From Gemmatimonadota bacterium (GTDB lineage: Bacteria; Gemmatimonadota; Gemmatimonadetes; Palauibacterales; Palauibacteraceae): DNA of 44,444 nucleotides. The stretch is taken from NCBI GenBank assembly GCA_039585915.1, contig JBDGUZ010000002.1, positions 1-44,444 of the forward strand, written 5' to 3'. Position numbers and translations under genes: made by a program. Under the pieces are notes generated by a model. It saw nothing but the letters and a program-made list of their open reading frames with translations. It was not told the origin of the DNA and made no database searches. Shown piece after piece: positions 1 to 44,444 of the stretch. The first letter of the stretch is position 1, and the number at the start of each line of letters is the position of its first letter.

Positions 1-57
1 CTCGACCACACCGAACCCGGTCGCGGCCGACCCGGGATCGATGCCGAGATCTCTCAC
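1..57 (-). CDS. ruvC: Crossover junction endodeoxyribonuclease RuvC, first 19 codons only (gene runs off the left edge)
   Basis: Minus-strand reading from GTG at 57 gives VRDLGIDPGSAATGFGVVE, which matches the conserved RuvC N-terminal LGIDPG..TG(F/Y)GV motif. yebC-ruvC adjacency is a widespread conserved arrangement. It is absent from the ORF track because it is truncated. Confidence 0.7.
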   Translation of the reverse strand, partial: MRDLGIDPGSAATGFGVVE

Positions 58-66
58 TGGAAAGCC

Positions 67-95
67 GAAGGGACGGGGAGGTGCCCCGTCCCTTC
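67..95 (-). terminator. GC-rich stem-loop between yebC and ruvC (possible terminator or attenuator)
   Basis: Read directly: gaagggacgggg-aggtg-ccccgtcccttc, a perfect 12-bp stem with a 5-nt loop. It lies about 30 nt downstream of the yebC stop. On the minus strand it is followed by GGCTTTCC, only a short T run. Confidence 0.35.
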
Positions 96-127
96 GTCCA
101 ACCTGGAACACGATCCGGGAACCACTC

Positions 128-880
128 TCATTCAGCTCCCAGGGCAGCGAACGCCTCTTCGTCGACCTCGAAGTTCGCCCACAGCTTCATTACGTCATCA
201 TGCTCCTCGAGATCCTCGATCAGGCGGATGAGCCTCTCCGCCTCTCTCCCTTCGACCCGGATCGTGTTACTCGGCAACCAGGCGAGTTCCGCCTCGAGAA
301 TCTCGACCGCATCCTGGCGCAGGGCGTCCTGTACGACATGGAATTCGCTCACGGCGGTCGTCAGAACATGCGTTCCGTCCTCGGTAGTGAGGTCCTCGGC
401 CCCTGCCGTAATCGCCGACTCGAACACAGCTTCTTCCGCGAAGCGCGCCGCGTCGACGTATACCTGCCCCTTTCGCTCGAACATCCAGGCGACGGATCCG
501 GTCTGCCCAAGATTTCCCCCGGACTTCTCGATCCTGTGTCTGAGCTCCGCTACGGTGCGGTTCGTGTTGTCGGTTACGCACTCGATCAGCAGGGCGACCC
601 CACCGGGCCCGTACCCCTCGTAGGTCGTCTCCTCGAAGCTCATCCCGGGGAGCTCGCCCGTGCCGCGCTGAACAGCCCGGTCGATGTTCGCCGCCGGCAT
701 GTTCACAGCCTTCGCGCTCGCGATCGCTGTGCGCAGCCGGGAATTCATACTCGGGTCCCCGCCACCCAGGCGTGCGGCGACGGCGATCTCTCGGCCCATC
801 TTCCCGAACGTCCGGCCCCGGGCAGCGTCCGTCACCGCCTTCGCGCGCTTGATCTGCGACCATTTGCTGTGTCCGGCCAA
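128..880 (-). CDS. yebC: YebC/PmpR-family transcriptional/translational regulator
   Basis: The ORF 128..1039 contains the canonical family N-terminus (L)AGHSKWSQIKRAKA. The codon for that L is TTG at 880-878. Starting there removes the overlap with the upstream EF-G-like gene, which ends at 963. The rest (NSRLRTAIASAKAVNMP..., YEGYGPGGVALLIE) matches the family throughout. Confidence 0.9.
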   Translation of the reverse strand: MAGHSKWSQIKRAKAVTDAARGRTFGKMGREIAVAARLGGGDPSMNSRLRTAIASAKAVNMPAANIDRAVQRGTGELPGMSFEETTYEGYGPGGVALLIECVTDNTNRTVAELRHRIEKSGGNLGQTGSVAWMFERKGQVYVDAARFAEEAVFESAITAGAEDLTTEDGTHVLTTAVSEFHVVQDALRQDAVEILEAELAWLPSNTIRVEGREAERLIRLIEDLEEHDDVMKLWANFEVDEEAFAALGAE

Positions 881-962
881 ACTGCTCTCTCCCGTCAGTC
901 GTTCATCCGACCCTTCAGCCGCGGGTTCCGGCGGAGACCATGGCTGGAGGGGCGGCTGCGGA

Positions 963-3059
963 TCAGTGTCCTTCTTCCTCTTTGCGCGCCTCGGCGTCCG
1001 CCACGATCTTCGCCGTGACATCGTTCGGAACGGGCTCATATCCGTGGAGCTCGCGCGCGTGCAGGCCCTTTCCCTGGGTCAGCGATCGAAGCGAGGTCGA
1101 GTACTTATAGAGCTCCGCCAGCGGAACCTGCGCCTTCACTTCCTGCCAGTGTCCGTCAGCATCCATGCCCAGGATTCGGCCTCGGCGCTGGTTCAGGTCA
1201 CCGATCACGTCGCCCATGTAGTCTTCCGGTACCCGGACCGTGACGTTCATAATCGGTTCGAGAAGGATCGGTTTCGCGTCCTTCGCCACCTTTCGGAAGG
1301 CCATCGAGCCCGCGACCTTGAACGCCATCTCGGAGCTGTCGACCGAGTGGTACGAACCGTCGTAGCATTCCACCTCGAAATCGACGACTGGATACCCGGC
1401 AATCACTCCCCGCCCCGAGGCTTCCCTCACCCCCTTGTCGACAGCAGGAATAAACTTCCCTGGGATCGAGCCCCCGACGATCTTCTTGATGAACTCGTAG
1501 CCCTCTCCGCGAGCCCGGGGCCGAATCCGAATCCAGCAGTCACCAAACTGCCCTCGTCCGCCCGTCTGCTTCTTGTAACGTCCCTGCCCTTCGGCGGACC
1601 GGGTGATCGTCTCGCGGTAGGGGATCCGGGGCGGTTCCGTCTCCACATGGACTGCGTATTTCCTGGACAGCCGCTCCATCGCGATGTTCAGGTGCAGCTC
1701 GCCGAGTCCGCGCGCGATCGTCTGGCCGAGTTCCGATTCGAAGCTCGCGGAGAACGTCGGATCCTCTTCGTGCAACTTCGTCAGACCGTTGGCCAGCTTG
1801 TCTTCCTCTCCACGCGAAGCAGCCTTGATGGCAATCGAGATGTCCGCTTTCGGCCAGTTGATTCCCGGCAGCGTGAGTCCCTTGCCCTGCGTGCACAGCG
1901 TGTCGCCCGTATGCGTGTCCTTCAGCTTGGCCACCACGCCAATATCTCCGGCATGCAGCCGCTCGACCTCGGCACGCGTCGTAGCGTCCGGAATCCCGAG
2001 GTGCGAGATCCGCTCGCTGGAGCCGCGCGCGGCGTTGTCGACCGTCGCTCCGCTTTGCGCTACGCCGGTGAACACGCGGAAAAAACTCAACTCTCCGACC
2101 CTGGGCTCCTGGGTGGTCTTGAACACGAGGGCCGTCATGGAAGATCCGTCAGCGGGCTCCAGCTCCACGACATTGCCCCGCGAGTCCTCCGCCTGGACGA
2201 CTCCGATCTCCGAGGGTGCGGGCATCAGCTCGACGAGCTTCTTGAGTACGGCTCGTACTCCCTTCCCGCTGGCCCCGGACCCGCAGAACACAGGGAATAA
2301 CTCGCCACGCGCCATCCCGAGCTTCATGCCCGTGAGAACCCGGTCACGATCCAGTTCTTCACCCTCGAGATACGCCTCCAGTAAGGCGTCGTCTGTGGCG
2401 GCGATCGACTCGATCAGCTGCTCGCGGTACTTCTCGACGGCGGCGGACACCTCGTCAGGGATCTCGACGTGGTCGTACTCGCCCTTGCTCGACCCGGGTC
2501 GGTAATGATGCGCGTGCCCGGAGAACAGGTTGACGATCCCGCTGAAATGTTCGCCGCTTCCGATCGGCACCTCGACCGGGATCGCGCCCTTGCCGAAGGA
2601 GTCGCGCACCTGCTGGAACGCCTTGTCGAAGCTCGCGTTTTCCCGGTCCATCATGCTGATGAACACCATCCGCGGGATGCCGTGTCGTTCTGCGGCGCGC
2701 CAGCAGCGCTCCGTCCCTACCTCGACTCCCGACGTGGCGCCGACGACAACGAGAGCGCCGTCCGCGACCCTGACTCCCGCTTCCACTTCACCAAAGAAGT
2801 CGAGGTATCCCGGAGTGTCGATCAGGTTGAGCTTCGTGTCCATCCACTCGGCCCTGGCCACCGCGAGATTGATGGAAATCCCGTGGTCAATCTCTTCCTG
2901 TGTAAAGTCCGTATGCGACGTCCCGTTCTCGACCTGGCCCCGCCGTGTCGTCGAGCCGGTGATATAGCACAGCGAATCGGTCAGAGTCGTTTTGCCACTT
3001 CCACCGTGACCGAGAAGAACGACGTTTCTGATGTTAGAGGAGCGGTATTCGACAGCCAT
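963..3059 (-). CDS. fusA: Elongation factor G-like GTPase (EF-G paralog with divergent P-loop)
   Basis: 698 aa, which is EF-G length. G1 is GHGGSGKTT (canonical EF-G has AHIDAGKTT). G3 is DTPGYLDF and the G4-like element is SMMDR. Domains II-V have an EF-G-like layout (for example GELHL..., KKQTGGRGQFG, and the C-terminal PLAELYKYSTSLRSLTQG). Confidence 0.85.
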   Translation of the reverse strand: MAVEYRSSNIRNVVLLGHGGSGKTTLTDSLCYITGSTTRRGQVENGTSHTDFTQEEIDHGISINLAVARAEWMDTKLNLIDTPGYLDFFGEVEAGVRVADGALVVVGATSGVEVGTERCWRAAERHGIPRMVFISMMDRENASFDKAFQQVRDSFGKGAIPVEVPIGSGEHFSGIVNLFSGHAHHYRPGSSKGEYDHVEIPDEVSAAVEKYREQLIESIAATDDALLEAYLEGEELDRDRVLTGMKLGMARGELFPVFCGSGASGKGVRAVLKKLVELMPAPSEIGVVQAEDSRGNVVELEPADGSSMTALVFKTTQEPRVGELSFFRVFTGVAQSGATVDNAARGSSERISHLGIPDATTRAEVERLHAGDIGVVAKLKDTHTGDTLCTQGKGLTLPGINWPKADISIAIKAASRGEEDKLANGLTKLHEEDPTFSASFESELGQTIARGLGELHLNIAMERLSRKYAVHVETEPPRIPYRETITRSAEGQGRYKKQTGGRGQFGDCWIRIRPRARGEGYEFIKKIVGGSIPGKFIPAVDKGVREASGRGVIAGYPVVDFEVECYDGSYHSVDSSEMAFKVAGSMAFRKVAKDAKPILLEPIMNVTVRVPEDYMGDVIGDLNQRRGRILGMDADGHWQEVKAQVPLAELYKYSTSLRSLTQGKGLHARELHGYEPVPNDVTAKIVADAEARKEEEGH

Positions 3060-3155
3060 CGCGCCTTTGCCTCCAGGCTGGGGAGTGATTCGAAGAGGGA
3101 CAGACCTGCCATTCTATCCGCGACGTCGGCGACCCGAAAGGTCGGTCTGCGGGTC

Positions 3156-4106
3156 TCAGTGCGTTCGGTCCGGGTCGGTCCTCCGCTGACTCATTTCATT
3201 AAGGAACTTCAACTCAGCCGGCGTGAGAGATTCCATTCCCTTCTCGCCGATCTTGTCCAGAATCCGGTTGACCTCGTCCAGCGTATCGCCGGAGCGCGGC
3301 GCCCGGGGCTTACGTCTCGTCTGCCGTTTCCGTCCGTCATCGGGCGAATCCCGTTCAACGGTCTTCAGACCACGTCGCGATCTTTTCACCCTCACCAGCG
3401 CACGGTCCGCCGAGCGTTCGATCCGATTCCCGTATCGGAGCCACAGCCAACCTGCGACCAGCCCTCCCAGGTGTGCCCAGTGAGCCGTACTGCCTGCTGT
3501 CCGACTGGACGAGAATGTCGAATAAAATGTGAGTAGGGCTAGAAACCCGACAAAGTACTTCGCCTTTATCGGGAGAAGGAACCACAGGTAGATCGGAGCG
3601 TCCGGCCAGGTCATCGCGAACGCCAGGAGAATCCCGAATACGGCGGCCGACGCTCCCACCATCGGTGCGACCCCGACGATGTTGACGAGCAGCAGCGCCG
3701 CGAGGGCCCCGCCAATACCGCACACCAGGTAGTAAGTAATGAACTCCCGACTGCCCCACGCCCGCTCCAGCGGGGGACCGAAGAAGAACAGGGCGAGCAT
3801 GTTGAAGAACACGTGCCCGAAGCCTGCATGGACGAACATGTAGGTGACGATCGTCCACGGTCGGGTCAGAATCCGGTCGACGGAGAACGCCAGCAGATCG
3901 CTGGCTGTACTCCACGGGACCAGGCCGATCGCCATCACGGCCCAGATCCCGAAGTTGATCACCAGGAGCTTCTTCACCCACGGCGTAAGCGACGCGAACG
4001 GGTCCCGGCGTCCGCCCCCGCCCGGGCCTTCGCCCGCTCCGACGCCGAAACCGCCCCCGGCTGCTCGCTGCGGCCCTCCCGTGTACGACCGGTCCCACAG
4101 ACCCAT
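3156..4106 (-). CDS. Rhomboid-family intramembrane serine protease with C-terminal soluble extension
   Basis: HxxxN motif (GHVFFN), GxSx catalytic serine motif (GASAAVFG), catalytic His in AHLGGLVAG, and multiple predicted TM helices. Confidence 0.85.
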   Translation of the reverse strand: MGLWDRSYTGGPQRAAGGGFGVGAGEGPGGGGRRDPFASLTPWVKKLLVINFGIWAVMAIGLVPWSTASDLLAFSVDRILTRPWTIVTYMFVHAGFGHVFFNMLALFFFGPPLERAWGSREFITYYLVCGIGGALAALLLVNIVGVAPMVGASAAVFGILLAFAMTWPDAPIYLWFLLPIKAKYFVGFLALLTFYSTFSSSRTAGSTAHWAHLGGLVAGWLWLRYGNRIERSADRALVRVKRSRRGLKTVERDSPDDGRKRQTRRKPRAPRSGDTLDEVNRILDKIGEKGMESLTPAELKFLNEMSQRRTDPDRTH

Positions 4107-4111
4107 GCCGG

Positions 4112-5137
4112 TCAGCTCCCCCCTTCGCGTTCGGAACCTTCCACACTCGCCGCTGCGGAGATCCGCTCACATAGCTCCGGAAACTCGATTCCCGCAGCGG
4201 CGGCAGCCTTCGGTACCAGGCTCGTGGCCGTGAGACCCGGAACGGAATTCGCCTCCAGGCACCAGAACATGCCGGCCTCGTCCCTCCGGAAATCTATGCG
4301 ACTGAACGAGTTCTGGCGCAAAGCGTGATAGGCGCGTACCGCCAGTTCCGCCAACCGGTCCGACTCATCGCCGTCGAGGGCCGCCGGCGTTTCGTAGCGC
4401 GACATCCCCGGTGTGTACTTCGATTCGTAGTCGTAGATCTCGTTCCCCGGAAAAATCTCCACTGCCGGCAGTGGTTCGCCATCCAGTACCGTCACCGTGA
4501 GTTCCCGTCCTGGAATAAACTCCTCGCACAACACGTCCGTGTCGTAGCGCACGGCGAGCCCGATCGCGGCTCTGAGCTCCTCCGCCTGGCGCACGATGGT
4601 CAGGCCGACCGTGGACCCTCCACACGAAGGCTTCACCACCAGCGGAAGCCCCAGGCTGGCGAGGGTCGAGCCCGGCGCCTGGCTTCGCGGTGCCCAGGCC
4701 GGCGTCGGAATACCGGCTTGAGCCAGCAGCTCCTTCGACAGCCGCTTGTCGAACGCGATCGACGAGCCGATGAACCCGCTTCCGGTGTACGGGACTCCTC
4801 CCACATCGAGTAACGCCTGCACACGGCCGTTCTCGCCGTCGCCGCCGTGGAGGGCTATGAACGCGACGTCCGCGTCGCGCACGGCAGGCAACTCCGCCAG
4901 CGCGGTTCCCAGCGCTGCCATCCCCATCGCCCGAAGGTCTTCGATCTCGGGTGGGGCCGGGCCGACCGCGCCCCCGAGATAATGGTCCTCCTCGTCACCC
5001 GGGATCGCACCGAACGCAGGATCGACCGCGACGACCGAATGGCCGCGGCTGCGTAACGCCTCGACCACGGCCCGGCCGGACGCGAGCGACACCTTGCGCT
5101 CTTCGCTCGTTCCTCCAAGTAGAACGGCTATTCGCAT
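4112..5137 (-). CDS. ddl: D-alanine--D-alanine ligase
   Basis: The N-terminus MRIAVLLGGTSEERKVSLASG is the canonical Ddl start, and the ATP-grasp body follows. ATG at 5137 is preceded by GAGGGGAAG. The ORF track extends the gene to TTG at 5146, which overlaps the upstream stop. Confidence 0.9.
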   Translation of the reverse strand: MRIAVLLGGTSEERKVSLASGRAVVEALRSRGHSVVAVDPAFGAIPGDEEDHYLGGAVGPAPPEIEDLRAMGMAALGTALAELPAVRDADVAFIALHGGDGENGRVQALLDVGGVPYTGSGFIGSSIAFDKRLSKELLAQAGIPTPAWAPRSQAPGSTLASLGLPLVVKPSCGGSTVGLTIVRQAEELRAAIGLAVRYDTDVLCEEFIPGRELTVTVLDGEPLPAVEIFPGNEIYDYESKYTPGMSRYETPAALDGDESDRLAELAVRAYHALRQNSFSRIDFRRDEAGMFWCLEANSVPGLTATSLVPKAAAAAGIEFPELCERISAAASVEGSEREGGS

Positions 5138-5142
5138 CGCGT

Positions 5143-6180
5143 TCAACTTCCCCTCTCGACTTCGGTCTCGAGCACCTCCGCCAGCCCGTTGTCCCGCAGC
5201 CAGTCTTCGTCGAACACCTTCGACAGGTATCGTTCCCCCGTGTCACAAAGCAGGGTCACGACACACGATTCGGGATCGTCCAGTTCCCGTGCCACGTCGA
5301 GCGCCACCTGGACGATCAGCCCGGTCGAGGCACCTGCCAGCAGTCCCTCTTCGCGCGCGAGCCGTCGCGCCATCGAGAAGGCCTCGACATCGGTCACGGT
5401 GCGGAATTCATCGATCCACTCGAAGTGGAGGGTCGACGAGATCTTGTCGTTTCCGATACCCTCGACGAGGTACGGCGCGTCCTCACCTTTCACTCCGGTG
5501 CGCGAGTACTCAGCATAGATCGAGCCGACGGGATCACCCGCCACGATCCGGATCGCACCGTTCATTTCCTTCAGGAAGCGCGCGGTTCCGCTGATCGTCC
5601 CTCCCGTCCCCGGGGACGCGACAAAGTGAGTCACAGCTCCAGCCGTCTGCTTCCAGATCTCCGGACCGGTCGTCAGGTAGTGCACCTCGGGGTTTTCCTG
5701 GTTGTAGTGCTGGTTCGTCATGAACGCCCCGGGCGTCTCCTGCGCGATTCTCTTCGCCGCGTTGACATAGTAGTCCGGGTGGTCAGGCGAAACGTTAGAG
5801 GGTGTAATGACCACTTCGGCCCCGAATGCACGCAGGAGATTGATCTTCTCGGCGCTCATCTTGTCGGGAATCGTGAAGATGCACCTGTACCCCCGCACGG
5901 CGGCCACCACCGCCAGTCCGACCCCGGTATTCCCCGACGTCCCCTCCACGACCGTTCCGCCCGGCCCGAGGAGGCCCTCCCGCTCGGCCACCTCGATCAT
6001 CGCGAGGCCGATCCGGTCTTTTACCGAACCACCCGGATTGAATGACTCTGCCTTGATGAACACGGGCGTACGGATGCCCTCCGAGACCCGATTCAGTCGA
6101 ATGAGCGGAGTCCACCCGATCGCGTCGAGTACGCTGTCCATGGGACCCACGCCGGTACGGTCAGGGGAGGGTTCGGTCAT
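5143..6180 (-). CDS. PLP-dependent cysteine synthase / cystathionine beta-synthase family enzyme (no CBS-pair domain)
   Basis: PLP-lysine motif NPGGSVKDR, glycine loop GTSGNTG, and a length of ~345 aa typical of CysK/CysM-like enzymes. Confidence 0.85.
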   Translation of the reverse strand: MTEPSPDRTGVGPMDSVLDAIGWTPLIRLNRVSEGIRTPVFIKAESFNPGGSVKDRIGLAMIEVAEREGLLGPGGTVVEGTSGNTGVGLAVVAAVRGYRCIFTIPDKMSAEKINLLRAFGAEVVITPSNVSPDHPDYYVNAAKRIAQETPGAFMTNQHYNQENPEVHYLTTGPEIWKQTAGAVTHFVASPGTGGTISGTARFLKEMNGAIRIVAGDPVGSIYAEYSRTGVKGEDAPYLVEGIGNDKISSTLHFEWIDEFRTVTDVEAFSMARRLAREEGLLAGASTGLIVQVALDVARELDDPESCVVTLLCDTGERYLSKVFDEDWLRDNGLAEVLETEVERGS

Positions 6181-6583
6181 CGGCGGCTGCTTCTCCGGGA
6201 AGGGGATATATGACAGGCAGGCGGCCCCAGATCGGAACCGCTTGACCGCCCTGCTCGGCAGGGCGGTACAACAGCTTGGACGAATTCGCGACAGCTGCCG
6301 AATCGAGCAGCTTGTGACCGCTCGACTGCAGGACGAAGGCCGAGTCGACCGTACCGTCGGCGTCGATCATGATTTTGAGTACGGTGGTCCCACCGATTCC
6401 ATCCTCCCAGGCGCCGCGAGGAAACTCGAATACATCGCTTTCTATCGCCGCCGGCGGTCGCAGAGGCCCGTCGTCGAGTCCGAGGCGAAGCCCACCCCGA
6501 TTCGGATTCACCGTGTCTGCGCAGCCGACGAGGACGACACATGTCGCGGCGACGAGCGCTCCGTTCCGCGTGGGCCTGCTCAT
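6161..6583 (-). CDS. Lipoprotein with TonB C-terminal-like domain
   Basis: Lipobox-like LVGC after the N-terminal hydrophobic stretch. The C-terminal part (GTTVLKIMIDADGTVDSAFVLQSSGHKLLDSAAV...YRPA) fits the TonB_C pattern. Its start overlaps the mutS stop (ATGA). Confidence 0.65.
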   Translation of the reverse strand: MSRPTRNGALVAATCVVLVGCADTVNPNRGGLRLGLDDGPLRPPAAIESDVFEFPRGAWEDGIGGTTVLKIMIDADGTVDSAFVLQSSGHKLLDSAAVANSSKLLYRPAEQGGQAVPIWGRLPVIYPLPGEAAADDRTLP

Positions 6584-9153
6584 TGGTCTTCCTCGACCAT
6601 TCGCTTCATCTCGTTCACCAGCACGAGCGCTTCCACCGGGGTGAGCCGGTCCACATCCACCGCCGTTATCTTCTCGGCCAGTGCGGGGTCGCGACCGCCG
6701 AACAACGACAGCTGGTCCCGGGCGCGGTCCACCAGGTGCGCCAGTCTCGTTCCACCGTCGGGTCCTTCCTCGAGTTCGTGCAGTACTTCGAATGCGCGAT
6801 CGATCACGGGGCGCGGAACGCCCGCCAGCCGGGCCACGTGCACTCCGTAGGATCGATCACATCCTCCCGGCTCGAGTCGTCGCAGAAACACGATGTCCTC
6901 CCCGGTCTCCCGCACGGCGACGTTCCATGCGCCAACCCCGGGAAGCGAGTCCGCCAGTTCTACGAGCTCGTGGTAGTGGGTCGCGAAAACGGTCCTCGCT
7001 CCCACCCGTTCGTGAATGTACTCCGTAACCGCCCACGCGATCGCCACGCCATCGTAAGTCGACGTCCCGCGACCGATCTCGTCGAGCAGGATCAGACTCC
7101 GGTCCGTCGCTCCGTTGAGAATCGTGGCCGTCTCCGTCATCTCGACCATGAACGTGCTTTGACCGCGCGCGAGGCTGTCTGAGGCGCCGACCCGGGTGAA
7201 CACACGATCGCACAGTCCGATCTTCGCCCGATCGGCCGGCACGAACGAGCCGACCTGAGCCATGAGAGCGATCAGACCAACCTGGCGAAGCACCGTCGAC
7301 TTCCCGGCCATGTTCGGCCCGGTGAGGACCATCACGAATCCGTCACGGTCCAGCGCGATGTCGTTCGGGATGAAGTCGTCCCGAGCGATCCGCTGCTCGA
7401 CCACCGGGTGACGACCGGCCTCGATCTCGAGACCGAATCGGTCAGTCACCTCGGGACGGACATACCGGTCCCGCTCGGCGCTCTCCGCCAGCGACGCGTG
7501 GACGTCCAGCTCCGCCAGCCGCTCCGCCGCATCCTGAATCCGCGACACCTGTTTCGCGAGGTCTTCGCGCAACTCGCGGAACAGGCTCGCCTCGACCTCG
7601 GCGATCCTGGCCTCGGCATCGAACACCTTCGCTTCCCACTCCTTGAGTTCCGGAGTGATGAACCGCTCCGCGTTCGCCAGCGTCTGCTTCCGCTCGAATC
7701 GCTCGGGCACCCGGTCGAGGTTCGATCGCGTGACTTCGATGTAGTACCCGAACACCTTGTTGTAGCCAACCTTCAGGCTGTCGATACCCGTGCTCTTCCG
7801 CTCGTCGGCCTGCAACCTGGCGATCCAGTCGACAGCCCCGTCCCGCAATTCCCGCAGCCCGTCCAGCCCGCGATCGTACCCACTCCGCACTACCCCGCCG
7901 GCCGACAGGGCGACGGGCGAGTCTGGATCGATCGCGGCATCGATCCTCTGCCGAACGTCGGACAGCGGATCAAAATCCGAAGCGATGGTCCGCAATTTCA
8001 GGGCGACCGATGGCGCGATCAATTCACCGACAGCCGGAAGCGGCTCGAGAGAACGACCGAGGCTCAACACCTCCCTCGGGGCGACGCGTCCCAGCGCGAT
8101 CCGGGCCGCCAGTCGCTCGAGATCCCGCACGTCGCCGAGCGCCGAACGCAGTTCGCGCCTTCGATCACGCTCCTCCACGAGCTCCGCCACCGCGTCGAGT
8201 CTCGCGTCGATGTCCTGCCGGTCCACGAGCGGCCGGAGGATCCGCCGTCTGAGCATCCGTCGTCCCATCGGCGTCTTCGTCCGGTCCAGCACTTCGATCA
8301 GCGTTCCACCTTCGCCAGTCCGCAGAGGCTCTACGATTTCGAGATTCCGTCTCGTCATCTCATCGAGGTGCAGGAATCTGCCGCGTCGCTGGATCCGAGG
8401 AGCCCGGAGGTGACGCACTCCGCCGGGACGGATTTCCTCGAGGTACGCGGCAACGGCCCCGGCAGCTGCCACGAGATGCCGGTCGGAGGGAAGCTCGAAT
8501 CCGAATCCATCGATTCCAGCCGTGCGATATACTCTGCGCAGAGCTTCCGCGCCGACGTCCGCCTCGAACCGCCATGGCTCGCGCCGGGTCACCAGCCAGG
8601 GCCCCTCGGGCAGATCCGGAGAGGACGATCTCACCAGCAGTTCAGCGGGCTCGACCCGGTACAGCTCGTCAGCCAGGGCGCTCGCGTCACACTCCCAGAC
8701 TTCGACCTCGCCGGTGGACAGATCCGCGGTGGCGAGTCCGATCGGATCGTCTCCAGCTATCGCCGCGACGAACGTATTGCGCCCCATTTCGAGCAGAGAT
8801 TCGTCGATCACGGCTCCCGGTGTGACGACCTCCACGACTTCCCGCCGTACGAGTCCCTCTGCCTGCGAGGCGTCCTCGACCTGCTCGCAGATCGCCACCT
8901 TTCGTCCCAGGCGCACCAGCTTGGGGAGGTATTCGGGGAGCGCCTTTACCGGCACTCCAGCCAGTGGCACCTCCGACGATCCGTTGTTGCGTGACGTGAG
9001 CGTGATGCCGAGCAGTCGGCTTCCCTCCTCCGCGTCATCGAAGAACATCTCGTAGAAGTCTCCGACCCGGAAGAACAGAATCGCATCGGTGTGCCGCGAC
9101 TTGATGTCGAGATACTGCTGGATCAGTGGCGTTTGCGCCGCGGTTCGGCTCAC
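6580..9153 (-). CDS. mutS: DNA mismatch repair protein MutS
   Basis: N-terminal TPLIQQYLDIK, Walker A GPNMAGKST, STFMVEM, DEIGRGTSTYDG. 857 aa. Confidence 0.97.
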   Translation of the reverse strand: MSRTAAQTPLIQQYLDIKSRHTDAILFFRVGDFYEMFFDDAEEGSRLLGITLTSRNNGSSEVPLAGVPVKALPEYLPKLVRLGRKVAICEQVEDASQAEGLVRREVVEVVTPGAVIDESLLEMGRNTFVAAIAGDDPIGLATADLSTGEVEVWECDASALADELYRVEPAELLVRSSSPDLPEGPWLVTRREPWRFEADVGAEALRRVYRTAGIDGFGFELPSDRHLVAAAGAVAAYLEEIRPGGVRHLRAPRIQRRGRFLHLDEMTRRNLEIVEPLRTGEGGTLIEVLDRTKTPMGRRMLRRRILRPLVDRQDIDARLDAVAELVEERDRRRELRSALGDVRDLERLAARIALGRVAPREVLSLGRSLEPLPAVGELIAPSVALKLRTIASDFDPLSDVRQRIDAAIDPDSPVALSAGGVVRSGYDRGLDGLRELRDGAVDWIARLQADERKSTGIDSLKVGYNKVFGYYIEVTRSNLDRVPERFERKQTLANAERFITPELKEWEAKVFDAEARIAEVEASLFRELREDLAKQVSRIQDAAERLAELDVHASLAESAERDRYVRPEVTDRFGLEIEAGRHPVVEQRIARDDFIPNDIALDRDGFVMVLTGPNMAGKSTVLRQVGLIALMAQVGSFVPADRAKIGLCDRVFTRVGASDSLARGQSTFMVEMTETATILNGATDRSLILLDEIGRGTSTYDGVAIAWAVTEYIHERVGARTVFATHYHELVELADSLPGVGAWNVAVRETGEDIVFLRRLEPGGCDRSYGVHVARLAGVPRPVIDRAFEVLHELEEGPDGGTRLAHLVDRARDQLSLFGGRDPALAEKITAVDVDRLTPVEALVLVNEMKRMVEEDQ

Positions 9154-9953
9154 GGATCCTCCGACACGACGATTGCCTCGAACCCGTCCGAGCGAAGCCG
9201 AACAGCGAGCCGCGCCGCATCGTCCTTACGGGTGAAATGGCCGACGCGCACCCGGTAGAGCGGAGTCGATGTATCAGGATCGTGAACCCGGACGTCGACG
9301 CCCGTGGTGGCGGCACGGGACTGGATGTCTTCCGCCGCTTCCCGCCTCCCGAAGGCTCCCAGCTGGACCGTATAGCTGTCCGTTCCGTGTTCTACGATCT
9401 GCCCGGAGTCACAGGCCGAGAGTCCGTCCCTCGCCTGTGACACGATCGGATCGGATGGCGAACCGTCAGCGGCCCTCGTCCATGCGGCACATGCAGATGC
9501 GGGGTCGCCGAGACCTTCCAGGGCAAAGCCGCTCCACAGCCACGATTCCGGCACCAGCGAGCTGCCCGGAAAATCGGCTCGAAGCAACTCGAGATCCGCC
9601 GCGGCGATGGCGGGCCGGCCGCTGGTCAGCCGGAGCTGCGCGAGCCGGAGGCGGGCGAGGGCCCCGTAGTTCTCGCCGCCGCGCACCGCCGCTTCGAGGT
9701 AGTCTACCTCGGCTGAATCGACGTTCTCGGCCAGCCGGGCTCGCAAGAAGAGCGCTCTTCCCACGTCCGCATCGGGCCTGGTGGCCGACTCCGAATCCAG
9801 CCAGCTCCGCAGGTATTCCCTTGCCTGCTCCACGTCGCCGGCATCGGCAGCCATCTCCGCGGCTTCGAGACGATCGTCGATCTGCGATCGGACCACGGCC
9901 GGAGTGAAGAGGAGTGCCAGGACGGCGAGCAGAACGAGGATTCGCGGGCGCAT
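9150..9953 (-). CDS. Secreted TPR-like / SPOR-domain peptidoglycan-binding protein
   Basis: Signal peptide MRPRILVLLAVLALLF. C-terminal SPOR pattern YTVQLGAF..REAAEDIQSRA...LYRVRVGHFTRKDDAARLAVRL. Confidence 0.7.
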   Translation of the reverse strand: MRPRILVLLAVLALLFTPAVVRSQIDDRLEAAEMAADAGDVEQAREYLRSWLDSESATRPDADVGRALFLRARLAENVDSAEVDYLEAAVRGGENYGALARLRLAQLRLTSGRPAIAAADLELLRADFPGSSLVPESWLWSGFALEGLGDPASACAAWTRAADGSPSDPIVSQARDGLSACDSGQIVEHGTDSYTVQLGAFGRREAAEDIQSRAATTGVDVRVHDPDTSTPLYRVRVGHFTRKDDAARLAVRLRSDGFEAIVVSEDP

Positions 9954-11029
9954 CAGGAGATGCCCCGCTTGACCGTCTCGAGCCGCAGCAGCAGACCTTC
10001 AAGCACGGCCAGGTCGCCGTGTCCGGTCTTGGCCTGCCGATCCGCCTCGAGCAGCAGTTCGAGTGCCCGATCGATTTCCTCGGGCGTCCAGCTCCGGGCC
10101 TGTCCGGCCCACGCCCTGGCCTTCCACTTGAGGTACGGTTTTCCGACCTGGCCGAGAGTCTCGGTCACCCGGTCGGCCCCGCCCTCAGCTGCGATGCCGA
10201 GAAAAAGGTGCTGCTCGACCAGGCCGTTCAGCAGTCCGACCGCACTCTCGCTCGGTGCGGCCAGCAATCGGGGCAGCAGACCGAGCGCCACCATGTAGTC
10301 GCGGCTACCGACCAGGTCGAACCAGGCCCAGCGATTCACATCCCGGACGTTTGGAACCAGCTCCTGGACCCGGTCCAGATCCACTTGGTCGTCGGGCGCG
10401 GCCGCGGCCAGCTTGGCCAGTTCGGCGTCCAGGAGGCCGAGGTCGGTCCCGACTGCAGACCCGAGGGCCTCCGCCGCGTCGGAAGCGAGATTTACTCCGT
10501 AACGCCGCTCGGCTCGCTCGATCAGCCAGCCGGGCACTTCGGCCTCCCGGGGTGCGGACCACTGGAGGCTGAGGGCTCCGTCCTTCAGTCGCCGGTAGAA
10601 CCCCTTCTTCGAGCGATCCGGAATCGTAGCGGTAATGATGAGGGTGAGGTCGTCCGGGAACTTGGCCAGGACGTCCTCCACCACCTTGCATCCCTTCGGA
10701 GTGAGACGTTCAGCCTCGTACAGTACCACGACCCTGCGCGGAGCCATCATCGGGGCCATCGCCAGGGCCGCCGCCAGAGACTCGGGCGAGACGTCCGCCC
10801 CGCGGTAGGTATCGAAGTTGAAGTCGCGGGTCGCCGGCTCGAGAGCCGCTTCGGCGAGCCGGCGGGCAGCTTCGTCGCGAAGCCTGCCCGCATCCCCGTG
10901 AAAGAAGAAAGCGCCGCTGAGGGACTCCCCGGCGACGATACGTTCGAACCGCTGCTCGGCGGCGAGACTCACGCCGGGTCCACCGGCCGGTTCAGTGGCC
11001 GAGCGACGCCGACGCCTGGACCCAGGCAT
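9953..11029 (-). CDS. holA: DNA polymerase III delta subunit
   Basis: The size and an N-terminal pattern (FFFHGDAGRL...FNFDTYRG...APMMAPRRVVVLYEAERL) are typical of HolA. The start is uncertain: an in-frame GTG at 10972 would remove the overlap with the upstream anti-sigma gene. Confidence 0.7.
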   Translation of the reverse strand: MPGSRRRRRSATEPAGGPGVSLAAEQRFERIVAGESLSGAFFFHGDAGRLRDEAARRLAEAALEPATRDFNFDTYRGADVSPESLAAALAMAPMMAPRRVVVLYEAERLTPKGCKVVEDVLAKFPDDLTLIITATIPDRSKKGFYRRLKDGALSLQWSAPREAEVPGWLIERAERRYGVNLASDAAEALGSAVGTDLGLLDAELAKLAAAAPDDQVDLDRVQELVPNVRDVNRWAWFDLVGSRDYMVALGLLPRLLAAPSESAVGLLNGLVEQHLFLGIAAEGGADRVTETLGQVGKPYLKWKARAWAGQARSWTPEEIDRALELLLEADRQAKTGHGDLAVLEGLLLRLETVKRGIS

Positions 11030-11579
11030 CGGAATCCAGGATTACTGTCGGGTGGACGTGCGATCGCGGCTTCCAGATCGCAGCCCCCGCTTCGAGGATT
11101 TCGCCTCGATCACGGAGTGACGCATCGACGAAGGGTCCCCGTCGGAACAGGGTCGGGACATCCGCCTCGATAGCCGGCGGCACAAAGGCCGCGACCGGAT
11201 CGAGCTGCATCTCGACCGGCACAATCGCCGCGAACGGCAGCCAGAACAGGGCGAGCAGACCAACCGCCGCAACGCCGACGAGCGCCGCGCCGCCTGCGAA
11301 CCGATGCGCCGGCATATCGCTCAAACCTTCATCGACGTTGTAAAGACGGTGCTGCAGGCGGGGCATGAAATCGTCCGTCGGAAGCTCTGCCGGGAGGTGG
11401 GCGAGCAACTCGCTGCCCGCTCGCAGCACCCGATCGTAGCGCGCGCAACACGGGCAGGTCTCGACGTGTTCGCGGAATTCGGCTTCCTGTTCGGCGCTCA
11501 GGGCGCCGTCACGGTAGTCCGAGTATTCCTTTACGAAGCGATCGCAGTCGCAGAGCATCTTTCCGTTCGATCGCGGCAT
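10992..11579 (-). CDS. Zinc-finger (zf-HC2) anti-sigma factor, single-pass membrane protein
   Basis: H-x3-C-x2-C motif (HVETCPCC) near the N-terminus, a central TM helix (GGAALVGVAAVGLLALFWLPF), and location downstream of an ECF sigma gene. Confidence 0.7.
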   Translation of the reverse strand: MPRSNGKMLCDCDRFVKEYSDYRDGALSAEQEAEFREHVETCPCCARYDRVLRAGSELLAHLPAELPTDDFMPRLQHRLYNVDEGLSDMPAHRFAGGAALVGVAAVGLLALFWLPFAAIVPVEMQLDPVAAFVPPAIEADVPTLFRRGPFVDASLRDRGEILEAGAAIWKPRSHVHPTVILDSDAWVQASASLGH

Positions 11580-11687
11580 GAGCCGGCTGTTCTGGTTACC
11601 TCTCGAACACGTCCAGACTTCGGCGCGTGTTCACTCTCCCATCGAGGCGGTGATACGCGGCTGAGGAAAGGGGGTTCCCGGATGAAC

Positions 11688-11711
11688 GAAGGCGGCCCGG
11701 AGGCCGCCTTC
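11688..11711 (-). terminator. Perfect 10-bp GC hairpin between the ECF sigma and anti-sigma genes
   Basis: gaaggcggcc-cgga-ggccgccttc, read directly. It lies 33 nt downstream of the sigma stop (11744-11746). There is no U-tract on either strand. Confidence 0.35.
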
Positions 11712-11743
11712 AACTCTGATTCGAACTACCTGTCACCGATTGG

Positions 11744-12385
11744 TCAGTCCAGCATCGGACCGATGATCTGGGCGAACTTGTTCCGGGCCCGGTTCAGACG
11801 CGACTTCACCGTTCCGAGCGTGACCCCGGTAATGTCTGAGATTTCCTCGTACGTCTTCCCTTCCATCTCGCGAAGCACGAATACGACGCGGTGATGTTCG
11901 GGAAGCTCGGCGACCGCTTTTTCCACCTGCTCGCGCAGATGCCGCTTCCGGTACAAGTCATCGGGTGAATAGGAGTTGTCCTCCCATTGGAGCGGCCTGT
12001 GGTCCGCCTCCCAGTTCTTCTTGATCGCCTGGAACAGCACCATCGGATTCCGCGAGCGGTTCCTCAACTCGTTCTTCGCGAGGTTACTGGCGATCGTATA
12101 GATCCAGGTCGAGAATTTCTTCGTCGGGTCGAATCGGTGAAGATGCCTGTAGACTCGAACGAACGTCTCCTGGACGAGATCTTCGGCCCGGTCCCTGTCG
12201 CCGATTGTCCGATAGATGAAGTTCAACAGCCGCAGGTGATACCGATCCGCGAGCTCGTGAAACGCACGCCGCCGGCCGCCGAGATACTCGGCGACGAGAG
12301 CGGCGTCGTCCAGCGTCTTGAGATCGGTGCGCGCATCTCCAGCGCCGGACTGCCTGGTGGCCTGTTCCAGCCGGACTCCGGTCAT
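11744..12385 (-). CDS. ECF (sigma-70 family group 4) RNA polymerase sigma factor
   Basis: Region 2 (DLVQETFVRVYRHLHRFD...FSTWIYTIASN) and region 4 HTH (YEEISDITGVTLGTVKSRLNRAR). Confidence 0.92.
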   Translation of the reverse strand: MTGVRLEQATRQSGAGDARTDLKTLDDAALVAEYLGGRRRAFHELADRYHLRLLNFIYRTIGDRDRAEDLVQETFVRVYRHLHRFDPTKKFSTWIYTIASNLAKNELRNRSRNPMVLFQAIKKNWEADHRPLQWEDNSYSPDDLYRKRHLREQVEKAVAELPEHHRVVFVLREMEGKTYEEISDITGVTLGTVKSRLNRARNKFAQIIGPMLD

Positions 12386-12547
12386 TTTCGCTCCCCATTC
12401 ACCGGGCCTCGGGTGGCCCGGCAGCTACCGATGCGTGATCGTCGGTTCCCGACGACCGGCATCGTATCTGATAATCACGTGCCCTCCCATCCGGGCGCGC
12501 GACACATTACGGAGCTCGATCCCATTCCCTGTACCTGAGACACCTGG

Positions 12548-13141
12548 TCAGGGCTGAGCGTTGCCTGCAACTCCCGGCTCGAGCATTCGATCTGCCAGCA
12601 ACAGCGCGATCATCGTCTTCGCATCGTCGATCTCGCCGCTCAGAACCCGCTCAACAGCTTCCTGAAGCGGCATTTCGTGCCGCTCGATGAACTCGTGAGC
12701 CTCGAGCGCCACTTGTCCCGGTTTCAGTCCCGTCGCCAGGAACAAATGGATTCGCTCGTCCGTGAAACCCGGGGTCGTCCAGATCGTCGTCAGATGACGG
12801 AACTCTTCGGCCCGGACTCCAATCTCCTCCTCCAGCTCCCTCGAGGCGCAGGACTCCGGCGACTCGCCATCGTCCAGTTTGCCCGCGGGAAGCTCCCACA
12901 GATATCCGCCCGTGGCGTGCCGGTGCTGCCGGATCAGGATCACAGCCGCATCCGGCCCGCCCGACCACTCTCCCGGCCGGAACAGGGGAAGAGCCGCCGC
13001 AGCTCCCCTGTGCCGCACGATCTCGAGCCGGCCCTCGCTGCCATCGGGGTAGCGCACATGCTCGACATTCAGGTCGAGGACGCGCCCCCGGAAGACGGGA
13101 CGAGTTTCGATCGTTCCCGAATCGTCGCGCACGGGCCGCAT
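12548..13141 (-). CDS. Nudix hydrolase (ADP-ribose pyrophosphatase-like)
   Basis: Nudix box GKLDDGESPESCASRELEEEIGV. I chose ATG at 13141 (MRPVRDD...) because the longer track ORF, which extends to 13261, overlaps the M16 gene. Confidence 0.85.
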   Translation of the reverse strand: MRPVRDDSGTIETRPVFRGRVLDLNVEHVRYPDGSEGRLEIVRHRGAAAALPLFRPGEWSGGPDAAVILIRQHRHATGGYLWELPAGKLDDGESPESCASRELEEEIGVRAEEFRHLTTIWTTPGFTDERIHLFLATGLKPGQVALEAHEFIERHEMPLQEAVERVLSGEIDDAKTMIALLLADRMLEPGVAGNAQP

Positions 13142-13202
13142 TTCCGCGTTCAATTGTATGACGGAATTCGTGCTGAGAAAGTAACCGAAAGATCCCCGAA
13201 GA

Positions 13203-14558
13203 TCAAGGTGCCGAACGCTCCGCAACCATTCCAAAGGATGACAGATCCGCGCGCAGGGCATCTGCTTCCCCGCCCGCGACCAGGACCCGTCCGGCCGGAT
13301 CGAGATACCGCTCCGCCACCCGCACCACCTCTTCTCGACCGACCCGGGCGACCCGGGTTGGAAACTGTTTCCACCAGTCGAGCGGAAGGTCGTAAGCGAC
13401 TCGTTCCGCTTCCTTCGACGCGACCTGGCTGGTCGTCTCGAATTGTCGAGGGAGCGACAGGATCAGGGCGTTGCGGGCGCCTGCCAGCTCATCTTCGGAA
13501 GGCGGACGCTCGGTCATGCTGCGGATCTCGAACAGCATCTCCTCGAACGCGCGTGCCGTGACGGGAGTATCGACGGCGGCACTGGCCACGAACGGGCCGG
13601 GCGCACGCCTCAAAGAGAATCCCGACCGGGCACCGTACGTCCACCCTTTGTCTTCGCGTAGATTCAGGTTGATCCGGGAGGTGAACAGACCACCGAGAAT
13701 CGCGTTCATCACCAGCACTGGAATCTCGTCCTCGTCTCCGCGCGCCAGCCCGACGGCGCCGATCCGGATCTCCGACTGCTGGCTGCCGGGACGGTCCACG
13801 AGCGTCACGGTCCCCGCGGAGCACGCCGGGCCCGGATGACTCACCGCGGAGTTCCTGCCGCCACCAGCGGCCCATGCCCCGAAGCTCCGCTCGACTACGG
13901 CCACGAATGCCTCGGGATCGACATCGCCCGCCGCGACCAGGAACGAGGAATCTGCCTCGTAGCTGCGCTCCCAGAATTTCCTGAGCTTTCCGCCGTCCAG
14001 CGCCTCGAGCGTCTCCACCCGGCCGCGAACCGGACGGCCGTACGGATGATCTCCGAAGATCCCCACCGACAGAGCCTCCGAAGCCAGCTCCCCCGGTTCG
14101 TCCCCGGTCCTGCGGACCTCGTCCAGTCGCTCTTTCCGAACCCTGGCGACTTCATCAGGCAGGAACGAGGGCGCGAGGACGACGGCCGCCAGGTAGTCGA
14201 GCGCTTCTTCACTCGTATCCGACAGAGTATGCAGTGAGAACCGGGCGGAATCGTGTCCGACCCCGCTGCCGATGGATGCCCCCAGATGATCCAGCCACTC
14301 GGCCATCTGCATCGCGGTGCGACCGGCCGCACCCGCCGGAAGCACCTTGGCGGTCAGGGCCGCAACGCCGGCGTCTGCCGCGGGCTCCACCGCCGCGCCG
14401 CCATCCACCATGAGCCGAATCGCGACCTCCGGGAGCTTCGGAACCCGGGCAACCCGGATCCGGAATCCCCCGGAAAGTATCGTCTCGTGAAATTCCGGGG
14501 TCGCCGGCGGAGGAGTCGGCAGAGACGGAGGCGGACGCTTGCGATCCAGGGTGCTCAC
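13203..14558 (-). CDS. M16-family (pitrilysin/insulinase-like) peptidase, non-catalytic partner subunit
   Basis: M16 fold pattern without an HxxEH motif. GTG at 14558 lies 1 nt after the stop of the upstream M16 gene (14560-14562), so I prefer it to the far-upstream start in the ORF track. Confidence 0.8.
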   Translation of the reverse strand: MSTLDRKRPPPSLPTPPPATPEFHETILSGGFRIRVARVPKLPEVAIRLMVDGGAAVEPAADAGVAALTAKVLPAGAAGRTAMQMAEWLDHLGASIGSGVGHDSARFSLHTLSDTSEEALDYLAAVVLAPSFLPDEVARVRKERLDEVRRTGDEPGELASEALSVGIFGDHPYGRPVRGRVETLEALDGGKLRKFWERSYEADSSFLVAAGDVDPEAFVAVVERSFGAWAAGGGRNSAVSHPGPACSAGTVTLVDRPGSQQSEIRIGAVGLARGDEDEIPVLVMNAILGGLFTSRINLNLREDKGWTYGARSGFSLRRAPGPFVASAAVDTPVTARAFEEMLFEIRSMTERPPSEDELAGARNALILSLPRQFETTSQVASKEAERVAYDLPLDWWKQFPTRVARVGREEVVRVAERYLDPAGRVLVAGGEADALRADLSSFGMVAERSAP

Positions 14559-14559
14559 G

Positions 14560-15894
14560 TCAGCTCTCCGAGCCCGGGAGCGCAGCCGCGACGTTTTCCG
14601 ACGCGCCGCGCGATCCATCGGGAACGATGTGCACGACCGACCGTCGTGCCGGGTCGAGCAGCGTCCGAGCAGATCCTGCGACTTCGTCCAGCCGCATCTC
14701 TTCGTAGCGCTCGAACACCTGGTTGATGTAGTCGGGATCTCCCCGCAGCACCGCGGCATGGGCCAGCAAATCCGCCCTGCGCGTCACGGAGTCGAGCTGG
14801 CGAACGAGCTGTCGCCGGGCGCGGTTGCGCGCTCCCTCGATCTCTCTGTCCGTCGGGCCCGACGATCGCAGCTGTTCGAGCACGTCCGTGACTGCATCCT
14901 CGAGCTCCTGAGCCTCGACTCCGGGCCGTCCGGTGGCGACGACCCACAGCATTCCCACGCTCTCCGACGGCCAGACGAACGCGCTCACATCGGCCGCGAC
15001 CCGCTGCTCGTACACCAGGGCCCGGTACAGGCGCGAGCTCCTTCCCTCGGCGAGCAGAGAGCAGAGGACATCCGCTGGCTCGAAGCCGGGGTCGGGGAAT
15101 GGTGGTGCATGAAACATCAGGTACACGCGTGGCACGCTGACCCGGTCTGGAACGATAGCCTCGCCCGGCGTGCCGGCCTCGATGATAGGAACGGCAGCCC
15201 GGCCCGGGGTCGGGCGCGACGGAATCTCGCCGAACCAGCGCTCCGCCCTGCGGAATGCATCTGCTGTATCGACCGCTCCCGAGATCACGAGCACGGCGTT
15301 GTTTGGGCCGTACCAGCTCTCGAACCAGCCTCTCACATCCTCGAGTGATGCCGTGTCGAGATCCTCCATGTAGCCGATGGTCGGATGCCGGTAGGGATGT
15401 CCCTGCGGGTACGCCCGTTCGAGCATCGCCTCCACGGCCATCCCATACGGGCGGTTCTCGTACGACTGACGGCGTTCGTTCTTCACGACGTCGCGCTGGT
15501 TGTCCAGCTTTCCCTGCGTGATCGCGGGAAGAAAGAAGCCCATTCGGTCCGACTCGAGCCACAACGCGAGATCGAGGTCGCCCGACGGGAGTGTCTCGTA
15601 GTAGTTGGTCCGATCGAACCAGGTCGTGCCGTTCAGGGTCCCGCCGGCTACCTGGATACGCCGGAAGTGCTCGCCTTCCGGAACGTTCTCCGATCCCTGG
15701 AACAGCAGGTGCTCGAACAGGTGCGCGAAGCCGCGACGACCGGGCGGCTCGTTCTTGCTGCCCACGTGATACATGAGATGCGTGGCAACGAGCGGGGCCG
15801 AGTCGTCAGGGTGCACGACCACCTGCATCCCGTTGTCGAGCATCTGCTGCTCGAACGGGAACCGGGCGTCGGCGGCTCGACCGTGGCTCGTCAT
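14560..15894 (-). CDS. M16-family zinc peptidase, catalytic subunit
   Basis: Inverted zinc motif HxxEH (GFAHLFEHLLFQGS) with a downstream Glu, and the typical NGTTWFDRTNYY. Confidence 0.9.
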   Translation of the reverse strand: MTSHGRAADARFPFEQQMLDNGMQVVVHPDDSAPLVATHLMYHVGSKNEPPGRRGFAHLFEHLLFQGSENVPEGEHFRRIQVAGGTLNGTTWFDRTNYYETLPSGDLDLALWLESDRMGFFLPAITQGKLDNQRDVVKNERRQSYENRPYGMAVEAMLERAYPQGHPYRHPTIGYMEDLDTASLEDVRGWFESWYGPNNAVLVISGAVDTADAFRRAERWFGEIPSRPTPGRAAVPIIEAGTPGEAIVPDRVSVPRVYLMFHAPPFPDPGFEPADVLCSLLAEGRSSRLYRALVYEQRVAADVSAFVWPSESVGMLWVVATGRPGVEAQELEDAVTDVLEQLRSSGPTDREIEGARNRARRQLVRQLDSVTRRADLLAHAAVLRGDPDYINQVFERYEEMRLDEVAGSARTLLDPARRSVVHIVPDGSRGASENVAAALPGSES

Positions 15895-16315
15895 ACTTCA
15901 ATCCTGGATCCGGGGAGTCAGCATTACGCTACCGGGGGACTCGGGAGCCCGAACATATCCGCGGAATCGGTACCGCTCAACCAGGAGACGTGAACGGAGC
16001 CCGCGAGTGGTTGCTGCACAATGTTCTTGCAAGACACAACGGGACGTGGAAGGTCGCCCCGCTTCAGAGCTTTGAGTGTACTCGGCCCGGCAGCACGCAG
16101 ATCCATGCCAGGGGGCGTCGACATTTCCCTCTAACGCATGCATTAACAGCATGTTATGAGCGATGTCGGACAGCTGTCAGCTGCAGGTTTGTCAAGCTTC
16201 GAAGAGTGCGGGGAACACCAATTGCCCATTCGCCGACGAACACGGCCCCGCGATGGCAGACACGGCCCGTTCGCAGGGCAAGCCGGACACTCTTTGATAC
16301 GGGGGAACACGAGAC

Positions 16316-16834
16316 ATGAAGAAGCTGCTTCTGCTAACGGCTGCCGTCGCGCTATTCGGCGCTACCGCCCGAACAGCCAACGCCCAGGCCACGGGTATCG
16401 GAACGACGTCGGCGACCGTTCCGGCGTCCGCACAGCTCACGATCGGGTCGATTCTGTTCATCAATATCGACATCAACAGCATCACCTTCCCGACTCCGGA
16501 CGCGAATGACTTCACTGCCGGCCTCATCGACGCCAACGAGACCAGCACCCTCACGTACTTCGGCAACGTGCCGCACGACGTAGAGATCAAGGCAAACGCC
16601 GGGGCATTCACTCCGACTGGCGGCTCAACGTACAGCAAGCCGGCGTCCGATTTCGAGTACTCGGTGGACGGGGGAGCGTTTACTCCCATCTCGACGACGG
16701 CAGCCGATGTGGTGAACGGGAATCCGGCGGGTGGCGGGACCACCACAATGGATTACCAGGTTCTCCTGAATGACGCCCTCGACGTTCCGGGTACTTACAC
16801 ACTCGGCTTCACCTACACGGTCGTGCCGAACTGA
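16316..16834 (+). CDS. Secreted pilin-like beta-sandwich protein, paralog 1 (SCPU/Csu-like by motif only)
   Basis: Signal peptide MKKLLLLTAAVALFGATARTANA. It is Thr/Gly/Ala-rich, has no Cys, and carries the C-terminal motif PGTYTLGFTYTVVPN. It is a clear paralog of the 17721..18188 product. Confidence 0.75.
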   Translation: MKKLLLLTAAVALFGATARTANAQATGIGTTSATVPASAQLTIGSILFINIDINSITFPTPDANDFTAGLIDANETSTLTYFGNVPHDVEIKANAGAFTPTGGSTYSKPASDFEYSVDGGAFTPISTTAADVVNGNPAGGGTTTMDYQVLLNDALDVPGTYTLGFTYTVVPN

Positions 16835-16880
16835 CCGTGACTGTTCTCACCTGGTAGCAAGGTGAACTGAGGTTGAGATC

Positions 16881-17720
16881 GTGAGAGATGGAGTGGCGGA
16901 ATCAGCCCGTCGATTGGTGAGTTCGACAAGCAAGGCAGGCCGGACGCGAGTTGCGTTCGGCCTGCTTGTTTGTTTCGCTCTCCTCACACCCACACTCGGT
17001 CAAGCGCAGTTCTCAGTCAGCCCGGTGATCCTGACGCTTCCTCGGAATGGAGACGGAGGTGTGTCGGTCGGCCTGCTGTCGATCCGGAACGAGGGAGAGG
17101 AATCTCTGGAGTTTCGTCTACAGGCAGTTGACTTCGACCAGTCGTCCGAAGGCGGTCACTCCTACCTCCCCAGTGGCTCGCACCCGAGCAGTTGCGGGAA
17201 GGATGTGCGAATCACACCCGAAGCGTTGGCGGTGGATGCCGGGCAGTCCCAGCAGGTGCGATTCGAGATTCCTGGCGGCTCTCCGAATGAATCGTGCTGG
17301 TGCATGGTATTCATCGAGAGTCCCGCCACATCGGAATCCGGAGTGGTGATCAACCAACGCATCGGGGTGAAGGTGTTCGGAATCGGAAACTCGACGGCGC
17401 CGGGGGGTGAATTCCATTCCGGCTCGGTCGTCGAGGAAGATGGAGTCCGGTCGGTGGCGCTGGAATACGGAAATCCAGGCGATGCACCTGCCTGGCCGGT
17501 CGGATCGGTTGAAGTCAGGGACTTCCGGGGGACGGTGGTGGCCTCCAGCGCCGTGCGGCCGTTCACTGTGCTCCCCGGTTCGAAGCGCCAGCTGGTGGTC
17601 GAACTCCCGGGCGAACTCGAACCGGGGCGATATCTCGCTGTCCCGATGCTCGACTTCGGTGGGGGTACCTGGCCGGAACGCAGATTCCTTTCCGCGTTCC
17701 CTGAGGCGCGAGGTCAGTGA
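16881..17720 (+). CDS. Secreted two-Ig-domain protein, PapD-like periplasmic chaperone candidate
   Basis: GAGG lies 8 nt upstream of GTG at 16881. A signal peptide is present (VAFGLLVCFALLTPTLGQAQ). The PapD_N-like pattern is FSVSPVILTL..LSIRNEGEESLEF..ITPEALAVDAGQSQQVRF..RIGVKVFG. The mature size of ~235 aa is typical of fimbrial chaperones. Confidence 0.55.
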   Translation: MRDGVAESARRLVSSTSKAGRTRVAFGLLVCFALLTPTLGQAQFSVSPVILTLPRNGDGGVSVGLLSIRNEGEESLEFRLQAVDFDQSSEGGHSYLPSGSHPSSCGKDVRITPEALAVDAGQSQQVRFEIPGGSPNESCWCMVFIESPATSESGVVINQRIGVKVFGIGNSTAPGGEFHSGSVVEEDGVRSVALEYGNPGDAPAWPVGSVEVRDFRGTVVASSAVRPFTVLPGSKRQLVVELPGELEPGRYLAVPMLDFGGGTWPERRFLSAFPEARGQ

Positions 17721-18188
17721 ATGATCCGCTCGCTGGGACTCGGACTCTCTTTGGTCGTACTGATCGCGGGGAATCTCGCGGGCCAGGCCGCCTGCGAAAC
17801 AGGCCCAGATAAAACGAAAGTCGACGTCGTCCCCGATCCTATCATCTTTCCCAATCCCACCGGCGCAGACTTCTATCTCGGGTGGGTGATGTCCGGAACC
17901 GTCACGGTCCGGGTGAATCCCCGGGGCGGTGGTCGCAACCGGTCCTGGGTGCTGTGTCTCGCGTCCGATGATCTGGACATGGGCGGGTACGGCAAGCCGG
18001 TTTCCGACCTCGAGTGGCAGGTTGAAGGAGGATCCGGCTGGACGCCGGTCGACCTGGCCAACCAGATAGTGCTGCAGGGAAGGGGCCGGGCGACTGTACT
18101 ACTCCGATTCCGGGCCCTGCTGTTCTCCGAGCGGGACGCGCCCGGCACCTACGACGCCGTCCTGCGTTTCACGGCTACGCGGACATGA
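17721..18188 (+). CDS. Secreted pilin-like beta-sandwich protein, paralog 2
   Basis: ATG comes immediately after the upstream TGA. Signal peptide MIRSLGLGLSLVVLIAGNLAGQA, two Cys residues, and blocks shared with paralog 1 (IIFPNPTGADF.LG, KPVSDLEWQVEGGSGWTPV, PGTYDAVLRFTATRT). Confidence 0.7.
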   Translation: MIRSLGLGLSLVVLIAGNLAGQAACETGPDKTKVDVVPDPIIFPNPTGADFYLGWVMSGTVTVRVNPRGGGRNRSWVLCLASDDLDMGGYGKPVSDLEWQVEGGSGWTPVDLANQIVLQGRGRATVLLRFRALLFSERDAPGTYDAVLRFTATRT

Positions 18189-20917
18189 GTACCCGCCGGA
18201 GGAGCCGATCGCGTCCTGTCCGACTGGTGAAGTGGTGCCTTGCGTCACTGATTCTGTCCAGCCTGAATGCTGAAATCGCGTCGGGGCAGGAACTCGTCGA
18301 ACGAGGTGCCGGCGAGATCGTCACCGTCGGAATCGAGGTTCCGACCTTCCCGTCGAACCCCGGATCCTCAGACAGCGTGTCCGTTGCATACACTGTCCTC
18401 GAAAGTGATGCCGGGCGGCTACTCGGGCCGGAGTCAGGGATGTATTCGTGGGCCGGCGACGAAGAGCGGCTGATTCCGGTCACCGTGGCTTTGACTCCCG
18501 AGCTACCCGCTGGCGAGCAAACAGTCGCCCGAGTAATCCTCGAGGGACCAGCAGGCGACCGGGACACGATCGATGCCAGGGTCTACATCAGACGACATAA
18601 GGAGTTCGAGCTTTCGGTGACCGCCACCGGGCGGGCTGCCCGTGCCAGAACGCTCGAGATCCACTTCCAGGTCACGAACGTCGGAAACTCGCCCGACACG
18701 GCGATCATCGTCCCGATACCGCTCGGGAATCTGGCGGCTGACGAACCAGCGTCGGTATTCGTTCTCGATCATGGGCAATCCGCTGAGGGCGTCGTGCGAC
18801 TGGAGGTGCTTGCGGACGCGGCCGTCGGAACAGCGGCAGCGGCTCGTCTCACGGTCGAGGGGGAAACGGCCGTCCCGGTCGATGTCTCGACTGTCGTCCA
18901 GGAGCCCGGCAGCCTGTTCTCCGGACTGGTCAGGGTTCCGACTTCGGTATTCGTCGGCACCACGATTCGCCAGAGGGCGGACGCCAGCAGCGTCTCCAGT
19001 CCGGTAGTCGCCGTTCGGGGTCGCGGCGTCGTGGCGACCAACACAGAGATCGAGTACGGCTTTCGAAGCACCCCTCCCGAAGGAACGAGCTTCGCATTTC
19101 GGGGCGAGCCCTACGGTCCCCGATATTTCTTCGCTCTCCGGCGTCCGGGATTCGACGCAGCGCTTGGTGAATTGATGGTTCGCACGTCGGCGCTATCCGG
19201 AAATGTCCAGCAGGGCATAGGTGGAAACCTCCGGGCGACAACGGGCCCCTGGATGGTAGACGCTCTCATCGCCGCACCGATGACCGCAGGTTCCCGGGTG
19301 GATGGCCACGTTCGCTCGGGACGGATAGACCGCTTTCTCACCTGGTCCACCGTCGGCATTCGGGTCGACGATGTAGAGCGCAGGGGAATATTCGATCCTG
19401 GTGTGGGCAGCCGCGTGATGAGTGCACTGGCCTCCGTAGACTGGACAGGGGGATCGGCTCACCTTGCGTCTGTCGAGGCCGGCTGGATGCGAGTCCAGGA
19501 CTTCGAATCCGGGGAAGAAGCGAACGGCCCGGCCGTCCAGGCGCTCTACTCCTATCGCAATGGACCGAGCGCTATTGACGTCCGCGCTCGCACCATACCC
19601 GGAATCGGCAGGGAAAGCCGTCTTCCGGGTCGTCAGTTGCGTGCGAACGGCGTTCTCGGAGTCACCTCGGAATTCGGACTTCTTGGGGGTTTTCACTTCG
19701 AGCGAGACCCGTTACTCGGGAGTGAGATCGAGCCGGAGCGCAAAGGTGCAGAGCTAGGCGGCCGCCTGTTCACCGGTCGCGCCAGCGTCGATCTCCTGGG
19801 CAGAGTACGCAACTGGGAAGACTTCGACTCCCGCACGTACAGCACAGCGGTCGCGAATGTCGCTCTCCCGTTCAGTTCCGTGTTTGTTGACGGGTCGCTG
19901 GAGCTGGGCGTCGTGAACCGTGAGGGTGTGATCAGTCCGGTCCGATACGCGCGCGTCGGGGCCCAGTGGTACCGTGGTGCCGGCTGGATTCGAACCGGCC
20001 TACGGCATGCGTACGAGCCGATGTTCGGAGCCGAGACGATGCTGGAATTCGGAGCGAGCCAGAGGCTGTTCCGTCGAGCTTCGATATTCGTGAATGCCGC
20101 GTTGCCTTTTGGCCGGTCTTTCACGTATCGAAATCCGCTCCTCCAGGTCAGCGCCGAGATCATGGCACTGCGCGGCACGGCGTTTATGATCGGCGCGGAA
20201 ACCGTCCAGGAGTTCGGGCCGGGTTCGATTCGTGGGTGGAAAGTCTCATTCGGGGTCCGCCAACGCCTCGACCTCGCGATGCCGATCAAGAAGCCTGCGC
20301 CCCTCAGCGGCGTGGTGTTCATTGACGTGGATGGAAACGGAATGCGCACCGGGACCGAGCCACTCGCGGCCGGAGTCCGGGTTCGATCAGGAGTCGAAGA
20401 GGCCGTGACCGATGCACTCGGCCGGTTCCGGTTCGTCACCTCCGGCGGTCGGAGTTCCGTGACCATCGACCCGACGTCCCTGGAGTCAGGACTGCTTCCT
20501 CCGGAGTCTCCTGTGGTCCCGACCGCATCGCATATTGGTGTTCCCATCGTTCCTTCCACGTCTCTGGAGATCGAGGTATTTCTCGATGAAGATGGGGATG
20601 GGTTCCGAGATCCAGACGAAGACCCGTTGCCGGATGTCTCGCTGTCGCTCGTGAACGAACCTGGCTCCGCGTGGGCGCTGCAAACGGATCGAACGGGCAC
20701 GACGACGCTTCGCTCACTCCGCCCGGGCGAATACCTGGTAGAGATCGTGCCGGAGAGCCTGCCGTGGCGGGCACAGGCTCCGGACCCGACACCGGTTCGC
20801 TTGCTCGGGGGTCAGACCGGTCGTGTCCGAATCCCGATCCGGACACGGACCGTAAAGTTCCGGGCGCTCGCTGATCCGGCAGTCGATCGGGCTTCTGAAG
20901 GTGGAAGTGAACGATGA
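18185..20917 (+). CDS. Large secreted outer-membrane protein, usher candidate: N-terminal Ig-like (CARDB/NEW3-like) domains, central beta-barrel-like region, two C-terminal SdrD-B/Cna-B-like domains
   Basis: ATGA overlap with the upstream gene and an Arg-rich signal peptide. VTNVGNSPDTAII is a CARDB/NEW3-type strand. The central ~450 aa shows an alternating hydrophobic pattern. The C-terminal region contains VVFIDVDGNGMRTGTEP and FLDEDGDGFRDPDEDPLPDVSLSL...LRPGEYLVEI, typical of SdrD-B-type Ca-binding Ig folds. Confidence 0.5.
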   Translation: MSTRRRSRSRPVRLVKWCLASLILSSLNAEIASGQELVERGAGEIVTVGIEVPTFPSNPGSSDSVSVAYTVLESDAGRLLGPESGMYSWAGDEERLIPVTVALTPELPAGEQTVARVILEGPAGDRDTIDARVYIRRHKEFELSVTATGRAARARTLEIHFQVTNVGNSPDTAIIVPIPLGNLAADEPASVFVLDHGQSAEGVVRLEVLADAAVGTAAAARLTVEGETAVPVDVSTVVQEPGSLFSGLVRVPTSVFVGTTIRQRADASSVSSPVVAVRGRGVVATNTEIEYGFRSTPPEGTSFAFRGEPYGPRYFFALRRPGFDAALGELMVRTSALSGNVQQGIGGNLRATTGPWMVDALIAAPMTAGSRVDGHVRSGRIDRFLTWSTVGIRVDDVERRGIFDPGVGSRVMSALASVDWTGGSAHLASVEAGWMRVQDFESGEEANGPAVQALYSYRNGPSAIDVRARTIPGIGRESRLPGRQLRANGVLGVTSEFGLLGGFHFERDPLLGSEIEPERKGAELGGRLFTGRASVDLLGRVRNWEDFDSRTYSTAVANVALPFSSVFVDGSLELGVVNREGVISPVRYARVGAQWYRGAGWIRTGLRHAYEPMFGAETMLEFGASQRLFRRASIFVNAALPFGRSFTYRNPLLQVSAEIMALRGTAFMIGAETVQEFGPGSIRGWKVSFGVRQRLDLAMPIKKPAPLSGVVFIDVDGNGMRTGTEPLAAGVRVRSGVEEAVTDALGRFRFVTSGGRSSVTIDPTSLESGLLPPESPVVPTASHIGVPIVPSTSLEIEVFLDEDGDGFRDPDEDPLPDVSLSLVNEPGSAWALQTDRTGTTTLRSLRPGEYLVEIVPESLPWRAQAPDPTPVRLLGGQTGRVRIPIRTRTVKFRALADPAVDRASEGGSER

Positions 20918-20950
20918 CGCGCCGCGCCGCAGAGTGCGCCCTTCCTCGGT

Positions 20951-21348
20951 GTGACGAGGTGCGGAGGGAGATAAGCCGGGTCCTGTAACGGGCCGTGAGA
21001 CCCGCGGGGTCATCTATCTGGGACGCCGGTTACCCGACGCCTCGTGCAGCCTACCCGGAACTCGAACGCGGCGGGCAACCGCTCGCTCCTGTTTGGCCTT
21101 GCTCCCGATGGGGTTTGTCGTGCCGCTGCCGTCACCGGCGAGCGCGGTGGGCTCTTACCCCACCTTTTCACCCTTGCCTGTGCGACCGAAGCCGCCATCG
21201 GCGGTCTGATCTCTGTGACACTTTCCGTCGCCTCGCGACGCCCGGGCGTTACCCGGCATCGTGCCCTGCGGAGCCCGGACTTTCCTCGAACCGAGCCACC
21301 GAAGCGACCGGCCCGCGACCCCTTCTCCCTCCGCGCTCCGTCCTCGTG
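20951..21348 (-). ncRNA. rnpB: RNase P RNA, bacterial type A (boundaries +/- ~15 nt)
   Basis: The minus strand contains GAGGAAAGUCCGGGCUCC (plus strand 21270-21287) and ACAGGACCCGGCUUAUC (around 20970-20990), the two P4 strands. Other universal blocks are present: GGGUAACGCCCGG, AAGGGUGAAAAGGUGGGGUAAGAGCCCACC, CAAACCCCA, CAAGGCCAAACAGG, GGGUAGGCUGCACGAG, CCCAGAUAGAUGA. A P1 helix can form between 21325-21334 (ctccctccgc) and 20961-20970 (gcggagggag). Confidence 0.93.
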
Positions 21349-21466
21349 CCAGTCTACCCTGTCCGGCCGCCGCCCGTTCCGTCCGGTGCCCGGTTCGCAT
21401 ACTCTTGGGTCGCGCCGACCCGAGGGAAGGCGACGAGGCCGAGACCCCAGATAGAAGGACGGACCC

Positions 21467-23476
21467 ATGAAACGGACCCGGTTCGGGCTTTCCAGCCCGC
21501 ACGCCCTGGCATCCATCGCCACCCTGCTTGCGGCGCTCACCGTCACCCCGATCTTGCAGGCACAGGAGACATCCTCCTACTCGATCTCCGTGACGCCGAC
21601 GAGTCTGGAAATGGCGGCCGGGGAGTCCGCGCGGCTCGAAGCGGTCGTAAGGGATGTCTCGGGTGAACCGATCGACGCCGAGGTCAGGATGTTCACGCCA
21701 GGCGCGGACGGGATCGCGGTGGACACGGATGGAACTGTAGAAGCGACGGCCGGAGGCTCCTTCCGGGTCCTGGTGTTCGCCCGCCTGCCCGAGGGGTCGT
21801 ATCTGAGGTCCGAAGTCCCGGTCGAAGTCGCCTGGCCACCGGTCGAGTCGATCGAGATGGCCGTATTCCCCGAGCGCCTGTATTCCGGGAACATGTACCG
21901 GGTGCAGGCACAGGCCTGGACAGAAGAAGAACTTCTGCGGACCGACCTGGTGCCGACGCTGCGCAGCTCAAATTCCGAGGTGTTGTCGATTGGAGCGGCC
22001 GGCGGAGTAAGCGCGGTCGCCCCAGGTTCCGCCCGACTCACGGCCACCGCCGACGGGTTCGATCGCTCGTGGGACGTGGAGGTGCACGAGAGTCCCGTCC
22101 GGAGCGTGCAGGTCTCGGCCTCACGTACCACGGTCCGAACCGGAGACGTCGTCTCGATCCAGGCGACAGCACTCGATGAATCGGGGCGGCCGGTGAACGA
22201 CGCACCGGTCAACTACAGTGTCGAGGCATTCCCGATCGACACGTTGATCGCACCACCGTCGGCGGCCCACGTGGCTCCCGATGGACGGTTCGTAGCGGAG
22301 AAGCCGGGTGCCTACGTGGTGCACGCGTCTTCCGGAAACGCGGGAGGATCGATCGAGTTCCGGGTCGAGGGACGTGATGTGGCGGAAAAGGTCACGCTGC
22401 TCGGACATGGTGCCGTGTCCGAAGTCCACACTTCGGACCTCTGGGTGTGGGAGGGAGTGGACGGGCGGGACTACGCCGTAACGGGCACATGGGGAGGCGA
22501 GGGAAAGGCCTACTTCTGGGATGTCACGGACCCGACCTCGGTGACGAAGATCGACAGCTTTCAGGTGGACGCCCGCACCGTAAACGATGTGAAGGTCTCC
22601 GAGGACGGCCGGGTCGCGGTGATCAGCCGCGAAGGAGCCTCGAACCGCAGGAACGGTCTCGTCATCCTCGATGTGAGCGACCCTCACGACGTCACCGAGA
22701 TCTCGCGCTACGACGAAGGTCTGACGGGCGGCGTGCATAACGTGTTCATTTCCGATGGGCACGTGTTCGCCCTCAGTGCGGGCCAGCGTTACGACATTCT
22801 CGACATCCGTGATCCGACGAATCCGACGAAGGTCGGGAGCTTCGAGCTCGACACCCCCGGTCACTCGATTCACGACGTGTGGGTGGAGGATGGAATCGCC
22901 TACTCGTCCAACTGGTCTGATGGAGTGGTGATGGTGGACGTGGGGAATGGAGTGGCCGGAGGATCGGTGACGAATCCGGTGAAAATCGGGAGCTATGCGT
23001 ACCCGTCAGGTGCGAATCACGCGGCATTCCCGTTCCGCAGCGAGTCCACGGGCAAGTTCTACGTGATCGCCGGAGACGAGATCATGCCGGAGTGCTCGGA
23101 CCCGGACCGGCCGTGCGTGACGGAGGGCTACCTGCACTTCATCGACTTCTCCGACCCGGAGAACCCGGCCGAGGTGGCCCGATACCAGGTACCCGAGGCG
23201 GGAACGCACAACTTCTGGGTCGAGGGCGACCGGCTGTATGTGGCCTACTACAACGGAGGCTTGCGGGTGGTCGACATCTCGGGTGACCTGATGGGTGACC
23301 TGTACCGCCAGGGACGTGAGATCGCGGTCTACCGTGCCTGGGACGCGGAGGGATTCGTGGCGAACACTCCGATGACCTGGGGCCCGCAGCCGCACAAAGG
23401 CAACCTGTTCTTCAGTGAGTTCAATTCAGGCCTGTGGGCCGTCCGGATCGATCCGGTACGGGAGCTCGTTCCGTGA
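21467..23476 (+). CDS. Secreted protein with N-terminal Big_2-like Ig repeats and C-terminal LVIVD-repeat beta-propeller
   Basis: A signal peptide is present (ALASIATLLAALTVTPILQAQ). Repeats of the form SVTPTSLEMAAGESARLEAVVRD are Big_2-like. The LVIVD-type repeats are GLVILDVSDP, YDILDIRDPTNP, VVMVDVGNG and GLRVVDISG. Confidence 0.8.
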   Translation: MKRTRFGLSSPHALASIATLLAALTVTPILQAQETSSYSISVTPTSLEMAAGESARLEAVVRDVSGEPIDAEVRMFTPGADGIAVDTDGTVEATAGGSFRVLVFARLPEGSYLRSEVPVEVAWPPVESIEMAVFPERLYSGNMYRVQAQAWTEEELLRTDLVPTLRSSNSEVLSIGAAGGVSAVAPGSARLTATADGFDRSWDVEVHESPVRSVQVSASRTTVRTGDVVSIQATALDESGRPVNDAPVNYSVEAFPIDTLIAPPSAAHVAPDGRFVAEKPGAYVVHASSGNAGGSIEFRVEGRDVAEKVTLLGHGAVSEVHTSDLWVWEGVDGRDYAVTGTWGGEGKAYFWDVTDPTSVTKIDSFQVDARTVNDVKVSEDGRVAVISREGASNRRNGLVILDVSDPHDVTEISRYDEGLTGGVHNVFISDGHVFALSAGQRYDILDIRDPTNPTKVGSFELDTPGHSIHDVWVEDGIAYSSNWSDGVVMVDVGNGVAGGSVTNPVKIGSYAYPSGANHAAFPFRSESTGKFYVIAGDEIMPECSDPDRPCVTEGYLHFIDFSDPENPAEVARYQVPEAGTHNFWVEGDRLYVAYYNGGLRVVDISGDLMGDLYRQGREIAVYRAWDAEGFVANTPMTWGPQPHKGNLFFSEFNSGLWAVRIDPVRELVP

Positions 23477-24648
23477 GATCGGCTTTCACCATCAACTCGA
23501 AGATAGGGACCCTCGTCGCGCTGGTCGCGTGGAACGTGGTCGGTCCTGGAGTGACCGGGGTTCCGGCCCAGCAGACAGGGACGAGCCAGCCGCCCGAGGC
23601 CGACTACTGGATCTACGTGGCGGCTGAATCGGAGGATGAGGTCGCGCTGATCCGATTCGGGCCGCATGGGGCGAGCGTAGAGCAGACGATCCCGGTCGGG
23701 TCGTTCCCGACGGACATCGACGGACCACATGGGATCGCCCTGCACCCGGATGGATCACGCTGGTACGTGTCGATAGCGCACGGCCTGCCGTACGGCGAGG
23801 TCGTCGCGTACTCGACCGAGACGAACGAGCGGGTCGGAAGGGTCAAGGCGGGGCTGTTTCCGGCGACGATGGCGGTCGATCCGGCGGGCCTTCTGTTCGT
23901 GGCGAACTTCAATCTGCACGGGGATCACGTGCCGAGCTCGATCTCGGTGATCGAGACCGGATCGATGCTCGAGCTGACGCAGATCGAGACCTGCACGATG
24001 CCACACGGGGCACGGCTCAGCCCGGACGGGACGATGGTCTACTCCGTTTGCATGATGGACGACCAGCTGGTCGAGATCGATGCTCGCATTCTGTCGGTGA
24101 GTCGACGATTCGGACTGGCGCCGGGCCGCGAAGCGCTGCTTGCAGGCCAGGTCACGGACGCGCCGGCGATGTCACCGATGCAGGCCGCAGGGCACGAGGC
24201 GCACGCTGACGCACGGTGTGGGCCGACGTGGGTGGAGGTTGCGCCGGGCGGGGACGTAGCCTACGTCGCGTGCAACAAGAACGCGGAGGTCCTTGAGGTA
24301 GACCTCGGGAACGGAAGCGTGCGGCGTCGATTCACGACCGGGAAAGGCCCCTACAATCTGGCGGTCAGCCCTGACGGGCGGACTCTGGTCGTCACCTTCA
24401 AGGGAGACCAGGCCGCCGGAGTCTTCGACCTGGAGACCGGAGAATCGAAGGTGGTTTCCACCACGCGGCGCGTGCCGCATGGCGTGGTCATCAGCCCGGA
24501 TTCCCGCTATGCGTTCGTCTCCGTGGAGGGTGTCGGGGGTGAGCCGGGCACGGTCGATGTGATCGACGTCGCCAGCGGTGAGGGCGTCGCGCGTGTTGAA
24601 TTGGGAAAGCAGGCCGGCGGCATCGGATTCTGGAAGATGACCCCATAG
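23473..24648 (+). CDS. Secreted YVTN-family beta-propeller repeat protein
   Basis: Repeats PHGIALHPDGSRWYVS, PHGARLSPDGTMVYSV, PYNLAVSPDGRTLVVT, PHGVVISPDSRYAFVS. I chose the in-frame GTG at 23473, which overlaps the upstream TGA (GTGA) and is followed by a signal-peptide-like VRSAFTINSKIGTLVALVAWNVV. The track start at 23434 is also possible. Confidence 0.8.
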   Translation: MRSAFTINSKIGTLVALVAWNVVGPGVTGVPAQQTGTSQPPEADYWIYVAAESEDEVALIRFGPHGASVEQTIPVGSFPTDIDGPHGIALHPDGSRWYVSIAHGLPYGEVVAYSTETNERVGRVKAGLFPATMAVDPAGLLFVANFNLHGDHVPSSISVIETGSMLELTQIETCTMPHGARLSPDGTMVYSVCMMDDQLVEIDARILSVSRRFGLAPGREALLAGQVTDAPAMSPMQAAGHEAHADARCGPTWVEVAPGGDVAYVACNKNAEVLEVDLGNGSVRRRFTTGKGPYNLAVSPDGRTLVVTFKGDQAAGVFDLETGESKVVSTTRRVPHGVVISPDSRYAFVSVEGVGGEPGTVDVIDVASGEGVARVELGKQAGGIGFWKMTP

Positions 24649-24844
24649 TCGGGCGTCGGGCTCACGGCTCGTGCGTTCGGAGGGCGGCGAGATTCTTCTC
24701 CGGGTCTTTCGCGACCGGCACTGAGGCTGAAACTTCCGCGGTGTCGCGCTCGTCGGGCAGGATGAGCCGAATGAAGAGGGGAGTGAAGGAATTGGCGCGG
24801 CACACAGCCGTAAACGCTAACACGCCGGAGCGAAGGAATACCCG

Positions 24845-25585
24845 ATGAACACCGATCGATCGATCGCGCATCTCAGGCGTTGTATGGCTGCGGCCCTGTT
24901 CGGGCTCGGTGTCTTCTTCTTGCTGGCGGCGACACCCGGCGTCGCGCTGGCCCAGGAATCCGGGACCTGGACCGAGGATGCGAACGCGACCGATGATCTC
25001 GGCCAGCGCGGGTCCGGCTTCGAGATCACCGGCTATCTGGGAGTGCTCACACCGCTGTCCACTCTGGCCAACCAGGGTGACACTCTGAAAGCGGAACTCA
25101 CGACCGCCGTCACGTTTTCGCTGGGCCTCGACTACTGGTTCTCCAGCGGCTTCGGTATCGGCGCGTTCGGCGGCTACACGCAGCCCGAAATGACGGTTTT
25201 CCAGGTGGAAGAGGTGGGGTCGTTCCCCAATGAGTTGAACCTCGGAAGTGTCGACTACTTCTACGGGGTCCTGACGGCAATGTACCGGCCGAATTTCAGT
25301 GACAACAAAGCGATTCTGCGGCCGTATTTCCTGCTTGGAGGCGGCATTAAGTCGGTGGGGTCGAGCGCCATCGATCTCGGAGACGGGGATACGTTCGCCG
25401 TAGAGAGTTCCACCAAGCCCGTGCTCGCGTTCGGGGCCGGAGCTCATCTGATCATCTCCGATTCGTGGTTCCTGCGTCTCGACGTTCGCGACCTGGTCTC
25501 ACAGTTCGACCCCGAGCCGTTTGAGGACGCCAAGATCCAGAACGACCTGTTCACTTCGATCGGATTCGGATACGCGTTCCATTGA
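24845..25585 (+). CDS. Outer-membrane beta-barrel protein (OmpA-like/OmpW-like small barrel family)
   Basis: A signal peptide (AAALFGLGVFFLLAATPGVALAQ), alternating amphipathic strands rich in G/Y/F, and a C-terminal aromatic-rich strand SIGFGYAFH. Confidence 0.75.
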   Translation: MNTDRSIAHLRRCMAAALFGLGVFFLLAATPGVALAQESGTWTEDANATDDLGQRGSGFEITGYLGVLTPLSTLANQGDTLKAELTTAVTFSLGLDYWFSSGFGIGAFGGYTQPEMTVFQVEEVGSFPNELNLGSVDYFYGVLTAMYRPNFSDNKAILRPYFLLGGGIKSVGSSAIDLGDGDTFAVESSTKPVLAFGAGAHLIISDSWFLRLDVRDLVSQFDPEPFEDAKIQNDLFTSIGFGYAFH

Positions 25586-25604
25586 GTCCGAATCCAGTTT
25601 GCCG

Positions 25605-26141
25605 ATGGTGATGCCGGCAGGCATTCGGGAGCTCATTCCGGAGGATCGGATCCGCTCCCGCGTCGCTGAACTGGCGCACAAGATCGACCAGGACTACGCC
25701 GACGCCGGGGAGATCCTCCTCCTCGGCGTGCTGCGTGGTTCCTACATCTTTGTCGCCGACCTCTCCCGGGCTCTGTCCATCGATCGTCGTGTAGACTTCA
25801 TCGCGCTTTCCAGCTACGAACGCGATGCACGGCAAGCCGGGGTACGCCTGATCATGGATGCCCGAGTTCCGATCGAGGGTAGACATATCCTCCTGGTCGA
25901 GGACATCCTCGACACGGGCAGGACGCTGGCGTACCTGCTGAAGGTGCTCGCGGCAAGAAGACCCGCATCGATTCGGAGTTGTGTGCTGGTGCGAAAGCCT
26001 GTACAGGAAACGCAGGTAACGGCCGACTACGTCGGGTTCGACATTCCGGACGACTGGGTGGTCGGATACGGACTGGACTTCGACGACCGATTCAGGGCTC
26101 TTCCGTTCATCGGGATCCTGGATCCGGATGCGATCGACTGA
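25605..26141 (+). CDS. hpt: Hypoxanthine(-guanine) phosphoribosyltransferase
   Basis: LLLGVLRGSYIFVADL and the PRPP-binding motif ILLVEDILDTGRTL. I chose ATG at 25605 (MVMPAGIRELI...). The track ORF start at 25521 overlaps the OMP gene. Confidence 0.92.
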   Translation: MVMPAGIRELIPEDRIRSRVAELAHKIDQDYADAGEILLLGVLRGSYIFVADLSRALSIDRRVDFIALSSYERDARQAGVRLIMDARVPIEGRHILLVEDILDTGRTLAYLLKVLAARRPASIRSCVLVRKPVQETQVTADYVGFDIPDDWVVGYGLDFDDRFRALPFIGILDPDAID

Positions 26142-26323
26142 CGGCCTTCCGCGGGTGAAACGACCTTCCGGAGACGCGCTGGCTCGGGGATGTCCGGTCA
26201 CGGACGGGACGAATGTGCCACTTTGTCCTACTGTCGGATCTAACGATTCGCCGTAATTCATGACCATCCCGTTAACATGTTGTATTTGCAGCGCTTAAGG
26301 TACGAATTTGTCTCGGGCCGTTC

Positions 26324-26339
26324 TGGCACAAAAGATGCA
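26324..26339 (+). promoter_or_regulatory. Sigma-54 (-24/-12)-like promoter element upstream of korA
   Basis: TGGCACaaaagaTGCA matches TGGCAC-N5-TTGCA with exact GG-to-GC spacing. It sits in the AT-richer 309-nt intergenic region, about 110 nt upstream of the korA ATG, in the correct orientation. No enhancer-binding protein gene lies in the window, and a chance match is possible. Confidence 0.35.
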
Positions 26340-26450
26340 CCTACCCGGGGGGTTCTTCTTGCCCCGGACCCGGAAACGGCCGTACCACCGGGACGAAGAG
26401 ACACGATTGCCGACGACGATTGATGTGGAACGGAATAAGAGGAAGAGAAC

Positions 26451-28364
26451 ATGACGACGAATTCCCCTGTGACGGATACGGCGACTGAAGAGCGTCGCAC
26501 GACGGACGGGGTCGAGGTGTTCCGGGATCATCAGCACACGGTCGAAATCGTGTCGGATTCCGGAGAGGGCGCCCAGAAGTGCGGACAGATCTTCGGCGCG
26601 ATGAGCGCGAAGATGGGAAACGGCGTGTGGACGGTCGAGATCATCCCGGCCGAGATCCAGCCGCCTGCCCGCAGTCCGGCGGGCGCGAGCGGAATCCGCA
26701 TCCGGTTCGGCACCGACGAGATCACGAACTGGGGCAACAGGACGAACGTCTGCGTGGCGTTCAACGAGCAGGTCCTGCGCGCCCGACACGTTCTCGATGC
26801 GCTCGAGGAGGACGCGATTCTCCTGGTTGAGAACATGTGGAAGGACCATCGGGACGAGGACATCAGGGCCGAGTGGGTGACCGCGATGGACGAGCTGTCC
26901 GATAGCGGTTACCGGATCATCGAGGTCCCGATGGAAGAGCAGTGCCTGACGGTCGTGGACAACGCCCGCAAGGGCAAGAACATGTTCGCGCTGGGCCTGC
27001 TGTGCCGGATTTTCGACCGGGATCTGGACCTCGCGCGGGAGCAGATCGCGCACGCCTTCCGGACGAAGTCGGAAGAGGTCTACGAAACCAACGTGAAGCT
27101 GCTCGAACTCGGGTACTCCTGGGCCGCCGAAAACCTGGACTTCAGGGTCGACGTCCCGACGCGCCGCGCCGCCGAGGACATGGTTGTGATGAACGGCAAC
27201 CAGGCGCTCGCGTTCGGCGCCGTGGCCGCGGGCATGGAGCTCGCTGCCATGTACCCGATCACGCCGGCGACGTCGGTGTCACACCAGCTCGGCGAGATGT
27301 TCCACAGCTTCGGGGGGATCGTACACCAGGCGGAAGACGAGATCGCCGCGGCCGGCGTGTCAATCGGCGCCAGTTATTCCGGCAAGGTGGCTTTCACCAT
27401 CACCTCCGGTCCGGGTCTCGCCCTCAAGACCGAGTTCCTGGGTCTCGCGATCATGACGGAGATTCCACTGGTCGTGATCGACGTGCAGCGGGGCGGACCC
27501 TCGACCGGACTCCCGACGAAGGTCGAGCAGTCCGATCTGATTGCCGCGATCTTCGGACAGCCGGGTGACGCGCCACATGTCGTCATGGCGCCTGCGACGA
27601 TCGCGGGGTGCTTCCACTCGATGATCACGGCACGGAGGATCGCCGAGACTTTCCGCACGGTGGTGATCGTGCTGACGGACGCGAATCTCGCTACCGGGGT
27701 ACAGCCGTTCCCCAGGCCGAGTCTGGACCCGGCCTGGATGGGCTCGCGCCCCGACATGAGCCCGGTGCCCGAAGGCAAGCGTCCGTACGAATGGGATCCG
27801 AAAACGGGCCTGTCGCAACGATTCGTGCCCGGACAGCCGGGAGGCATGCACACGCTCACAGGACTGGCGCACGACGAGGAGAGCCACGTCGCCTATGCGT
27901 CCGCCGTCAACCAGCGCGCCTCCGCGATGCGGAGCCGCAAGCTCGCGGTTCTGCAGAGCACGCTGCGGCCTCCGAAGGTGAACGGGCCTGATTCGGGCGA
28001 CCTCCTGGTGGTCGGGTGGGGGTCTACCAAGGGCGCGATCGAGGAGGCGGTCGAGAATATGCGGGCCGAGGGCCTCGCGGTGTCCTCGCTGCATATCCGC
28101 TTTCTGTCGCCGCTCGAGCCGGGCCTGAAGGAGATCTTCCAGCGGTTCCGCAAGGTGATGACGGTGGAGATCAATTACAGCGATGATCCGGGCGACCCGT
28201 TCATTACCGATGAGAACCGCCGCCGCGGTCAGCTCGCCTGGCTTCTCCGGGCGAACACGCTGGTGGACGTGGACTGCTGGACACGTGTGCTGGGCGAGCC
28301 GCTCAGACCGGGCGTAATCGAGGACGTGATTCGAACGCATATGCCGAAGGGGGGTGCCGCGTGA
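26451..28364 (+). CDS. korA: 2-oxoacid (2-oxoglutarate):ferredoxin oxidoreductase, fused gamma-alpha subunit
   Basis: Gamma-like N-terminus (VEIVSDSGEGAQKCGQIFG) and alpha domain (GNQALAFGAVAAGMELAAMYPITPATS, ITSGPGLALK). The 637-aa length fits two-subunit KorAB-type OFORs. The SD-like GAGGAAG lies upstream. Confidence 0.9.
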   Translation: MTTNSPVTDTATEERRTTDGVEVFRDHQHTVEIVSDSGEGAQKCGQIFGAMSAKMGNGVWTVEIIPAEIQPPARSPAGASGIRIRFGTDEITNWGNRTNVCVAFNEQVLRARHVLDALEEDAILLVENMWKDHRDEDIRAEWVTAMDELSDSGYRIIEVPMEEQCLTVVDNARKGKNMFALGLLCRIFDRDLDLAREQIAHAFRTKSEEVYETNVKLLELGYSWAAENLDFRVDVPTRRAAEDMVVMNGNQALAFGAVAAGMELAAMYPITPATSVSHQLGEMFHSFGGIVHQAEDEIAAAGVSIGASYSGKVAFTITSGPGLALKTEFLGLAIMTEIPLVVIDVQRGGPSTGLPTKVEQSDLIAAIFGQPGDAPHVVMAPATIAGCFHSMITARRIAETFRTVVIVLTDANLATGVQPFPRPSLDPAWMGSRPDMSPVPEGKRPYEWDPKTGLSQRFVPGQPGGMHTLTGLAHDEESHVAYASAVNQRASAMRSRKLAVLQSTLRPPKVNGPDSGDLLVVGWGSTKGAIEEAVENMRAEGLAVSSLHIRFLSPLEPGLKEIFQRFRKVMTVEINYSDDPGDPFITDENRRRGQLAWLLRANTLVDVDCWTRVLGEPLRPGVIEDVIRTHMPKGGAA

Positions 28365-29311
28365 GCGCCCATAGCTGCTCTCTGCTGTATCCGGTCGAGG
28401 ATGACCATGAGTACACGATGTCCGACTACGAGGACGTGCAACCGCGGTGGTGTCCCGGGTGCGGCGATCTTTCCGTCCTCACCGCGGCCCAGCGCCTGCT
28501 CGCGGCCGAGCAGTTGAAGCCGGAGGAAACCGTCTTCGTGTCAGGGATCGGATGCTCCAGCCGGTTCCCTCACTACGTCAACTCATATGGGTTCCACGGA
28601 CTTCACGGACGGGCGCTGCCGGTGGCGACCGGGATCAAACTGAATCGGCCGGACCTGCACGTGTTCGTGGTGATGGGAGACGGTGACTGCACCTCCATCG
28701 GCGCGGCGCACTGGTTGCACGCGACGCGGTACAACGTGGACATGGTCGCCCTGATGATGGACAACAACATCTACGGCCTGACTAAGAAACAGACGTCGCC
28801 CACCACGCCGATGGGATACAAGAGCAATACGCAGCCGCTCGGGAGTTACCTCCCGGCGTTGAATCCGATCGAAGCGACGCTCGGAGTATCGAACGCCTCG
28901 TTCGTGGCGCAGACCGCGGAATGGATGCCGGCACACCTCTACGCGACGCTCCAGGCCGCGTATCAGCACAAGGGCTTCGCGTTCGTGCGCATTCTCCAAC
29001 GCTGCCCGGTGTTCACGGGAGATCTGTATAAGGATGCCGTTCGAAACCCGGACATGATCGAGATGCTCGAGCACCCGGACGGCGTCGAGGTGCCCGACTT
29101 ATACCAGATCTACGACAACGTGAACCGACACGATCCCCGGAACATTGACGCGGCGCGCGAGCTTGCAGAGAAGGTCGACCGCATTCGCGTCGGCGTGTTC
29201 TTCAGGGATGAGAGCCGTCCGCGCTACGAGGAGACGAGGCACCTGCCGCTCCACACTACGGACGAGAAGATCGGAATCCTGAACCAAGAGCTCGACAAAT
29301 ATGCCGTCTGA
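28361..29311 (+). CDS. korB: 2-oxoacid:ferredoxin oxidoreductase beta (TPP-binding) subunit
   Basis: RWCPGCGDLSVL, GIGCSSRF and the GDG TPP motif (VVMGDGDCTSIG). There is a 4-nt overlap with korA. Confidence 0.9.
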   Translation: MSAHSCSLLYPVEDDHEYTMSDYEDVQPRWCPGCGDLSVLTAAQRLLAAEQLKPEETVFVSGIGCSSRFPHYVNSYGFHGLHGRALPVATGIKLNRPDLHVFVVMGDGDCTSIGAAHWLHATRYNVDMVALMMDNNIYGLTKKQTSPTTPMGYKSNTQPLGSYLPALNPIEATLGVSNASFVAQTAEWMPAHLYATLQAAYQHKGFAFVRILQRCPVFTGDLYKDAVRNPDMIEMLEHPDGVEVPDLYQIYDNVNRHDPRNIDAARELAEKVDRIRVGVFFRDESRPRYEETRHLPLHTTDEKIGILNQELDKYAV

Positions 29312-30311
29312 CGAACGGACTAGAGACGCGCTCGCCGCCGTGGCGACTGCGCGAGATGACTATCGGTCGGCCCTGGTGGGCACGGCAGACCAACTCCGCG
29401 GGCTCCTGCTGGCGCAGGCCGGCGATGCCGACACCGAACTGGACCGTGCCGCCGCGGAACTCGGAACCTTCGCTGAAGGCCGCATCGACGTGGAGCGGTT
29501 CGCGTCACTGGTCGCCTCGGACGAAGTTCTGGATGAGGCAAGTCGCGGGCACCTGCAGCGCGCTGTCGAGACGCTCGAGTCCCTGGCCGCCGCGGGCGAC
29601 GACGTGTTCGTCGCGCAGGTTCCGGCTGGCGGTGACCTGAGCGAGACCGTCGCTCGCGCGCTCGGCGAGGCGGGCCGCGCCTTCGGGGCCGCGCGCACGG
29701 CTGAGCTCGCCCGCACCGGGCGATTCAAAGCCGACGAACACCGTCGGTGGATCGATCATTTCCCGCCGGTCCAATGGAGTCGGAACGAGCGAGAGATCGC
29801 TCCGCCTCTTGTCGTGCTCCTGCGCGGCGAAGAGTTCCGGGCTGGGGGACTGTCAGACTTTCTCGATGGATCGCAGAAGATCGTGCTGATCGTCGAGGGC
29901 AAGTCGCCGGCGGCGGCACTCGTCCGCTGCCTCACCCCGGGCGTGCACGTGCTACAGACCGATAATCCCGCCTCCCTGGCCGGCATCGACAGGACCGAGG
30001 GCCCGGCGATCGCCGCCCTCGTCCCCTCGGATGCGGCCCGATTCGAGCACCGGCCGGGCAGCGGTGGACCCGCCAGACTCAGGCTCACGGTCGATGCGGT
30101 TCCCGAGGAGGAACCCCGGCGAGCGATCGGCCGGATCAGCGCGTTTCAGCAGGCGGAGGAGCTTCGACAGCTTCGCGCGCTCGCCGGGGCCAGTGGCAGC
30201 ATCGCCAGATCCGCCGGTGATGGGGGCGCCGCGCCGGACGGGACCCCGGCGACCGACGCGGACGTTCTGGCCGCCTGGATCCTCGGTCAGGGCGACCAGG
30301 GAGCCGCATGA
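29301..30311 (+). CDS. Hypothetical Ala/Asp/Glu-rich soluble protein, no recognisable motif
   Basis: High third-position GC and coding-like composition. It has an 11-nt overlap with korB and an ATGA overlap with rnfB. There is one Cys, no TM segment and no cofactor motif. Confidence 0.6.
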   Translation: MPSDERTRDALAAVATARDDYRSALVGTADQLRGLLLAQAGDADTELDRAAAELGTFAEGRIDVERFASLVASDEVLDEASRGHLQRAVETLESLAAAGDDVFVAQVPAGGDLSETVARALGEAGRAFGAARTAELARTGRFKADEHRRWIDHFPPVQWSRNEREIAPPLVVLLRGEEFRAGGLSDFLDGSQKIVLIVEGKSPAAALVRCLTPGVHVLQTDNPASLAGIDRTEGPAIAALVPSDAARFEHRPGSGGPARLRLTVDAVPEEEPRRAIGRISAFQQAEELRQLRALAGASGSIARSAGDGGAAPDGTPATDADVLAAWILGQGDQGAA

Positions 30312-31156
30312 CCGCTCAGGCCATCCTGGGGTCGGTCGCGATTCTCGGCGGAGTCGGGTTGACGTTCGGGACACTCATCGCGCTCGCGAACCGAAAGCTC
30401 CGTGTATGGGAAGACCCGCGCATCGAGTCCGTGACCGACATCCTTCCCGGCGCGAATTGCGGGGCGTGCGGCTACGCGGGCTGCCGTGCGTTCGCCGAGG
30501 CGGCCGTAGAGGGCATCGTGGCGCCCGCCGGATGTACCGTGATGGGCGAGGGTGAGGTAGACGATGTGGCGGCAATGATCGGTGTGGACGCGGGAGAGGC
30601 GGTGAAGAGGGTCGCGCGACTTCTGTGCGCGGGCGGCTCGCAGGTTGCACCGAGGAAAGCGATCTACGACGGCCTCGAGAGTTGTGCCGCCGCTATAGCT
30701 GTGAGCGGAGGTGGGAAGGCCTGTTCGTGGGGCTGTGTCGGCCTGTCGGACTGCGCTGTGTCATGCGATTTCGATGCGATCCGCATGAATGAATTCGATC
30801 TTCCGGAAGTTGATATCGAGCTGTGTACGGCTTGCGGCGACTGCGTTGACGCGTGCCCGTTGGACCTGTTCATACTGATGCCGCTCGATCACAAGCTGAT
30901 CGTTCAGTGCAAGAATCTACTCGAGGGCGATGCCGCCACCGATGTGTGCGCCGTCGCATGTGATGCCTGCGGGCGCTGCGCGGCTGACGCGCCGGATGTC
31001 GTGGAAATCCGGAACGGCCTCGCCGTCGTCGACTATGAAGCAATTGATCGCGCCACGTTAGCGGCGACCGCCCGCTGTCCCACCGGAGCGATCCAGTGGG
31101 TCGAGGGGGCGCAGGAGCTGCGGCTGGAGCCCGTAATGGCAGGGAGCGAGACGTAA
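30308..31156 (+). CDS. rnfB: Rnf complex subunit B (polyferredoxin)
   Basis: N-terminal TM helix, CGACGYAGC motif, and several 4Fe-4S motifs (CTACGDCVDACP, CDACGRC, ARCPTGAI). Confidence 0.9.
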   Translation: MTAQAILGSVAILGGVGLTFGTLIALANRKLRVWEDPRIESVTDILPGANCGACGYAGCRAFAEAAVEGIVAPAGCTVMGEGEVDDVAAMIGVDAGEAVKRVARLLCAGGSQVAPRKAIYDGLESCAAAIAVSGGGKACSWGCVGLSDCAVSCDFDAIRMNEFDLPEVDIELCTACGDCVDACPLDLFILMPLDHKLIVQCKNLLEGDAATDVCAVACDACGRCAADAPDVVEIRNGLAVVDYEAIDRATLAATARCPTGAIQWVEGAQELRLEPVMAGSET

Positions 31157-34100
31157 TGATCAAGCGCAAGGACAAGAAGACGGATACGCCGAAAGCCGAA
31201 GTCCGTTACCCGGGCATCCAGACGGCAATGGACGGCAGCGCCGCTGTTGTCGCGATGGAAACGGCTGGAAGCGAAGCCGCCGGAGCCTATCCGATCACGC
31301 CGTCGACCCAAATGGGCGAGGGGTGGGCCGCGGCGCGGGCTGCCGGGAAGATGAACGTGAACGGGCGCCCGCTCCTGTTCTTCGAGCCCGAGGGCGAGCA
31401 CGCGGCGGCCGGCGTCACTGCCGGGATGAGCATGACAGGGCTCCGGGCGACGAATTTCTCGAGCGGCCAGGGCATCGCCTACATGCACGAGTCGCTGTAC
31501 GCGGCGGTCGGAAAGCGCCTGACCTACGTACTCAACGTCGCCGCTCGCGCGATGACCAAGCATGCGCTGAACGTGCATGCAGGCCACGATGACTATCACG
31601 CGGTCGATGACACCGGGTTCTTCCAGCTGTTCGCCAAGGACGTGCAGGGGATCGCCGACCTCAACCTGATTGCGCACCGGATCGCCGAACTCGCGCTGAA
31701 TCCGGGGCTGGTGGCGCAGGACGGGTTTCTCACGAGCCACGTGATCGAGACGCTGCGGCTGCCGGAACGGGAGCTGATCCGCGAGTATCTCGGTGACCCG
31801 GCCGATATCATCGATTCGCCGACTCCGGCCCAGGTCCTGACGTTCGGCGACACCCGGCGGCGGATTCCCGAGATGTTCGATCTCGACTATCCGGCCCTGC
31901 TCGGTTCCGTGCAGAACCAGGACAGCTACATGCAGGGCGTGGCGGCGCAGCGCCCATTTTACTTCGATCACGTCGAGGCCCTGACGGACCAGGCGATGCG
32001 GGAGTACGAGAAACTCACCGGTCGGAAATACGAACGAGCGACCGGCTACCGCCTGGATGACGCCGAGTGGGTGCTTGCCGGGCAGGGCTCGGTCGTGTCA
32101 AACGCCGAGGCAGTAGCCGACTTCCTGCGGGACGAGCGGGGACTCAAGGTCGGGGTGCTGGACGTGACGATGTTTCGTCCCTTCCCCACCGATCGGATCG
32201 CCGAACTGCTGCGCGGCAAGAAGGGCGTGACCGTGCTCGAGCGCACGGATCAGCCCCTGGCCGTTGACAATCCGCTGCTCAAGGAGGTCCGGGCGGCAAT
32301 GGCGAAGGCCGTCGAGAATGGCCGGGCCAACGGCGGGCGTGCCCCGCACCCCGACATTCCTGCGATCCGCGCCAACGACGTGCCCGAGTTCTACTCGGCC
32401 GGATTTGGCTTCGGGAGCCGTGACCTCCAGCCCGCGGATCTGGTGTTGTCGATCGACAACATGCTGCCGGACGGGGAAGGCCGTCGGTTCTACTACCTCG
32501 GCATCGATTTCGTGCGCGAGGGCACGCACCTGCCGAAGCTCGAGATCTGGCAGGAGAAGCTGCTCGAAGCCTACCCTGACCTCGCCGGAGGGGCGGCCGT
32601 TCCGGAGCAGAACCTCAACCTTCTCCCGAAGAACTCCATCGCGATCCGCATCCATTCCGTCGGTGGCTGGGGCGCGATCACGATGGGCAAGAACATCGTG
32701 CTCACGTCGCACGAACTGGCCGGCTACCACGTCAAGGCCAATCCCAAGTACGGCTCCGAGAAGAAGGGACAGCCCACGACGTTCTACGGAATTCTGTCTC
32801 CCGAGCCGGTCCGTCTGAACGGCGAGTTGAAGAACGTCGACATCGTTCTGTCTCCGGATCCGAATGTGTTCCGAAATTCGAGCCCGCTCGCGGGAATGGA
32901 GCCGGGTGGCGTGTTCGTGATCCAGAGCGAGCGGAGCGCCGAGGAGCTGTGGGCTTCCTTCCCGCCGGCCGCGCGCCAGATGATCCGGGAGAACGACATC
33001 AAGGTATTTGCCCTCGACGCGTTCAAGATCGCGTCCGAGGAGGCGTCCGACGCGGAACTCAGATACCGGATGCAGGGCACGGCGTTTCTTGGCGCGTTCT
33101 TCCGGGTGTCTCCCGTGATGGAGCGCGAGGGGCTCGACGAGGAAGCGCTGTTCGCTGGAATCCGGGCACAGATCGAGAAGAAGTTCGGCCATCTCGGCGA
33201 ACGGGTCGTCGAAGACAACGTCCGCGTGATCCGCCGAGGGTTCGACGAGCTGTTCGAAGTCGAGGTTCCGGATGAGGCGGTCGTCGGCAGCGAAGTGATG
33301 GCCGAAGCGGCCGTAGGTACGATTCCGACCCTGCTGGACAACCCGAACCAGATGCCCGGGATCGGGAACCAGGGCCGGTTCTGGGAGCAGGTGTGCTCGC
33401 TGTGCGGAATCGACCAGGATGTGATCGCCGATCCGTTCGCCGCGATCAGCGCGATCCCGGCCGCTACGAGCACGGTGCGAGACATGTCGGACATCCGGTT
33501 CGAAGTGCCGGATTTTGTTGCCTCGAAGTGCACGGGCTGCTCGCAGTGCTGGACGCAGTGCCCCGATGCAGCGATTCCAGGCGTCGTGAACTCGGTCGAA
33601 GACGTGATCACCACGGCTATCCGTACAGCCCAGAACGGAGAGTCGCTCGATCGCATTCAATCGGTGTCGGGCAATCTCGCCCGCGAGGCGCGAAAAGTAC
33701 TGAAGGCAGTTCCCTTCACGACGTTCGGCGAGACGGTCTCCACGGCCTACAAGAACATGGCCGAGAAGCTGCCGTGGGATGCGGAACGCAAGAAGGCGCT
33801 GGACGAGGAGTTCTCGGCCGTGTACTCGGTTCTGGCCGACTTTCCGCTCGCAAAGACCGTCCCGTTCTTCGATGTACCGGAAGGCAAGGAGAAAGGCGCC
33901 GGGGGTCTGCTCTCGATTACCGTGAACCCCGAGGCCTGCAAGGGCTGCAACATCTGCGTGGACGTGTGCGCGGATGGGGCCCTGGTCACCGCCCACCAGA
34001 CCGACGATCTGCTCGACCAGCTGCGCCGTAACTGGGTCACGTGGGAAAACCTGCCAGACACCGCCGACCGGTTCATCAACATTCGGAGCATCGAAGAAGG

Positions 34101-36267
34101 GATCGGGGTTCTCCCGTCCCTGCTGCTCAAGAAGGAAAACTACCGGACGATGGCGGGTGGCGACGGCGCCTGCATGGGGTGCGGGGAGAAGACCGCCGTG
34201 CACCTGATCGTGTCGGCCGTCGAGTCGCTCATGCAGCCGCGCGTGGAGGCGTTCGTCGGTGAGCTCGACGAGCTGATAGGCGCTCTCGACCGCAAAGCCC
34301 GAGAACTCCTGTCGGCCGATGCGGATCTCGATCTGGCCGCCGCGGCCGAGGGCGAAGCGCCCGTCCCGCTCGACCAGGCGAAGCGCGAAAAACTCGGGGG
34401 ACTGGTAGCGGCGAAGAATGCGCTGGAGGACCTCCGGTGGCGCTACGTCGAAGGTCCGGGAGGCAAGGGACGAGCGAACCTCGGGATCAGCAACAGTACG
34501 GGTTGTTCTTCGGTGTGGGCCTCGACGTACCCGTATAACGCGTATCCGTATCCGTGGGTCAACCATCTGTTCCAGGACGCCCCGTCTGTGGCAGTCGGGC
34601 TCTTCGAGGGCCACATGCGGAAGATGGCGGACGGATTCCGTCACGTGCGCCGGGCCCGATTGCTGGCATCTGATGAGTACGACGCGGTCACGCACGAGCC
34701 GGAACTCGCCGTGCTGGACTGGCAGGAGTTCACCGACACCGAATTCGATCTCTGTCCGCCGATCACAGCGATCGGCGGCGATGGCGCGATGCTAGACATC
34801 GGCTTCCAGAATCTCTCCCGCCTGCTTGCGTCCGGAAAGCCGATCCGCGTCATCGTGCTCGACACCCAGGTCTACTCGAATACGGGCGGACAGGCGTGCA
34901 CGAGTGGATTCACCGGCCAGGTCTCGGACATGGCCGCGTACGGAAAGGCCCAGCACGGCAAGGAGGAGGTTCGCAAAGAGCTGTCGCTGATCGCGATCGC
35001 GCACCGCGGCGCTTTCGTCCTGCAGTCGTCTCAGGCGTCGGCGTCGCACATGATCGGTGGAGTGATCCGCGGACTGCAGACGCCCCGGCCGACCGTATTC
35101 AACATCTACACGCCGTGTCCGGTGGAGCACGGGCTCGCTGACGAAATGGCCCCCAATGCCGCCCGCTTCGCGCTCGAGAGCCGGGCGTTCCCGTTCCTCA
35201 TCTACGATCCGGATCAGGGCCCGACGATCGCCGACTGCCTGGACCTGTCCGGCAATCCGTCACTCGAAGACAACTGGCCGACCTACGACCTGGAGTACCT
35301 CGACGACGAGGGAGCTGAGCAGACGCTCGAACTTCCAGTCACTACGGCGGACTGGGCCGCGACGGAGGGCCGGTTCAAGAAGCACTTCCGCACGATCCGG
35401 CGGGACGACTGGGACGATGACGCGCAGGTCCTGTTCCACGAGTTCGTGGCGATGTCCGAAGAAGCGCGGGTCGGGAAGACACCGTTCGTCTGGACGATCA
35501 ATGAAGGCCGGAAGCTCAACCGTCTGGCGGCCTCTCTGGAGATCGTGACCTTGGCCGAGGACCGGCTCCTGTTCTGGGCGCAGCTCAAGGAGCTGGCCGG
35601 ATTGCAGGTTCCGGCATCGGTGAGAGAGTCGATCGCTTCCGAGATGGAGGAGGAATTCGAGGCGCGAGTCGCCGAGCTCCGGGCGGATTACGAGCAAACG
35701 ATCAACGAGCTGAAGACGAGCGTTCCGCCTCTGGTGGCGCGGCGTCTTGCCGAGGGGCTCCTGCGCTCCGGGAACGGCAAGCTGACCGTGTCCGAGCTGC
35801 TCGGCCGGGCGCGCGTTGAGCCCGGGCTCCAACCGGTGACCGCTGATTCGATCGCCGGGGCCGCGAGCATGATCGGTGACGGCGCCGCGACAGCACCCGC
35901 TGCGACTCCGGCGCCGGTTGTGGCGCAGCCGGTTTCCGATGTGGTGGAAGCCGCGGTCGGACCCGAGACAGCCGCCGAGCCGGCCGTCGAGGAAGGTGCG
36001 GAAGACGATGACGATTTCGTCATGGAGCCGTACATCGAGACCGCGCGCTGCACCTCGTGCGACGAGTGCATCAACATCAACAAGAAGATGTTCGCATACA
36101 ACGACGCCAAGCAGGCGTACATCAAGGACTCGAAAGCCGGGAGTTTCGCGGAGATCGTCCAGGCCGCAGAGAAGTGCACCGCGGAGATCATTCACCCGGG
36201 CACTCCGCTCAATCCGAAGGAGAAGAACCTGGAGAAGTGGATCGAGCGCGCGGCGCCGTTCAACTGA
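31156..36267 (+). CDS. nifJ: Giant single-polypeptide pyruvate:ferredoxin (flavodoxin) oxidoreductase-family enzyme (1703 aa) with C-terminal ferredoxin-like domain
   Basis: ATG at 31156 overlaps the rnfB TAA (TAATG). Domain I: AYPITPSTQMGE. Domain III: IHSVGGWGAITMGKN...YGSEKKGQPT. Domain V has two CxxCxxCxxxCP motifs, starting at 33529 and 33937. Domain VI: GGDGACMGCGEK, NSTGCSSVW, GGDGAMLDIGFQNL. The extra C-terminal CxxCxxC...C module spans 36049-36177. Confidence 0.9.
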   Translation: MIKRKDKKTDTPKAEVRYPGIQTAMDGSAAVVAMETAGSEAAGAYPITPSTQMGEGWAAARAAGKMNVNGRPLLFFEPEGEHAAAGVTAGMSMTGLRATNFSSGQGIAYMHESLYAAVGKRLTYVLNVAARAMTKHALNVHAGHDDYHAVDDTGFFQLFAKDVQGIADLNLIAHRIAELALNPGLVAQDGFLTSHVIETLRLPERELIREYLGDPADIIDSPTPAQVLTFGDTRRRIPEMFDLDYPALLGSVQNQDSYMQGVAAQRPFYFDHVEALTDQAMREYEKLTGRKYERATGYRLDDAEWVLAGQGSVVSNAEAVADFLRDERGLKVGVLDVTMFRPFPTDRIAELLRGKKGVTVLERTDQPLAVDNPLLKEVRAAMAKAVENGRANGGRAPHPDIPAIRANDVPEFYSAGFGFGSRDLQPADLVLSIDNMLPDGEGRRFYYLGIDFVREGTHLPKLEIWQEKLLEAYPDLAGGAAVPEQNLNLLPKNSIAIRIHSVGGWGAITMGKNIVLTSHELAGYHVKANPKYGSEKKGQPTTFYGILSPEPVRLNGELKNVDIVLSPDPNVFRNSSPLAGMEPGGVFVIQSERSAEELWASFPPAARQMIRENDIKVFALDAFKIASEEASDAELRYRMQGTAFLGAFFRVSPVMEREGLDEEALFAGIRAQIEKKFGHLGERVVEDNVRVIRRGFDELFEVEVPDEAVVGSEVMAEAAVGTIPTLLDNPNQMPGIGNQGRFWEQVCSLCGIDQDVIADPFAAISAIPAATSTVRDMSDIRFEVPDFVASKCTGCSQCWTQCPDAAIPGVVNSVEDVITTAIRTAQNGESLDRIQSVSGNLAREARKVLKAVPFTTFGETVSTAYKNMAEKLPWDAERKKALDEEFSAVYSVLADFPLAKTVPFFDVPEGKEKGAGGLLSITVNPEACKGCNICVDVCADGALVTAHQTDDLLDQLRRNWVTWENLPDTADRFINIRSIEEGIGVLPSLLLKKENYRTMAGGDGACMGCGEKTAVHLIVSAVESLMQPRVEAFVGELDELIGALDRKARELLSADADLDLAAAAEGEAPVPLDQAKREKLGGLVAAKNALEDLRWRYVEGPGGKGRANLGISNSTGCSSVWASTYPYNAYPYPWVNHLFQDAPSVAVGLFEGHMRKMADGFRHVRRARLLASDEYDAVTHEPELAVLDWQEFTDTEFDLCPPITAIGGDGAMLDIGFQNLSRLLASGKPIRVIVLDTQVYSNTGGQACTSGFTGQVSDMAAYGKAQHGKEEVRKELSLIAIAHRGAFVLQSSQASASHMIGGVIRGLQTPRPTVFNIYTPCPVEHGLADEMAPNAARFALESRAFPFLIYDPDQGPTIADCLDLSGNPSLEDNWPTYDLEYLDDEGAEQTLELPVTTADWAATEGRFKKHFRTIRRDDWDDDAQVLFHEFVAMSEEARVGKTPFVWTINEGRKLNRLAASLEIVTLAEDRLLFWAQLKELAGLQVPASVRESIASEMEEEFEARVAELRADYEQTINELKTSVPPLVARRLAEGLLRSGNGKLTVSELLGRARVEPGLQPVTADSIAGAASMIGDGAATAPAATPAPVVAQPVSDVVEAAVGPETAAEPAVEEGAEDDDDFVMEPYIETARCTSCDECININKKMFAYNDAKQAYIKDSKAGSFAEIVQAAEKCTAEIIHPGTPLNPKEKNLEKWIERAAPFN

Positions 36268-36305
36268 TGCCAGCGTGACTCACGGCCACCGCTGACGGGG
36301 AGACG

Positions 36306-37652
36306 ATGCTCAGCGACCTGTTCCGCTCCGATACGTTCCGGCACGGAGTGCACCCGCCGGAACGGAAGTCATATACCGAGTCGATCAAGATCCGGCGGAT
36401 GCCGTTCCCGGATGAGATCGTCCTGCCGCTGCGTCAGCACGCGGGACGTCCGGCGATTCCGCTCGTCAAACGGGGAGACCGCGTCGAGCGGGCTGACAAG
36501 GTAGGGGAAGCCGACGGCTTCATTTCGGTCCCGATTCATACGTCGGCCGCCGGAACGGTCAGGGACGTCACTTTGTGGCCGCACCCCGACGGCAGCATGG
36601 CGGAAAGCGTCGTGATCGAGGTCGACCGGTGGTCTCCCCAGGTTCCACGCCCCCGGATCGTGGCCCAATGGGAAGGCCTCGAGCCGGACCAGGTCGTGAA
36701 GGAAGTGCAGAAAGCGGGCGTCGTGGGTCTCGGCGGCGCCGCCTTCCCGACGCACGTCAAGCTCCTGCCGCCGAAGGACATGCAAGTCCATACGCTGATC
36801 GTCAACGGGGCCGAGTGCGAGCCGTACCTGACGACGGACCACCGCACGATGGTGGAGTTTTCGGAGCGGGTGCAGTTCGGAATCCGGATCATGATGAAAG
36901 CGCTCGGGGTTGAGCGGACGATCATCGGGGTCGAGAAGAACAAGCCCGACGCGATCGAGCGTCTTCGAGCCACGCTGCCCGACGACCTCGACGTCACGGT
37001 TCTCCCCCTGACGGTGAAGTACCCGCAGGGCGCTGAGAAAATGCTGATCGACGTCGTCACCGGACGCGAAGTGCCTTCGGGAAAGCTCCCGATGAACGTC
37101 GGCGTGGTAGTGCAGAACGTGGGATCGATCGCCTGCATCGCCGAGATCTTCGACACGGGGCAGCCGCTGATCGAGAGGGTCGTGACCGTCACCGGTCCGG
37201 GAGTCCGGCGACCGTCGAACCTCCTGGTTCCGGTAGGAGCGAAGCTGCGCGACGTGCTCGAGTTCTGTGACGGCCTGACGGACGACGCGTCGCAGATCAT
37301 CTTCGGCGGCCCGATGATGGGGGCGGCAACGCCTGACCTCGAGACACCGTTGATCAAAGGGACCACGGGCGTCGTGGTGCTGACGGAGGCCGAGGCCCGG
37401 CCGCCGACCGTGCACCCCTGCATCCACTGCGGCCGCTGCCTCGAATCCTGCCCGGTGTTCCTCAACCCCGCGCTGCTCGGATCGCTGGCCCAGGCCGGGC
37501 GGTTCGAGGAGATGGAGGATTCGCACCTGATGGACTGCATGCTGTGCGGCTCCTGCTCCTACGTCTGCCCGTCGCACATTCCGCTGTCGCAGATGTTCGC
37601 GTTGGGCAAGAACATGCTGCGACGCCAGAAGACGAAGGAGGCGGCGGCGTGA
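36306..37652 (+). CDS. rnfC: Rnf complex subunit C
   Basis: GLGGAAFPTHVKL, IVNGAECEPYLT, and two 4Fe-4S motifs CIHCGRCLESCP and CMLCGSCSYVCP. Confidence 0.93.
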   Translation: MLSDLFRSDTFRHGVHPPERKSYTESIKIRRMPFPDEIVLPLRQHAGRPAIPLVKRGDRVERADKVGEADGFISVPIHTSAAGTVRDVTLWPHPDGSMAESVVIEVDRWSPQVPRPRIVAQWEGLEPDQVVKEVQKAGVVGLGGAAFPTHVKLLPPKDMQVHTLIVNGAECEPYLTTDHRTMVEFSERVQFGIRIMMKALGVERTIIGVEKNKPDAIERLRATLPDDLDVTVLPLTVKYPQGAEKMLIDVVTGREVPSGKLPMNVGVVVQNVGSIACIAEIFDTGQPLIERVVTVTGPGVRRPSNLLVPVGAKLRDVLEFCDGLTDDASQIIFGGPMMGAATPDLETPLIKGTTGVVVLTEAEARPPTVHPCIHCGRCLESCPVFLNPALLGSLAQAGRFEEMEDSHLMDCMLCGSCSYVCPSHIPLSQMFALGKNMLRRQKTKEAAA

Positions 37653-38695
37653 GCGGCCCGGCCCCGGGTTCCGACTCCTCGCGGGAGGAAGAGACCCTCC
37701 TGCGGATTGCCGCTTCCCCGCACGTTCATTCGCCCCATTCCACGCCGCGCATCATGTGGACGGTGACGATCACGTTGATCCCGCTCGTGGCGGCAGCCGT
37801 GTACTGGTTCGGGCCGAGCGCGCTGCTGGTGATCGGAGCGGCGACCGCCGGTGCGGTGATTACGGAACGGATATTCGGACGCCGCGGAGCCCTCGGGGAT
37901 GGATCCGCGGCGATCACGGGCATCCTCCTCGGTTTGATCCTCCCCCCTGGATTCCCGATGTGGATGGCGTTCGTCGGAGGAGCGTTCGGAATCGGATTCG
38001 GGAAGCTGATATTCGGCGGTCTCGGGCAAAACGTATTCAACCCGGCACTGCTCGGACGGGCGTTCCTGCAGGCTGCATTCCCGATCGCGATCACGACCTG
38101 GCCGGCGGAGCAGGCTTCCCGGTGGGCTCTGCGGGGCGACAATTTCGCCCTGCCCCTGATGTCGCCGAATACGGCGGACCTCGTGACAGCCGCCACCCCA
38201 CTCGGGGCCTGGAAGTTCGAAGGTACCGGAACCGAAGTTCTGGACCTGCTGATCGGACGCACGGGTGGCTCTCTCGGTGAGACGTCGGCGTTGCTGATTC
38301 TCGCCCTCGGAGTTTTCCTGGCCGTGAAGAAGTACCTCGACTGGCGGATCCCGGCCTCGATCCTGCTTACTGTCGCAGCGTTCTCGGGTCTGCTGTTCCT
38401 GATCGACGGCTCGCGGTTCCCCAGTCCGATGTTCATGCTGTTCTCCGGCGGGCTGATGCTGGGCGCGGTGTACATGGCGACCGACCTGGTCACATCGCCC
38501 GTCACGCCGCGTGGGGCATGGATTTTCGGAATCGGGATCGGCCTTCTCGTCGTGCTGATCCGGGTGTGGGGAGGCCTGCCAGAGGGCGTAATGTACGCGA
38601 TCCTGCTCATGAACGCGCTGGTTCCGTTCATCAATCGCGCCACTCAGCCTCGCGTGTTCGGACACGAACGGAAGAGAGAGGAGGCGGCAGCGTGA
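37649..38695 (+). CDS. rnfD: Rnf complex subunit D
   Basis: The GTG start overlaps the rnfC stop (GTGA). It is a polytopic membrane protein with ASPHVHS near the N-terminus and a TAATPL flavinylation-type motif. Confidence 0.9.
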   Translation: MSGPAPGSDSSREEETLLRIAASPHVHSPHSTPRIMWTVTITLIPLVAAAVYWFGPSALLVIGAATAGAVITERIFGRRGALGDGSAAITGILLGLILPPGFPMWMAFVGGAFGIGFGKLIFGGLGQNVFNPALLGRAFLQAAFPIAITTWPAEQASRWALRGDNFALPLMSPNTADLVTAATPLGAWKFEGTGTEVLDLLIGRTGGSLGETSALLILALGVFLAVKKYLDWRIPASILLTVAAFSGLLFLIDGSRFPSPMFMLFSGGLMLGAVYMATDLVTSPVTPRGAWIFGIGIGLLVVLIRVWGGLPEGVMYAILLMNALVPFINRATQPRVFGHERKREEAAA

Positions 38696-39471
38696 AGGAG
38701 CTTCCTCAGGTCACTGACAGCACGGGAACGGAGCAGATGCCGGACGGACCCTCGGGCGGGCCGCCGGATGGACCGCCGCAGGCTCCGGAACGACCGGCAA
38801 CATCTTCCGCTCGCCTGATCACTACGCTGGCCACGGCCGGCGGCCTGGCGGGCCTGGTGATCGTGCTGGTGTTCGGCTGGGCGAACCCTCGGATCCAGGC
38901 GTACAGGGCGAAGGTCCTGCGCGAGGCGATTCAGGTAGTCCTGGACAGTCCCGAGACCGTCCGGACCTATTACGTAGTCGACGGAGCGCTGTCCGAGACT
39001 CCGGCCGCCGGGGCTGACACGATCACGGCGGAGAAGGTCCACCTCGGTCTCGACGCGGAAGGGCAGCCGATCGGCTACGCGATCACGGGCCAGGAGCCGG
39101 GCTTTCAGGACTACATACTGGTCATTTTCGGCTACGACCCCGACGCCGACCGCGTGCTCGCCATGAAAGTCCTCGAGAGTAAGGAGACACCCGGCCTGGG
39201 TGACAAGATTTTCAAGGACACGACGTTCGTGGCAGGATTCCGGCAGGCCGCCGCGCCGCTCGAGGGCGTGAAGATAGGGCGCGGAAGCGGAAGCGAGAAC
39301 GAGGTGGACATGATCACCGGCGCGACGATTTCGTCACGCACGGTGATCGGGATCATCAACCACCGGATCGAGGCGCTCGATCCGGTGCTCGGAGCCGCCA
39401 ACGTGGCAGCGACCGCCTCAACGGCGGCTGCCGCGAGCGAGGCGCTCGCCACGCGCAAGGACGGATCATGA
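38692..39471 (+). CDS. rnfG: Rnf complex subunit G (FMN-binding)
   Basis: The GTG start overlaps the rnfD stop (GTGA). It has one TM helix, ETPGLGDKI and the ITGATISSRTV flavinylation motif. The N-terminal Pro/Gly-rich extension is unusually long. Confidence 0.88.
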   Translation: MKELPQVTDSTGTEQMPDGPSGGPPDGPPQAPERPATSSARLITTLATAGGLAGLVIVLVFGWANPRIQAYRAKVLREAIQVVLDSPETVRTYYVVDGALSETPAAGADTITAEKVHLGLDAEGQPIGYAITGQEPGFQDYILVIFGYDPDADRVLAMKVLESKETPGLGDKIFKDTTFVAGFRQAAAPLEGVKIGRGSGSENEVDMITGATISSRTVIGIINHRIEALDPVLGAANVAATASTAAAASEALATRKDGS

Positions 39472-40133
39472 AAGCGACAACGCCGCAACAGGACTTGATC
39501 CGTGGGATCTGGAAGGAAAACCCGGTGCTCGTCCAACTCCTGGGCCTGTGCCCGGCGCTGGCCGTGACGAATACCGTGGCGAACTCCCTCGCAATGGGAA
39601 TCGCGACCTTCTTCGTGCTGGTCGGATCGAGCCTGCTCGTCTCAACGTTCAAGAAGGTGATCCCGCACGAAGTCCGGATTTCCGCCTACATCCTGATCAT
39701 CGCCACGTTCGTGACGATCGCCGACCTCGTGCTGGCTGCCGTGGTACCGCTGATTCACAAGGAACTCGGGGCGTTCATCGCATTGATCGTCGTGAACTGC
39801 ATGATCCTGGGCCGGCAGGAGGCGTTCGCCTCCAGGCGGCCAATCGGCAGGTCGCTGCTCGACGCGGTCGGCACCGGCACCGGATTCATGATCGCGTTGC
39901 TGATGATGGGCACGTTCCGGGAGATTCTCGGCAACGGCTCGATCCTCGGCGTCAGCCTGTTCGGAGATGGGTTCGAGCCCTGGGTGATCTTCATTCTTCC
40001 GCCGGGCGGATTCCTCACGCTCGGGTTCATCCTGCTCGCCTTCGGCTGGTGGGAGGAGCGGAAGTCAGAGACGATCCGGGTTCGCCAGTGGCCTCACGGC
40101 GTCGCGACTCCTTCCAGGGAGGAGGCGGCGTAA
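39468..40133 (+). CDS. rnfE: Rnf complex subunit E
   Basis: NPVLVQLLGLCPALAVT, a polytopic membrane protein, with an ATGA overlap with rnfG. Confidence 0.92.
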   Translation: MKATTPQQDLIRGIWKENPVLVQLLGLCPALAVTNTVANSLAMGIATFFVLVGSSLLVSTFKKVIPHEVRISAYILIIATFVTIADLVLAAVVPLIHKELGAFIALIVVNCMILGRQEAFASRRPIGRSLLDAVGTGTGFMIALLMMGTFREILGNGSILGVSLFGDGFEPWVIFILPPGGFLTLGFILLAFGWWEERKSETIRVRQWPHGVATPSREEAA

Positions 40134-40708
40134 TGGGCGAGTTGTTCTGGATCCTGATCTCGGCGATGCTGATCAGCAACTTCACGCTGAGCCTGTTCCT
40201 CGGTCTCTGTCCGTTCATGGGCGTGTCCGCCCGGGTCGAAACGGCGCTGCGGATGGGACTCGCCAACATCTTCGTGCTGGTGATCACATCGATATGCGCG
40301 TGGGTGCTGAATACGTATGTCCTGCCCCATGCCCCATACCTGCGAGTCATCTCGTTCATCGTCGTGATCGCCTCGCTGGTGCAGATCGTGGAGATGGCGA
40401 TCAAGAAGATCAGCCCGACCCTGTTCAGGGAGCTCGGGATCTTCCTTCCACTGATCACGACGAACTGCGCGATCCTCGGATTCGCCATCTTTCAGACGAA
40501 CCGCGGGTACGACTTCCTCGAGGGGCTGTCATTCGCGATCGGCGCGGGGCTCGGCCTCACGCTCGCCCTCGTGTTGATGGCTTCGATCCGAGAGACCTCG
40601 GAGCTGTCCAGCATTCCGGCGGTGGCTCGAAACATGGGCCTCGTCCTGATTATCGCCGGCAGTCTTTCCCTCGCGTTCATGGGGTTCGCGGGGTTGTTCA
40701 GTACCTGA
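40133..40708 (+). CDS. rnfA: Rnf complex subunit A
   Basis: ATG overlaps the rnfE TAA (TAATG). NFTLSLFLGLCPFMGVS, a polytopic membrane protein of 191 aa. Confidence 0.92.
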   Translation: MGELFWILISAMLISNFTLSLFLGLCPFMGVSARVETALRMGLANIFVLVITSICAWVLNTYVLPHAPYLRVISFIVVIASLVQIVEMAIKKISPTLFRELGIFLPLITTNCAILGFAIFQTNRGYDFLEGLSFAIGAGLGLTLALVLMASIRETSELSSIPAVARNMGLVLIIAGSLSLAFMGFAGLFST

Positions 40709-40730
40709 GCCCGCAGGAGGCGACTGGACC

Positions 40731-40919
40731 TTGGAGACCGCCCTGGGCATACTGGGACTCGCCGCGCTGTTCGTGGCGTTCGGGATCTTCCGGCCCGGCT
40801 CGCACCGGGGGTGCGGTGGAGACTGCGGCGGATCCTGTTCGTCCGACCCGGCTTCGTGCGACGCAATGCCGCGCGCCAACGATTCGCTGCCGGGGATGTC
40901 TGCCGGGAAGGAGAGCTGA
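40731..40919 (+). CDS. Small membrane protein with Cys-rich tail (FeoB-associated Cys-rich-like architecture)
   Basis: TTG start with AGGAGG 10 nt upstream. One TM helix (ALGILGLAALFVAFGIF) is followed by CGGDCGGSCSS..C. Third-position GC is high. Confidence 0.55.
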   Translation: METALGILGLAALFVAFGIFRPGSHRGCGGDCGGSCSSDPASCDAMPRANDSLPGMSAGKES

Positions 40920-41140
40920 TGGACAAGCACCTCGCCTACTGCTCCGCGTGCGACCGCCAGGTCGAGGTCGTCGTGAATCGGGGCGCTCGCACGAACCCCA
41001 CCACCGGGGAGAAGGAAGACGAAGTCATCTGCCTGGAGATGGGTGAGTCGTGCACGGGCTCAATGTGTCCGATGTGCGACGTGCCTGCCGATGACATGAA
41101 GCAGAGCCTCGAGCGACTCCGCGAGTCGGAAGGAAGCTGA
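40919..41140 (+). CDS. Small Cys-rich (zinc-ribbon-like) protein
   Basis: ATGA overlap with the previous ORF. CxxC (CSAC) ... C..C ... CxxC (CPMC), 73 aa. The track ORF 40811..41140 is the same frame extended upstream. Confidence 0.5.
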   Translation: MDKHLAYCSACDRQVEVVVNRGARTNPTTGEKEDEVICLEMGESCTGSMCPMCDVPADDMKQSLERLRESEGS

Positions 41141-41147
41141 TTCTCAG

Positions 41148-41429
41148 ATGCAGGTAGAGCCGATTGATGTCATTCCGCTGGTGGGGATCGTCATGGGATC
41201 CCTTACCGTGCTCGTGCCGGTCAGCCTGATTGCGCTCAGGTTTGCGATCAAACCGATCGCGGAGGCGATCGCGATATCGCGCTCGGGCACACCGCCGGCC
41301 GAGTTAAATATCATGAAGGAGCGCATCGCCCTGCTCGAGCAGCAGGTGTCGGGCATCGATTCGGAAGTCAATCGGATCTCCGACGCCGTGGACTTCCAGG
41401 ACCGTCTGCTGAAGTCTGACGGTCCATAG
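41148..41429 (+). CDS. Small single-TM protein with C-terminal coiled coil (PspB-like architecture)
   Basis: ATG lies 7 nt after the upstream stop. One TM helix (VIPLVGIVMGSLTVLVPVSLIAL) is followed by MKERIALLEQQVSGIDSEVNRI. Confidence 0.55.
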   Translation: MQVEPIDVIPLVGIVMGSLTVLVPVSLIALRFAIKPIAEAIAISRSGTPPAELNIMKERIALLEQQVSGIDSEVNRISDAVDFQDRLLKSDGP

Positions 41430-41466
41430 CCATAATCTGAGCCGCACACACGATCCGAAGAACTGA

Positions 41467-41748
<282 letters not shown>

Positions 41749-41799
41749 GTCCCGCCCGCGGGGGGGGTTGGCCTCCCCGGGGGTCGGTGTTATTCTCCA

Positions 41800-42030
41800 T
41801 TTAGATCGTCCCGATCGGTGCGGTCAAGGCAGGCGTTCGACGCAAGTCCGGTGTGGCTGCGCACCAGACCAGGCGTCGGCCTGGTCACTCAAGGGACCGG
41901 TTCATTACGGCTTGCCCCCGCCCGATTCTTCATGCCGTGACGCGGCTCGAATAGACCGCTCCGTGTCACGTTTCTTGCCCTCGGGAAGGACGACTGTACC
42001 AGGACCAGACCACACATCCCACCCCAATTC
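41800..42030 (+). promoter_or_regulatory. Structured 5' leader of the TonB-dependent receptor gene; possible (variant) cobalamin-type riboswitch, unverified
   Basis: Perfect helices read directly: 41817-41822/41860-41865 (ggtgcg/cgcacc), 41867-41873/41880-41886 (gaccagg/cctggtc), and a terminator-like hairpin 41936-41970 followed by TTTCTT. Blocks AAGGGACCGG...CGGCUUGCCCCCGC (about 41890-41921) and GGGAAGG (41982-41988) are collinear with the cobalamin riboswitch core. The B12-box match (ACCAGGACCAGACC) is poor. Confidence 0.3.
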
Positions 42031-42041
42031 AGGAGGCCGCT

Positions 42042-44444
42042 ATGAGGCGTCGGCTACACGTCCATTCGGGGTCCAGCCTGCTGGCTGTATTGGCAGCGCT
42101 TCTCCTCGCTTCCACTGGAACCCTGCAAGCGCAGGGCGTGACCTCAGGCGGTGTCAACGGTGTGGTGACAAATGCCGACGCCCTGCCACTGGTCGGTGTC
42201 ACTGTCACCGCGCGGCACGATCCCAGCGGAACCACCTACCAGACGACCACGCGTTCGGGCGGGGTATTCTCAATTGGTGGCATGCGCGTCGGCGGCCCTT
42301 ACACCGTAACGGCTACCATTCTCGGTCACCAGCAGGAAATCCAGCAGAACATCCAGGTCGCCCTTGGCCAGAACGCGCGGCTCAGCTTCGCACTGACGGA
42401 AACGGCCATCGTGCTGGATGCGCTCACGGTAGAGGCGACGCGGGACCTGGTTCTGAACAGCGACCGAACAGGCGCAGCGACCGTCATTCCCAACGAGGCC
42501 GTCGTGGCCCTCCCGTCGGTCCGGCGGAGCACGCGCGACCTGACTCGCACCGATCCACGCAACGACGGCAATTTCAGCTTCGGAGGCCGGAACTGGCTCT
42601 ATAACAACATCACGCTGGATGGCTCCTACTTCAACAATTCGTTCGGCCTCGACGACCCGGCGCCGGGCGGTCAGACGGCGTCCGAACCGATTCCGTTCGA
42701 CGCGGTGGAGCAGGTCGTAGTCTCCGTGGCACCATTCGACGTCAGGCAAAGCGGATTCACGGGAGCCAACATCAACACAGTCACGAAGAGCGGAACCAAC
42801 GAGTTCAAGTTCTCTGGCTTCGCGTTCTACCGAGACCAGAACCTGGTCGGAAACAAGGTGGACGGAAACGAAGTGGTGGCGAACCCCGACCTCAGCTACG
42901 GCCAGTACGGTATCACAGTGGGCGGGCCGATTCTGCGGGACAAGTTGTTCTTCTTCTTCAGTGGCGAGTTCACGCAGCGGGATGACCCGGGCTCGGACTT
43001 CGTTCCCTCCACGGGCGGCATTCCCGGGCCCGGTGAATCGCGGCCCGATCAGGCGACTCTGGACGCGATCTCGGAGCGCCTGGCCACGGAATACAACTAC
43101 GAAACGGGGCCCTACTCGGGCTTCGTCCACGAGACCAACAGCAACAAGGCGCTGTTGAAGCTGGACTGGAACCTGAACGCGAACAACAACATGATGTTCC
43201 GCTACAGCCGGCTGGACGCGGAACGCGACCTGCCACCGCACCCGTTCGCCATCAGCCTCAACAATTCGGGGCGTGGGCCGAACACCGCCAGCCTGCCGGC
43301 TCAGAACTCCGGCTACCAGATCAACAACGAACTCAACTCGTACGCGTTCGAGTGGAACGCGCGTTCCGGCGAGGGCAAGTGGGCCAACCGGTTCTTCGCG
43401 AGCTACAACCGGTTCCGTGATTTCCGCAACGCGTTCAGCGAGCCGTTCCCGACCCTCGAGATCGGCGAGGACGGCGTTACGTACACGTCGGTAGGTCACG
43501 AGGGATTTTCCATCGAGAACAACCTCGACACGGACGTGTGGCAGCTCACGAACGACTTCACATACTTCACGGGGCGGCACAGCCTGACGTTCGGCGCCAA
43601 CTTCGAGCACTTCGGGTTCTTCAACTCCTTCAACCTGTTCCGGAACGGGTTGTTCGGGTTCGCCCCCCCGGGGAGGTTCGACTCCCTCGAAGAGTTCTTT
43701 GCCGCGACAGACCCCAGCAATCCGGATCAGATTGACTTCAGGAGCTACATCGGCACCGGCGATTACAAGGGCGAGAAGTTCAATCTCGGACAGCTGGGAC
43801 TGTACGTGCAGGAGCAGTTCGCGATCAGCCCGACCTTCACGCTGTCGGCCGGTCTGCGCGTCGACTTCCCGATGTATTTCACCGACCCTGTGGATAACCC
43901 TTACTCCAGGAGCCTCACGGCACTCAACGGCGAGGGCGAGACGGTCGAAGTCGATCAGAGCAAGCTGGCCGGAAGCACGCCTCTGTGGTCACCGCGAATC
44001 GGGTTCAATTGGGACGTTACGGGAGATCGATCGACGCAGCTGCGGGGCGGCACCGGTATTTTCACCGGCCGCCTCCCATTCGTGTGGATCGGGAACGTGT
44101 ACTCGAACCCGAGCCTGAATCCCAACATCTATCCGGACGCCGAGAAGGTAGTCACCAGCGGCCCGAGGCCCGGTAGCGGCGACGACAGCTTCATCCTGCA
44201 GCAATCCTATAACGGCGTTGCGGCCATGGACCCGGATTTCAAGTGGCCGCAGATGTGGACGACCAATATCGCGATCGACCAGCGGCTGCCCGGTGATATC
44301 CTGGGAACGCTGGAGTTCATCTATAGCAAAGACATGAACAGCATCTACATGCAGAACATGGACGTGGGCCCCGCCTACAGTTCGCTGGCCGACGGGAGAC
44401 CGTTCTACGACGGACGGCGTATCAACGGGGATGCGATCTATGTC
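42042..44444 (+). CDS. TonB-dependent receptor, Oar-like with N-terminal carboxypeptidase-regulatory-like domain (partial, continues past right edge)
   Basis: AGGAGG lies 5 nt upstream of ATG at 42042, and the frame stays open for 801 codons to the window end, so it is absent from the ORF track. Signal peptide LLAVLAALLLASTGTLQAQ, CarboxypepD_reg pattern (GVVTNADALPLVGVTVTA...TTRSGGVFSIGGMRVGGPYTVTA), plug (DRTGAATVIP...), and barrel motifs (TKSGTNEF, LFFFFSGE, LRGGTGIFTGRLPFVW). Confidence 0.9.
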   Translation, partial: MRRRLHVHSGSSLLAVLAALLLASTGTLQAQGVTSGGVNGVVTNADALPLVGVTVTARHDPSGTTYQTTTRSGGVFSIGGMRVGGPYTVTATILGHQQEIQQNIQVALGQNARLSFALTETAIVLDALTVEATRDLVLNSDRTGAATVIPNEAVVALPSVRRSTRDLTRTDPRNDGNFSFGGRNWLYNNITLDGSYFNNSFGLDDPAPGGQTASEPIPFDAVEQVVVSVAPFDVRQSGFTGANINTVTKSGTNEFKFSGFAFYRDQNLVGNKVDGNEVVANPDLSYGQYGITVGGPILRDKLFFFFSGEFTQRDDPGSDFVPSTGGIPGPGESRPDQATLDAISERLATEYNYETGPYSGFVHETNSNKALLKLDWNLNANNNMMFRYSRLDAERDLPPHPFAISLNNSGRGPNTASLPAQNSGYQINNELNSYAFEWNARSGEGKWANRFFASYNRFRDFRNAFSEPFPTLEIGEDGVTYTSVGHEGFSIENNLDTDVWQLTNDFTYFTGRHSLTFGANFEHFGFFNSFNLFRNGLFGFAPPGRFDSLEEFFAATDPSNPDQIDFRSYIGTGDYKGEKFNLGQLGLYVQEQFAISPTFTLSAGLRVDFPMYFTDPVDNPYSRSLTALNGEGETVEVDQSKLAGSTPLWSPRIGFNWDVTGDRSTQLRGGTGIFTGRLPFVWIGNVYSNPSLNPNIYPDAEKVVTSGPRPGSGDDSFILQQSYNGVAAMDPDFKWPQMWTTNIAIDQRLPGDILGTLEFIYSKDMNSIYMQNMDVGPAYSSLADGRPFYDGRRINGDAIYV

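What the first reader, a model, noticed from the sequence alone, without database searches (positions are those of the whole stretch)
26324..41429. 15-kb translationally coupled ferredoxin supercluster: korAB - unknown - rnfB - giant PFOR - rnfCDGEA - three small ORFs
Seen in sequence: thirteen same-strand ORFs run in series, and most junctions are overlaps. These are korA/korB 4 nt, korB/unknown 11 nt, unknown/rnfB ATGA, rnfB/PFOR TAATG, rnfC/D GTGA, rnfD/G GTGA, rnfG/E ATGA and rnfE/A TAATG. The remaining gaps are under 40 nt. Established knowledge: KorAB and PFOR are the two 2-oxoacid:ferredoxin oxidoreductases, and Rnf is the ion-translocating ferredoxin:NAD+ oxidoreductase. The order rnfB-C-D-G-E-A is the Bacteroidota/Chlorobi-type order. 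Inference: the operon hard-wires both ferredoxin-generating decarboxylases to the ferredoxin-consuming ion pump. In the oxidative direction, pyruvate and 2-oxoglutarate oxidation would yield NADH plus an ion gradient. In reverse, the gradient would drive ferredoxin reduction for the two reductive carboxylations of a reverse TCA cycle. I do not know of a described operon in which a PFOR gene interrupts the rnf genes.
Basis: partly seen in the sequence, partly recalled or inferred. Interest (0 to 1): 0.7.

Follow-up and report, generated by a model that had tools for sequence, protein, structure and literature searches.

The report
PFOR built into an Rnf operon
A 15-kb operon in a Gemmatimonadota genome places two ferredoxin-reducing 2-oxoacid oxidoreductases inside and next to the genes of the ferredoxin-oxidising Rnf ion pump, and this layout is conserved across the phylum and in other bacteria but I found no description of it in the literature.

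Summary
Thirteen same-strand ORFs (26451-41429) are present, and all eight claimed overlaps are exact. The genes are korA, korB, a 336-aa gene, rnfB, a 1703-aa PFOR, rnfCDGEA and three small ORFs.

This is not a one-off. Among the 80 best Gemmatimonadota loci, the ten-gene order holds in 38 of 39 loci long enough to test. The core rnfB-giant PFOR-rnfCDGEA-small Cys-rich ORF also occurs in Gammaproteobacteria, namely Methylobacter sp. YRD-M1, Shewanella canadensis and Sedimenticola. A related layout occurs in Riflebacteria.

New points:
- The giant PFOR keeps all catalytic motifs. It also carries a C-terminal single-[4Fe-4S] ferredoxin domain on a roughly 55-65-residue disordered linker.
- The "unknown" gene is a cofactor-less, truncated PFOR paralogue.
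- One Methylococcales clade has a catalytically dead PFOR in the same slot.

Best reading: a dedicated module in which PFOR and KorAB feed Rnf through the tethered ferredoxin. It probably runs oxidatively (2-oxoacid to NADH plus ion gradient). Direction and physical association are untested.

I found no paper describing the arrangement, so I class it as a new variant of a known kind.

The parts
26142..26450 (+). Intergenic leader and presumed promoter region upstream of korA
   Evidence: A 309-nt gap follows the phosphoribosyltransferase gene (25521-26141). A ribosome-binding site (aagaggaagag) lies before ATG 26451. There is no sigma-70 consensus hit, so the promoter is inferred only.
26451..28364 (+). 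korA: alpha subunit (fused gamma+alpha) of a two-subunit 2-oxoacid:ferredoxin oxidoreductase, 637 aa
   Evidence: TIGR03710 scores 522.9 bits, above the cut-off of 482.75. Pfam domains POR, POR_N and PFOR_II are present. The best solved relative is Magnetococcus OGOR 6N2N, E 6.6e-77.
28361..29311 (+). korB: TPP- and [4Fe-4S]-binding beta subunit, 316 aa
   Evidence: Pfam TPP_enzyme_C and PFO_beta_C are present. TIGR02177 scores 240.7 bits, just under the cut-off of 261.9. The GTG start overlaps the korA stop.
29301..30311 (+). It has no conserved Cys and no TPP motif.
   Evidence: There are no Pfam or NCBIfam hits. A family of 299 proteins was found; the named members are Gemmatimonadota. hhalign against the ~850-aa PFOR-C-terminal family gives probability 99.0, E 8.7e-18, residues 18-287. 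A direct profile comparison to the giant PFOR places it on residues 1154-1376 with the TPP loop deleted, at E 3.5e-4. The AF2 model has pLDDT 83.8, and Foldseek against the PDB gives no hit below E 0.001. It lies upstream in 52 of 52 loci.
30308..31156 (+). rnfB: electron-input subunit with an N-terminal TM helix, an FeS domain and a polyferredoxin, 282 aa
   Evidence: PF04060 is present together with Fer4 families. NF041836, NF005504 and TIGR01944 all match below their cut-offs. It has 20 Cys, including C51/C54/C59/C76 and a CxxCxxCxxxC motif at 173.
31156..36267 (+). Giant PFOR-type 2-oxoacid:ferredoxin oxidoreductase, 1703 aa
   Evidence: The domain order is POR_N, PFOR_II, POR, two Fer4 motifs, TPP_enzyme_C and Fer4_13. 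The best solved relative is Moorella PFOR 6CIN, E 6.6e-86. Catalytic motifs are intact: YPITPS, Glu81, Arg131, C1006/C1009, C1117, GDG...YSNTGGQ at 1208-1246, and C1321. Family-specific inserts lie at about 810-920 and about 1020-1110.
35173..35856 (+). PFOR C-terminal extension: a folded alpha/beta subdomain plus a long helix (aa 1340-1567)
   Evidence: In the AF2 model, pLDDT is about 86-94 for fragment residues 41-130, and there is a helix at 148-198. The whole C-terminal extension (aa 1340-1703, which includes the ferredoxin domain) finds 618 cluster representatives at E<1e-30. These include ~850-aa and 1400-1690-aa proteins.
35857..36015 (+). Disordered Ala/Pro/acidic linker (aa ~1568-1620)
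   Evidence: AF2 pLDDT is about 29-39 over fragment residues 229-295. The composition is rich in A, V, D, P and E. The sequence is not conserved across the family, although a linker is always present.
36016..36264 (+). Tethered single-[4Fe-4S] ferredoxin domain (aa ~1621-1703; Cys1632, 1635, 1638, 1674)
   Evidence: Pfam Fer4_13 matches. The four Cys are invariant in the family. Foldseek gives D. africanus ferredoxin I 1FXR with probability 1.00, TM 0.75 normalised to the target, and rmsd 1.1 A over 53 columns. Other single-cluster ferredoxins follow.
36306..37652 (+). rnfC: NAD(H)- and FMN-binding subunit with two [4Fe-4S] clusters, 448 aa
   Evidence: TIGR01945 scores 516.4 bits, above the cut-off of 245.95. 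Pfam RnfC_N, Complex1_51K and SLBB are present. CxxCxxCxxxC motifs lie at 372 and 411.
37649..38695 (+). rnfD, 348 aa (GTG start)
   Evidence: TIGR01946 scores 306.7 bits, above the cut-off of 207. The flavinylation-type motif is DLVTAATPL at 177-185, a G-to-A variant of SGAT.
38692..39471 (+). rnfG, 259 aa (GTG start)
   Evidence: PF04205 FMN_bind is present. TIGR01947 scores 82.6 bits, below the cut-off of 102. The FMN attachment motif TGAT is at 209.
39468..40133 (+). rnfE, 221 aa
   Evidence: TIGR01948 scores 225.9 bits, above the cut-off of 213.4. Cys28 and Cys111 are present.
40133..40708 (+). rnfA, 191 aa
   Evidence: PF02508 is present. TIGR01943 scores 218.8 bits, just under the cut-off of 229.3. 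Cys26 and Cys112 are present.
40731..40919 (+). s62: a small protein with one TM helix and a Cys cluster (GCGGDCGGSCSS), TTG start
   Evidence: An ORF of this kind (40-81 aa) follows rnfA directly in 47 of 49 Gemmatimonadota loci, mostly with a 4-nt overlap. Comparable 59-69-aa ORFs follow rnfA in L082, L083, L085, L086, L089, L090 and L091. The match to PF12669 is weak, at 22.1 bits against a cut-off of 27.
40919..41140 (+). s73: a Cys-rich 73-aa protein (CxxC...C...C...CxxC), zinc-ribbon- or rubredoxin-like
   Evidence: tblastn finds homologues downstream of rnfA in many loci. In L085 the homologue follows an ApbE gene. There is no Pfam hit.
41148..41429 (+). s93: a 93-aa protein with a TM helix and a coiled coil
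   Evidence: It is conserved only in the closer relatives L003, L004, L006 and L007. There is no Pfam hit. Its membership of the system is the weakest of all parts.

Best explanation
Shown. The region is one densely packed gene string in a Gemmatimonadota chromosome. It encodes a complete Rnf ferredoxin:NAD+ oxidoreductase (RnfBCDGEA). It encodes a two-subunit KorAB-type 2-oxoacid:ferredoxin oxidoreductase. It encodes a 1703-aa PFOR-type enzyme that retains every catalytic and cluster-binding motif I checked. That PFOR ends in a ferredoxin domain of the D. africanus FdI type, attached by a disordered linker of about 55-65 residues. The string also holds a cofactor-less truncated PFOR paralogue between korB and rnfB, and a small Cys-rich membrane protein after rnfA.

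Inferred mechanism. The PFOR, and probably KorAB, form a dedicated electron-input module for this Rnf. The 2-oxoacid is decarboxylated at TPP. Electrons pass along the three PFOR clusters to the tethered ferredoxin domain. That domain swings to the polyferredoxin part of RnfB. Rnf then reduces NAD+ at RnfC and exports H+ or Na+. The net reaction would be an ion-pumping 2-oxoacid:NAD+ oxidoreductase that needs no free ferredoxin.

The truncated paralogue would act as a non-catalytic adaptor, for instance docking KorAB. The small Cys-rich protein would be a maturation factor or accessory subunit, comparable to NqrM in NQR.

The chemistry is reversible. I judge the oxidative direction more likely in these mostly heterotrophic organisms.
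For: - Gene identities and cofactor motifs are established.
- All junctions are overlaps or gaps of at most 38 nt.
- The order is conserved across Gemmatimonadota at 62-92% PFOR identity: 66/67, 60/63, 52/52 and 38/39 testable loci.
- The core rnfB-giant PFOR-rnfCDGEA-small ORF recurs in Methylobacter sp. YRD-M1, Shewanella canadensis, Sedimenticola and an unnamed 446-kb contig. It keeps the rnfBCDGEA order there, whereas PMC4014512 gives rnfABCDGE as the usual proteobacterial order.
- The C-terminal domain matches stand-alone single-cluster ferredoxins, with D. africanus FdI (1FXR) the best hit. By my own knowledge, FdI is the partner of D. africanus PFOR.
- The domain follows a linker of low predicted order, and its four Cys are invariant in the family.
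- In one Methylococcales clade the protein in the rnfB-rnfC slot has lost the TPP motif, YPITPS and the proximal-cluster Cys. It keeps both ferredoxin-domain clusters and the C-terminal ferredoxin domain. A role at Rnf therefore seems to be under selection independently of catalysis.
- The rnfB gene stays next to a family member even where rnfCDGEA is absent (L081, L088).
- L054 carries this cluster plus a second plain rnf operon, which suggests the PFOR-linked Rnf is specialised.
- A hint for the oxidative direction: in the Methylobacter sp. YRD-M1 locus (L089) and the metagenome locus L088, the unit lies divergent to the pyruvate-forming oxaloacetate decarboxylase Na+ pump.
Against: - There is no transcript, protein-interaction or activity data. 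The single transcript and the physical complex are both inferred from gene order.
- A 38-nt gap separates the PFOR gene from rnfC.
- A few loci break the pattern: L068 lacks rnfB and rnfC, while L053 and L047 lack an adjacent rnfC.
- Family members occur without rnfCDGEA: L084 in Myxococcota and L088.
- The AF2 confidence for the ferredoxin domain itself is only 50-70, and the model was made without the rest of the protein.
- The homology of the 336-aa gene to the PFOR is strong only through an intermediate family. The direct comparison gives probability 37.5.
- The direction of electron flow, the ion specificity and the substrates of both oxidoreductases are unknown.
- I could not check whether the source genome also has PDH/ODH or reverse-TCA genes.
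Confidence: 0.55

Rival explanations
1. Same hardware, reverse operation. Rnf uses the ion gradient and NADH to reduce the tethered ferredoxin. That drives pyruvate synthase and 2-oxoglutarate synthase for CO2 assimilation or anaplerosis, as in a reverse TCA cycle or mixotrophy.
For: - Rnf is reversible and supplies reduced ferredoxin in nitrogen fixers, according to the review PMC12174285.
- KorA's closest solved relative is the OGOR of Magnetococcus. By my own knowledge, that organism uses the reverse TCA cycle.
- Integration of OGOR genes with electron-supply complexes in reverse-TCA clusters has a precedent in tubeworm symbionts (PMC6315080).
- Several carriers are autotrophic or methanotrophic Gammaproteobacteria: Sedimenticola, Beggiatoa and Chromatiales.
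Against: - The window holds no ATP-citrate lyase, citryl-CoA or fumarate reductase genes. Its neighbours are housekeeping genes.
- The comparative papers on Gemmatimonadota that I read mention only Calvin-cycle genes and say nothing of reverse TCA.
- The oxaloacetate decarboxylase neighbour in the two loci L088 and L089 points to pyruvate formation rather than consumption of acetyl-CoA.
Confidence: 0.2
2. Co-regulation only. The genes are clustered so that ferredoxin producers and the consumer are made together, but the enzymes are separate and communicate through ordinary soluble ferredoxin. On this view the C-terminal ferredoxin domain is merely an internal extra cluster or a stabilising or oxygen-protecting extension.
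For: - Functional coupling of PFOR and Rnf through free ferredoxin is the textbook situation in anaerobes (PMC12174285).
- Operons often group pathway partners that do not form complexes.
- No interaction data exist.
- The extension could act like the C-terminal domain of D. africanus PFOR, which stabilises that enzyme against oxygen. This last point is from my own knowledge.
Against: - The PFOR gene sits between rnfB and rnfC rather than at an end of the operon. It stays there across phyla, even after losing catalysis.
- rnfB remains paired with family members where rnfCDGEA is missing.
- No free ferredoxin gene is present in the cluster.
- The C-terminal domain is separated from the core by a long disordered linker. 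That is unlike a fixed internal cluster.
Confidence: 0.18
3. The giant protein is mainly a structural or electron-wire subunit of this Rnf, as in the pseudoenzyme lineages. KorAB would be the physiologically important electron donor, and PFOR catalysis in Gemmatimonadota would be ancestral baggage or of minor importance.
For: - Catalytically dead homologues keep the slot and the Fe-S modules.
- In L086 the same 13-gene layout has intact korAB next to a giant protein that lacks the catalytic Glu and YPITPS.
- In Riflebacteria two degenerate PFOR-like proteins flank rnfB, downstream of korAB.
Against: - In Gemmatimonadota, and in the gammaproteobacterial members that keep the motifs, every catalytic motif I checked is invariant down to 49% identity. 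That argues for selection on catalysis.
- The gammaproteobacterial loci I examined have no korAB next to the unit.
Confidence: 0.07

Closest known systems
Canonical Rnf operons: rnfBCDGEA of Bacteroidota/Chlorobi, rnfCDGEAB of Acetobacterium/Clostridium, rnfABCDGE of Proteobacteria
   Same: All six subunits are present with the expected cofactor motifs. The gene order B-C-D-G-E-A is that of the Chlorobi/Bacteroidetes lineage.
   Different: A 5.1-kb oxidoreductase gene lies between rnfB and rnfC. korAB and a PFOR remnant lie upstream. A conserved small Cys-rich membrane ORF follows rnfA. The reviews I read (PMC12174285, PMC4014512) list RnfH, RnfX/Y and endonuclease III as extras, but no PFOR.
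Homodimeric PFOR of Desulfovibrio africanus and Moorella thermoacetica (PDB 1B0P, 6CIN; NifJ family TIGR02176) with its free ferredoxin
   Same: The domain order is the same, as are the TPP motif, the catalytic Glu/Arg/Thr and the three [4Fe-4S] sites. The C-terminal domain resembles D. africanus ferredoxin I.
   Different: The protein is about 500 aa longer. It has an insert of about 100 aa between the two ferredoxin-domain clusters, an insert of about 80-90 aa in domain VI, and a C-terminal extension of about 350 aa that ends in the ferredoxin domain. It scores 397 bits against the equivalog cut-off of 911. The acceptor ferredoxin is fused rather than free.
Two-subunit 2-oxoglutarate:ferredoxin oxidoreductase KorAB (Magnetococcus marinus OGOR 6N2N; from my own knowledge also Mycobacterium and Sulfolobus-type OFORs)
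   Same: The alpha subunit is a gamma+alpha fusion and the beta subunit binds TPP and one cluster. There is no delta ferredoxin subunit.
   Different: Here it is translationally coupled to a PFOR-derived adaptor-like gene and to rnfB. Its substrate is unknown.
Methanosarcina Rnf with the multihaem cytochrome MmcA encoded in the rnf cluster
   Same: It is a precedent for an extra redox protein encoded with rnf and acting as a lineage-specific electron entry or exit module (title and abstract of bioRxiv 10.1101/2022.07.20.500911, listed).
   Different: There the extra subunit is a cytochrome at the output side of an archaeal Rnf. Here it is a TPP enzyme with a ferredoxin domain at the input side.
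Reverse-TCA clusters of tubeworm symbionts and Thioflavicoccus, with korABCD interspersed with flxABCD-hdrABC (PMC6315080)
   Same: A 2-oxoacid:ferredoxin oxidoreductase is genetically interleaved with the complex proposed to exchange electrons with it.
   Different: The partner complex is different (Flx-Hdr) and the Kor has four subunits. The rnf genes are only nearby and are not interrupted.
Pyruvate:NADP+ oxidoreductase (PNO) of Euglena and Cryptosporidium (from my own knowledge, not tested here)
   Same: A PFOR is fused at its C terminus to its electron-acceptor module.
   Different: The fused module is an NADPH-cytochrome P450 reductase-type flavoprotein. It is not a ferredoxin and it is not linked to an ion pump.

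Membership tests
Rnf complex (ion-translocating ferredoxin:NAD+ oxidoreductase) | Six subunits RnfA, B, C, D, E and G encoded together | tested here: met
   RnfC, RnfD and RnfE score above the NCBIfam cut-offs. RnfA, RnfB and RnfG fall just below theirs but have the diagnostic Pfam domains.
Rnf complex (ion-translocating ferredoxin:NAD+ oxidoreductase) | Cofactor sites: two [4Fe-4S] plus the FMN/NADH domain in RnfC; flavinylation Thr in RnfG and RnfD; two Cys each in RnfA and RnfE for the membrane [2Fe-2S]; TM helix, FeS domain and polyferredoxin in RnfB | tested here: met
   RnfC has CxxCxxCxxxC at 372 and 411. RnfG has TGAT at 209. RnfD has the variant TAAT at 180. RnfA has C26/C112 and RnfE has C28/C111. 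RnfB has 20 Cys.
Rnf complex (ion-translocating ferredoxin:NAD+ oxidoreductase) | Ferredoxin:NAD+ activity coupled to Na+ or H+ transport | not testable with these tools
   This needs membrane vesicles or the purified complex.
PFOR / NifJ (single-chain pyruvate:ferredoxin oxidoreductase, TIGR02176) | Domain order I-II-III-ferredoxin domain-VI on one chain | tested here: met
   The Pfam order is POR_N, PFOR_II, POR, Fer4 twice, TPP_enzyme_C. The protein aligns collinearly with 6CIN and 1B0P.
PFOR / NifJ (single-chain pyruvate:ferredoxin oxidoreductase, TIGR02176) | TPP-binding GDG...N motif, catalytic Glu, substrate Thr/Arg, and Cys ligands of three [4Fe-4S] clusters | tested here: met
   Present are G1207-DG...YSNTGGQ1246, E81, T48, R131, C792-C802, C928-C938, and C1006/C1009/C1117/C1321. 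All are invariant across the family alignment.
PFOR / NifJ (single-chain pyruvate:ferredoxin oxidoreductase, TIGR02176) | Score above the curated equivalog cut-off | tested here: not met
   The score is 396.6 bits against a cut-off of 911.35. I therefore file it as a distinct PFOR-type subfamily, not as NifJ.
PFOR / NifJ (single-chain pyruvate:ferredoxin oxidoreductase, TIGR02176) | Pyruvate as substrate | not testable with these tools
   Only conservation of the general 2-oxoacid-binding residues could be checked.
Two-subunit 2-oxoacid:acceptor oxidoreductase (OAFO/KorAB, TIGR03710 + TIGR02177) | Fused gamma-alpha subunit plus a TPP/[4Fe-4S] beta subunit, with no delta subunit | tested here: met
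   The alpha subunit scores 522.9 bits, above 482.75. The beta subunit scores 240.7 bits, just under 261.9, but has TPP_enzyme_C and PFO_beta_C. No delta gene is present. The relative 6N2N matches at E 6.6e-77.
Two-subunit 2-oxoacid:acceptor oxidoreductase (OAFO/KorAB, TIGR03710 + TIGR02177) | 2-oxoglutarate specificity | not testable with these tools
   The name kor is provisional.
Single-cluster [4Fe-4S] ferredoxins (Fer4_13; D. africanus FdI type), for the PFOR C-terminal domain | CxxCxxC...C ligand pattern and the small ferredoxin fold | tested here: met
   C1632, C1635, C1638 and C1674 are invariant. Fer4_13 matches at E 1.1e-4. Foldseek gives 1FXR with probability 1.00 and TM 0.75 normalised to the target. 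The model confidence for this domain is only moderate.
NqrM / FeoB-associated Cys-rich membrane proteins, for s62 | A single TM helix followed by a Cys cluster, and a family HMM match | tested here: inconclusive
   The architecture fits, and an ORF of this kind follows rnfA in 47 of 49 loci. PF12669 scores only 22.1 bits against a cut-off of 27, and no NqrM model matched.

The most novel reading that the evidence does not exclude
The giant PFOR is a bona fide peripheral subunit of a specialised Rnf. Together they would form an ion-pumping pyruvate (2-oxoacid):NAD+ oxidoreductase supercomplex. In it, a ferredoxin domain on a flexible tether replaces diffusible ferredoxin. KorAB would dock through the PFOR-derived 336-aa adaptor. 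In some lineages the PFOR has decayed into a pure Fe-S scaffold subunit. This would be a previously unrecognised, horizontally mobile respiratory module. It would operate in aerobic to microaerobic bacteria: Gemmatimonadota, methanotrophs and sulfur oxidisers.
Probability: 0.4. Interest if true: 0.8.

Novelty: new variant of a known kind. Interest (0 to 1): 0.62.

Why it matters
Rnf is normally described as taking electrons from free ferredoxin. A conserved operon that embeds a PFOR carrying its own tethered ferredoxin would change that picture. It would mean that some bacteria channel electrons from 2-oxoacid oxidation straight into an ion pump. They would then gain a share of proton- or sodium-motive force that a pyruvate or 2-oxoglutarate dehydrogenase complex discards.

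Many of the carriers are regarded as aerobes or microaerobes. They include abundant soil and marine Gemmatimonadota and methane-oxidising Methylobacter.

The module also offers a natural series from active enzyme to pseudoenzyme in one operon slot. It supplies a candidate Rnf maturation factor. It can be tested directly, because cultured carriers exist.

Tried and rejected
- Foldseek of the 336-aa protein model against the PDB gave no hit below E 0.001, so the fold gave no functional clue.
- The direct profile comparison of the 336-aa family with the giant PFOR family was weak (probability 37.5). Homology became convincing only through the ~850-aa intermediate family.
- The promoter and terminator consensus scans were uninformative.
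- Rfam found no RNA element in or before the cluster. Its only hit in the window was RNase P RNA elsewhere.
- My first read of L054 as an exception was wrong. It holds the full cluster plus a second rnf operon.
- Three apparent 'no adjacent rnfB' cases (L015, L019, L062) were artefacts of overlapping HSP ends.
- All ten allowed literature searches, and targeted reads of Gemmatimonadota, Rnf and methanotroph papers, found no description of the arrangement. The Biegel 2011 review is not held.
- I could not check cultured Gemmatimonas, Gemmatirosa or Longimicrobium, because the single genome-collection scan kept only the 80 best loci, all of them MAGs.
- I did not pursue the taxonomic labels Akkermansiaceae, Armatimonadota, Thermoanaerobaculia, Dehalococcoidia and Planctomycetota on five loci. 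With 63-77% identity to the window PFOR and the same synteny, they look like binning errors, but this is unverified.

Full report
**Observation.** The window has about 64% G+C. From 26451 to 41429 it carries thirteen + strand ORFs. A script confirmed every start, stop and junction. The overlaps are korA/korB GTGA, korB/next gene 11 nt, next gene/rnfB ATGA, rnfB/PFOR TAATG, rnfC/D GTGA, rnfD/G GTGA, rnfG/E ATGA and rnfE/A TAATG. The other junctions are +38, +22, -1 and +7 nt. Consensus scans found no promoter, and terminator-like hairpins were at chance level, with none at a junction. Flanking genes are housekeeping: fusA, rhomboid, ddl, mutS, an ECF sigma/anti-sigma pair, M16 peptidases, RNase P RNA and a phosphoribosyltransferase.

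**Gene identities.** Pfam and NCBIfam identify the following.
- A two-subunit 2-oxoacid:acceptor oxidoreductase. The alpha subunit scores 522.9 bits on TIGR03710, above the cut-off. The beta subunit has TPP_enzyme_C and PFO_beta_C.
- RnfB, RnfC, RnfD, RnfG, RnfE and RnfA.
- A 1703-aa protein with the PFOR domain order and an extra C-terminal Fer4_13 domain.

The Rnf cofactor sites are present. These are two cluster motifs in RnfC, TGAT in RnfG, the variant TAAT in RnfD, and two Cys each in RnfA and RnfE. KorA's nearest solved relative is Magnetococcus OGOR 6N2N. The PFOR's nearest solved relative is Moorella PFOR 6CIN.

**The giant PFOR.** Against solved PFORs it is collinear, with three additions.
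- About 100 residues between the two ferredoxin-domain cluster motifs.
- About 80-90 residues in domain VI.
- About 350 residues at the C terminus.

It scores only 397 bits against the NifJ equivalog cut-off of 911, so it belongs to a separate subfamily. All catalytic and cluster-binding positions I could map are present and invariant across the family. These are YPITPS, Glu81, Arg131, GDG...YSNTGGQ and the Cys ligands of three clusters.

An AlphaFold model of residues 1340-1703 shows a confident alpha/beta subdomain and a long helix. It then shows a stretch of about 65 residues with pLDDT near 30, rich in Ala, Pro and acidic residues. A small terminal domain follows. Foldseek matches that terminal domain to stand-alone single-cluster ferredoxins. 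The best match is D. africanus ferredoxin I, with probability 1.00 and rmsd 1.1 A over 53 columns. Its four Cys are invariant. The enzyme therefore appears to carry a ferredoxin of the type it would normally reduce, on a flexible tether.

**The 'unknown' gene.** The 336-aa product has no Pfam or NCBIfam match. It has 299 homologues, and the named ones are Gemmatimonadota. Its model is confident (pLDDT 83.8), but no PDB fold match was found.

The C-terminal extension of the PFOR retrieves 618 cluster representatives at E<1e-30. Their lengths cluster near 1400-1690 aa and near 850 aa. One 863-aa member lies between korB and rnfB in another genome. It aligns to PFOR residues 1149-1703 at 30% identity but lacks the TPP loop.

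A profile of the 336-aa family matches the ~850-aa family with probability 99.0 and E 8.7e-18. It maps onto PFOR residues about 1154-1376 with the TPP loop deleted. The gene is therefore a truncated PFOR paralogue without Cys ligands or a TPP motif. In Riflebacteria and Myxococcota the same slot holds 1400-1565-aa degenerate PFOR-like proteins with C-terminal ferredoxin domains.

**How common it is.** The PFOR has a very large family at 62-92% identity, named only generically in Gemmatimonadota, Palauibacterales and Longimicrobiaceae MAGs. A scan of one genome per species found 397 loci encoding relatives. In the 80 best loci (corrected with 66):
- rnfB is adjacent in 66 of 67 testable loci;
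- rnfC is adjacent in 60 of 63;
- korA-korB-336-aa is upstream in 52 of 52;
- the full ten-gene order holds in 38 of 39.

A small ORF with one TM helix and a Cys cluster follows rnfA in 47 of 49 loci. In more distant Gemmatimonadota an ApbE flavin-transferase gene sits between the s62 and s73 homologues.

Outside the phylum, the core rnfB-giant PFOR-rnfCDGEA-small ORF occurs in Methylobacter sp. YRD-M1, Shewanella canadensis, a Sedimenticola MAG and an unnamed 446-kb contig. Named relatives also include Methylomarinum, Methyloprofundus, Beggiatoa, Ca. Venteria, Chromatiales and SAR324. These loci use the B-C-D-G-E-A order. PMC4014512 gives rnfABCDGE as the usual proteobacterial order. This fits transfer of the module as a unit.

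**Active and dead versions.** The Gemmatimonadota proteins and the gammaproteobacterial proteins of Methylobacter, Methylomarinum, Shewanella, Sedimenticola, Venteria, Beggiatoa and SAR324 keep all motifs at 49-67% identity to the window protein. A Methylococcales subclade, including a sponge symbiont, has lost YPITPS, the catalytic Glu, the GDG/NTGGQ motif and the proximal-cluster Cys. It keeps both ferredoxin-domain clusters and the terminal ferredoxin domain, and one of its members still lies between rnfB and rnfC. A further lineage (L086) has the identical 13-gene layout with a giant protein that lacks the catalytic Glu. This pattern suggests the protein has a role at Rnf that does not depend on its catalysis.

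**Mechanism.** My preferred reading is a dedicated electron-input module for Rnf. A 2-oxoacid is oxidised at PFOR, and probably also at KorAB. Electrons reach the tethered ferredoxin domain, which docks on the polyferredoxin part of RnfB. Rnf then reduces NAD+ and exports ions.

The genes, motifs, fused domain and synteny are shown. The physical association, the single transcript, the role of the 336-aa protein as an adaptor, the role of s62 as a maturation factor (by analogy with NqrM) and the direction of flow are inferred. Two points favour the oxidative direction weakly. The carriers' lifestyle is heterotrophic. In the Methylobacter sp. YRD-M1 locus L089 and the metagenome locus L088, the neighbour is a pyruvate-forming oxaloacetate decarboxylase Na+ pump. 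The reverse, ferredoxin-generating direction cannot be excluded.

**Literature.** Ten full-text searches and targeted reading of recent Gemmatimonadota genomics papers, the 2025 RNF/NQR review, the NQR-origin paper and methanotroph and Beggiatoaceae genome papers found no description of a PFOR gene within an rnf operon. A marine methanotroph genome note lists Rnf and PFOR genes separately. The library lacks most subscription journals, so absence is not proof.

**Verdict.** The functional link is well backed by comparative evidence. The arrangement is common rather than unique, the 'unknown' gene is explained, and the reverse-TCA idea is untested. All building blocks belong to known families. 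What is new is their conserved integration, the tethered ferredoxin and the pseudoenzyme derivatives. I class this as a new variant of a known kind, of moderate to high interest, and testable in cultured carriers.

Noticed in passing
window 41431-41745 (+): This is a 3' remnant of thiC. It translates to ...[59 protein letters not shown]... and is preceded by a stop codon. The relative L007 has a ~1.6-kb thiC-like region at the same place after the cluster (20470-22075, two overlapping ORFs). The window seems to have lost the 5' ~1.3 kb. This is notable because Palauibacterales were described as thiamine producers.
   Followed up: partly
window 20957-21334 (-): Bacterial RNase P RNA class A, 266 bits. 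The + strand ORF 20995-21666 that overlaps it is probably not a gene.
   Followed up: no
window 40731-40919; also the ORF after rnfA in 47 of 49 Gemmatimonadota loci and in L082, L083, L085, L086, L089, L090 and L091: A 40-81-aa ORF with one TM helix and a Cys cluster almost always follows rnfA directly, often with a 4-nt overlap. It is a candidate seventh Rnf gene or maturation factor, comparable to NqrM of NQR. Only a weak match to PF12669 was found.
   Followed up: partly
L082 10001-14905 (P0279); also P0356, P0410, P0428: A Methylococcales subclade, including a sponge symbiont, has a giant PFOR-like protein that has lost the TPP motif, YPITPS, the catalytic Glu and the proximal-cluster Cys. 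The protein keeps its ferredoxin modules, so it is a PFOR-derived pseudoenzyme. In P0279 (locus L082), the only member whose gene context I examined, the gene lies between rnfB and rnfC.
   Followed up: partly
L089 5259-8776 and L088 5229-8793: In the Methylobacter sp. YRD-M1 locus (L089) and in the metagenome locus L088, the rnfB-giant PFOR unit is divergently adjacent to the oxaloacetate decarboxylase Na+ pump genes (gamma, alpha, beta). This suggests a sodium-based route from oxaloacetate to pyruvate to acetyl-CoA.
   Followed up: no
L054 21424-25130: One Gemmatimonadota MAG carries the full kor-PFOR-rnf cluster and, about 1.5 kb downstream, a second plain rnfBCDG... operon without a PFOR.
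   Followed up: no
L085 19953-20954: In a closed 5.78-Mb contig, an ApbE flavin-transferase gene lies between the s62 and s73 homologues. The extra ~1.2 kb seen before s73 in many distant loci fits the same insertion. The window lacks ApbE at this spot.
   Followed up: partly
L083 4398-9095 and 9986-14497: A Candidatus Riflebacteria contig has two degenerate PFOR-like genes flanking rnfB. The first (1565 aa) carries two tandem C-terminal ferredoxin domains. The second (1503 aa) lacks a C-terminal ferredoxin domain.
   Followed up: no
L005, L037, L046, L068, L077: Five loci with 63-77% PFOR identity and Gemmatimonadota-type synteny are labelled Akkermansiaceae, Armatimonadota, Thermoanaerobaculia, Dehalococcoidia and Planctomycetota. 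These are probably binning errors in the public MAGs.
   Followed up: no
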